Shown one piece after another: positions 1-64,000 of a stretch of 64,000 bases of DNA. The translations under genes were made by a program, and so were the position numbers. This DNA comes from Lepidodermella squamata (lineage: Eukaryota; Animalia; Gastrotricha): positions 3,472,001 through 3,536,000 of the forward strand of contig JBLDXI010000042.1 of NCBI GenBank assembly GCA_047495785.1, given 5' to 3'. Numbering within the stretch: position 1 is the stretch's first letter; each line of letters starts with the position of its first letter. The notes beneath the pieces are model-generated. The model made no database searches. It was not told the origin of the DNA and saw only the letters and a program-made list of their open reading frames with translations.

Positions 1-450
1 GTCGAGTTCGGCGCGCTAGGCTGTCATCCGAAAAACGAATTATTCGTCTTATTCGGCCATTATGAACGTTGCATGTCAGACACTGCCTGCAATCGCATCT
101 TGACTTACCCTGGATTATTTGAGGCTTTCCCAATTTCACTATTTTTTTGCTCATCCAGATGATGTCCGTTACTTGGTACTGGGTTACATGCGACTGTGAC
201 GATGACGGTGCTGATCACTTATTTATTCCGATGAGCTATTAATTATTTTAAATCTCGTGAACTCGTGAAATTTCAATACTTAGAATCAATAATTTTGAGC
301 AATAAAAATTGGCGGCGCCATTGGGAGCCGACATGCGCTTCGCTTTTAGTAGTGCCGACAGGCTGGCTTGTGAGGAAGTGATCCAATTGTTGTACTCGAT
401 CGATTCGCCGATTCCCTTCTCGAGGTAATATTAAGGCAGCCAGCGATCAC

Positions 451-650
451 TTCAATTTTCGCGTCCATGGTGAAATGCGCCACCCTCATTGAAGTTCTCG
501 AACCCGGCGATACATTCACGACAATGACAACGAGATGAACAACCGCCTGTATCACATGAGATCTAAACTCCATGATCGTCTCAACTTTGAAGGAGATTAT
601 GTATCAGTCTAATCCATTCGTGCATACTTACAAGTAAGCCGCCGAACTAC
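451..650 (+). mobile_element. Helitron Rep/helicase N-terminal remnant (stops, frameshift)
   Basis: Manual translation: FNFRVHGEMRH...YIHDNDNEMNNR (from 451), frameshift, then MIVSTLKEIMYQSNPFVHTYK*AAELL. Matches the Helitron frxhG.xyH / YiyDxxnE..nR / NPfv.xfk pattern. Confidence 0.7.
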
Positions 651-1239
651 TCAGCTCACCTGTCATGAGACCGCTACTGATGAGCTTGGTTTAAAGGTTC
701 AGCTGATTGCCCAATTTCGATCCACGAACGATCCTCTTTATATATTCATTACAAGCAGCGGGAACGTGGTAATCTTTTTAGAAGCTCCAAGCCGTGGCAA
801 GGGTCGTGCTAGCCTGAATTAACTGCCAACGTAGTTGACGCCCCTTGGCAGAGGTCAGTCAAAGTTGACTCACTCCGATAAATCACGACTGAAAAATTAG
901 TCATTCTTCTCGTCATCACAATATAAATACTTTGTTCATTCGATTGCCATCACAGCTTATTGCATGTCTCCTATTCTTTACACACACGAAGTAAACACTC
1001 TTCAATCTTTAATTGGTTCTTTCATGAACGTAGTTGCTAGCCCCTATGGTAATTCGGATGAAATGCTGCGATGCAAATTCCACCATCTTGTGAATTATGC
1101 CACTCAGGTTATCGACTACGGAAAGCAGCGATTTCATTCAAACTTTAAATTCACGAGGGCTCTGTGCTCTGTCACGCAATAAAAACTATATCTCTAACCA
1201 TAAAAACCCCGCTAAGCAGATCGCGGATGCTTGTCCACT

Positions 1240-1943
1240 ACTGGACAAAATGTTTTGCGCATGCCCATTTTTAGCGTTTTTACACCCTAGCACGTGTCTT
1301 GAATCCATCTGGTGTTGTTTTTTGTTTTTCTTTAACAAATGTTGTCAAAATGGCAGGAAATGGTCTTTATAAACAACTTTGATCATCCTGAAGCTTCATT
1401 CATATCAGTTTCTACGTTTATGAATGGTATTTACTGCCTTTCAAAGAGGTCAAATTATCGGCCTTTCCAAAGTTTCTAACCCTCGCCAAATCGCATTACA
1501 GCTCGGACTTTCAATCAGGACAGTTCAGCACTTCGTCAAAACATATCGCGAAACCGGTCAAACAGAGGCGAAGAAGTCTACGGGTCGGCCGAAGAAAATA
1601 ACGCCCCGAAAACAACGCCGAATCGCCCGTTCAGCTTCAGCTGATCGCCGGAAACCTTCGCCGGATTTGAGGTTCTGACGTTTATTTACTTGTTTATAAT
1701 TCTTTATTTACTTGACGTCGAGGAGTCAGAGTCAAGTTGATTTCGGCTGTAAATAAAGAATTATAAACGTCAGAACCTCAAATTAGGGTCAAATCAGCTC
1801 AGGATGATCAAAGTTGTTTATAAAGACCATTTCCTGCCATTTTGACAACATTTGTTAAAGAAAAACAACACCAGATGGATTCAAGACACTTGCTAGGGTG
1901 TAAAAACGCTAAAAATGGGCATGCGCAAAACATTTTGTCCAGT
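1240..1943 (+). mobile_element. Internally deleted Tc1/mariner element with ~150-bp TIRs and only the N-terminal HTH of the transposase
   Basis: 1240-1391 (actggacaaaatgttttgcgcatgccc...gatcatcctga) is the near-perfect reverse complement of 1799-1943, with one 7-bp indel. ORF 1424-1678 has a paired-like HTH and GRPKK, typical of Tc1 transposases; no DDE core. Confidence 0.9.
1666..1782. repeat. Nested fold-back (inverted repeat) inside the Tc1 element
   Basis: tttgaggttctgacgtttat (1666-1685) pairs with ataaacgtcagaacctcaaa (1763-1782); gtttataattctttatttac (1692-1711) pairs with gtaaataaagaattataaac (1749-1768). Confidence 0.85.
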
Positions 1944-2029
1944 TAATTTTTAAATCATGCACTTTTCATCATCACATCATCACATTTTGTTTTAAATCAT
2001 GCACTTTTTTACATTCTTTTGCGTATAAC

Positions 2030-2790
2030 ATGCTACGTACTTCTGCAATCAACCCGGAGTTATTTGCGCGAGCAACGAGCACTATTGCCAAGACTCGCAA
2101 TGCAGATGTGGCGAGTGGCGATCGCAATAGGCTCGCCGACTTGCGCAATTTCATTTCAGCAAAGCTGCCCGGTGAAACGAGACCGGTCGAAGAGTGGATT
2201 TTTGATCATCGACGTCTCGAGGGCGATAAATTCACCGTCCGCGATAGCTACATCGGGCAATACCAGGTGGTGGGACTGTCCCGAAAAACGGCTCTGCCAC
2301 CACCACGCATGGCAGCAGTTGGCGCGTTAATCGGCGTTGGCGAGCCTGACGACTTCGACTCTGCGACTCGTGCGACAGCTCTGACAATACAGATTCCAAT
2401 GATGAAGAAGAACCAATTGTGGCTACCGATTCGTCCAGTTCATGCAATGTGGTCAGCGAAGAACGAGAACGGCTGATGCTCAAGGTAGGCACACAGGTGA
2501 TATATTACCACTCATTGAAACGGGCACTTTTGGAATTGTCATCAAATGGCGTCAACATTACCGATAGCCGTGACTTTCCCTTCGCAACGTCGCACTTCAT
2601 TGCGATGCGAAAAGATGCCAAGCAAGGTAATGAGTCGCATTCCAATTAGCTGATTTTTTTGGCTGATTTTCTCAACTTCAGTGTTACAATTCACACTGGT
2701 CTGTAGAAGGAAGTTTTTGATGCCCTTGAGAACGAAATTGCCATTTTTTTAGATGGAAATCCCCTTTCAAATGCGGGCGAGTTAAGTCCA
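2030..2790 (+). mobile_element. Probable decayed transposon coding fragment (possibly CACTA/EnSpm-like)
   Basis: Overlapping GC-richer ORFs 2030-2476 and 2419-2649; downstream FLDGNPLSNAGELSP weakly resembles the DG.p....s.wP motif of CACTA-like transposases. Confidence 0.3.
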
Positions 2791-3074
2791 TGTTGCTCGA
2801 GGATTAACTTTCATTTACCATAGTTAAGTTGACATTTTTTTTCATTTTCACCAAATTTAAAACAGAACGCGGTACATGCTAATGCTCTGTAACCAGGCGT
2901 TAGTTTTTTTCGACAAAACAGCATCCTGGCGTTACATAGATATTTAGAATGTTTAGGCGTTACTATATCCATCACTATTCGCCTTCGTAAATCGTTATGC
3001 GTAGGATTATCTGCAGTATGCTAAACACCAGGCTACCCAACCAATAAGCGGTGGCGAATGAAATGTAAAAATAC

Positions 3075-3364
3075 CTTGTCAATTCGGGTTAGCACATCGC
3101 ATATCACATTTTGCATTGCAGGAGCGCTGCATGCCTAGAAAGAGTCGAAACCTTACAATACCATATTACCATTTTCCACAGTGAATTTACCTTGGATAAT
3201 ATAACTCGAACGCTGCTATCGAATTCAGCTTGTGATTTACACCCGTCAAGAGCAGACTTGAGAAGCTCAACTGCAGCGTCGATATCAGCCGAGGTCCAAC
3301 TCGGCTGAATTGACTCGACGACAATTCCGATATTTCGCATAGGACAGTCCATAAAAATAAACAT
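3075..3364 (-). CDS. Exons 1-2 of MIF4G-like repeat family paralog Z; the rest probably lies beyond a ~3-kb intron, mostly outside the window
   Basis: Exon 1 3364-3191 (..VESIQPSWTSADIDAAVELLKSALDGCKSQAEFDSSVRVILSK), 56-bp GT-AG intron, 60-bp exon 2 3134-3075 (ACSAPAMQNVICDVLTRIDK), donor at 3074. Same exon structure as paralogs A-D. Confidence 0.75.
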
Positions 3365-3680
3365 TCTAAAAACTTTGAAAAATAGATTAGAGCCAAAACT
3401 TATAAAAAGAACAGGAGAACAGGAACAAAAAATTGAGAAATTCAGAGATTGATTCGCGATCCGAATTCTTTCAGCTATTCCTCAAATTGACGCTGAATGA
3501 GCCGATTAAGTTTCCAATTCATCATAAAGGTGCATGATTTCATGCTTTATTCACTTTGTTGCACAATTTCAAGCTGAGTAAATCGCTGTCCTAAATAAAA
3601 ATATCACGAAACAGCCCTAAAATTTGAAATAAGTCATCAGATCTTGCAACAATGTTTCGGGCTGAAAATGTTTAGAAATC

Positions 3681-6600
3681 TCAACGAAATAAAGCTCTTT
3701 TAGCAAGTCCTTCAGTATGATCGGACTCGAGCTGTCTCTTACTACGAGATTCTTGGCGCTCAACCGGCTCTGATTTGCAGCAAGTAAAGGCCTCTTCGGC
3801 CTCTTCAATCGAATCTGGAACTGGGGTTTCAGAGTTCGCAAGGGGTAACACGTATTTTCCTAATTCGGCGAGAAGAGTTTCAAACAATTTCTGGACCATG
3901 ACGTCATCGCTCTTCGATGTGACGAATTCGTGAATGCCGTCGAAAATACTCTGTTTCGATTCATTTCCGGTAGATTTCAGATCTCGAAATTTCGATTTCA
4001 GCAATCTTGCCGCTTCTTCTTCTTCACTGATGGGACTCCAGTTGTTCTACATTTTAAAATTCATGGTATAAACAGAATCACATAAAAAGCTGAAACTAAC
4101 ATCTCTCAGATCCAAGATTTCAGCAGCTGTACTTCTGAGATTTTCCGACAGGCTTGCGCATTGAGAAATGTCTTGAATTTTTTCGATCAATCCTCGGTAA
4201 AGGTTACTCATGTCAGGAGTAGAACTTTCCGAACAAATCTCAGATCCACTTTCTTCGAAACAGCTAGCAACTTCTTTCAAAACCGACTCGTTTCTCAGGT
4301 CCACCATGGCATTTAGCAGGGAAATGAGGTAGGCAATCGGAACAAGATTTGCACGGAATAGCTCGTAAACTAAGCGAAGGCTGAGATGCATCTTGATTTT
4401 ATTCAACTTCTTTGCCTTTTCGGTGTTTTGCCTGGTCTAAAATTCGGATTATTGAGACATAATATAAAAAAAAACAAAGAATTACCAATTCATCAGGAAC
4501 TTCCATCACAGACATGGATGTCCGAAAATGAGAAGGCGAAAACCATTTCAGAATCAACTCTTGAACCTCACTAAGGACTGTTTTCCCGCAATTACTAGTA
4601 GTATTACCTATTGCGGTGAAAAGCTTGACAGCTATAGGTATAGCAGCTCTTTCGAATATTTGGTCAAGAAGCTGAGAAATTTTAGAGCTGAACTCCTCAG
4701 GTGGAAGTAGGCGCAGTTTTTGCTTCCAGGAATCGTTTGTAGGTTGATTATCACCCCTAAAATATGACGTAGTTGAGATAGACTCCAAGCGTTGAGCCCC
4801 ATTAGTAGCCTATGAGATAAAAAGAGCAGCAATACAAATTGATCGTCAAATTATTGCCAATATTACCAAAGATTGTAGATTCTCTGTAATTTTAGATGCA
4901 GTAGAAGTTAGACTTTCCGAATTTCCAGAGCCAGATTCTTCATCGCTGCTAACTATCAGGCAGGCAGAATCTTCTTTTTCTCGACGATTCGCTAGCATTG
5001 GCTTAAACTCTGGTTCGGGAAGAACGATTTCAGGCAGTAACTTAAGGCTAATCAGACATTTTCGAAAACACGATTCGATTCGGTTACTTGAAGCCCAACT
5101 AAGCACAGCAGATCGGAAGCATGCGGATAGACGAGGACATACAAAAATGACCTCCTAAATTAGGAAAAATAATATAATGAAAATTTTCCCATAGTAAAAT
5201 TTACCCTATTCAATTTTTCCAAAAATTTGGTGAAAATATCAGGAAAAGTTGTCGTATGGCAAGATTGTTGAATTGACGTCATCATCGTTGAAATTGCTGC
5301 GTCGAATTCTTTCGAGTACGCAAGATTGCAAATAATTCGCTTGACGGCCGACACAGTCTCTTCAAGCTGGCTAATTTCAGTTTCAAGCCGCGAAATTAGC
5401 CGAGAAATTTCGGCGACTGGATCTCCGCCAAGACTCGTGTCAATGTAACGTTTTGGCTCCTTGTTAATTTCCGCCGCTTCATCAAGCTTGGACGAAGATT
5501 CATTTGTTACGGCAGAACATCCTCGCGAAAATGTCTGTGGAAGATACGTTTTTCTTGAAATAAACGGCAATTTGAAAAAACGATATACCTTATCGTTGGA
5601 GCAATTTGAAATCATGACTCGTTTTTCGTTTTCGCTCAGATCTGATCGCTTAATTTGGTCAACCATGCATCTAGAATATGCCCTGACAATTTTCAGAGTT
5701 GTCGCATCGAACTCCCATTTCGATTTCGCCAATTCGCTATAACTTTGTAAAATGACATTTAGGGCCTGGAATTTGAAGGGGTTGGGTTTTTGAGAGCCGA
5801 AAACGGCTGGAAGATAGCCAAAATCCAAAATACCAGTCGTACATAAGACGATGTTGAATCTATTAAAAAATTTCAAAAACACAAATTCCCAGGAATATTT
5901 TTGTTACCTAGCGATTTCAACGCACTCAGACTCGTCTTTGCTGAGCGAAAAGCGTCTCACTATCCAATGTTTCGCACAATCCGGGAAATCTTTCAATACC
6001 TAAAAAATCAAACTTGCGGAATGAACATTTGCTCGCAACTGCTTACTTCCAACAATTTCGACAACAGCAACTGAGACGTGGGGGAAGAGTGCTGCGATAT
6101 TTCGTCCAAAATTACGCCAACTTGACTGTACAACTTGACACTGGTTATTCTTGCCGCCATCACAAGAGGTAGAAGCAGATTAAAATTTTCTGGAAAGTTT
6201 TCAACAGAATCAGTTAGAAGTTGAATGACTACTCGTCGTGTTTCGGTAGTATCAACGCTGCTGAATGCGTTTCCATCAAATGAGGCTGAAATTGGATATT
6301 TTATAAGTAAATTGAAATTTCGGCTTATAGAGGGATACTACCATTTCTCAACGCGATACGGGCTTCTTGATACGAATGAATTTCGTTCAATAATTCAGTA
6401 ATATTAGGGTCAGTTTGCAATTCCCTCACGAAAATATTCAAACGTTTAGCGTTTGCATGCCATCTGTTTAGATGTTTCCTTTCCTCATCTTTCGTCATTG
6501 CTCCCAAATCGAGTTGATCGACAAAACGTAGCAACTCCAGCAAATAGGGTATGACCGACGAATTTTTCTTGCGCTTCGCCAACTTTTCAAATAGACCGGA

Positions 6601-7179
6601 AAAAATCGCGATGTCAAGCAGCTTCCGATCAACCAAAATGTTGAGAAACCTTCAAGTTTATCAACCTTCTTTTGAAGCAAATATACAATCCTATGAAAAA
6701 CTCACTCCAAGCGCTGCGATAAATGAACACTATCGATTGGAATTTTTGCTGCGAGATTGCGCAAGATGTTTTTGAGGCAGTAACATCTCTCAATCGACTT
6801 TGAACGAATCTTAACGACAGGCTGTACCTAGAAAATGAAAGGGAAGAGCAAGAAGATTCAAAGCATTTTCAAGATTCAAGATACATTTTCAATAAATCAA
6901 GCTTACCTTGCTGATTATGCACAGTAAATCGCATATCAGGTTCTGGGTTTCCAAACAAGTATATCCCTTGAAATAGAAACAAATTGGATATTCGATAAAA
7001 AAAATCGAGATAATTTCTACCTCATTTAATATTATGCCGATTGATTTCTCGATCTCACCCATCGATACGCAGTTTACTAGGATTGACATAACATTCGAGG
7101 CTAAATCGTTGATTCCGTCCTCACACAAATCCGGTTTAATCGACTTCATGAGTGCGTTGATTTTCCGTTCAACATGCAT
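3681..7179 (-). CDS. Multi-exon tandem MIF4G-like helical-repeat protein, paralog A
   Basis: ATG 7179 (MHVERK), short introns (54 bp at 7020-6967, 79 bp at 6906-6828). Last module LVYELFRANLVPIAYLISLLNAM...AAEILDLRD|NNWSP mirrors the eIF4G MIF4G C-half (FIGELF..ML...DVLDLR.SNWVP). Basic tail ...SKR...LAKRALFR*. Confidence 0.8.
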
Positions 7180-8082
7180 GGTAATACAGATCAATACTAT
7201 TTCAAGTAAACTACAAACAATAAAACAGCCCAGTAGAAAACCGGAAAAGTGAATTTTACAAAATCGAATCATTGAAATAAGGAAAAATTTGTTTTTTCGA
7301 AGTTCGTCCCGTTCACATTTTAACATTTGTCAATAGCTTCAATTGCGATTTCTCCAGGATTTTCGGAATGGAATGATGGCATTCGTCACTTCAATAATCG
7401 TCGGCATGCCGTCCGAACTCCCAAGACACGATCTTTGCCGTACATTTTGTGAGCTGTCGATCCATCTGGGATGATTATTAATCGAAGGCTACGAAAAGGA
7501 AAAAAGAGCTTTTAAAAGCAAATCTTAGTTTTCTAGAAAACTGTCCTGCCTCCCCAGCCCGGTGGCATGAACAAGTTGTACGCTATTACCAAATTAAGTA
7601 ACTTAAAAATAATGAAGGGCTGTTTTGTATTTTGTCTACTCCTTGCCCCTTTTAAAGGCAAATTATCGAAACATGTAATGCGCACTGGCACGCGATCAAC
7701 AGTCATTCAGGCATTATCGAAGCACCACGATCGCGTGCCAGGCCCGCATTTCGACCCTTTATACCCACAATGTCTGCCATGCTGCAAGCTGCAGCACCGA
7801 CCTTCCCGACCTTTCCGCAGGTAAACTGGGCAGCTCAATCCCAGCCGACGGCGGCAGCAGCCCAGTCGGTGGCTCTGGAAAACATTAAAAAGCTCTTCGA
7901 GTCTATACACGAAAAAATCAATCAGTTGATGGCCAAAGACTAAGCTGCTGGCTGCTGGCTGGCCAAAGTTTGTGATTAGAAGTGAAGAGAGGTGATAACA
8001 AAAATAAACAAGTGTCTTGATGATTTCCTCATCTTGTTGTTGATTTTCCCATTTCCTCGTCGACCTCGGCTGCCTCTATTTT

Positions 8083-8697
8083 GCTGTTGGAGATAATGTT
8101 CAAGTCTTCGCTACAGAGACAACTTTTACGCCGTTACTCTACATGCATTTGCGCTCCCAACATACCGACGCAAAAGAGTTCATTGTTATTAACGTTTCGC
8201 CTGGCACTTCTGATCTGGCCTGGCGTTTTATGGAAATTTGTGCCAGCGTATACAACATTCGTGATTTTTGCGTCGTCGGCGACTCTTTGAAATAATTACT
8301 GGGTCGAGCCGTGAAATTGTTCCAGGTCTATATGCCAAGGTGTTAATGCCTGTTGTCGTAGACAGGAAGTACGACATCAGTGATTGGCAGAGGTCTACAT
8401 GATGAATACAAACATTTGATGAATACGCCGTCGGCCAATAACTTGCGCATCTGCGCCTTCTTGCTAGCAATGTCCGAGCGTAAGGAGTGTAACATTGAAC
8501 ATGTGCGAAATCTAGCCGAGCTTCCGGCACATATATTGAAAGTTGCCTGCGACTATGCATCTTATGTGGAGCTTATTACTTCTGACACTATCAAGTTCTT
8601 GTCTGGGAAAGATGTCTCCTTTGACGATGAGGACATGAAGGGTGCATACAGTGACCTATTGAAACTGTTGAAATCAGGCGTTCGCCGAGTGCAGTGA
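8083..8697 (+). pseudogene. Decayed BTB/POZ(-BACK)-like gene fragment
   Basis: Frame from 8083: VGDNVQVFATETTFTPLLYMHLRSQHTDAKEFIVINVSPGTSDLAWRFMEI...LK*LLGRAVKLFQVYMPRC. BTB-like spacing by eye; in-frame stops. Confidence 0.35.
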
Positions 8698-9599
8698 TTT
8701 TAAAAATTGTGTTTTCTCCCATGTATTAAGTGGTGATTGTTATTCCAATATGATATGAAGGATTATCCGAATAAGCCAATAATGACGGTGTTTAATACTG
8801 GTTTAATAATACTGAACTGTTACCTTGTTTCCTCATTAGAGTTGGTTTAATTTTTATGTTAAAATGTCGAAAGAATCGTCGGACATTGATGTGGTCGAAA
8901 ATGAAGATGCTTCCTCCAAGCCATATAATAAGGAGACACCCGTTCTACAACAGAGAATGGGAAATGTCAAACTGAACAAAGACAAAGGTGCGTTCTATAA
9001 TGACAGCGGTAACAGAGTATTAATTAAATGTATATTTCCCACATGCAGATATCGATCGGATACCAGTTCACTGTATATTTTGCGACAAGATTACGACGAA
9101 GAAATACGACGCTTCCACTGTTGCGGCCTCGTCGACGTGGAAACAGAACGTGAGAAGATTCAGTTTCTTGTAGGCAGACGTTGACTTTCAACGAGATTGT
9201 TGAGGCAAGGTCCAAGTTCAGATTCACGGACAGCTTCGTTGTAATCAGGGTAATTACCCAGGAAGACGCTGAGCGCGACGAAAAGCCGTTCAAGCGAATC
9301 AATCGCCTTAATTTCGGCCAAATGTTCAACCAGGCGAGCAATACTGGGCCATGGATTCAAATGAATCAACGTATGAAGACCATATCCGCTACTCGGCTTC
9401 AGGCTGTTCATTTTTCGCAACCAAGGTGGAAATACGGGACATCAAATCACAGAGCAATTGACAAATTGGCGACTATAATAACGGTCCGTCAAAATGAAGA
9501 GCGAAACATCCGAGGTAGCGTGATTCAAAAACATTTCCGCGAATTCGAAAGAATCAGAAAAAGTTGAACTGCCAAAACACTTCAAGACCTCTAAGGACC

Positions 9600-9890
9600 G
9601 GTATGTGAGTGGCAAAGCGCTTTGCTTGACTATCTCGATGTTGTTCAATACAATTTGAGTGAAATTCGCAAGAGGAAGCATGACTGTGTCGTTCATGGCG
9701 GCGGCCGCAACAAAAATTGGTAATATTGATACTACATGCATGGGTGTTAGATAACCCACGAGACCAAGCTCACAAAGTTGCCGTCAAAACATGGAGTTAA
9801 ATTGTTACCACCTTACTCGCCTCAGCTGAATCCCATAGAAACCATCTTTTCTGTCGTTAAGGCCGAAATAAAAAAGCAACTCGCCCGACA
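9600..9890 (+). mobile_element. IS630/Tc1-type DDE transposase catalytic remnant
   Basis: VLDN near 9746 and HGVKLLPPYSPQLNPIETIFSVVKAEIKK from 9790 (LPPYSPxLNPIE signature). Confidence 0.85.
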
Positions 9891-11079
9891 GCGAGCCGAC
9901 TACGGCAACCTCCGCCGCCGATACTGCAGCTTACGTAGCTGAAACGCGCAGCGACCCGCCCGCCTAGCCCACTACGTTCGACCAGTCAAGATTGAAAAAA
10001 GCGAATTTTGAGATGATAGCCGACTTGGCACTGCTACGACTTCTACGACCGATGCTTACGATTTTGCTCTAGTCAATCACGCGAAGTGGAAGAATTTAGC
10101 CGCCATACTACAAGAATTTACGACTCGACTGAAAATAGCATTAAAATTTCGAAATGATTGTACAATGAAACGTCAATTGATGAATCGCAAACTGTTAGCA
10201 GCCAATGACGAAACTATTGGAAGAGGATCGAAACGTTTCTAAGGCTGATGTTCGTCGAGGATTCGTCAGCGGTATCGCTGTTTCTATGACGGGATGTTGG
10301 TTCTATGACAGCCGATTTCAGTCTAATATTTTCTATTTAGTGATTCGTCTCTACGTGATAAAAGATTGTTATTAATGCCAATTAATCGGTCGCCGCTACA
10401 TCTTCCGTTCTTCGAAAAATGCCACCCACAACCACCCAACCAAAAAAATTGAAACTGAAATTGAACTTTCAATAATTGATTTTTGGGATGAATTTAGTTA
10501 TGATAGCTCACGAAAACAACCGAGTTAAATTACCTTGTGGACTTGAGATAGAAAATAGTTGACAAGGTTTCGAATCTTCGGGTTAGAAAATTCTAATAAC
10601 ATGGTCAGTGCGAAACAAGCTGAATGATTATTACCTCACATTTTCACATTTTGTCGAATTCTACTATCGATCCACATTCCAGAAGAGCCTTGAAGGTCGC
10701 GACCGAAGAACGTTTGTTTTGATTGTGCGTCTCATGAAGAAAGACTGGAATAGTTTTGGAATTTCACGGCACTATACTTCAAGCTACCATTAAACGTTCT
10801 AAAAATGACGTAGAAAAATATTCAAGTAAACCTTTCTCAGTTTGAAAATGGCTTTTACCGACTGATTCGAAGATACAGCTCCTTTGGCGGGTAGACGCAA
10901 GCTCAAAGACAAGAAAATTGAACTGGTCTGCTAGTTCTGCAGGAAACAATAATGCTGACAAATATCTCTAAGCTGTTTGGTACAAAACCTTAAAATTCAA
11001 GATAAACACCCTAAAATTCGTAATAAGCCTTCAACAACATTCTGATTCGCACGCGATTCGTGCTGAGATTATCACAATT

Positions 11080-14000
11080 TCAACTAAATGAAACGCGTTT
11101 ATCTGGTCTTTCCGAAGAAGCGGAGCCAGACCGCCTTTTGCGAGATTCCTGCCGCTCAATCGGCTCTGATTTGCAGCAAGTCGATGTCTCTTCAGCTTCT
11201 TCATTACAACTGCACGGAACCGGGGTTTGAATATTCTGATCAGGTATCACAAACTTCCTCATTTCAGTAAAAAGAGTCTCAATTAGTTTCCGGGCAATCA
11301 CGCCATCGCTTTTCGATTCAACAAAGTTTTGAATGCCGCCAAAAATTCCATTTCTCGCCTCCCCATTTTCAAGCTCCCGGAATTTCAACTTCATAAGTCT
11401 TACAGCTCTTGTTTCTTCGCAAAGAGGATTCCAGTCGTTCTAAACAAAGGAAATAAACATCGATTCGTTAAAAAACAATAGAACGCAAACAAACATCTTT
11501 CAAAGCCAAGATTTCTGAAGCCGCATTTTTTATATTTTCTGACAAATTTGCACACTGAGACATTCGCTCGATCTTCTCCATCAAATCTCGAAAGCAACCA
11601 TCCATGCCATGGCAAGTAATTTCCGCGCAAATTGCAGAACCACATTGTTCAAAGCAGCCGTAGATAAGCTTCAACGTTTCGTGATTATCCAGGTCTACCA
11701 TGGAATGTAACAGGGATACGAGGTAGGCGACCGGAACAAGTTTAGCACGGAAAAGCCAGGAGATTAGACGAAGGCTGAATTGCATCTTGTTTTCATGCAG
11801 TTTTCTCGCCTTTTCAACATGTTGCCAGGTCTGGGAAAAATTGCCAGAATTTCGAAAATGAGAAGGCGAGAACCATTTCAAGATCAGCTCTTGAACCTCA
11901 CTGAGGACTGATTTGCCACAATTACTCGTAGTTTTACCAATTCCCTTCAGGAGCTCAACAGCTTTCGGAATAACCTGAGCTTCATTAAGGTTTTCGAATA
12001 CTTCGTCAAGAAGCTGCGAGATCTGGACGGTGAAGTTTTCCGGTGGCAACAGGCGTATTTTTTGGTTCCAAAAATCGATTGCGACGTTAATATCGCCCTT
12101 CAAATTCAATGCAGTTGAGCCGAGATTGGAAGATAGCAACCCACGTTGATACCAAGTACCGTCCTATATGACATAATTTAAAGCTATCGATTGCCAAATT
12201 TGCCAAAAATCAAATTCATACCCTTGATATTTTATCCAGTATTGCTTCAATTTCGGGCTTCCTCTCGGAATTTTGTTTCGAAGTCGCAGATTTCACGAAT
12301 AGGCAAACTTCTTCAAAAAAGGATGCGTCATGCCTACTGAAAATCCATCGCTTCGATTCGTACAGCAAATCGATTTCTTCGACCAGCCGAGCGATACAGT
12401 AAACGGTTGATGGGCTATTATCGATTTTAATCAATCTCGCCAAGTGTTCCCGATAGACTTTGAATTGAAAGACGTTGAGACGCGCTAGTTCGGAGTGGAA
12501 CCACAGCTCATTTGTCAATAAATCGACATCATTCATAGAATTTGAAAAACGAATAACCCGGGACCAGGACCAGTCTGCAGCAGCCGAATCAACTTTGAAA
12601 CCGAATGAAACGTTGGTTAAGGCAGTCAAGAGATTCGAGAGCTGTTGCGTGATTTTTATATCGGGCGAAAATTCCAGCACTGCATTCAAAATTTCGACGA
12701 TAGCATCTTCAAAATCCGGTTTGATGTTGAATTTTGACAGCCTTTCGATGACAGCTTTTGAGATCTTGTCATGAGATTGCACGTCAACTTTAATCGCTCG
12801 TATCAACTCTTTCAACGATTTAAGTCGTTCAGCATTACGATGAGCCCGAATGCAAGGTTCTTCGTCACTGCTGATAACTAAGCACTCAGATTCTTTGGTT
12901 TTGCGAAAGTCGTTCGGTATAGGAAGTTTGTTCTCTGGCTCTAGAAGCACATCGGAGGGCAGTAACTTGAGGCGGATGAGAGCATTGTGAAACCAGGGTT
13001 CTCGTCTCGAATTCGAGTCCCAAAGCTTCACGGCTTTGCAAAAGCAAGCGGCCAAACTGGGACTAACCAGAGCAATTTCCTAAAAAAAATTAGCATAAAA
13101 GAAAAATAAAAAATGAATTCCCAAACCAAAACCTCAGAATCTTAAGAACTAAATTAGATAAAAATACCTGTTTAACATGTTCCAAAAATGTAGACAAGTG
13201 ATCCGGAATGGCAGTCTGATTCTTGCACGACTCATGAACTGACGAAATCAATGTCGAAACAGCTTTATCGAACGCTTGCGAATACCAGATTTTGCACAAA
13301 ATTCGCTTGACAACCGTAACCGCTTCGCAATTGGACGCGTCAGATTTCGCGATGACACCCGATATTAACCTCGAAATCTCGGCTACCGGATCTTTTTCAA
13401 TTTTCGCGTCAATACAACAGCAATTCACCGAAGTTTTTGAAACATTGGTTTTAGGCTTTTTCGGCACAGGAGCAGGGTTTTGCTTCTTTTCCTCAGCAGA
13501 CAAGAGTCGCGAAAATTTCTGAAAAAAGTTCTGATTATCAAAGTTATAGATCATATAATAAATGTCTACCTCGTGAATACTTGAGGCGGATTGCAAATTT
13601 TCTAGCGCTTCGATATTATTCAAAGGCAAGCTTTTGTAATGATCTACCAAGAACTTGGACCGAGTTTTGATGCATTTGAGAGTTTGCTTGTCAAATATCC
13701 AAGATTCTGAATCGACCAAATCGGAGTAGCCTTTCATAATAAGGTGGCTTCCATCGATTGTGAAGCTACTCGAAGGTAGGGACCCGAAAAAGTTGATCAG
13801 ATGCACAAAATCCAATATGCCAAGCTTGCAAATCGCTATATTCAACCTAATTTCAAACCCCTATAGTCAATCAAGGATGAGCTCAGACTTGTTGATATAC
13901 CTTGCAATATCGTCAAGCTTGGACTTCGTCTCATTTGGGGCGTAGTTCTTCCCCAGCCAATTTCTCAGGCAACTACGAAACTTGGTAGGAGAATTCTTGA

Positions 14001-17000
14001 TGAAAAACCAAATTGATAAAAAAACACTGAATTTAACAACAATTTTTGCCTACTTCAAGAAGCTTCGACAGCAGAAGTTGATAGGTCGTAGAAGAATGCA
14101 GAAATTGCAAAACTATGTCCAAAATCGCCCCGATCAGTTGTTTGTATTGACTACCATTTTTCAAAAGATTGATAACCGGTAGAAGCTTATTAAAATGCCC
14201 TTCGAATCTGTCCTCGGAATCCACAAGTAGTTGACTGACAATTAGCGGGGCATTCATTAGATCAACTTGGCAAGATTCAACTTGAATTTTTACAATTACA
14301 AGTAAAAAGAAATATATGATGAGCTCTAAATCAAACAAAGAATTGATACCATGATTTTGAGAAAGACGAGTTGCCAAATACTGTTCAATTTCTTCCATTA
14401 TTTTGTCGCTGTCACCATTAGCTCTTAATTTCTTCACCGCAGCATTCAACCATTTGGCGTTCGCCAGCCACCTGTTTGAAAACTTCTCTTTCTTCGATTT
14501 GCTGGATACAATGCGGGCTTCGTCGGCATAGCGAAGAAGCTCAAACAAATATTTAAAGACAGCCACCTTTTTGGATTGTTTGGCATATGAGTCGAAAATG
14601 TCACCAAAAACCCCGTGTTGGAGCACCTTTCGAGCTACAAGCATATTAAGAAAACTGAATCTCAATAAATTTTCGAATGAATGGAAAAGAGTGAATTTAC
14701 TCCAAGCGTTGACGGAAGTCGGCAGAGGAAAAGGCACTATCCCGAGGCATTTTCGCAGCAACTTTTGTAATTGATTGCTTGAATGAGTAGACTTGATTTT
14801 TCGTATTACCAGGTGTCGAGATGATAGGTTGAGCCTAAAATTAGCAATAAATTCAGGTTATTGAGAAAATTGCCAAAATGAGGAAGACAAATTTCAAAAA
14901 TAATCAAATCATGCAGATATCCAAAGTAATTTGTAACCATGATTATTCAGGTGGAATTTAGGTGGTTTTCGACGGGTTCAGTTCCTGACAGGTCGCAACA
15001 CCTGGCTGCTGGTTTGCAGTTTTGGCGGGGTCGCGGTCAAGTTCTTGTCCATGGTGCTGGCCATCCGAAGAATTTCATTATCTGTCCTTTTGTCCACGAC
15101 GATCAGCTCACGTGCGAAGAAGGCATCCAAGTCGATAGTGTTACAATCAAGCTAAGACATGATATGGCTGTCATGGATAGCCCAGCTCGAGCTATGGTCC
15201 TAGACCAGAAGGGTCACGGCGGCTATTTTTGCTGCCCGTTCTGCCTCATTGAAGGGATTGGACATGGCGGAAAAACCGTTTATCCCAACGGAACCTATGA
15301 GCGAGACATGGCGTGAAGTGGCCAGACTTGCTCAGCAAACTGGTATTGCTCAAGACGGCCTGAAAGACTGGACGAGCGCGCTGGACATCCCCGGATTTGA
15401 CCCGACCAGCCAATGCCCTGTTGAACCTATGCGCAACCTGTACTCGGTGTCGTGCGTTATTTGCTTCTCAACATCTGGTGGAACCCGAGACGCGCCCATC
15501 TGCGTCCGTTGGATGGAAGACCGCCTTAGTGCGAATCCAACGCTATTATACATACATACATACATACATACAGTTCACCGAAATACGTTCAAAATTTGCA
15601 AGTGATCGAGCGTTCTGATTCATTCGCCCTGGAACATTCTTTTTTCCCGAAGTGTTCAAGGTTTTAGTGAATTATTGTTATTTTTAATTTATTGATCTGA
15701 CTGTAATAAAAATTATTATACATTGAATTTGTTCGACGTCGTTTCGATATCTTCAAGTTGGATCGGACGGGCGATTTACATGCAATATCGGCAACTGGAA
15801 CGCGCAACATTTCCAAACATTCCTGCTTGGACGGTGGTCCTATTGCTATTCTACACTTGCTAAAAGACAGCCGAAAACCTGAGGCTGATCACTTCGCCGA
15901 GCTCAGCGAGATCTATCTCAAATAGAAGCCTATTTTTGGCCTATTTTCGGCGGGTCAAGGACGACGATACAGAGTCAACAAACGCTCTGCGAACTCCTGT
16001 CTATCCTTCAACTATATCGTCAGAAATCCACGCAATTGCCTGTGAGAAGTTTGAGCCGCGCAAGGCTAGAGCGATCTACGGCACCAAGCTGGTCGACTAT
16101 TTCATAATCACCTTCGTCATGGGGCGAGAGACCGACTCGACGACGTTGAGGTCGGAGTTACGAGCGTATATTATGTGAACTCGAGAGAGGCGCAGAAACT
16201 CTCATGATCGACTACGCTGATTTCAATCTTCAACATTCGTTGGAGGCACAACGCTCAATCTTCCATGTTACGAAGATCGTCGCGATGCAACGGGCTTTAA
16301 ATTTGACAGATTGCCGAAAGTGATGACCCTAAATCCGCAGAGGCAAGGGGCCTTGGAACTTTATTTCGTCGTTTCTCCAGCCTCGTCGCACTATCGACCC
16401 TGAATTCGATCGTGGGCCCCCTCGCCGGCGTAGCTGTTTATCTCCAGAAAAAGGTGCTCGACCCCGGAGATGTCTTGATGGGAGCTGAACTCGCCATTGC
16501 TGAGATTAAACAAGTCACAATCGAGGCGATGGTCGAAAAGGCGAACTATTACGCGGATTTGTTAGAGCAAAACGGCTTCAAGGTTATCGAGCGTGAGAAT
16601 ATCGATTCTCTGGCAGTCGAAGTCGAGTCCTATCGCGATTTTATCATCGAGAACCTAACCGAAAGGATAGCCGCTCACGCCCTTGAAACACTTCCTTGGG
16701 AAGTTTATGAAGAAGCAAGATCCGGACTTCAAATTAGTAAGTGAATTGAGTTTTTGAATATTGGAAGAAATTAGAAATTGATTATTTTTATAGGGTTGCG
16801 AGGCCGCTGGCTTGCCTTTGTCCGAAGCTTCGAAGATGGAACGAGAATGGGCCAGTTTCAAAACCATTCCTGAGCCTGTGGATTTGAAAAAGTTGGCTAG
16901 CAATCCAATTTTCAAGCATTTAACCCCACATCTGCGCCGGCTTTCTATCCGTTTCGATTCTGTTGTTGATTACTGACTAATTTATGAAAAAATTCGATCG

Positions 17001-18104
17001 CTGAAGCGAACATGAAAGAAAATAAACGAAAAATTGAGTTTGTTTGAAATTAAGGCGGATTGAGGTGTGAAATAGAAAACGCCAGCGAGCGCAGCGAGCG
17101 AACGGGCAAATTTTTGAGTAGCAAAATACCCCTGAAATGTAGCTACCCATCCACTGAGCCAGAAGGCTGGATAAACCCCTGATTTTGGTAATATTTCTGG
17201 GCCTTCCTCCGGTCGTTAAGCTTTACCATTAAGAGCCTTTCCAATCAGTCAGATATTTTTGATATATTCATTGTTTTTATCTTTATTGTTGTTGATTTTA
17301 CAAAAAATTTGCTCGCTTCGCTCGATATCATCAGCTATCAATTTATTTCCTCTTTCACTACTCCTACTCGATTTTCCTCCCTTATCCCTCATGATGGAAT
17401 CCTCTCCCCTCAATTTCTCCAAAAAATTAAACGGGAAAGCAAGGTGAATCAGGAACATTCTGTGAAAATTTCTCGCTTCGCTCGGGGTAAGGTGACAATA
17501 TTGCGAAATTTTGCTATATTTTGTTGATAAAAGGAAAAAATTTTCAACGTGACGAAATTTCGGAATTTCATATGACGATCATATGGCCTGTGTCCGCCTG
17601 GGCTGCTGTAGCTTCGCCACCGAAGGCAAACCCGAAAGGTATGTCCTGTTACACCGTCAGGCCCGGTTCTGGTTTGACGACACGCCATTCGTCACTGAAT
17701 CACTGGTGAAGGAGGCTATAATCTTGACTGCCGAAATTGTCCTCAAATACTAATAATCTAACACGACGGCTCATTATCATTGCAATTTTAATGAATTGCT
17801 TGACGAGGAAAATCATAATTACTGTAACTAAATTACCTTTTCAAGTTTGCAAAGCAAATTGCATATCACGTCTTGCATCTTCCAACTAGAATATCCCTTG
17901 AAGAAGCAAGAATTAAGTCAGAACTGGGAAAATTTGAATATTTACCTCGGATAAAATCATTTTAACATTGTTATCGAATTCTGCTATCGTCCCACATTTC
18001 TCTAAGGCAGACTTGAGAGTCGCAGCAAATGCTTCTATTTGAGACTCCGACGAATCCGGCTTAATCGACTTGACGAGAGCACTTTTTGTTGAAGTGCTGC
18101 CCAT
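11080..18104 (-). CDS. Tandem MIF4G-like repeat protein, paralog B; intron 2 is 3002 bp and filled with TE fragments
   Basis: ATG 18104 (MGSTST), exon 2 ends 17837, intron 17836-14835, exon 3 from 14834 (AQPIISTPG..DFRQRLE). Later ORFs 14033-14761, 13090-13845, 12216-13055, 11468-12139, 11080-11394 are collinear with paralogs A and C. Confidence 0.8.
15100..15460 (+). mobile_element. CACTA/EnSpm-like transposase fragment
   Basis: MDSPARAMVLDQKGHGGYFCCPFCLIEG...VYP, frameshift, then GLKDWTSALDIPGFDPTSQCPVEPMRNL (D.PAra..gh.g..C..C..G / Fd....d.MH motifs). Confidence 0.75.
15548..15571. repeat. (ATAC)6 microsatellite
   Basis: atacatacatacatacatacatac seen directly. Confidence 0.9.
15800..16915 (+). 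mobile_element. hAT-like transposase remnant
   Basis: IVGPLAGVAVYLQKKVLDPGDVLMGAELAIAEIK resembles the hAT L...s..LQ... helix; fragmented, frameshifted ORFs. Confidence 0.5.
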
Positions 18105-18210
18105 GAAAAAAAATCTAAAAAAAATCGGCAAAATTGACAAGGTATTTTTTAAAACTCAATAATCTGGATTCAAATTGCTATTCCAAAAGATTCCAATTGC
18201 AATAATTGCC

Positions 18211-21200
18211 CTATCGAAAGAGAGCTCGTTTAGCGAGTTTGTCATGAGCAATAAATTCAAAATGTCTTTTGCGAGTTTCTTGCGTTTCAACCGGTTCACA
18301 TTTGCAACAAATTTCATCAGTTTGACCAGCAGTTTCTTGAGCAGACTTCGGCACCGGAGTCTCGGTTATTTCGGGTAGATTCGAACCTCCAATACGACGT
18401 AGTAGCGTATCAAATAACTTATGAACAGTTTTGTCGTCACTTTTCGATTTCAAATACCCTCGAATATCGTCATAAATCCTTCCCTTTGAGCCGATAGGCG
18501 CATTCTCGAGCTCGGAAAGTTTCGATTCCACAAAATCAACAGCTCTCGTTTCACCAGAAATTGCAATCCAGTTATTCTAAGAAATAAAATTCAAGAAATT
18601 TCGAATTATGATGGAAAAATAAAAAACCTTATTCAAAATCGCAATATCATTTAAAATCGCTCGTATAGCAGGCGCATCAAAAGATTTAGCTACATTTTCG
18701 ATTTTTCCAACCAACTCCTTGAATCGGTCCGCGATTTTCAGAGTCACCGCATCAGCATAAATCTCCGCCCCAACGTCGCGAATGATAGCCAACATTTCTC
18801 TGAGATTCATCTCGTTTTTCAGTTCCAAGATTTCGTTCATAAGAGATATCAAGTAAGCCACAGGCACAAGTTTAGCCTGAAAAAGTTTCAAAACCAGGCG
18901 TAAACTCATTCTCATCTTATTCGCATGCAGCTTTCTCTCTCTTTCAAGCTTTTCCCGTGACTGTTAGAAAATATATTTTTCAAATATGCGAGAACAATGA
19001 TGGATAAATTTACCAAAGCATCAACGGCTTCCAATTCCGCCATTTCAAGCATGGCGAGGTTATTTTGGTGATGGAAAGGTGAGAACCACTTCAAAACTTG
19101 CTCTTGGACTTCAATCAGCGCCGATTTTCCGCAGTTATTAGTCACATTTCCGACACGGCTGATAAGCGCCACAGCTTCAGAAACAAAATTATCATTACCA
19201 GGGCGATCAAAAATTTCGTCGAGAAATTGAGAAACGTTCGCCGTGAATATTTCAGACGATAAAAATTGCAGCTTTGATTGCCATGAATCGATAGCAAACT
19301 GAATACCGCTTCGCGAAGAAGTAATCGAATCCCGATCAATAGCTCCGGTAGAAGCAAGGGTGGGACTTCGATACCAAGTCTTTTTCTGAAAATTGACAGC
19401 AAAGTTGGAAAATATTCTAAAAAAAATAAAATTACCTCCGAAAATCCGGAAATAATATTTTTGATTTCCAAGGATTTCTCAAGTGGTTCCTCGGATATTG
19501 CAGCTGTTACGAATAGGCACGCATGCTGGAAAAAGACAGCATCATCTTTGCCGAAAATCCATTTCTTCGACTCGTACAAATGGTCGATTTCTTCGACCAA
19601 CCTCGCCATGCAGTAATAATTGGCTGGGTTACTTTTTGCCATAAGCTTCGTAATGTGTTCTCGATAAATTAGAAATTTGAAAACGTCGAGACGAGCGAGT
19701 TCAGAATGAAACCAGAGCTCATTCGCGAGAGAGTCGACGCTTTTGACCGTACGGGTGAACCGTAAAACCCGACGCCATGACCACTCTTTGGCTGCAGCAT
19801 CAAATCTGCAATCATTCGAAGCAATTTTCGCAAGAGATTTTAACAAGCTCGAAAATTGAGTAGCCAATTTCATGCCACGCGATAATTGGAGGACCGAATC
19901 CAAGATTTCGAAAACAGCGTTTCCAAATTCAATTTTTCGCGTCAGTTTCAGCAATTTATCCGCAATAATTTTTGAGATCGTTTCGGTTGAATAGAGACCC
20001 GTTTTCAGCATTTCAATCAGCTCTTTGGTCGATTTCCCGTCATCAGGAACCAATAATGCCTCAGGGGCATCATTTTCAACAGGCCTTCCCACTATGTTTT
20101 CAGCACGATTATCGTTTATTTGTTGAGGAATTTCTCCAATATTTGGCTTTTCATCTTCCTCTTCGTCACTGCTGATGATCATAACGACCTCTTCTTTAGC
20201 TTCTACAGAAGGTTCAACAAGGTTCATCGGTTCAGGTTCGAATTCCGGCTCTAAATTAGCGCTAGATGGCAGGACTTGAAGCCGAACAAGGGCATTGTGA
20301 AACCAAGCTTCTCGCCGAGTTCTGCTATCCCAATGATTCACGGCAAATCGGAAACGAGCTGCCAAACCAGGGTTAGTCACTTTCAAATCCTGAATTTACA
20401 AAACGTTGGCGCAATAATTCAAAATAATTATTGGAAACTCTTACTTGGTTCACGGTTTCAAGAATTCGACCCAAATGATCGGGAATGCTGGTTTCATTTG
20501 CGCAGGCATTGTAAACAATCCACATCACCGTTGAAACAGCTTGGCTAAAAACGCGATCTTGCGGATGAGATCTCAAAGCTTCCTTAAAACTGGCTATCGT
20601 GGCTATATCGGCAGTTCGACTTCCGTTCGCTACTGCTCTCATAAGTTGCTCAAGATGTGTAGTTTGCGAACTGTCCCTCTCGATAGACGCGTTAGCGCGG
20701 GTATTCCGACTGTGCGGCGGATCAATGTCAGCCTGAGATTGTTGGCCCTGCGAAAACCAGCCACCCGTCTAATAAATGTATTCAAATATTGAAACATTTA
20801 AGGAATTAAAAATCTAGCCAACTTCATCCACAAATCTGCAAAAATTTCGGACTTCAGTGTCTCCAATTTCACATTTTCTCTTCAGGAAGAAAAACTTGTA
20901 TTTGATGACATTCGACGTATCCACATCAAACTGCCACGATTCTGATTGCATTAACTCGCGATAGCTTTTCAAAACCAGGTATAGAGACTGGATTTTAAAA
21001 TGAGACAGCGGTTGTGAAGCGACGGAATTCAACACGTATTTGAAGTCCAAAATGCCCATCTTGCACAAAATAATATTGAACCTGAAAGTAAAAGTGAATT
21101 CAAGTTTAAAAACGATCTCATGTGAGCGCAAATAACCAAACGATTTCGCCACATCTTGAAACAGTTTCACACGGTGAGAAACAGCCAGCAATCCAACTTT

Positions 21201-22399
21201 TGACCATTTTGGGGAACTTTCTTGCACACTGAAAACATAAAAACATAAAATTACCCGAATCGAAGAATCAAAATAACATACCCGATCCAGTTGAGCTAAT
21301 AGTAATTCGAAGGTTTGAGACAATGGCTGCTTCTGCGAAATTTTGTCTAATATAAAGTTGACCCGATTTTGCAACAGTAATTTTTCCCCAGGATTTTGGT
21401 TGAAAATAGGACGTAAACGCTCGAAATTTTGGTGAAAATCATCCATAGATCCGGTCTCAATACGCGTCAAAATCTCAGCCAAATTGCCATCTTGAAAGCT
21501 AGGCAAATTGACGTGGTCTGCTACATTTGATGGACCGTTCAAATTGGCAATTTTCTTTCGCAATTTTCTTCTCAAAGTATCGCTCGGAACACTGCCACGA
21601 TTTCGCAAATATTGCTCAATTTCGTCGAATTCAGCATTGTCGGCTCCAATTTTGAGCTCACGAACGATTCCTGCCAAAGTTGTTGCTAAGTGTTCGCGAT
21701 ATCTGAGAGTGGCTCTGTCACGCTTTCGGCAATGCCAAAAAGACTGGTCGACATTGCGCAGAATTTCGTATAAGTAAGGAACGCCACTCCGCTGGTCTTT
21801 CCGCCTCGCAATTTTATCGAAAATGTTGCGGAAAATCAAAGTAGACAGCAGGCCCCGAATAACGAGCAAATTTAAAAATCTGAAAATGAGACACATAATT
21901 ATGAAATTATTCATAGGGGTACCATACTTCAAACGACGGCCGAACTCGTGTGAGAAAGGCGCGTGCTGATCAGGAATCCTAGCAGCAACTAAGGCTAGGG
22001 CCGTTTTCAAGCTGTAAGAACCTTTGCGCCTCCTAATCCCTCCAGCCATCTCGAGCTGAGCTTTGAACTGATTCAGAAATCGGGTAGTTTTCGAACCTTC
22101 AGCAATTAATCAAAATTACCTTTTTGATACGACCGAAGAAACCAGCTATAACTTCTTGCGTATCGATACATCCACACGTGTAGCCCTAAAAGTGAGCCAA
22201 AATCTAAATAAATCACAGAAATAGAGTAATAAATTACCTTGGACAACATTGTGAAGACATTGCAATTGAATTCAGGCCGGGTTTTGCAGCTTTTAAGAAC
22301 AGATTTGATAGTTCCCACAGCGTTATTGATTTGCCTTGTCGACCAATCGGCGGTAACTGATTCCAATAGGTTATTTAATCTCGGTGATGATAACTCCAT
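18211..22399 (-). CDS. Tandem MIF4G-like repeat protein, paralog C
   Basis: ATG 22399 (MELSSP), exon 2 GYTCGCIDTQEVIAGFFGRIKK, short introns only. Contains VVMIISSDEEEDE, WSWRRVLRF..ELWFHSELARL, LVLKLFQAKLVPVAYL..NNW; tail RKR...LAKRALFR*. Confidence 0.85.
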
Positions 22400-22522
22400 A
22401 AATAAAATCTAAAAATGTATAATTTTTAATTACGAGACTAATTTTAGTTTTTCATTGCCAAAATTAAAAAAAATAGGCACCTCCTTCAGCTGACTAGTCG
22501 TATATGTCACAACAATATTTTC

Positions 22523-25500
22523 CTATCGTAGAGAAATCCTTTTTGCGCGAACTTGGTCATTGGATGAGCTAACAACGTGTCTCTTTCTCCCTGCTTCAAT
22601 TTCAACCGGTTCCGGTTTACAATCCGATGCAACGTGACTACAACATTGTTCTTCGGCAACTTCTGCAGGGTTATCAAGATCTCTCTCAATACGATCGACC
22701 AGAATGTCGGCCATAATGTTACAAACAGCATTTGGACAGCGAGTTTTTACAAAATTACGAATGTCAATTAAAGTAGATGTGTTGCGAATCGTGTCACTTT
22801 TTGATAGAAGATTGAGTTTGGCGTTTAATATCACAGCAGTTTTCTGTTCCGGGCTATACGGTACCCATCCATTCTAAATCAAAGAAAATTAGAAAAATAA
22901 TTAGATTTTGTAATTTTTCTACCTCTTGCATTAGAAGTATGTCTTCCATGATATCCTTCAACGAATCTGGGATTTCTTGAGATCGATACAAAACCTGAAG
23001 CTTGGCCAAACAGCTGGCGAATAATTCTGTCATTTCGCATTGTTTTGCCTCCGTTTGAACTGTTAGACCGTACGTTTGAAGTAAAACCATCAGTTCTTTG
23101 AAAACGTCCGAATTTTGAGTTCCTATCATCGCGTCGATGTAAGAAATGAAGTACGAAACGGGCACCAGCCGGTCGTTGAACAGCTTTCCAATCAATTTCG
23201 GGCATTGCACGATTTTGTTGTGGAACGACAACTTTGCTTGGTCGAGATTAGCTTGCATCTGAGACTTGTCTTCGGGCTAAATGAAGGCGAACAAAAACAG
23301 AGAAACCATAACAGGAGTTCATGGATGTTTGCTTCATAAGGTAATTTACGACCGGATTTTTAGGGAAATTGATTTTCTACGATTAAAATTCTTTTATTGG
23401 AAGTCATAGCTATAGCAGATCGTCGGACCCAACATTAATACTTTAAGCTGCAATGTGATTGTTTGCTTTCTCCCTCTCCCAAACCCTTTATGAATTTCGA
23501 ACAAAACTGCGCTCAATCGTTGTTTCGATTCAAGCAACGGATCGTGTGATGGCCTCCTTGTTAAGAAAATTGCACAATGGTTTGCGAAGCATTTTCCAGC
23601 CTGCAGCGTTTTCGAGCCTCGGAAGGGCTAGGCTGCCACCCAAAGTAAACAGCGAGTTTTTAGTTTTCACTCCTGAACACTTAACAAAGGCTTTAGCGGC
23701 ATATCTTTGCTATTGGTGATTTTTTTCTTGATTAACTTCTCGAGATTGTGAGCTAAAGCGGAAGCCCCGCCTCCTAGTGCACCTTCGCTACAAGTGGAGG
23801 CAGTGATGAACCATGGCAAGTGCTCTTTGAATATATGATAAACCTTTATGCCACGAGCGATTTGAAAGAAGCTCGATCTTTCCTGCACAACATTGACAAA
23901 TGTTCCAATATCCAATATCCAATCAGTCAACAGAGAAAGGTGGTAAGAAAGATCTGAGATCTGTTTCAATTTTTGTTTCAATTTTTAATTGTTTGTTTCT
24001 TTAGGCGGACATTGTCGACTGTGGAAATCGAAATCCCGCAAAAAGCAGTGAGGAATTTACGAGTTCCGATGACGCCGAGGCAAAAAGCAAAATATGAAGA
24101 CATCATGGACAGCAAGGTGCAGGGCTGCAATCGGAATGCTGCGCTAAAGAAATGCGCTAATCATATCGACTTGATAACTAAGCCCAACAAAGCGGAAGCG
24201 GAAGAAGACGCGGCATCGACCTATTTGTTATGGTAGGTAAATAAAATCTTCCTTAGTTTAGGTATACGAGTTTTCTATGATGTGGTCAATCTTAAAATTC
24301 GTTACCTTGTTTAATTATTTTCCATAGAGAAACACGATCGAAATAGAGAGATACGTGTGTTTATCCATATGGTAAAATTTACCTATGGGCATGTGAGAAT
24401 CAATATTAACCCAAAAATATGAAAATTTACCTAGATGAAAATACAAAACAGCGCTTAATATTTCCAATTTTTCGTAATTTCAAATTTCCGCACCCTCTTA
24501 AAAATAACTCACAGAAAAACAAGATAACTACGTACGAATAGCTTGAACTTCAAGCAGAGATTTATCCAGCCATCCCCTACCCATCCCCTAGCCATTCCCT
24601 CAAATTGAGCGGTCATCCCCTGAAGTGATCCCCTAAAGAAGAAGTGATAAGCGCACTCAAGTGACGTGTCTTTCTAAAATCAGGCAAAAATCGAAAGATT
24701 TGTCAGAAAACAACAAATTCTGCCGTGAGCTGAAATTTTCGACTGATAAATTATTATCAAACGGTCGCGGAAATTCTGGTCAGAAGTGCCAGCGTTTCGG
24801 ACATCCCACCAGCCATGTGTACCTGGTGTAACCGCACCGATCATAAATCCATCGCCTGCCGCCACGCAAAAGCGTGCGATTACTGTGGTCGCAAGAACCA
24901 CTTGCTGCCGGCATGCATCGACCTATGCCGGGACATAGAGCGAGGCGAGATGGATTCGACGCGCCGCCCTTTTTAAACTGAAACGTCTGACGCGCAGACC
25001 GCCGCCGAGGGCTCAAAAGAGCAAGCCAAAGAAGAGATCGAATCAAAACAATAAAGCCTCAAATAAAAAACCATTTTTTGTATTCAGCTTTCAATCCTGA
25101 GAGTTTCTACGGAAACATCCTCAAGCTTTTCATAAGTTCAAACGATCCCCTGCGTCAAATCGCCACACGCGTTTTGCTGCTCGAAAGCCTGCTACATAAT
25201 CCCCTCAAGTTACACTCTCCTTCGACTAGTCCGCTTTTCTGGAACACCATTAGCGTTCTACTCTTTTTCTATTCAAGCCACGCGCCGAGTGAAAGGCCTT
25301 CCAGTAAAGAAAATTTCACAATGGTTTGCGAAGCATTTTCCAGCCTGCAGCGTTTTCGAGCCTTGGAAGGGCTAGGTTGCCACCCGAAAAAAACAGCGAG
25401 TTTCACTGCTGAACACTTAACAACGGTTAGAAGCAACGGTATTTGCTACTGGTGAATTTTTTTGAAAATTTTTCGAGATTGTGGGCCAAGAAGAAGGGAT

Positions 25501-28500
25501 AAGCGCCATTAGGTTACGTGTCTTTCTAAAATCAGGAAGAAATCGAAACATTTGTTAGAAAACAACAAATTCTACCATGAGCTGTTGATGTATAACGCAA
25601 ATGTTTACAACACAATCATGCCGGCAATAATAATGCGCCACAGCGCAGGGTTGATGACGATTTCGATGATGACGAGTGGCTAATGCTAATGCGCGATCTC
25701 GGGAATGGCGTTAACAATGCTATTTTGAATTCTGGGCACCTATAGCGTTACGTTTTGTTGCGATGCTCAGAGAGATGTATTGCGACACAAAATCGGCTGT
25801 ATCCGTCAGAAACGAAACTTCAGATACCTTTGAAGTCGATGACAGGGTGAAGCAAGGTGACCCGCTTTCTTCACTACTATTTTGCTTGTACATTGATGAT
25901 CTTGAAGATGCTCCTGAAATTCCTGGCGAGCCTGGTTTGCCATCCGGTGCCATCAAAAGCATCCGGTGTATACTCTTCGCCGACGACGTTGTGATACTAT
26001 CAGCTCATAAACACGAGATGGAAGGTTGTCAAGGCGAGTTTCTTTGTCCCGACGCATTTGTCATTTCCTTCACCCAAAAAATGGATTTTGAACCAATGCA
26101 AAAAATTGTGGTACTTCTTAAAAACTTTGCAAAATCGCTATACTTATATGATTCTATGATTCAACTATGATTCAGCGACAAAAACAATGTGAAAAACCGT
26201 TAACAACTCAAAATCGATTAAAATGAAGGTGTAAAGACAGACTGGAAGTTGAAGAAGAAACCAGCCAAATGTAAATTAAATTAATTTACCTGACAATCCA
26301 TCAATGCTTGATGAGCAAATTCGAACTCCATATTCGTGTTGGTTTGATAGCTAGGCGCGAGCCACCTCAAACATTGCTCTTGAAACTCGATGAGGAACGA
26401 TTTTCCACAATTACTCGTCACTTTCTCGAGCCCAGCTAGAATTTTGGCCGCAGCATCAACGTCATTATCGGAATTCAGATAGGCGAACAGATGATCAAGC
26501 ATAGCGGTGATTTTAGCCGAGAAAACATCAGGTTGGAGAAATCTCAGCTGCTTCTTCCAGATTTCGATCGAAATATCACATTTGCCACGTAGATTGAACG
26601 GATCAGGGTCAGAAACAACTTCAAATACGTCGTCATCGAAATCTTGAGCCGAGTTGTGAAACGCAAGAGTATTTTGTGAGGGGATTAAGGGAGACGGCGA
26701 ACGCATCCAAGTAGATTTCTGAGAAGTCATAATTTAGGCTATACAAATTTAAAATTTCGAAAATCATTTACCTGGGATAAATTTGTTAAAAATGCATAAA
26801 TCTCTTCTTTTTTCTCGAACTCCTTCGATGATATCGCGATTGAAATGTAGAAACAAACAGATTCGAAGAATTTGCAATCTTCATCGCCAAACACCCAAGC
26901 TTTCGAATCATACAATCGGTCAATTTCTTGCAATAACCGAAAAATCAGGTAAATATTAGATAGCGAGCTTTTGACCATCATTCGCGCGACTCGTTCACGA
27001 TACGTCGAAAACGGAATGATTCGAAGATTTGATAGTTCTGTATGGAACCACATTTCCTCCGCTAATTTGTCGACATTTTCAAATGATTGGCAGAGCAGTT
27101 GCATACGGCGGAAAGACCAGTCCCTGACAACGGCAGCCAACTTGAATCCAGCGAACGTTTTTCGGGATAAAAATTTGAGGAGGGCCGTATGTTGATTGTT
27201 AATCGATTTTGAGGTAGATCCTTGAGCCATAACGGCTTCAAGTAGTTCGAAGACATTCACGCCGAAGGACGCTTTTGAAGTTGATTTCGCTAGATTAGTT
27301 GCTATTTCCTTCGAGATGGGCGTAAGTTTGCCGGGATTAGCCCCTAAATCGGCAATCAATGTCTGAAGAGAACTATCGATTTCGATGGGCGAAGCCAATT
27401 TCACAATGTTCTCAGATATCGAATCACTCAATTGGCTAATTAGACTGGTTTCAAGTTCTTTTTCTATTTCCATGGCTTCAGGTGGGCTATCAGGGCTATC
27501 AGGAATCGCAGAAGAAGAAGTTGAAACGATGTTAGATTTGACAAAACATCCTCCCTAAAAATAAAAGAATAATTAATTTTAAGCCTGGATCATTTTTTAA
27601 ATCTTACGTTGCAAGTAGAAGCACTGAATTCCCGCATTTCCCTGGCTTTCACCGGAAAATCATCACAGCCAACGACTTTGTCATGGTTCAAATGGATGAA
27701 ACTGAGAAGATTTTCGAAGATTTGCAGTTGAATCGAATCGAACTGATGTGAATTCGAGTCAATCATAGCCTTGTAACTTCTCAAAATCGAATGAAGCGTA
27801 TACAGGCTGAAGATTTTTCGATTCGACCCAGCAAACAGGTGATTAGGCACAGCTTCAAACGGCAACAGGTCCAATTTACACAGCTCGTTGTGAAACCTAA
27901 AAGAAATGAAAAGCGTTATTGAATTAGTTGTTCCCGAAACACCAGATTCTGACCGAAGCAAAAATTACTTTATTGTTTCATCGATTGATGCAACTGCTAT
28001 AATATTTAGTTATTCCTAATGAAATTGATTACTTCCACTCACTACGACTTAAACCGGGTTCTTGCAAAGTCCCGAAGTTCAAGTTGAATGTTGAAATTTG
28101 CTATGCGCGATTGGCGAACATCTCGAGTTTATCATCAACGACTGTTATTCGGCGACCAAGTGCTGGACGGCTATCAACGCAGCTCTGACGCTCGACCACT
28201 CTCTCGGAAAAATGTGACGACGAGTTTGGCGCTCCGGGCAGCTTTTCGGCCAACGCCTTATTTCGTATGCAGTACATCAAACGAAACATTTCGGCCTGTT
28301 CTTGGAAAGACATGGCATATTGTCAGACTATGACGAGTTCGGTCTGGAGAGTTACTACGGTCGGCTTGCGAGGTTCGTTACCGGCCCGAATCACCCGATT
28401 GACCAGATCGCCAAATGGGCCCTAGTAGAAGAGGCGCTGCGTTATGGTTGCCATCGGTTCCGAGACGCCGATGTTGCCGCCAGTTTTATGAATCACTCGA

Positions 28501-31500
28501 TGCCAGACCTCTCTATAAATCTGGCGAGTCTGCTGGTGAGTCTTTTTACATTTGGCATGAATATATGAAGAGATTACATACCAGCTTGAGAGATCCGTGA
28601 CCCCACGAATGCGAGAAGACATTTACGAGGATTTGAAGGAAGACGTTCGCCGTTGGTTGAAGCAGTTAATCGATAATCACCAGCAGCGGCGCTACAACTA
28701 ACGGACTGCTATCCAACTTACGAAGTTTTTTCCCTGCAAGACTTCACATCTATTGCTCAATTGCCTATAGAGACGTCTTAAAATTGCCTATCAACTCTTT
28801 TTTTTTAATCTGAAATTGGATTATTTGGCCTTCCCAATGTAAAAGTGCCGGGTTTTTTCCATCTTATTTGTCTGACGTTCAGCCGCGCAAGCTTCGAAAT
28901 CGCTTGGAAAATCGCCCGTTCAAAGAAACCTTTCGCAGAGGGTGACTTCATCAGAAAGTTTCTTGTGGGACCAGTGAACGAAATGTTCGACGACTTTCCA
29001 GAAAATAAACAGCTGAATATTCTAGCTGAAGTGTAGCTGAAGTTAGCCGGGCTCAGCTGTGCTCCAAATCACCTGAAATCTACTGAACTCGACTTGACCG
29101 TTGACTTTTTCGAATAGTTCAGCAAATTTCAGCACGTCCCCACGGATTTCCGTTAATTTCAGCTAATAAATTGTAGTTCAGCAAATTCCAGCTTTTTCGT
29201 GCCGATATGGGTGGTTGAATCGCTTGTAGCCTATCGCGATATGCTAGTATGTTATATTTCTATTTTTTAATAATTTCGAATAAATGCTAGTCACTGATCT
29301 TTTTTCCTAAAATTTATGCTGATTCTTAAATTTTCTTGAATTTTCGTAATAGCACATTTATTTCTCGTCATTTCTAATTTCCTTCATGATGCCATTTGCT
29401 TCTCCACCTCTCACTGGTGTCCGCTGTCCGCCAAGCTCTAAACAAGCCAACCATAAGGTGCTCTACGCCGGTTCAATCGGACGTTGATTCACCACCTGCA
29501 AGTCCGAGCCCTTTCGACTTGGAACGAGACCAGATTATTAATCTTCTGAAGGCAAGAAGTGACAGGGTTAAGCTGAGCGACGAAGTGGAGTGGCTTGTCT
29601 ACCAGCAGGTCATGGTCGATGAAGAGGAGACTAATTATGTGAAATGCGTTAGTGCTAGTTGTTCAAAGTTAACGGTGTTTAAATTTCGAAAAAACGATGG
29701 CACTGGCACGATCAAGCGTCACACTTGCTACGTCCGAACCGAACCGGACCGGAGGTTTTGCAAATAGGACCGGCACAGCTCTACTCAACAACATGGACGA
29801 CTACGACTGTGTAATCGATACAGCCCCCGACTGCCTGCATTGCCTTTTTCACGGTGACGTGCATGCCTATCATCAGTTGTACCGCCGCGACAGCGATAGC
29901 TTGTTTTACCTCGGAGGTGATTACAGGAGAAGGCTGGCGAAGTGCTATGGGCTATGCAAGACAACGTTCATTGGCCCGAGATACGCCAGTCGATCATTGA
30001 CGACGTCAAAGAAGAGCTTGCTGAAAAATGCCTCACCCGCCTCAAGGAGATCTTGCTGGAGGAGCTGGAGGAAAATTTTATTCTCCATGGTTAGGTCAAG
30101 GTTAAAGTATACGTGATGCCATTGGCATCGAAGCGCAGATGACGGCAGCCTACGCGTCGCTCTTTTTCTCTTTCCCAATCTACGTCGGTTTTGCTGTCAA
30201 GACGATTCGCTATTCGCTGGTGCGTTGTGCGCAAGCAAACCAAGACCAGGAAATCTCGAATTCTTGAATAAGACTTAAAGGCTGCTGCCGAAGGCCAGCA
30301 ATCACCGAAGGATCCATGTGCTTTATCTTTCTATACGTTCCCACGCCACCTGCCTGAGTACTTACTGTATCTTTGGAAATTCTTTTTCGAGGGAGAATCC
30401 CAAACCAATAGTTGCAAACTTGTTTTCCCGTTTCAGGGCAGAGTTCGGCGAGAATGCTGCTGTGTTGCTGACTCCAAAGGCTGTGCTCGTCGTCTGGCTC
30501 GTGTGCCTCGTGTGCCGAGACAGTCGCCCGTTGTGGACATCATGTATCATGTTTTCGCTCGAATCTGGCCAATGCCTCAGACCACTCGATCGCTAGGTTT
30601 CTCGACGAAAGTTTCAGTGGAGATTTCGCCGTTGACATCGAGCCTCTCCTCAAGGATGAATTCGGAGAACAACGTGCCAAGTCGATCTTATCTTTATTCG
30701 GACAATGCCGTACACGTCGTCGCAGGTCGGCTATTATGTGAAATAGATACTATTGCTATTTTAATAACGATGTAATGTGCCTCCGCCAAATAACCGGCCG
30801 CATTCCTCTCCTGCATGATCTGAAGCAGACATTGCTGAGTTTGTCCGATCGTGCGGTTGATGACTCTACGTTTTTCAAACAGTTCTTTCAAGCGATTGCT
30901 AGTTTCACGAGAAAGCCCGAATTTAAGAACTTTTTCACGAGAACGAATTTGTCGTACTGTTCGCCGCGGTGTCATCGTTGCCCTCTAGTCAATCGTAATT
31001 TTTGCTTCATGATTACCGGTCGCTTGGCGAAACTCGTCGCCTGTTGGATGAACATTGCGTCGTCCATTTTCTGTACTACATCAACGATTTGAATAATCGC
31101 TGATGATTTACGTCGGAACGACGATTCACCCTCTTGTTCGCATGCGCGACCACGTATTAGCGATAAACTGCCAGCTAGTCTTGTGGCACTTATTTGGAAA
31201 GAGGACATTAATACAGATTTTTATGTTTTTATGTTTATCTGCCGAAAAACCGAGATCAAATGATTCGGGTAAGGTAAGACATCATAGTAGAAAGCCACCG
31301 GTGAGACGAATTCGAATTAGAAAATGGCTCCCCGATAGTTGCACAATAGTTGCATAGTTAAAGTCCTCACCATCGACTCCCACTATAAAACGTGGAGTCG
31401 AACGGTTGAGGACTACCCGACTATGATAGACCCCGACCACACGAGTGTTGGGCCTACTACCAAAAGTGAGGAGTGGATGAAGGAAGATGCCCAGGTGAGG

Positions 31501-34500
31501 ATCTTCATTGATCACCATGTTGGTGCTGACCTGAAACACCTCATCACTGGTGATACCGCGAAGGTGCAGTGGAAATCACTGAATAAATTCTTTGATTCTC
31601 CATCGCTTCCGCGTAACGCTACTCGTGTGAACTACAACTGCCGTAATTACTATCTGCTGAAATGCTGATATTACGCTCTTTAATTACTATTTCAATTATT
31701 AAGAAAATTATTTTAATTTAGAAAAGTGGAACAATATTACAGCGATTAAGAACATACCAAATGAAACTAACAGCGCCAAAATCTTCCGCATTCGGAGAAA
31801 ACGCCTTGAAAGCCCATGACTGCACACATTTTTTGTACGTGTTCTTGGAAACCTGAAATGGAAAACATGTTTCTAATTTTTAAATTTATGAAGAGTCAAG
31901 CTAATAAAAATCACAAAATCTACAGAATAAACGGAAAATGTAGATGCTCGGATTCTAATAATACAGCTAAAATACAGCTCATTTATCGTTCATTTATTTG
32001 GTGTGTTAAAAATAAGGATATTATTTTGCAAGTAATGCAAAAATCGTATCCTGGTGTTCCGATTTTAACCGAATGACCATTTTGACCTTTGACCTACTCC
32101 TTACTTCCCATTATTGCCTCCTCATCAGTTTCGGTCAGGTCTCGCGGTGAATTTCTTTCTTACATCGAGCACATACAACAACGGACAAATTCGAAGACTG
32201 CTCGCCATTTTAGAAAGCCAACCGTCATCGCTGGCCGAACGTGGCCCGGTTGGCTATTTTCTATCTCGCCTTCGTCTGAGCGGCTATTCTCCATATCTGA
32301 TCATTTCATAAACCCGAGAAGGGTAATATTGTCTATGATGCCATCGGTCGAATTGTCATACGAACCAGCGGAAAGATTGTTCAAGAAGGCGAAGGGCTAC
32401 GTTGCACCGAGACGACGACATTCTGGCTGGGTGTGCGGCTTTACCTAATGCGTGCATGGGCCGCCCGAGACCAAGTTACATCCACGAAGTTTCGGAATCG
32501 TCACGCTGCACCAAGGCCTTCTGTTACACCAGATTTCATCATGGCTGAAACTGGCATTCTGGAAGAACGAGCGGGCGATTGCTCGAGTCGGAAATGACAT
32601 TGCATACGAAATAAAGCGATAAGCTGCCAAAAATGATGCGCGAACGAGATCGAGCTGCTTACACTCACCATGAAATGAATCAACATAAATCAAACGAGTC
32701 AACATGAGTCAAAAAGCGTGTCACAGTGCTCGTCGGCTGTTGTTGAGGCGGTTTCAAATTTCCACTGCTTGTTATTCACACGAAATTGCCAAACTCAAAT
32801 CGTAAAGAATCTACAGCAAGACTCTAAACATTTTGCTTGATCGAACCCTGTTGTTGGCAAGAAAATGAGCGAGAAATGCGACGTAACTAACAGGGTTCCC
32901 CAAGGTTCTGTCCTGGGCTTATTCTTTTCCTTTTTTTCATTAATGAAATCCTCCAAAATCTAACTAAACTGAAATAAATAAATTCTCCAGTCTGAGATTC
33001 AGTTTCTCGACATTCGCTATTCCTGTTGCAGGTTGAATTTATATCAAACAGAATGCAAAAGAAATGCTTAGAAAAGCTCTCTCCCCACTTGAGCATGCGT
33101 CTGCATCGACACAATTCCAAACTGCTCGAGAAATAGCTGCAGAAATGCCATTGACGCATATCGGCCACCGATTTCGGCCGTAACAATAAAGCTTTGCGGT
33201 TCTTTGCTGGTGCCATTTACGAGTACGACGATTTGCTGGACAGCCAACCAGCCTGGCAGCCTATTTCAGCAGCTATCGACAACTTGACGGAATACGTTGT
33301 TTCCATTGTGGGTTATTGTTGCGCTGAAAGCCTTCAGGCCAGAAACAAGCCTCCAACTCTCCAGGACAAAGATACAGTAACTACAAATTCCCATTCCAAA
33401 GATTACAATCCTAATAGCGCTGTATTAGTCTCTGTTACACTATCAAAAGACCGGAATCGACTGATTGCCTGTGTTCCAGTGTGTCCAATATAGGCGTCTG
33501 CAGTAGTAATTGTATTCACTTATCCTAAACTAGTTATGACTAGTTATGTCTGTGAAATTGTCTATATCTACTCGAATATCCAAATATTTCAAAATTTCCG
33601 GGTGCGGTTAGCAATAATAGATAAAAAGGCGGTTATTTCTTTCTTACACCGACCTCATACCAACAACGTCAACCAACTACTCGCGTCAAGCCAGCGGAAA
33701 AATTATTCAAGAAGGCGAAGTGCTACACTGCTCCGGTTGAATTCACCGAGGACGACATTTATGCGGGGTGTGCGGCTTTATCAAATGCATGCAGTTACAT
33801 CAACCAAGTTTCCGAATCATCAAGCTGCACCTGCGCCTCCTGTTATGTCCGAAGATGGCTATTTACCACTCCGGCGCCTGATCACCCGCAGAAAACTGTG
33901 ATTTTATCATGGCTGAAATTGGCATACTCGTTAAAAGATCCCTTAGTCATGATTATGCGGAGCAAGTAGCCTCGAAAATGGCGAAATACGAAGCAAATCG
34001 CGCTTTAGCTGCCGGAATGTCTGACCCTGCCGTGAATGCGGAAAGTTTCGCACCCATATACTTCCACTACTACTTCTACTTACAAGAGACAATTACAGCT
34101 TATTGTAAGTCAAGTCCATCAGGGCCAAGCCAGGAAAGACTGATGCCAGTAAAACACCAGTATCGTTCTTGTAACACTTTGGTACAACCTAGTAGTTTAC
34201 AGACGAAGTATAACAAACAACTAGGTTATACAACACCAGGGTTTTACTATAATGTCGGAATTACTCGACTGAGATCGATTTTTACTCAGTATTAGTTAAG
34301 CTCGTTTTACTGGATTTAAAAAGAGATGTAGCAGTGCAATTTCCTGAAATCAAGGAGCTTTGTGATGTCATGCCGTACGGCCATGAGTAATCATCTTACT
34401 ATATTGTGATGCTTAAACTAAATCAGCAATCGTTTTGAAATCAGACAAGCTTGTCATGGCATGCCAAAAGCAGGTTGAAAAGGCTAATCCTGCCCAGCCA

Positions 34501-36754
34501 GCTGAACAAGGGAGGCCAACAAGCGAAATCGCAACTCTGACCGCTGCAGATCCAACAACGACGCTCGGGTTCCAGGCCGCTGAAACACCCAAACAAAAGA
34601 AAATGCGCCTTCATAAGCTCATCAACATGTGAGCGTCGTTGATCGAGAAAAACTATTGGCGACCTACTTGGCCCATTCCGCCGGTGCTTTTTTTTTACTG
34701 GAACATTTCCTACATTATGACAAATTTTGCCTGCTGATGTGCATCACATGATCTGCAATAGTAATACTATCCTAGTAAAATGACTCGCCAAACATAACTG
34801 AAATTGTGAAACTGAGTCGCAAGCTATGTATTAGTTAAGCTCGTTTTACTGGTGTTCGAGAACGGGTATTCTGACGTTACCAAAAAAAAGTGGCAAAAGT
34901 AGCGAAAAGAAAGTGGACCAGGCTCAAAATGCAGTAGCACAGATTTCTCGCGAGGTTCGGGAGAAATCGAACGAGTTCGCGAGCTGGTGTCAAACCTAAC
35001 GACGGAAGCTGATGTGTTCACCGTTGAAGAAGAACCATGAAGAACAACCGATTTTTTCCGATTTCATTGTATCGAAAAGGGCAGAAAACGAGATAAAAAT
35101 AAAATACTTGATTACTTTTGTTTTTATTTAGGTGTTGAAATGGGTAAAAGAATCAAGTTGGAGCTCCACGTCCCAAGCAGTGCCATGAGCTCTGTTAGAA
35201 AATTCAACAAAAACCTGAGAGCTGTTTCGAAATTCATCGCTAAAGTTGGTTTGACTGTGAGAAAGAAAACGCTACGCTGCTCTTCTCAAGTTGGCGAAAA
35301 AGCAGCAAGTCTTCCGCAAATTATGGAATTCAACTTATCCTCAATAGTTATGACTAGTTATGTCTGTGAAATTGTCGATATCTACTCGAATAGCTAAATA
35401 CTTCAAATTTTCCGGGTGCGATTAACAATAATAGATACAAATTTGAGCAAATTGAATTTAAGCTTTAAATGGATGTGCGCAAGACTCCTGATGCATCTTA
35501 AAAAATTTCGCTTACAAATCCTACCAAATCCTTAACGGTTAATGTAATGAACGAAGGGTTCTTTACCTCAAGCATGGAAGTCAGCAGTAGCTTATGAGCT
35601 TTCATAAGCGGCTCAGTTTGAGAAGCTCTCGCCAGCATGAAATCAACTGCCTCCGCAAATTCATCGTCTTTCTTCAACAAATGCTTCAGCAGCGGTTTCA
35701 GACGCTCGAAAATCGATGGAAATTCGATGGGATGCGTAGTTTCGAAATGTTTCATCGCATCCGGAACAGTTACTGTTAAAAAAAACAAATTTTCAAGGTG
35801 CTGAATCAATGAAATTTCGACTCACTAGTTCGACCATTCAAAATGTCAAAGATCGGTGGTAAATCTTTTGGGAGCGAACAATCGACGCCATGCTTGTGGC
35901 GATTGCGTGGTGATCGATTTAGCAGGTAAGATTCGATTTCTTCAACATCTTTCGTCCGATTGTCGACCATCAAACGTCGGATCAAATCGTAGATGTAGCA
36001 CGAATACGCTTCCCAGTGTTCGTGCACGCTTCGAAGCGAAGATGATTTCGTCGAAATTTCATCGGCATTACGCAACAAGGCGTCCAAATAGGTCACAGCG
36101 ACTGATTTTGGCTCCAGTTGCGCAAAATGGCGGAAATAAATTCGGAACGTTCGCACAGGCAGAATTTTGCTGATCACCAACAAGTTTAGAAACCTTTTAA
36201 AATTTGAAAATTTGACATCTTTGATGAGATAAATAAATTTTATGACGAACTTCAAGCGTTTCAAAAAATCATCGCCACATGGTCCATTCATTTCTGGCAT
36301 CACGAGAGCTTCTGATTCCAAAACATCAACAAACTTGCAAGAAGACTTTCTCCCCGCATCAGCCAAACTGCCTTTTACATTCACTGACAGCTGAAAGTAA
36401 AAAATTGTAATTTTACTTGAATTTCTCGATTGCCTTTTACCGATTCAATGTCGTATATAATGTCCGTTAAAGCTCGTTGATATCTTGACTCAGATGAATA
36501 TCCCTGGGAAAACGTAATTAGCACATCGTATAAGTTCAGAAAAATCATTTTCAGACCTTGCAGAGGATTGCGTAAACATCAGCTCGAAATTCGGATTTTA
36601 AGGAGGATTCGCTTAAGATGGTCTTCAACGTCGAGCAGGCCGATTTGATCTGAGGTTTTGACAAATTTGACTCGATATTATCGAGAAATTCAAGAAGTTT
36701 TGATGAAGGCGGATGAGTTGGAGCAAGCATCTGATTATTTGCATCTTTCTCCAT
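22523..36754 (-). CDS. Tandem MIF4G-like repeat protein, paralog D; 3013-bp TE-filled intron plus ~7.4-kb TE-rich insertion (may be disrupted)
   Basis: ATG 36754; exons to ~35460, resuming ~28000 (FHNELCKLDLL..), then 26739-27555, 26290-26720, intron 26289-23277, LIGKLFNDRLVPVSYFISYIDAMI..DIMEDILLMQE|NGWVP (clearest MIF4G match), end KRISLR* at 22523. Confidence 0.65.
24005..24233 (+). pseudogene. Isolated exon of a CHD/SNF2-family chromatin-remodelling ATPase
   Basis: ttctttag|...RRTLSTVEIEIPQKAVRNLRVPMTPRQKAKYEDIM...LKKCANHIDLITKP...|gtaggt; matches the SNF2 LRR.K..V...LP.K.E..L...M...QK..Y...LKKCCNH region. Confidence 0.75.
24781..24916 (+). mobile_element. Gag/ORF1-type CCHC zinc knuckles (retroelement remnant)
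   Basis: CTWCNRTDHKSIAC and CDYCGRKNHLLPAC (CX2CX4HX4C twice, 24818-24916); KCQRFGH just upstream in another frame. Confidence 0.75.
25078..25200 (+). mobile_element. CACTA/EnSpm-like transposase C-terminal fragment
   Basis: YSAFNPESFYGNILKLFISSNDPLRQIATR (saF.fE...g.l.......p..Qi motif). Confidence 0.65.
25763..26030 (+). mobile_element. Non-LTR (LINE) reverse transcriptase fragment
   Basis: MYCDTKSAVSV...VKQGDPLSSLLFCLYIDDL...ILFADDVVILS (QG and FADD motifs). Confidence 0.9.
28100..28480 (+). mobile_element. CACTA/EnSpm-like transposase C-terminal fragment
   Basis: HGILSDYDEFGLESYYGRLARFVTGPNHPIDQIAKW. Confidence 0.65.
28884..29036 (+). mobile_element. Buster/SPIN-type hAT transposase fragment
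   Basis: RASFEIAWKIARSKKPFAEGDFIRK (AS..vA..IAk..KPft.Ge.ik motif). Confidence 0.8.
29585..29730 (+). mobile_element. BED zinc finger of a hAT transposase
   Basis: WLVYQQV....NYVKCVSASCSK....DGTGTIKRHTC. Confidence 0.7.
31390..31600 (+). mobile_element. Ty1/copia Gag (UBN2-like) fragment
   Basis: WMKEDAQVRIFIDHHVGADLKHLITGDTAKVQWKSLNKFF (W...D.....I...v......TAk..W..L...f). Confidence 0.7.
32230..32340 (+). mobile_element. hAT C-terminal dimerisation-domain fragment
   Basis: WLFSISPSSERLFSISDHFINPRR (sER.FS.......rR). Confidence 0.65.
32870..32950 (+). mobile_element. CR1/L2-type reverse transcriptase fragment
   Basis: VTNRVPQGSVLGLILFLFFINEI (GVPQGSVLGP.LF..yIND). Confidence 0.8.
33518..35437 (+). 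repeat. ~105-bp direct repeat (33518-33623 and 35333-35437)
   Basis: tagttatgactagttatgtctgtgaaattgtc.atatctactcgaata...tttccgggtgcg in both copies. Confidence 0.85.
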
Positions 36755-36873
36755 CGTATAAAAATCCTAAATGAAGCACCCACAAATTTAGAGAATAACT
36801 TTAATAATATAATCTCAAATCTCAAAAGGAAAAATTGTAAATTTTGGAAAAAAAATTCAATGAGCAAGGCAGT

Positions 36874-38809
36874 TCATTTCCTCGAACTTCGTTCGATGGT
36901 AATGGCAGAGCTTCCAGCAGCAGCAGCATACTGATTTGAATTAAACAGCATATGTAAATTGTTCGCAATGTAATCGTTCAACAACTTGATAACTTGAGTG
37001 CGATTATTCTGCAGCGCCAAATCATTTCCCGTTAAACCAGCTAAATCATAGATAATAAACAATTCTGGCATCTGATTGAGCACAAAGCTTGCAACGTCGA
37101 GGGAACCATGAGCGCAAGCAATATGAAACAACGTTTGGCCGAGATGATTTGCGGCTCGAATGCTTGCCCCAGCGTTGATCAAGTACTTTAAAACCCGAAT
37201 AGAATTTTTCTCCGCAGCCAAAAGGAGAGGAGTGAGATAATCCTTGTTGTAACACTCCAACTCAGCGCCATATTTCACCAAAATCTTCGCCGCTTCGACA
37301 TTATCATTGGCAGCAGCTTCATGAAGAGGCGTGTGTAACCTACCGCCTATGACGGAATTAACCAATTTCGGATATGTTTTGGCTAGGAATTCAGTCATTT
37401 TCTTGCAATTTTTCGAAACAGAAGCATGTAAGACTGTCGCTTTGTTATTTGTCTTCACAATGATTTTCACATTGAATTCAGCAATGATAAATTTGAGCAG
37501 ATCGACGTTATCCGAACCGGCAGCGGCGTGGAAAACTCTGATGCCATTGCTCGTCCAGAGGGCAATTTTTCGCATTTCATTTGGTGGCAAATTACCAACA
37601 GTCGAGCGCAGTTGCTTGAAAAGTTCCAAATCGCCATTTTCCGCAGCTTCGTGAAATTTCGGCAGCAATTTATTCACTTGCGCAGAGGTTGCTCGAGCGA
37701 GTGGAAGCAATTTAGGTACCTCATCTGCTTCTCGATTTTCAGGCTCTTTGGCCTCAACACTGGCAGTTTTAGGGATTTCTGCGACCTGCCTCGTCGGTTT
37801 TGACTTCTCCTTCCAAACAAGGGCACTTTCTAGTGGCAAAGCAGAAAAGCGTTCGATGAGTGAATTCGACAGAATTTGCTGTGAGCCAATAGTCAATTCT
37901 GTAGAGGATATTGTCGCATCGAAGTTTTCGAATTCCTTGAGAAATTTATCACGAGAAGAAACAAGACGATACAGGTTATTGACTTCGTTCAAATCCATAT
38001 GAAGAGCGGATTTTTCTCGGAAACTCTTCACAACATCATCGCTCAATGAAATCTCAGACAACTTGGCCGAAATCTCATACAAATGACTGAGTGTTTCTGT
38101 TGTCGCAGTTTCAATCAGCTGATATAAACGCTGTTTTTTGTCATTCATTATTGCTTCAATTTTTTTGGCGATTTCTGCGCAAGCCAAATCAACTTGCTTT
38201 TGCGCAGAATTGGCATTATCTTCGACAGCTTTTCGAATTCTGTCAAGCGCCTCAGAAATAATTGGACCGAAGTTATTCGTTTTCTGAGAAAAATGATGTG
38301 TGAAAAGTTGGACATTTTTTAGAAAACTCAATACCAACCTTTCCTACAATTGAAAGAATTTCGAGCTTAATTCGCTCTTTATGAATAATTTCGCAGCAAT
38401 TGCAGAACGTGTAGTCACAATGGCCACATTTCTTCCCGCCATTACCGGTATGAGGACAGAAAACACCGGAATCTTCTATTTTCGGCTCAGCATCGAAATC
38501 TTTCTCTTCTTCCTCCAAAATCGACAGCCGATACACTTCAACCATTTTCAGCAGCTTCGTATTAGTTTTTAATTCAGATGGGTCACAATCAATCCAGCTA
38601 ATTTCGCCGCATTTCGGGCACGTAACTTCACCAGCCTCTGTTACCATCGATTCGATGCAGCTAAGGCATACGGAATGGCCACATTGCGGCAAATTTTTCG
38701 GATTTTTCAATAATTCGCTGCATTTTTTACACGCCAAAGCGTTAAGTAAATCCGAATTACTTGATTGTTCAGACGGCCTGGTAATAACGGAAGAACAAGA
38801 AGAAAACAT
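36874..38809 (-). CDS. RING + B-box-like + coiled-coil + ankyrin-repeat protein (TRIM-like E3 ligase), copy 1, ~626 aa
   Basis: Exon 1 38809-38339: C3HC4 RING (CKKC..LPQCGHSVCLSC..CPKC) and CPH-x7-CGHC-x4-CNCC-x3-H. 55-bp intron. Exon 2 38283-36874: heptad-rich helix then ankyrin repeats (TPLHEAA, TPLLLAA, TLFHIAC). Confidence 0.9.
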
Positions 38810-38817
38810 CTAAAAAT
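38810..38817 (-). promoter_or_regulatory. Putative trans-splice acceptor directly before a start codon (representative of one per gene)
   Basis: tattttttag-like U-rich AG abutting ATG 38809, 124 bp after the upstream stop. Similar AGs at ~3367, 7198, 10800, 18116, 22410, 36768, 43710, 47868, 49750, 52992, 56803, 61591. Confidence 0.55.
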
Positions 38818-40843
38818 ACCATTAAAAAATTGTCATTACTTCATAAATTGATATTAAAAAAATCAACAAGGTCAGATCATAGGTTTTGTCAACTCATCAT
38901 CATAATCTCTCACAATCAATGTCTATTTTGATCATTATTTCGGGATATCCTCAGTCGAAGTATCATGGGCCAAGCCGTAACCTTCAAGCAGTCCAACAAC
39001 CTGGGCTTGATTCCTCCTTTTAGCCACCATTAGACCAGTCGCGCCAGACGAGTTCGGCACCGAAACCAGGCCAGGGAATTCGACTAAAATAAATTTGAGG
39101 ACAAGCAGTGAACTCTTCTTACAAGCGAGATGGAAAACAGTAGCGCCGCTCTTATCCTTAGCGTTAACATCAGCACCACGTGAAATCAAGAATTTGAAGA
39201 CACGAAGTGCATCTTTGCAAGCAGCGCTAAGCAGCGGGGTTCGATCGATATCGTCACGAGCTTCAATATCAGCACCACCTTTCAGCAAAAGCTCAGCAGC
39301 GTTCAGACTATCGCGACCTGCCGCGTCGTGCAAAACAGATGACAGAGTAGTGGGATTACGCACAGTGAGCAATTTCGGCTCAACTCGCAGCAAATATTCG
39401 ATGGAGTTTGTTCGATTTAAAACAGAGCATAGACCAAGAGCGCTGGATTGGTAATCCATAGTTTTCAAAAAGAGATCAGGCTTGAATTTTTCAACAATGA
39501 ACTGCAGCAATTCAGCGTTGTCAGAAAAAGCAGCCGAATGGAAAATTGAAAAAGCGCCATCAAAATTGTGGGCGAAATCGCGAAGTTCTTCAGCGCTGCG
39601 ATTCTTCATTTTTTCGTATAAATCAACAAAAAACTCGAGATCGCCAGTTCGGGCAGCTTTGTGAATTTTCGACATGTAAAACTGGTTAGGGACGAATAGC
39701 CCGAGCTTTTCATGTTTTGCATTCTGATCAATCTGATGCGGCTTTTTGTCAAAATTCACCGAGCTAGTCCGATCTCGCCAGATCATGGCATTTTCAGGCG
39801 GCACCTCCAAAATAGATTTCAGCAATGACATTGGAAATATTTCGAGCGGATCGATCGTCAGCTCCTTTTCAAAAGCTTCAGCTTTGAATTTTTCCAACGA
39901 ATCCAAGTTTTTTGAATGGACCCAATTTTTAAATGCAGATCAGCAGCTTCATCCAGGGTCAGAGATTTCTCCCGAAAACCATCGTCCAGGGCGGTTTCTG
40001 GGAATTTGGCGGTGAATTGCTCAAGCTTTGATTTGGTTGATAAGTCGATTAAATCGAACATTCGACGCTTTTTGCTGGCAATGATTGCCTTGAATTTTTC
40101 CTCGATTTTTTGACACGCTTCTTGGGCTCGCATTTTAGCCAGATCGGCCTCGTTTTCAATGCCGTTGCGCACCTGCTCCAACGAGTCTTTTACCGAGAGC
40201 TGGGCGATGTTTTCCTAAAAATAAATGGACAATGTATAAATTACATAAACAATTTGTGTTCCCCGCCGCCTTAATATTCTCCATCTCCGAAAAATCAATC
40301 CAAGAAGGAACTTAGAGAAGCGTGATTTATGCATTCGAAAAGTGGACCATGAACAAACAGTTTTGATTCATTCTATCATGAAGTTCAGCGCAATTTACTG
40401 ATAATTTAAAGAATGAAAGAGAAAACTGCGTATAGGACGAAATCCCGTGCCAATTACTCAAATGCGTTATTTTTCAGTTACTCTTTCCTAGACAAGTTAC
40501 CTAGCCATCATTATATAACAACTCAGATTTTTCGACCCATCTTTCATTCTTCAATTCTCGATAATTTAGTTGCCCATTGGCCGTAGTAACAACAGCCACT
40601 TTTTAACGAAGCTCAGTCGAAATAAGATTAAATTGGCAGCTATTCGGCAACACTTGGATGCCATGAAGGCCGAGGCAGCGTTCAACAAAACAACGAAAAG
40701 AATCTCATTCCACGATGGCGTCCTTATCTCAAGCCCAGTCATCAACTATTCTCGGTAGATGTGAGCGAAACTGATCCAAACGAAATTCACTCAACGTATT
40801 TCCTAGCATTTATATTGACATTTTTTATTATAATATATAAATG

Positions 40844-41000
40844 TATTGCTGTGCCAGATTTGCAACGAGCAACCAGACGCCGCAAGTTCGTTCGTGTGTA
40901 ATGAATGCAAAAACCTCTTCTGCGGTAGATGCCACGAAACATGGGGTCGAATCAATCCGACTTGTGCCAATTGCCGATCGGCGGATGGCTATTTCCAAGT
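40844..41000 (+). pseudogene. RING-like (C4C4-type) zinc-finger exon fragment, antisense inside the TRIM copy 2 intron
   Basis: LCQICNEQPDAASSFVCNECKNLFCGRCHETWGRINPTCANCRS..FQ|gtgagt. Confidence 0.65.
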
Positions 41001-41026
41001 GAGTGTCTAGCTCATTGTTCTATATA

Positions 41027-41225
41027 CAGTGAAACCCCGATTTGGCGTCATCTACGGGCCGGCCAAAAAATCGGGCTGGAAATCCGAAAAGACGGATAAT
41101 CTGGGTCAATTTACATGCAATGTAATGCTGCGGGGAAAAATGAAGATTTTTCATCCCCTTATCTTTTGCATACCCGGATTTCCCGCAGACGGAAAATAAA
41201 AGGACGCCAAATCGGGGTTTCACTG
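41027..41225. mobile_element. 199-bp Tc1/mariner-type MITE with perfect 23-bp TIRs and TA target duplication
   Basis: TA-cagtgaaaccccgatttggcgtc ... gacgccaaatcggggtttcactg-TA. Confidence 0.92.
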
Positions 41226-41471
41226 TATTATTGATCGTTAATGAGATTCTTGGGCAACGAGAGCAACAGCAGCCAATCATCGAGGTCCTGCCCTCTCAGC
41301 GAAAAATCTGCGAGGTGCCGATTCTTGTATGATTTTTTGTGTAGTCAGTAGTGCTCATTACGGTTTGCGGTTTACATAATGGAAAAAAGCCGTGGGAAAC
41401 GATGCGTTGAAACAAGGTTCTGTCTGTCTCGCACTCTGTCACAAGCTTAGCTCACCTGATTCGCCTAATAG

Positions 41472-41914
41472 CAGAGATGATCATGGGTCGGGTCACCTTA
41501 GTATATGGGTCCTTTGGTTCAAGTTTTTGCGTCCTTTACAAATGTCTTGTGTCGCCTTGAATGGCCCACGCTCATCCGAAGCTGAAAGGCATTTCAGCTC
41601 GCTGGGAACCACGGCTACGCCAGACAGAGCCCGGCTTAAGCCCGAAGTTGTAGAGACGCAAATGTTGCTGTTTCAAGCCATGAAAAGTGGACACCTGGTC
41701 TGTGATTTGTGAGCTAGAAGATATGTGAAAATCTTTGCACTTTTTGACAATTGAGAATATAGCGCGGCACGCATAAAAATAACGTAATCAGTAATCTGCT
41801 TCAAATTACGTAATTGAGTTATGTGGGTCACATGGGTTATAAAAGTTGGGTCCTGGGCCCCCGCCATGGATATCCTCGGGTCTTGAGTTGCTTTTTTACC
41901 CATTCTCATCTCTG
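41472..41914 (+). mobile_element. Non-autonomous hAT derivative with 17-bp imperfect TIRs and dimerisation-domain coding only
   Basis: cagagatgatcatgggt ... acccattctcatctctg (15/17 match); internal SSEAERHFSSLGTTATPDRARLKPEVVETQMLL; gggtc subterminal repeats. Confidence 0.75.
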
Positions 41915-41949
41915 GTTCCGACAGTTTGCGGAGGAGCTGGAGGATTTTG

Positions 41950-42200
41950 CACTGGCTCTTGCGTGGTAAAACAGTCGATCGTTTTCTCAAACTCCTGGAG
42001 ACAATTCTGATATTTGCTCAAGAAGAAAGCTTAGAGTTCGACTAACGTCTTCTGACTTCAAAATTCAAGGTGGAGCTGGCTTTCGTTTCTGATGTATCGG
42101 ATGAATAATAACAGCAAATTTCAAAATCGAACCTGTCCATGTTTGAAGTTGGAGACTTCGCAGCCTTCAAAGCGCTGTTTGATGACTGGTTGACGTTTGT
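41950..42200 (+). mobile_element. Buster/SPIN-type hAT transposase fragment
   Basis: HWLLRGKTVDRFLKLLETILIF...VELAFVSDV (RWLSRGK.L.RF..L / LAFL.D). Confidence 0.8.
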
Positions 42201-42660
42201 CGAAGAATCAGACTTTGACCTCTATTCAACGAAACTTTGTCTGCTCTGGAAGAAAAGAATCACCCCTTGCTGCTAGATTACCTTCCGATGCACAAGGATG
42301 AATGCAAAACAGGATTCAATTTCCGAGACGACAAGCGATTCACAATCGTGATTCAAGCGTACGATTTCGCAGCTCGGACAGTTCTGAGGCTGCTTCAATC
42401 AGTAACAAGACCATGGCATTGCCTCAAGCCGGCGAGAATGAATGATTCAAATCGAATTTGCCGGGTACTCACGGCCGCGAGTCGCTTCTGCGCAGGCTTC
42501 GTTAAATTGGTTACGGAGACATTGGGTTATTCTGGCTACACAACAATCGTCTCGTCCTGAGTTGCAAGGATTCTTATTTGATTTTGTCTTTAAAAACCAT
42601 CAAATTAGCATTAATATACGGAGAAAGTTGGAATATACTGTGGAGACTCCGCCGGCCATT

Positions 42661-43192
42661 TTAGGCTCCGACCACAAACTGCTACATGTTAGGCTTGGAC
42701 CATACTGATTCATACTTTGAAATATCATTAGCCCGTGCCAATTTTTTTATTTCATTTCCTTAACCATTGTAATTCTCTCGGTGAAATATTTGTTCAAAAT
42801 TATGAAAGAATAGCTTGACTACATCTATTTCGGTTGACGAATCCTCAAGTCGTCGAGGCCGTGGCAACAGCTGCAACGTAGAATAACGTATCACTGTTTT
42901 TCCGATGATTAAATGTGTTATTCCGATGAATTAATTGGTTTCAATGGGTAAAATAAATAATCCGATGGTTCCGATGGTTTAAGACAAAACTAGCACGATA
43001 AAAGTATTTAATGTTCCGATGATTTGATATTACTTCTTAGGCTCCGACCACAAACTGCTAAATGTTAGGCTTGGACAATACTGATTTATACTTTGAAATA
43101 TTATTTGCCCGTGCCAATTTCATTTCATTTCCTTAACAACTGTCATTGTCTCGGTGAAATATTTGTTCAAAGTTATGAAAGAATAGCTTGAC
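42661..43192 (+). repeat. ~157-bp direct repeat (42661-42819 and 43037-43192)
   Basis: ttaggctccgaccacaaactgcta.atgttaggcttggac ... ttatgaaagaatagcttgac in both copies; the spacer carries several tccgatg units. Confidence 0.9.
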
Positions 43193-43771
43193 CCATAAAT
43201 TATCAAGTAGAAAAACCTTTTCAAGCCGTTCCAAGATTTCGCTCCTGATCCTCTCGACATGAGCGGTTTCACGGGAACAGCAAAATTCCAAGTTGCAATG
43301 CTTGCAAGTTTTGCGGTCGAGACTCGAATGAGAACACGATTGAGCAGCGGCCTGAACCACCGGACCATTTTTCTCCACAGCTTCACTGCCAGCAACCCCA
43401 CCAGAATGAAATCTGGCGAAAGCATCCACTGTGTTCTGTAATTTTTCATTCGTCTTCAGCAGCGAAACGTCACAGTCAATCGAATTGATTTCTTGACACT
43501 TCGGACAGGTAATTTCTCCGATTTTCGAAACGCCAGATTGAATGCATGCCATACATAGTGAATGTTCACAATGAGGTAAAATTTTCGGGATTTTGAACAG
43601 GTCGTGACAAAATCCGCAGGTCAGCGCCATGCGAAGTTCGCGATTATTCGCCAACGCACGCGGTCGATCGGAATACATTCCAAAAAAAATACAAAATAAT
43701 AAAAAAATCTAGAAAAATGCGATTATTGTTCAACAACAAGCTCAAATTTTATTCTAGTATAAAAAATCAAA

Positions 43772-46700
43772 TTAATGGTTGAGCAGTGGCGTGAGATTGC
43801 TCGCAAAATTAACTTTGAGAATTTCAACGGCCATAGTTTGCCCGCGACTTCTCGCCAGGCTGAAACCAGTCGCGCCAGCCGAATCAGCCAGATGAACAAG
43901 TTCCGGCAATTCGCGAAGAATGAAATGAATAACAGCCAACGAGCCTTGCATACAAGCTATATGGAAGATTGTCCGGCCCTGTTTGTCTGTTGCATAGACA
44001 TTAGCACCGATGGAAATGAGGAATTTGAACACCCGCTCCGAGCCTTTGAAGGCTGCATGGAGAAGCGGGGTCCGGTTCGCGCTGTTTAAAGCTTCGATAT
44101 CAGCGCCTCTTTTTACCAGAACTTCGGCGGCATTGACGCAGTCTCGACCGGCAGCCTCGTGAAGTGGGGTGTTTAGGCTAACTGATTTCCGACCTTCCAT
44201 CAATTTCGGCTCGTATCGAGTGAGAAATTCCAGGGTTTTCAATTTGTTGAAGGTAGCTGCCAAATGAACGGCATTTGACTTGTGCTCCTGCGTTTCGATG
44301 AATAAATCGGGTTTGAAATCGTCAATAACGTACTGCAGAACTTCGACGTTATCTGAGTAGGCGGCTGCGTGCAAAACCGAAAATTGATTGTGGAAATAAC
44401 TGTTTATCAGCCGCCGGTCTTCGTCTGTCAACCGATTTGTCATCGTTTCATGAAAATCCCGGAAGAATTCAACGTCACCCTTACTCGCGGCAACATGTAT
44501 TTTCGGCACCAACTGATCGATATTCAGCGGATTTCCGATTTTTTTCGAACTAGAAGGTGGACATACTGATTGCTTTTCCTGTTTAACTGGCGATTTTGAA
44601 CTATTCTCGAAAGACATTTTCTGCCAAATCAACGCATTATCGATTGGAAGTTCAACAAAATCTTTGATCATCGAATTTGGCAAAATCGATAGAGGATCGA
44701 TTGAAAAATGGCCACTTGATATATCAGAGGTTAGAGACTCAAATTTGGTCAACTTTTCTTGACGTGAGCTGATTTCTTGATGAAGATCGGCCAGCTCATT
44801 CAGCTCGATATGAAGGACTGACTTGTTTTGCAGTTTTGTGAAAGCATCGGCGTTGAAATTCGATGATTTCATTGCCTTTGTGATTTCTTCGAGTTGAGCT
44901 AGTTTAGTTTTCGCCGAAACGTCGATGAGGTCGATAATTCGACGTTTTTTATTGTTAATTATCGCCCTCAGCTTTTCTTCGATTTTTTGAAAGACGTCTT
45001 CAGTCTCAATTTTTGCTTGATTAATTCGATCGTCCATCACCTGGCGAGCTTGGCTCAAAGATCTGGCGAAGTCTGGCAGGCTGGTGGCTGGTGAATCCTA
45101 AGAATGAAGAAAAAACTATAGTTTTACGACAGAAAAGCTATATTTGCAAGTTAATATCGAACCAGGTGGATTTAATAGCGGGAAATATGATCACACCACA
45201 TTTTTGCAAAGGTCATCCAACCGTCGAACATAGCAACCCAATTTGTTTAAAAATCAAAATTGCAGCTCTAAACTACGCCTCTTGAACATAACCGCCATTC
45301 TTCAAACCTTTACTTCAATCCTTCTGAAATGTGTCTGTCAGCGAAAAACTGCTTCTAACAAGTTGCCTCAATTTATTTCTCGAAGATTCCCGTTAGTCGG
45401 GCTCGTCCGATAGTCTCTTAGAAGGCGTCGACGAGCGCGCAACAGAACTCTACGACAAATTATGGTGCTTTGATCTCTTGGTCTTCAATGAAATGAATAG
45501 CTACAAAGTTGATTTTTGTTGTTGTTATGGCTGAATTTCGTGGCGTCTTGCCGCGGGCCGTCGGATCGCCGAATACTGTCGCAGTCCGGACTGATGGGGC
45601 CAACGACGGTGTGGCCATCAGCGGTGGGGCTATCAACAGCACAACACTTGTAGGTTTTATTTACATTCTTTATCTTTGTTACCATTTCGATGTCAAAAAT
45701 GAAGACGATGTCGATGAAGACTCCGTCTGTCAACCCTTATTGACCATACGGTTCGAAAAATCGCAAAACTACTTAATGTGCGTAAGTGACATACTGGACT
45801 GGGAACCGCTGGCGAACGAAGCCGTTGATCTATCTCTGAAGCTGGTTGGCGAGAAGATAAGGTTAAAAATTACGGTGAACCTAGCGTGTGCGGCTGAGAA
45901 ATGGCTACAACAACTGCAAGGCAAAGCGGCATTGGATGATGCTCTTGCTGTCACATATCGAGCGGCAGAAACGGCCTTGGCCTCAGTTTTGATTTCGTGG
46001 TGGCTTGGATTGCTGTTCCCCGGAACCCTGGAAAAAGTCTCGACAAGACTGGAATCTGCCGAGCGACTCAGGCCGTAATAGCGCACGACTGGAACGCGGT
46101 CTTTGGTGACTTCGCACTCTCAGATTACCCTAGAGTCAAATAACCTGACTTCGCGCTACATTAAACGATTATTAAACCCCTTTATACTGCACGATACTTA
46201 TGGGATTCCACCACACGTTGGGAACCCAAATGGTTGCGCACCCACAGGGACGGAGTCCCAAATAAGCAACTGAGTGATGGATAAAAGTAATTCTAATTCT
46301 GAGAGCAGCCAGACGGTGCAAGAGTCTCTTTCAGGTTCCGACCGCTTAAGTGATTCTCCGTCCTAACCGTCTTCGCCATTAGGAAGCCAATCGGAGGCGA
46401 CAAAACGAATGTGGCTATTATACCCAAGATTATCGCCTTTGCAAACGAAGGTAGCCGGAATTCATATATCGAACGATTCATTTGCGACTACGACATTCCT
46501 GATGTCCTTCTTACAGATCGGGGTACCAACGTGGATTCCGTCTTAATCCGGAACTTCTGCGCCTCGCTAGGCATCCGAAATATATTAAAGATGTCGAATT
46601 TCGCATTGGATACTCCAGAGGACGCGAAACTCCTCGTGCAGAAAACCTTCGAGCGACTCCTCACACAGATACGGAGGTCGTCGAGCTACATCCAGCGTCT

Positions 46701-47845
46701 TCCAACGAAGAGACTGTTCAGTTTGTCGAGGCCGGCATTAAGACTCTGGACTCCCTATCATCGGAAAAACTTCATCAGGCATTTAACATCGGAAAAGCCC
46801 TAGCTTTTTTAAAACAGGAACACCCGAAAATCACCATTAACGCGTTCAGTAAAAAGCTCAACGAAAAGTATGACTGGGACCACACATGGTGCTATTCAAT
46901 GCTGCGCAATTATGAATCCTTGACAGATCACCAAAAACTTCTTGATTGTTCTATTCGCCAACATATTTTTAACAGGCTGTCACATAGTTTAAGTCGCTGA
47001 AAAGTACCCTGACTTTTACGAATCACTCTAACTGACTTTCCTTTCATTCGCTCTGAAGGCGTACTTTTGTTGCCTTCCTTGCAATTGCAAAATGCAAACA
47101 AATGCAAAAATATGCGCCGGGAAAATTTTCGAAGCCCTTACGACCTCTTTGTCCTAGAGGATTTCCCTCTTTCACCACGCCCATCTATTTGGGATTGGCG
47201 GCAGCGAGATCTCGCCCAGTTTTCTACCTAGTCGTGCATCCAGACCCAATCTCTCAGAGCAAAATAAAACCTGGGAGATAGAAGTTGTAGTTGTTCTCAC
47301 TATATCGTGGTTTGAAGCTAAATGACTAATGATTACTTTAAAAATAAATTTGAGAAATATCGGTTTGTGTGATTTTTGTCAATTACCTTGTTCAATTCCG
47401 CTAGAATTCCGAGTTTGATCCGTTCTTTGTGGGCAATTTCACAGCAACTGCAGAACTTCAAATTGCAATGACTGCACCATTTACCCTGCAGGCTAGAATG
47501 CGGACAAGACAGGCCAGATTCTTCTTCGGCCGGGCTAGACTTGCCAGAATCATACTCGCCATCCCCCTCATCCGACATCGAAATTCTGAACGCTTCGACA
47601 GTTTTCTGCAATTTCGAATTTGTCCTCAAATTTGACACGTCACCATCTATCCAGTTGATTTTTCGACATTTCGAACAGGTAACTTCACCAGCTTCCGAGA
47701 CAACTGATTCAACACAACGAAGACACATCGAGTGACCGCATTGAGGTAAAGTTTTAGGAATTTTAAACAAATCGCAACAAGTTTTGCAGGTCAAAGCGCT
47801 GAGAAGCTCCGAATCGGCAGATAATAAATGCGAAGGGGAGATCAT
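43772..47845 (-). CDS. TRIM-like RING-B-box-CC-ankyrin copy 3, ~594 aa; 2289-bp TE-containing intron
   Basis: Exon 1 47845-47387 (CKTC..CGHSMCLRC..CSKC; CPH..CSHC..CSCC..H), intron 47386-45098, in-frame exon 2 45097-43772 (DSPATSLPDF.. coiled coil, ankyrins TPLHEAAG, TPLLHAA). Confidence 0.88.
46465..46580 (+). mobile_element. Ty3/gypsy integrase core fragment
   Basis: IERFICDYDIPDVLLTDRGTNVDSVLIRNFCASLGIR (rve .P..i.tD.G..F.S....c..lgi). Confidence 0.8.
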
Positions 47846-47959
47846 TATTTTTCAAAATTCTTTAGCCTAAATAAAAAACAACAGTTAAATGATTTTTTAT
47901 AGCTATATTAGCCAAAATCAAGGTAAATAAGTTCAGGCAACAAATAGTGGAATTCGACA

Positions 47960-49736
47960 TCAACGAGGTAGATTCTGGTCGGAAAGACCGAGGGGTTTAG
48001 AAGTGCCGAATTCTGAAAGTTTGGACAAAAGTTCTTCACAAAGAAATAAAGCAATATCTGAATCCACGTTTTGCCGAACCAACTGGCGCATTCCATTTAT
48101 AGCATTTGCGAACTCAGTCGGTCTCTTGTTAGCCATTTCAGGGGTGAGGCCAGATAAAGTCGTAGATGCGACCTCACGGGGAGAATTAGCAACCCAATTT
48201 TTCTGCAAGGAAGGAGATGAAATTCAAATTTTAATAAAAAATTAATCAGAACATACAGCTTTCAAAGTGATTAATTCGTCAATTTTTTCTTGCATTTTCT
48301 GCGAAAATCGCGATGATTTAGATCTCGATACTTCAAGGTCGTCGAATATTCTTGCAGTTTTTCCAGCAATTTTGCTGCCCAGTATCGAGAAAATAGTTAT
48401 CAGTCCATCGAAAGCTGTTTCAGTTTGAAGAGCTGCCATAAATTCTACGATTGCGTACACATTCTCAAGGTCCGAAATCTCGGCATCGGCGAGTAAGGCT
48501 AAAAGCCTGAAATATAATTTAAAAGTTGAAATATTTATTTTCATTCAAATAAAATACTTGATAATTTTCAGGAAAGCAGCTGGGTCTTCGTCATTTATAG
48601 CCTCAGAAGCGCAAGTCACAAGCTGGGCAACAAATGTGACGTCGAAAATATTTTTGACAGGCGTAAGCTCTTTCACGAGATTAACTGCTTCAGAATAATA
48701 CGCATCGCCGGAGATTTGCTCAATCATCTAAAACAAATTCATAAAATTATTCGAACAATCAATATGATGAGGGACCTACTTGTTCCAATATTAGGACCAC
48801 ACTTTTCTTAAAATCCTCGAGACTTTGCTTTTCCAGGTAATTCCGGAAATCATCGACAGCTTTTGAGTGAGATAAAATAAATTGATGTGACCCAAGCTGA
48901 ATCGAAAATTTATTTTGAACTGGTCGCTGTACTTTCTTCTCGACCAGAAAACCGGTCTGAAATTCATCAAAAAATTAACGTGACCAAGAAAATTTCCAAG
49001 CCAACTTTTTTCGCTTCACCGATGAAAGACCGAACTTCAGCCGATTGTTCGAATTCCATATGGGCACAGGTTGAGTCTAAATATTTTAGGGCGGCCTTAA
49101 AATAGTCAATTTCGTGAATACTGGGTTGCCACGCGCCACTTTCTCGCAGTTCAGTCAATTCTCGAAGCACTTTGTAGATAAAAAAGGTAGAACTCGGGGT
49201 TTGTTTCAACATCGGTTTCGATATCAGCACTTTGTAAAATTTGAAAGACAAAATTTTCACTTTACACAGCTCATTTGCGAACCTGTAAGAAAAACTTTTG
49301 ATTATTCGTAGCAGGTTCTCAAAATATTATACCAAAGACTTTTTACGACTGTATTGACCGAATCGAAGTTATCTTCCCATTGAAATTTTCGGGTCACCCA
49401 GTCGGAAACTGCATTTAAAAACGAATAATTTGACCCGTCACGCAATTTAATGTTAATTTTCGCCAGAATTTTCCCGAGCCGCAGCCACACGCTTGATATA
49501 CGACTCTGCTTTGTCGATAATTCGAAGCATTTTTCCATAATTTTATTGACCTCGGAACTCAGCTGAGATTTGTCTTTGATGCCGCTCAGCATCTGACTGA
49601 TTTCATTGCCGTACTTCTCAATCTGAGTAGGGTCGGACAATAGCCGGTTCAAGACATCTGAAATCGAGGCTTTCACTCGAGGGTCGGGGCCATTGTTTGC
49701 GACGGCATTTTTATCCTCTTGAATGTGTCTCTTCAT
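47960..49736 (-). CDS. Short MIF4G-like family member (about two modules), paralog F
   Basis: ATG 49736 after ttttag; ..VSDWVTRKF..SLW|RFANELCKVKIL.., ..EKIDELITLKA|KNWVANSP.., stop 47960; short GT-AG introns. Confidence 0.7.
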
Positions 49737-49857
49737 CGAGATAAACCTCTAAAAATACGGAAGAATTTGGATTTTTTGTATTCTGACCGAAAAACAAAAC
49801 AAAAATAACAACTGAAATATGAGCTTTTTTGAGGTACAGTGTTCGTTAGAAACAAGT

Positions 49858-52800
49858 CTATTCATCTTTGTTATAACGCGGATATTTGTTCTTGGTGCTA
49901 AAGCTACACCCGGGTTCATCGAATCGCCGTTTATGAGATGAGCATAGGTCTTGAATTTTATCAACAAGACAGTCGCCGATGAAATTAGTCAGCTGTTGAG
50001 ACATGTGGGATCGAACGAAAAGTCGGAGTCGACTAGCTGCCGAGCGAATTTCACGGTCGTTGTTAATTCGATCCATGGCACTAAGCATCAACCTCATTCT
50101 TCGTTGAGCCATTTTTTGCTCATTCAGAGGCGGAAAATAATTCTGAAAAAATTAATTAATTTTAAAATTCAAAATTTAATATGGAAATTACGCTTTTCGT
50201 GGTTATGATTTCGTTGGCAATCAATCTTAAAGTGGATGATACGTTTCTTTCCTCGCTGACTAGAGCTAATTGGTGGCAAAACGCATCGATTCGGTCGCTA
50301 GTGCCCGTGGTAACTGCCTGCCACTCTAAGTCGGCCCCATACCCGGACATCAATTCCAAAGTTTCCAACATCGTAAAATACAGCTCTTCATTTTTCGAAT
50401 GGACCAAAGCTTCGAAAAAGTGTAGGACGAATGCAAACGGCACAGCATTTACGGTATACAGTCTCCCAACCAGCCTATAAAAGTTTTCAATTAAATTATT
50501 TTAAAATGAAAACGACTGCTTCACCTGGTACAATCAACGTATGATTTCAAAAACATTTGCTGGGCGTGACTTGAAATGTCAGTCAAAACGGATTGCTAAA
50601 TTCGAAAAAATTCAATAAAATTCAACAAAATTAGAAAAAACTAACCAAAGCTAAATCCTTTGTCCAAGCAGTTGGGCGTATAGTAGCCAGTGCTTTACTA
50701 AAATTTCTCATCATTTTCAGGCAATATTCCTGCATTCCAAAGGCAAAGGTCACTCCTCGTGGACTCGAAACCGAACCCAGTTCGACGCATATTTGTGCCG
50801 CGTTATCCAAAGTGATTTCTCTTCCGATTCTAGGCAGCAATCTTTCCATAACCGCAGCGACCCCATCGTGAAATCGATTATCAGGTTGAGCAAACAAAAC
50901 TTGCTTGAAATCTCTAACCAGATTAGAAACTATTTCTTCCAATTCTGGCGGATTTTCCGGTGAGCAAATTTCCATGTCGTCATTGCCAGATTGACTGATT
51001 GGCGTCGGACCGAAAGACCTTTTCTCGACAACCGGGGATGGGAGGGATGCTCTTTTTGGTGTGACAGCGGAAATTTGAATGTTCGAAGTGCTATCGCACT
51101 CAGCCACAGGACTTGCTGGCGAGTATTTGACTTCTTTCGAAAAATCGATCACCGCAGTTGGAGTCACTGGGGAAGCTAGGAAAAAATGAAATTCAGAGAA
51201 GATTCTACCGATTTTTACCGCCTTACAGAGAGACGATGTAGATGAAACAGATTTTATGGGCATTTTCTGCTGCTGCCAGCCGCCATTATGGCTGATCTTC
51301 CTTAAAAAAGTGATGATTTTTTGAGTTTTTCCGAATTGCTTATATTTTATTGATGGTGAATGAGCGGCGTCGAGTAATCGTTGTTGTTGACGGTGCCAAA
51401 ACTGGGCCATAGGCTCGTTCAGTACCAAATCGCCAGATTGAACAAGGCCATACACGTATTTCACGACTTTGTAGAAGAAATAAAACACTGGGATAGCGGA
51501 AATAATTTCCGGCTTAATCATGAAATTCGGCAGATAACTGTAGGCCAACAATTTGACCTTACAAAGTATTGTGTGAACTCTGAAAAAATTAATTGTAGAG
51601 CTTATCGTTAGGATTGAACCAATTACTTCAAGGCTCGGGAGGCCTTCTTAACCTCTCCAATGTTGACTAAAACTTTCTGGAAGGTAGCCCTGGACCACAT
51701 AACACAAGCTTTATCCATTGAAGTCGTTATTGAACCGCTTCGTAATTTCAGATTTCTGATAGACTGAATCAACTGCGTATAAGCCTCAGGTAAAGGTCCC
51801 TTCTGGGCCATCTTTATAAAAATAATAATTCAAAAATTGAAGGAATTAATAATGTATGCAATTTTTACCGCTGTTACAAATGAAGCGACTTTTTTCGAGA
51901 ATTCGTTCGAATTTTTCGATCTCAAAAATCGCTGCCTTAATTCTTCCGATATTTGATCTCGCATATCAGGTATCGATACATAGGTACTCAAAATTGTACG
52001 GTAAGGCATCACGTCGATACGCATACTAGTCGTTGAAGGCGTTGGAAGCAGCGGTGGTGGCGATTCCGCCGCTGAAAAATTTATCTTTTCCAGAAAAATT
52101 GGAAAAATGATCACAAAATATACCAGGTATTGTTTCAAAAAGAGACGGCTGATTTTCGCAATCAGGCCCATGGAGGTGGTTATCACGTCGAGCTCTCCAT
52201 TCCAAATACTGGGCAATATTAACGATATCTCGATCATCTGGAGCAATTTTCAACGCACGATTTATGACACCAGCCAAAAAGCAAGAGTAACGATGCCATC
52301 GAAGTTCCTCTTCCGGCGGTAGCTCAGCCAAATTTTTCTCTCTAATTTCGTCGATAGTTTGCAGCAGGGTGAAAATATAGGGGACATAGTAGTCGGCTTG
52401 TTGAGATTTTAGAAAAACATCGGCGTAAATGAGGTAGTGATTCGGAAAAACGAGTTTAGCACTAAGAAGCTCATTCATAAATCTGAAAATTAATGAAATA
52501 TTCAACGATACCAGACAGTGGCCAGAAAATTACTTGAGATGACGCTGCAAAGCCTCAACAATGGGGTCAGGATTTGATAGCAAAATGTTTGCCACAAAGG
52601 CATGAGCATTGGAAAATGCGTCGGAAAAAGGAATACCTCGCATTGCCAATGGAGCCTAAAATTTTTAGCGAAATTAAATAATTTAAGGTGGGTTAATGCT
52701 TTTATGGCATTTTTGAGAAATTGAGCTTACATTACGGCAACAAAACAGTAGATGGCCAACCATATGCTGCGACTCTTGCTTTTCAATCTGCCCAGCTCGG

Positions 52801-52976
52801 TACAGGACTTCAAACAGGAATTCGGTGAAACCTCGAGATTTATCTTCCCGGTCGAGAAGTCTGGACTTGACAACTTCGAAGACACAGTCCACTTCAGCCA
52901 TCGAATTTTTCACAATAATCGAGTCGATCAGGGCATCGTAGCGAAAAACGAACGGCGACGCCGATCCATCCTCCAT
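49858..52976 (-). CDS. Tandem MIF4G-like repeat protein, paralog E
   Basis: ATG 52976; RFMNELLSAKLVF..YIFTLLQTIDE..QYLEWR..HLHGPDC matches paralog D exon 4; Ser/Pro-rich linker; last module LVGRLYTVNAVPFAFV..LRLIANEII; basic tail HKRR..KNKYPR. Confidence 0.72.
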
Positions 52977-53038
52977 CACTCAATAAAGCTCTAAATAATT
53001 GTAAATATTTTTTATTAACTCTTCGAAAAATTCGCGTA

Positions 53039-56000
53039 TCAAATCATAGGTTTCGATTTTTTCGCCGAAATCGGACTGCACAAATCAGAATTATTATCAC
53101 TTCGCTTAGTGGCACTTTTACCGGGATTATCGCTCGCCGAATTTACAGAAAGATTCAAGTTATGAGCATGATTTTTACATAAAGATTGAATTTTGTTGAG
53201 CAAAGCGTCAAAAATCGGCGCGTTAAATTCTTGGGACGAATTCAGATAGGTTCGAATGCCTCTGATTTTATCAACATGGTCAGAACTACTAGGATCAAGG
53301 TCAAACAACATCAAACGCAGCTTTTGAGCCGTCCGCCGCTCTTCACTTTCTGCACTCCAACTTTCCTATAGAAAAATTATCATCAAGTTTATTATCACCA
53401 AAAAGATTAAGGTAGCTTGCTTTATAAGAAGACAGTATTTCTGTGACGACTAGCTTCAGTTTTTCGTCCGCATTCGGAGTTGAGCTAACTTTTGCCAGTC
53501 TGACGTAGTATTCACTCCACCACTGGGTCAAATTGTTGGCGACAGCTTGCGACTGAAGAACCGGCCCAATGTCCCACAACATCTCTAAGAGACCTTCGAA
53601 AGGTTCCGGCCTTTTCGACACAATTGTAGATTCCATGAATTTTACAACAAAATCGAATGATAGCATGTTGATAGCATACAATTTGCCAACCAGCCTTGAA
53701 TAAAAAAATTGTTCAATTCCATAGAAAATAGAATAATTGGGCTTTCTCACCGGGGGCAACAAGTCAGAACTTTAGAACTCGAGGCAAAACTTGGTTTCAA
53801 AACATTCAACAAAAATCGTTGAACACATGCTGTAAAATCGACGTTAGCATTGAAATGCACCTTAAAATTAAAAAAAATGCAAATTGGCTAATATTCAACA
53901 GGATATGTCTACCTCTTGAAGTAAATCGCACAATTTCGTAGCAATTTGGATTGTAAAATCGTCCTCTAGCTGGCTGCAAATTCTCGTCAATACCGAATCG
54001 ACTGAAGCTAAGAAAGTTTCGCCAATTTTCAGAGCCTGCAAATGCTCGATGATCCATTTCGATTGATCGTTATCCAGTCCTTCTCTCAGGTCAATCGAAT
54101 CAATCAAAGTTAGCGGACGGAAAATTAAAGCTTCCGGCTCATTGAAAATCTCAAGAGAAGTTGAAGGTGGTTCTTCAATCGGAACAGGCTCGGGAGTTTT
54201 CGGAGGCGGTTCAGTCGATGCTGTCACTTCTGGTAAGGGTGTTTCACTTGGTCGCAATTCTTGAGCAGGCAAAACCTCGTCTTGACTCGATTTTTCAGCA
54301 ATATCTTCGACTTTTTCAACTGGGTTACCATACAGATCTATCGCATCAAGAACCTTCAGAACTTCTGCTTTGTGGCTGAATTTCGATTTCTCAATAAGTT
54401 TCCGGAAATCTTGACCAATCTCCTTCAAAACGATTTTCATTTCAGCGTGACTTTCAGCAATGAATTGGTCGAGATTTCGCAAAAGATGGTAAATTAAATA
54501 CAAATCGATATTGGAGTGCTCATCCGAAACCAGTAATTTCTTGATTTGATCGACGAAAAACTCGATTGGAATCAATCCGATGGTACATAATTGGAATTTG
54601 AAAGGTGAACTTGACATAAATTCGTCGACTTGCCACTCAGTTTTTAAATCGAAAGGTAAAGACAGGGCCCACTCTTTGATGACCCCTTTGAAGGAGACAT
54701 ATTCACTCTCCAACTTAGTATCGGCCACAAATTTGAGTAAAATTCGAAAATTTTCTGAAATTTCTGATTTTTCACTGCATTCATAAGCCTGAAAAAAAAC
54801 AAAAAATATGAAACAAATGTACTGCCAGTTGGCATATTTTCTCACTTCTCGAATGATGAACGTCACTGCCAGGCTGAAATCAATCCGATTTTTGCAAGAA
54901 CCTAGCGCATTAGCCATAGCTAGAGAAATTTCGTCAACTTTCTGTGGTTGTTGCTTCAGAGTCAACAAATTTTCGGCCATCATTAGCATGAGAAAGTCGC
55001 CGCTATTTTCGGACACCGTTTTGTTTTGAGATGCCATTATTTTCTAGAAAAATGAATGGAAATTGTTCAAATTTCAAGTTAGACGTGAACTTACGGTATT
55101 CACACTTTCAAGGACGTGAACTGCTTTGATAAAATCGTCATCTTTCGGGCAAACTTGGTCGAGTATCGGAATCAACCGAGCTATGGCGCCAGTCCAAAAG
55201 TGAGCATCCTTCGAAGATATACTCCATTTCTCGATTGAGTCAACAATACTGATTAGCTGCAACATAAGCTGAGGCTGCGAGTCATGCAACTTTGAGCCAA
55301 TTATTCGAAAGACAGCAGGAGTTATCAGATCGTTGCTCAGGAAACACTCGGCTAGTCTGAAAATAAAATAATAAACTCAAAGCTCCAACAAAAATCGGAA
55401 AATTCACCTGATTATTCTCGTAAAATCAGCAATTTCTCGCTTAAAATAATGTAAAAAGCCTCGTTTTGCTTGATAGCTGCATAGTCCACCATTATTTCCG
55501 CAAAAATTAATCTTCAAAATTAAGAAATTTTATTAAAATGAAATGAATGTCAGTATTTTACCGTTTTAATAGCATGCGCCAAAGCCAATAGATTTGCGAA
55601 ATTATCGGATTCGACTTCGTGAGAAATCTAAAATTCACATATCATTTCATGAATTGTATCACTTGAACGAATTTACCTTATCAAGTAATGCAAACACGCT
55701 TTTTTCGAACAATGCCAAGTCACAACAATTCAGGATCGATTTCACCTGAGGGATTATCACTTTAACATCGCCGCCTTTAGAAGCAGCTTTTTTGACGAGA
55801 TTCACGATTTCTTCCGGGGTTTTCTTCTCTCCAATTCGGCCCATTAGACTCGAATGAGTTCGCTTCCGAAAATCACCTTTCTGAACAATTCAAGTAAATT
55901 TTATCGAATTTGAATATCGGGTAATTTACAGCTTTTATGGGTAAAACGATGTCTCGAATCACAGCCTTGGCCTGCCGACTCAACGACCGCTCATGCTGAA

Positions 56001-56783
56001 CATTGACCATTCGACGAATGAAAGCCTCCCAAAATAACGCGTCTTCAATGGTTGCGGCTCCTGATAAATGGCCTCGATCCAGCCATTCGTCGAGTAGCCG
56101 CAAAATTTCACAGCCATATATACAGTAACAATTCTCGCTATCCTCCACACTCGATAGCCGTAGTTGTTCGAGCAAATCCTGCAAATAGCTGAATGGAAAT
56201 ATTTTCCGGCTTATCATAATTTTGATAAATCTGAAATATATCAAAATATTAATCAGATTTCAAGAATATTTAACGACTAACTGAAGCCGTTTGCGAAGTT
56301 CAGGAGTGCCATATTGAATTTCTGAAGTTGAACATGCAGCTTTCAAGGCTGTTATAAAATCACCCTCGCCATCAGGCCGGCATATATCAGCGAGTAATTC
56401 AACCATATCGGCATAGACTCCAAGCAACGTAGAATCAGTAAACGAAGCCTAGAAATAAATAAATTTAACTAAAATAAAAGGAAAATTTCAAATAAAATTT
56501 ACCCGTATGGCTATGACTAGGACGATTTGGTCGAAATGGAACGCATCTTTCGCGTTGATTTGTGAAAGGAATTCACGAATTTGCGCAGCAAACCGCTTCA
56601 GCCTGTCGTCTTGGGGATTTGATTCCAGCGATTCTAAAATGTACATGACCGCTGAAGCGAGGCGATTTTGCGCAAAAATCTCGCCTGCTGTCTCCCAAAC
56701 AAGCTGAAAAAATTCAATTTGGATTTTGAAATTAAAATGATTGGAAAGCTAACTTGGACACATTTATCAGCAGACAGTGACAT
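53039..56783 (-). CDS. Tandem MIF4G-like repeat protein, paralog G
   Basis: ATG 56783 (MSLSADKCVQ|gt); repeated FIKIMISRKIFP / FKFQLCTIGLIP / LVGKLYAINML module starts; Pro/Glu linker; tail KRS...AKKSK. Confidence 0.7.
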
Positions 56784-56856
56784 TAATTAAATCGTAAAAA
56801 CCTATTCGCCATCACAAAATTAAAAAAAACACGTTATCATTTGAAATTTTTGGAAA

Positions 56857-59800
56857 TTAAGCAGGATGATATTTCTTTTCCGGCGATCCATTGTCACAGA
56901 GACCGTGATTCGAACTCCTTTTTCGAGATCGTTGGATCTCTGTATTCAAAATGGCAACGTCTGGTTTCACGTCGGGGCTACACGTACATGGAACATCAGG
57001 CTTTATATCCTGGTCAATTGGTTCATCAAGTCTCGCAAAAAACTCGATATTTTTGATAAAATTCATATGAAGTTGAGCGTAAGGGTTTTCAGATGAATTA
57101 ATCAGTTCCTTCACTCGGTTAATATTCGCGCGAAAAGCTGCCGGGTCATCACTCAGATTTTGCGGGGAAAGGTTGGATGAAATTTCAATCAGCTGATCGA
57201 TTTCACTCTCGTGTTCGATAATTTCGCCACGTTCAGCTCTGAAATTCGTCATTCCAACTTGCGCAAGGCACTCCTTGACTAGATCCAGCTCAAAAATTTC
57301 CCCGATTGCCTTTTTCAAGGCTTTCTTGCTCGATGGAAGGTGTTCAATCGCACTAAGCCGGTAGAATATGTTCATCCACCAGGCTCGATATTGGTCGATC
57401 GGTAGCTTATCAATAACATCTCGAGATCTCAAATGAAATAGCTCGCCAAGACCTTGAATAAGCGGTAATTGCTTGCTTTCAACACATTTTGTTAGGAAAG
57501 GCAGCAGAAATCTTCTCGTCACGAAATTTTTCTGCTTCAAAACAAAAGCCAGCCTAAATATTAGGGAAGCTAGAAAAGTTCAAAGCAAGATATTTCCGAA
57601 ATTCGTACCGGGGAATCCTCCTTAACTTTGATTTGTAAGTAGTTTCAAGGCTCTCGAGAGTATCGGCCAGAATTAGTTTTTCACTTGGCTGAAAATTCAT
57701 CCATAAAATTCATCCGTAGAGCTGGTGGTTCAAAACATACCAAGGTAGTATTTTCGATGTCCTTCTTCAAATCAGCAACTGCGTTGTGGTGATGCTCATG
57801 AAACCTCTCGCTGGCATATCGCTTTACATGTTCCATAATCAGCTTTTTGACACCTTTCTTGCAATTAAACGTCATCGACATCATTTTCATAAAATCTCGT
57901 CCAGCTTTAGCAAAGGCTTGTTGCTCATTTTCATCCGATAAAACCTTTTCAAGGTAAGCTTCAATGAAAGCATTGACATTTCTTTGGGGTTGATTCGCGA
58001 TTCGCGAGAAAAATTCAGGCGGCTTATCACTGGCGAAAACGCGATGAGCCGTTTGAATGATATCGTTAGCAGACATAACCACTTCTTTCGCTAGAAAAAG
58101 CAAGTTCGGCCTTTGAATATTCGAGTGATTTTTCAAAAACGAACCTTGATAATTTTCACTTCGGGCAAAACCCCCTTCCTTCAACACAGACTCCAGAAAT
58201 TCCGTGATCTCTGGAATAAGATCTTCGGGGAAAATTTCCGGCTGACCTTTCAGTAGACAATCAAAATCGCGAAATCGTTTCAACCAAAACGCAAAGTCGT
58301 TTTCGTCTGGGACGTAAATGCCTTCCCTCACTAAATCAACGACGCTTCTCATCACCTGGTAAGTGTAATTCGTTTTGACTTGGTCTTCAGCCTTGATGCG
58401 CAGAAAAGACTTGTAGTGCCATGGAACAAGCAATCCGATGCGGCATAGCTGATTTTTAATCGGTAGCGAATGATAGAATTGGCTAAGATGGGGCTCAGTG
58501 AAAAATAGCGGCATTCGGCAAGCAGCGGCATTTATGAAATCGAAAAATTCGACTTGTCGCTGCGTCCCTTTACTGGAATCAATCGATAATTGCCTCTGTA
58601 AATCAATAATTCAGGATTTCTCAGTCAGAATTTTGAGCAAAATTTACCTTCATAAGTGATTTTAGCAGCTGCTCAAATGCCGTATGCTTTTCAGGATCCG
58701 AAATAGCGAACATCTTGAAATCAATAAAAGGAATTGACAAATTATTTCTAAAGAAAATTCTCTCAGACCTTTTCCAATATCAAAGAAGCACACGCTTCGG
58801 CTTCACTAGGATTTTTTATCCCAACAATAATAGATCGGAACTCCTCGGTGACGTGCAGCAGTTCATTGGGGTCACTTTCAAGCTTTTCGATCAATTTTGT
58901 TATCGAGTCTGTCGATTCAAACACAATGGACCGTTCTGCAATGCGAATGACTTCAAATATTTTAGCGCAAATTTTATTCTGAAAATGAACATTTTCAATT
59001 ATTTTCCGAAATAATAGGTTCCTCCATACCTTGTGCAGATTACTAAATAGTTTTTTGACAACATGAGTTCTCGCAGAATGGGTGAAGAAGGCATGGGCCT
59101 CTTCGAGGCTGGTTTTAATCAGCTGCAGCTGCGACTCATCGAATGAGTCGTTATCAGTCATTAGAAGATATTGCTCCAGAAGATGCAAGATTTTCGTCCA
59201 TCTATCGTACAATTTACCAGTATGGCTCAGATTTCGAATCGACTTCTCATATATGTTCGATTTGAAAAAGTTCCGCTTATGGAATAACGCAAGACATCTG
59301 AAATAATGATTGAGTCAATGAAATTTGAATATTTTTCTAGCAAACTCTAGTCGTTTTGTGTAGTTTTCACCGCGAATGAACCAGTCTTCGATGATTGGAT
59401 CCAAATCTCGGGCAACGTCCCACTTTTTCAGGTCCATTACGAAGGAATAAAACATGAAGTCCGTATTCGACCGAGTTCTTCTTATCTAATCAAACAGATT
59501 CATCTTAATAGAAATAATAACAAGTTTGAATATTACCGTGTTGAAAACTTCGATTATGATGGCATTGAATGATTCAGGACAGGTGCATTGCTTGAGAATT
59601 GCTCTCAGCTCTTCGATAGTAGGATAGTGGCCGCCTTTATTCAACAACCTGATCTCTTGAAGAAGGATTCCGGCTTCCGAACCAAATTTTATAGGCTGCT
59701 TCTCAACAATACTAGGGGTAGTATTGCTCTGTTCAGCTCTCTCACTCGTTTCATCAACTTTTCCAAGTTTACACCAACCTTCAACCTTCGAAAACGAAAT

Positions 59801-61549
59801 TAAGGAAAATCCGAGGAAATCAAGTTAACAAGTACCGATTTCAGTTCTTTAAAGAATGACTTGATTTCCTTCCTTAGTTTTTTGTCTTCTACAGTTTTCC
59901 GATTTATCTCAACATTTGAACAGATATCAAGCCAAAATTCATCATCAGCTGAATCGTGAAGCCAGTTAGGGTCAAAATATAGCTGACGGATGAGTTTCAA
60001 CAGCGCGAATTGAGAACCATAATCACTCCTATCTGGATCAACAGCCGATTTAAAAATCGAGGATTTTATCAAGCCACTTTGGTACAGAGCTTCGGCAAAT
60101 TTCAAGCGGGCTTGGAACGTTCTCTGATCTGAAGCGTATAGATCGATTTCCGCAAAGATTTTATGAATGCAATCTGCAATCGATAGCAGTTTGCCATTTT
60201 CACTCGGCACTGAGACCTGATTAAAAGGTCAATCATGGTACAAATAAACAAATTGAGTACAAACCTCCCGAATTTTCGATAAAATTGAGACAGCAGTCTT
60301 GAATTGACTGAAATCCATTACTTCAATCTGAATATAAATCGATTATTTTAATTTATTCCAGGTAATAATCAGCTCACCTTTCTTATGCACTTTTTGACCT
60401 CAGTTACTAAATTTTCACTCATCATTATTGTATGCTTCAATTTTTCTAAGCAATCTTCAGTTTCTACATCGTTCCAGTTTGAACATAACCCTTTGAACGC
60501 AGAAGGCCAAGTTGATTCAGCTAAAAAAATAAATTTACTTTGAATTTCAGGTCTTTTATCGAATCTTTTACCAGCTTTGGACTGTTGGCGAAACCTCCAA
60601 TCGCCTTTGGCCTTGATAAGAACAAATTAGCGAGGGAACTAAAAAAATATCTCCATATTTACCTCTTTCAATTCAGAAAGAAATTTTTTCAAATTTGCAT
60701 CCGGGGCAATATTAATAAATTTTCGATGCATCGCTTCCCAGTAGACAGCATCCTCTATTGCCATAATTGGTGCTTTTGGCCGGCTCAAAACTTTGTCGAG
60801 CTCCGAAAATATTTCTTTCACGCATAGGCTCAAGACAGTACCAGTCTTAGAAGCAACAAAGCTTCGGAGTAGTTTCCGATATATGCCAAAAGCAAGAATT
60901 TTATCACATATCATTTCTGCAATGAAACTACAGTAAAATCGGGTTGAAACGATGAAAAATTGATTAAGGATTATGTTTGTACCTGAATCCACTTTCCAGA
61001 TCTGAAACCGAACGGCCGCCCTCAATCAATAAATCCAAGCAAACGTTTTCCATCGAAGCCGTGAATGATTCCTGTTTGCCTTTCCCATGGATCTATGGAA
61101 GGAGACGATGAACATATTTACCCCAATTACACAGCAATATAACCTCTTTCATCATTTTCAACAATGGCTTGTAAATGGATATTTTCGAATTGTCCGCTAG
61201 ACCAGCCTATAATTATTAAATGATTTCATCGAACTAGTACAAAACAATACGAAGATATGTACCCTTCGTGTGATAATTGATACCATCTCGGTAAAAAATG
61301 GATCGTTCATGGAATAAACTATTTCTTGAATTTTTGTTTGTACATCAGCAGCAGGAAGAACTTCCGACTCAAAACTATCGAGAATAAGCATGATTTCTGT
61401 GGCAGACTCAAGATCGCCAATGACCTTAATTTTCGACTTCGGCGGTTCCAAAGCCGCCAACCGAAACTGTAAAAGATCAAAAATGAAGACGGAGCAAAAA
61501 ATCCTCACAAAATTACCTTAGCACTATTTCTCGCCAAAATTGAGCTCAT
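56857..61549 (-). CDS. Tandem MIF4G-like repeat protein, paralog H
   Basis: ATG 61549 (MSSILARNSAK|gt); modules FIAEMICDKIL, FAEALYQSGLI, IKNQLCRIGLL, LAFVLKQKNFV; tail IKPD..VKPD..RKRS..PEKK. Confidence 0.7.
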
Positions 61550-61789
61550 CTTCCGACTTGACCTCTATCCAAATATGACAATAAAATATCTATAAGCACA
61601 TAAATTTGGCAAAGAATTAGACTTAGGCCTGTTTTTTGATAATGGACAGGTTTTATCCAGAAAGAACGCAGGTCTCAAGACTCAACAAACTGATGATAAC
61701 TACCAATTGATGGGTGCCTCACGAAAGCTACATTCTTCGGCTTCTTTTCACTTCACAGGAGAGTAAAAAAACCGTATTTATTATATAAA

Positions 61790-64000
61790 TCACGCGAATT
61801 GCATTCGCTTCTTTGGCGAATCTTCGTCAAGAGACTCATTATTCTGACTTCTTTTCCGCAACTTTTCGACTTTCACAGGCAAAGCATCCTGTTTGATTTC
61901 GCTATCGCAATCGCAGGTGTGTTCATGAGGATGATTATTGGCTACCGAAGCTGGTCCATATTGCGCAAACAATTGAATGCTATGAATCAAGCCCCGGACA
62001 ACAGGGGCCAACGCATCTTTAGACGAATCAATCGATTTTTTCAAACGATTAAGCTTATCGTGAAAATTAGCCGGGTCATCTGCCAAGCTTTGCGGGGTGA
62101 GAACCGCAACATTTGACATCAGATCATAATTTTTCTCACCCATATCGCTGATTTCGGCAACGAATGGTTTCACCTGATCGTGGGATAATATTTCATCCAC
62201 CCTATTCTTTAGCTCAGTTGCCAATGATGAATCATCTCTCATAGAAATGAGCCGGAATAGAAAGGTTTGCCACCACTGCCGGCATCGCGAATTCATTACT
62301 TGACTCAACGGCGTTCGGCTTTTTTGATTGAGCATCAAATTCAGGCTTGTAAATAAGGACATTCGCTTTGTCGTTGCAACGTTGTCCAAAAATTTGGTAA
62401 AAAAGTTGATGGTTAACACCTCTTCGTCGACCAACGTCCAAGCAAGCCTGTTAAAATTTCGCATCAAACACAATTTTAAACTAATTTTTATTAAAATAAC
62501 AACCTGCAAACTTGGGTGGATTTCAGCTGATATGAAGCCATGGTTTGACGTAAGGTATCACTCAGAACAAGTTTTTCACTCGGCTAGATTCTAAACCAAT
62601 AAACCTTTTCAACATGAAAATTAAAAACAAACCAATACGCTTTCGTCGATTTCACGCTGCAAATTTGTGACAGTTTTATCATGATTTTCATGAAAATCAC
62701 GACCAACAAGGATGAGTAAATGTTCCTCGATCAAATCTGCAATGTTCTCGCAACAGCGAAAAGTGATCGCACTCATTTTCGCGAATTCCTTAGCAACTTT
62801 TGGGTAAATTTGATAGCCGGGCTGCGAAGACGAAAAAGCCTTGGAATAAAGCAAAAAATCTAATTTTAGCTCGGAAAATCAAGCCACATACCTTTGTAAC
62901 GTAAACTTCAATCAGCGTGCGAATGAGTTCTATCGGCAGATTAGAAAGGCGATGGTAAAATTCTGGCTTCTTGCCTCCCGCTATAAGCTTCACCGCGAGA
63001 CCAGTAATACGAGTAACTGTGTATTCCATTTCCGGAACTAAATTTACAGTGTGCAAAGAAGCAACAAAAATTTACGAAAATATTACCATCCTCGTCTGAT
63101 TTCTTGAAGCCACCCTTCTGGATAACAAAATGTGGATCATCCAAGGATAACATAAGCCTCTCATGAAATTACTTCAGACATCATTTTGATAAAATGTTCG
63201 ATTTCGACCGATAGACTAGCAGGAGGCAGTGGCTGCTTCCGTGTAAGGCTTGCTCGAAAATTTTCAAACGCTTCTTGCCAAAATTTAGCATCCAATTCAT
63301 CAAGTTTATACTCGCCTTGATCGACTAAATGAGCCACATTCTTGATAATGTGATAAATGAAAGCAATTTTCCACGGTTCATTTTGATTAATAGACATGCA
63401 GTTTTTGAAGTTTCGATAGAAGAGCACGCCCAGTTTACACAAGTGATTTTTAAATGGCAACGAATCAACAAATGCGAGGACGTGGGATTCCGAGAATGAT
63501 TGCCGCTGGAACATGACCGATTTCACGTATTCGAAAAACATGACCTCTCGGTTACTTCCGTCTTCCCGATTTATGAAAAAAGACTCCTTTAACAAGAAGC
63601 GTTCATGTTAAAATCTGTATCACTAATAGAAAAGATCACCAACGTTGTTAATAGAAAGTAGCCATTTGTCCAGGGCTACTTTCAAATCTTGGGATGGCGT
63701 GTGCTCCATCTGTAAATGAAATGCAAACAAATATTCAGCTGCCCAGATAAGACATTACTTTTTGTAAAATAGGGGCGACGCAAGCTTCAGCTTCTTTGAA
63801 ATTGCGTATTTCATCGAAAACCGATTTCACAGCTTCAGCGAATCGCGGCAAGTCACTTGGATTCTCTTCCAGCTCCCTCAATAATCTTTCGATAGTTCCG
63901 CGAGATTTTTTTTGTTCAACAGGTTTTTCAATGAGAAAAAATGGGGCACACAGTTTGTCCTAAAGAATTATATTCAATAGATATAATTGCTACTTGATGC
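61790..64000 (-). CDS. 3' part of tandem MIF4G-like repeat protein, paralog I (closest to H); start is beyond the window
   Basis: LPFKNHLCKLGVL, RDFHENH, WWQTFLFRL, LTPQSLADDPANF, IKQD..VKVE..RKRS..PKKR are collinear with paralog H. Confidence 0.75.

Follow-up and report, generated by a model that had tools for sequence, protein, structure and literature searches.

Long introns of two gene families

The window analysed here is a 64,000-nucleotide stretch of the Lepidodermella squamata genome (contig JBLDXI010000042.1, positions 3,472,001 to 3,536,000). It carries members of two gene families, a set of lettered paralogs and the RING-ankyrin copies, and we observed that several of their genes are interrupted by introns of a few kilobases. 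The features discussed below are the following.

14835-17836, minus strand: long intron 2 of paralog B, 3002 bp; bounded by GT and AG, with flanking exons that keep register with the paralogs
23277-26289, minus strand: late long intron of paralog D, 3013 bp; RT and SNF2 relics, split internal duplications
24383-24431, minus strand: candidate recursive (AG/GT) sites, 48 nt apart in the 3013-bp intron; predicted from sequence only
27897-31757, minus strand: long intron 6 of paralog D, 3861 bp; Copia gag relic
31758-31852, minus strand: coding exon of paralog D, 95 nt; homologous to exon 5 of paralogs A, B and C
31853-35566, minus strand: long intron 5 of paralog D, 3714 bp; four internal duplications
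40215-43216, minus strand: long intron of RING-ankyrin copy 2, 3002 bp in this haplotype; spliced in cDNA; hAT relic
41027-41225, no strand assigned: Tc1/mariner-type MITE, 199 bp, within the intron of RING-ankyrin copy 2
45098-47386, minus strand: long intron of RING-ankyrin copy 3, 2289 bp; integrase relic
7489-10533, minus strand: 3045-bp interval between a pseudogene donor and the strong acceptor that follows it; its 3' side is a candidate intron end
1-3074, minus strand: intron 2 of paralog Z, with a genuine donor; no 3' end was located within the window

A first-pass annotation had proposed that giant introns here converge on about 3.0 kb. All of its intervals start with GT and end with AG on the minus strand, and its three best cases held up as introns. 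Paralog B exon 3 is in register with paralogs whose intron 2 measures 50-79 nt, and the gene model with the 3002-bp intron 17836-14835 removed is open over 1204 aa. The 3013-bp intron 26289-23277 shares its position with a 53-nt intron of paralog C, and its acceptor scores 5.7, compared to -1.5 for an in-frame alternative that would give 3031 bp. The codon position of 43216-40215 matches that of a 55-nt intron in RING-ankyrin copy 1, and a cDNA contig omits exactly these 3002 nt (CT..AC ends); this support is a single contig with 22 nt on its short side, and it carries the other allele. The 2289-bp intron 47386-45098, at the same position in copy 3, was likewise upheld. What had been described as a 7.4-kb insert proved to be two introns of 3714 and 3861 bp flanking the 95-nt exon. 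This exon is required, since gene D is an open 1091-aa reading frame with it and stops at codon 331 without it.

The two less certain cases fared worse. An intron of about 2990 bp from 3074 to 83/87 would end at acceptors with scores of -2.7 and 0.2 (trained sites: mean 6.9, minimum 1.6), and no exon-3 homology lies downstream; intron 2 of paralog Z probably runs past the window edge and exceeds 3074 bp. The 3045-bp interval 10533-7489 has a homologous donor, but the sequence past 7489 shows no match to exon 3 (p 0.15-0.5); what weak likeness it has is to exon 1 (p 0.012-0.5).

This leaves six solid long introns, at four non-homologous positions and, as proposed, in two gene families. Their donor and acceptor scores average 5.8 and 6.9, compared to 5.3 and 7.0 for short introns, and with GT..AG ends in host-like context they have the features of U2-type spliceosomal introns. 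Removal from RNA together with presence in DNA was seen for 43216-40215, the other five resting on paralog alignment. We read the long introns as ordinary GT-AG spliceosomal introns.

Signals inside the introns were also assessed. The 3013-bp intron may be processed in pieces: candidate recursive sites with a PWM sum of 16.0 (local-shuffle P 0.003) would split it into 1859, 48 and 1106 nt, which would count against a ceiling on intron length. Among eight introns, this is the one with a strong site of this kind. A structure-bridged intron, with its 5' and 3' parts folding back on each other, was rejected: permutation of own against cross duplexes gave p 0.31-0.77, and the z for local folding was near 0.

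Long introns are patchworks of transposon relics

The long introns share no sequence, as the first-pass annotation had noted (best cross-intron E 0.018), and a search for motifs common to them found none. Their content is a mixture of unrelated transposon relics in which only 100-600-bp pieces of many elements remain, together with internal duplications of 70-94% identity. Intron 2 of paralog Z holds a Tc1-type element of ~700 bp at 1240-1943. All six Pfam-readable relics (Tc1 HTH, RT, SNF2, hAT, integrase and Copia gag) lie antisense to the host gene, as transposon fragments do in unistrand piRNA clusters, with E values of 8.5e-8 to 0.014 (4/6 below the Pfam cut-offs). None was found among 30 host-strand ORFs; some of the plus-strand ORFs had been selected by eye. 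Stop-free stretches of at least 100 aa (30 versus 12, p 0.008) were counted toward the same orientation. Sense-strand splice motifs inside the long introns show no depletion, so that purging of splice signals does not obviously account for the orientation; this also counts against a length ceiling. A depletion of sense-strand acceptors or poly(A) signals was likewise rejected. The intron ends are AT-rich. The spacers between genes are mostly 62-125 nt long and free of visible relics, and most have a T-rich AG directly upstream of the ATG. No Rfam RNAs were found in the window.

The intron 43216-40215 differs between haplotypes. Its 199-bp MITE, with a 26-nt perfect TIR match, TA flanks and about 30 copies by depth, is absent from the second haplotype, as are a further 129 bp; allelic indels amount to about 10% of the intron's length.

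Intron lengths fall into two classes

The six solid long introns measure 2289, 3002, 3002, 3013, 3714 and 3861 bp (CV 0.18). The 84 short introns, 34 identified by paralog alignment and 50 by an ab initio model, measure 46-117 nt (median 52), and none of the 90 introns in this one window lies between 117 and 2289 nt. The window thus has a minimal-intron peak, a trough and a long class, as in teleost-type bimodality. The long introns span a 1.69-fold range, for which P is 7e-5 under a log-uniform distribution from 120 to 20,000, 9e-4 under a lognormal with sd 1.0 and 5e-3 with sd 0.7. Their sd(ln length) is 0.19 (95% CI 0.12-0.46; window chosen post hoc). With n = 6 long introns in a window picked from 1,993, a genome-wide lognormal of sd 0.7 would yield 2.5-10 similar-looking windows by chance. 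A nucleosome-like periodicity of lengths was also tried and rejected: the best period, 142.5, had p 0.04 for six lengths but 0.40 once a seventh was included. Taken together, the 2.3-3.9 kb long class hints at a soft size limit, one window being short of proof.

A proposed soft length ceiling on transposon-filled introns

The reading we favour, tentatively, is that long introns grow by transposon insertion until they reach a soft ceiling maintained by selection. Short introns stay at about 52 nt, and an intron would leave this class when a transposon lands in it. In a tightly packed run of same-strand genes, the escaped intron would be the only tolerated landing site, so that insertions continue there. 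Selection against added length, setting in near 3-4 kb, would then favour deletions; these would leave scraps of elements, and lengths would accumulate at 2.3-3.9 kb. As to the most likely cause of such a ceiling, we speculate that spliced-leader trans-splicing, which the animal apparently uses, could increasingly read a distant acceptor as the end of an outron and yield a truncated mRNA; long introns have been proposed to act as outrons in Schistosoma (PMC5832876). No spliced-leader addition was seen in the present data, which speaks against this reading. Premature 3'-end formation might act instead.

Simulations are consistent with a ceiling within limits. Toy neutral border-induced models gave CVs of 0.55-2.2 (P≤0.014 against the observed 0.18), and a strong soft cap with an insertion:deletion ratio of at least 4 gave 0.13-0.17. 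The cap model is narrow for some parameters only; when the ceiling was weak or insertions were few, lengths were no more tightly distributed. The introns and their sizes, the mixed relics, their antisense bias and the ongoing indels are observed; the ceiling and its genome-wide reach are inferred. It is possible, if rather doubtful, that the genome as a whole holds a narrow second class (~3 kb, CV ~0.2, possibly with a 3.0-kb spike) under length-dependent selection, filled with antisense transposon scraps that turn over completely.

Alternative explanations

An ordinary broad second mode, teleost-like and running from ~0.3 to 10 kb with a peak near 2-3 kb, could also have produced this window by a lucky draw, and we consider this a doubtful but real prospect. 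Zebrafish introns peak at 76 and about 2000 bp (PMC9438311), chance arithmetic over ~2,000 windows permits an sd of 0.5-0.7, and the upper 95% bound of sd(ln) for the six values reaches 0.46. Against it stand the empty interval between 117 and 2289 nt, the P≤0.014 of the neutral toy models, and the two uncertain cases, which likewise lie at or slightly over 3.0 kb.

It appears improbable that the long introns serve a function of their own and are held near 3 kb by an optimum with limits on both sides, as small heterochromatin islands or as an antisense transposon 'memory' in which the excised intron yields piRNAs or siRNAs. Simulated stabilising selection does give CVs of 0.15-0.22, and the uniform antisense orientation, not obviously accounted for by splice-signal purging, and the AT-rich ends would fit. 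However, the cDNA run is without intronic contigs except for a repeat, and the relic count is tempered by ORFs partly picked by eye and by hits mostly under the Pfam cut-offs. Moreover, elements within introns can come to lie mostly antisense to the host gene for passive reasons.

A precise ruler that keeps a subset of introns at 3.00-3.05 kb, the strongest claim of the first-pass annotation, is still less probable. Three of the six lengths fall within 11 bp of each other (P≈0.002 under a smooth mode), and within the window a spike-plus-broad mixture is preferred (ΔBIC about 10-12). But this test was made after the fact, and 1-4 such tight triplets are expected among about 2,000 windows; three of the six solid introns deviate 24-29% from 3.0 kb; and two of the five supporting cases (2990 and 3045 bp) fail. 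The other haplotype of 43216-40215 lacks ~390 bp in the 3' third (its 5' half may compensate), and without the MITE this intron would measure about 2.8 kb. The off-size half, the failed cases, the haplotype indels and the chance expectation thus leave the precise ruler unsupported. What stands of the original proposal is ongoing insertion and deletion inside a bounded long class, as borne out by the unrelated relics, the diverged duplications, the haplotype-specific MITE and the gap between the classes. A ±1% ruler on intron length is unlikely, and the match of 3002, 3002 and 3013 bp is probably a chance cluster within the long class.

Programmed DNA elimination or acquisition cassettes, a single mobile 3-kb family of Introner type, and an amplification or assembly artefact (the probable source genome was produced with multiple displacement amplification; PMC11660948) have a negligible probability together, and we reject elimination and artefact: the joined form of 43216-40215 occurs in cDNA only and is absent from the DNA run (contigs from one run, which could lose a rare joined form), DNA contigs cross both exon-intron borders, per-haplotype depth is 57-65 in the intron and 57-62 in the exons, and the long introns share no termini or sequence and have their splice sites at ancestral intron positions.

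Comparison with known systems

Long introns raise the question of what sets their size; known long-intron classes are broad and mostly fit a neutral balance of indels. Introner elements give rise to many introns of similar length, which share sequence and create new intron positions. The long introns here share no sequence and occupy ancestral positions, and are thus distinct from Introners. We know of no size class described for plant intronic heterochromatin. Its likeness to the present case lies in transposon-filled introns within expressed genes; there, ASI1/IBM2-AIPP1-EDM2 is needed (PMC9292364). Unistrand piRNA clusters of the flamenco type are also patchworks, in which pieces of numerous transposon families lie antisense to the transcript (PMC10643416). 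In contrast to these, the patchwork here is divided into ~3-kb pieces that lie in introns of protein-coding genes, and it includes DNA-transposon relics.

In the literature searched we found no description of such a narrow long-intron class, and the word 'intron' is absent from the genome paper (PMC11660948). The border-induced selection model (PMC9748784) likewise lets an insertion-deletion balance between conserved exon borders set length, but our simulations of its neutral version give CVs of at least 0.55 compared to 0.18 here. If the narrow class is general, additional length-dependent selection would therefore be needed. Such a class, with full turnover of content, would let selection on intron length itself be read directly. 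The animal would then obey an upper limit on intron length that can be measured, possibly set by trans-splicing competition, chromatin or a small-RNA unit. Both haplotype assemblies (heterozygosity about 3%) and the RNA-seq of the species (the genome paper names SRR1273732) make this testable with existing data; should the class be broad genome-wide, the finding reduces to ordinary transposon-expanded introns. A similar pattern is found in teleosts such as Danio rerio, which have a sharp minimal-intron peak, a trough and long introns of a few kilobases, whose paralogous and orthologous introns switch class, and in which transposon expansion is implicated (PMC9438311). The teleost long class is described as broad, starting from about 256 bp (PMC9438311), whereas the six long introns here occupy 2.3-3.9 kb above an empty zone of 120-2,280.

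Gene layout of the window

The L. squamata genome (122 Mb, 157 contigs) was obtained from a single amplified individual with 2.99% heterozygosity and was sequenced alongside C. elegans (PMC11660948). The window DNA is 41% GC and every gene lies on the minus strand.

Genes and example intergenic spacers
first in the row, minus strand: tandem orphan-family paralogs Z, A, pseudogene, B, C and D, ~1,100-1,200 aa
after the orphan tandem, minus strand: three RING-coiled-coil-ankyrin genes (RING-ankyrin copies 1-3)
beyond these: four further genes with short introns only
18105-18210, 22400-22522, 36755-36873, 38810-38934, 43679-43771, 47846-47959, 52977-53038: spacers

No database relatives were found for the orphan family (3681-36754), whose helical fold bears a weak likeness to that of MIF4G domains (best E 0.004). 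Orphan gene families likewise without database relatives occupy 47960-64000. Spacers are mostly 62-125 nt long, show no visible relics of mobile elements and in most cases carry a T-rich AG shortly upstream of the ATG. Judged from the sequence, the one-strand run over 64 kb shows operon-like packing and is a candidate for SL trans-splicing; the cDNA contigs contained no spliced leader.

One conserved exon recurs at 4523, 11853, 19066 and 26353; the steps of 7330, 7213 and 7276 bp come about through ~4.2 kb of gene and one ~3-kb insert, differently placed, in every interval. RING-ankyrin copy 2 owes its frameshift at 39907 to an assembly error, as DNA and cDNA runs both carry one extra T; those of paralog A, near 6330, 4870 and 4810, may likewise be errors or may mark a pseudogene. 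Within 38935-43678, the cDNA contigs of RING-ankyrin copy 2 carry the non-reference haplotype alone at the sites listed. For copy 3 both alleles are seen. Allele-specific expression is one possible reading, a difference between strains another.

Long introns range from 2.3 to 3.9 kb

The first-pass annotation proposed that giant introns converge on about 3.0 kb. We aligned the paralogs against each other with a purpose-written spliced aligner, and the three firmest cases of that annotation were borne out. B intron 2 (17836-14835) is 3002 nt, with 79, 52 and 50 nt at the same place in A, C and D, and the exon downstream scores 194, far ahead of any other match (background 56±11). The late D intron (26289-23277) is 3013 nt; its counterparts in A and C are 49 and 53 nt long. 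Near 11830, paralog B lacks the intron present in A and C (49-53 nt) and D (3013), an intron loss. The RING-ankyrin intron measures 55, 3002 and 2289 nt in copies 1, 2 and 3. Among reads mapped to 38800-44700, the cDNA run, which carries SMART adaptors, has a joint from which precisely 3002 nt with CT..AC ends are missing.

Two further cases failed, and one insert had to be corrected. For the ~2990-nt case in Z (donor at 3074), the scores of the 83/87 acceptors are -2.7 and 0.2, with no exon 3 behind them; therefore this intron probably continues beyond the window. The 3045-nt case in the pseudogene (10533-7489) has a real donor, but the sequence past 7489 is not exon 3. Inside the supposed single 7.4-kb insert lies a 95-nt exon (31852-31758), and exon 5 is its homologue in the paralogs; with this exon, gene D has an open 1091-aa frame, and without it a stop at codon 331.

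The corrected long introns are 2289, 3002, 3002, 3013, 3714 and 3861 nt (mean 3147, CV 0.18). For the short introns (n=84) the median is 52 nt; no intron in the window set falls between 117 and 2289 nt. The lengths 2289, 3002 and 3714 follow one another at even steps (713, 712); testing for periodicity gave no robust result.

Long introns are patchworks of antisense relics

As first described, the long introns share no common sequence when compared with each other. Each contains short relics of differing elements.

Relics and elements in long introns (Pfam E-values)
antisense to host: Tc1 helix-turn-helix relic, 8.5e-8
antisense to host: reverse transcriptase relic, 1.7e-7
23958-24233, plus strand, antisense to host: SNF2(-helicase) fragment inside the 3013-bp intron, 4.8e-4
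antisense to host: hAT dimerisation relic, 0.009
antisense to host: Copia gag relic, 0.011
antisense to host: integrase relic, 0.014
1240-1943: Tc1-type element in the Z intron, ~700 bp, inverted repeats of 152 nt (95% alike), truncated transposase

The SNF2 fragment may derive from a host gene or, alternatively, a large mobile element, and the Tc1-type element is a recent insertion. A Pfam search of 30 host-strand ORFs found no such relics, and long stop-free stretches number 30 antisense versus 12 sense (p 0.008). Duplications within the introns (70-94% identity), some of them since interrupted by further insertions, record repeated gain and loss. Intron ends are AT-rich; no mutual pairing of 5' and 3' ends was detected. 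Inside long introns, the host strand carries more donor-like motifs than the antisense strand does (27 versus 13, p 0.04; 66 versus 44 by PWM). In the 3013-bp intron, two strong AG|GTAAAT sites at 24431 and 24383, 48 nt apart (shuffle P 0.003), form a candidate recursive or zero-length-exon pair that could permit stepwise removal.

A soft ceiling is the preferred explanation

That all six introns lie within 1.69-fold has P 7e-5 to 9e-4 if the null is broad, rising to 5e-3 for sd(ln) 0.7; scan-wide correction excludes the broadest null alone. A narrow long-intron class is suggestive, not proven. In toy simulations, neutral indels between fixed borders, tuned to ~3 kb, gave CV 0.55-2.2, and a soft ceiling gave 0.13-0.17, requiring strong insertion pressure and strong selection; two-sided selection also gave narrow lengths. 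Should the class prove general, intron length would therefore itself be under selection.

We tentatively favor insertion pressure set against a soft ceiling on intron length, a reading we hold at somewhat less than even confidence. Since the short spacers show no visible relics, long introns act as the sink, in which scraps, not whole elements, survive. As a first guess, the ceiling might arise through trans-splicing competition, given that the genes are packed operon-like, with acceptors ahead of the start codons, and that long introns have been proposed to be readable as outrons (PMC5832876).

An ordinary broad mode, of which this window happens to be a lucky draw, is a serious though weaker contender. 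A functional antisense or heterochromatin cassette would fit the strand bias of the relics and seems unlikely. A precise ruler, with length held at 3.0 kb by balanced insertion and deletion, is improbable: three of six introns within 11 bp has P≈0.002 under a smooth mode, or 1-4 windows per 1,993, so the tight triplet is no evidence for it. The introns are real; exact convergence was overstated. The second haplotype of the 3002-nt intron of RING-ankyrin copy 2 also speaks against a precise ruler: over its resolved 3' half it is missing 133 nt (40692-40824, replaced by 4 nt) as well as 259 nt (41011-41269), and a 199-bp MITE with TA flanks and ~30 copies falls within the second of these gaps. 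Programmed elimination, also raised initially, or artefact can be set aside, as haplotype depth is equal and the DNA run over 38800-44700 lacks the 3002-nt joint.

Comparison with known intron size distributions

That the narrow class extends genome-wide is conceivable, but we lean against it; the 2.3-3.9-kb class with its antisense patchwork is a lead that merits pursuit and is cheap to test. Teleosts already provide a known case of bimodal intron sizes, with peaks at 76 and ~2000 bp (PMC9438311), and so is the indel-balance theory of intron length (PMC9748784). The teleost long class is broad, in contrast to the candidate narrow class described here, and any novelty would lie in this narrowness.
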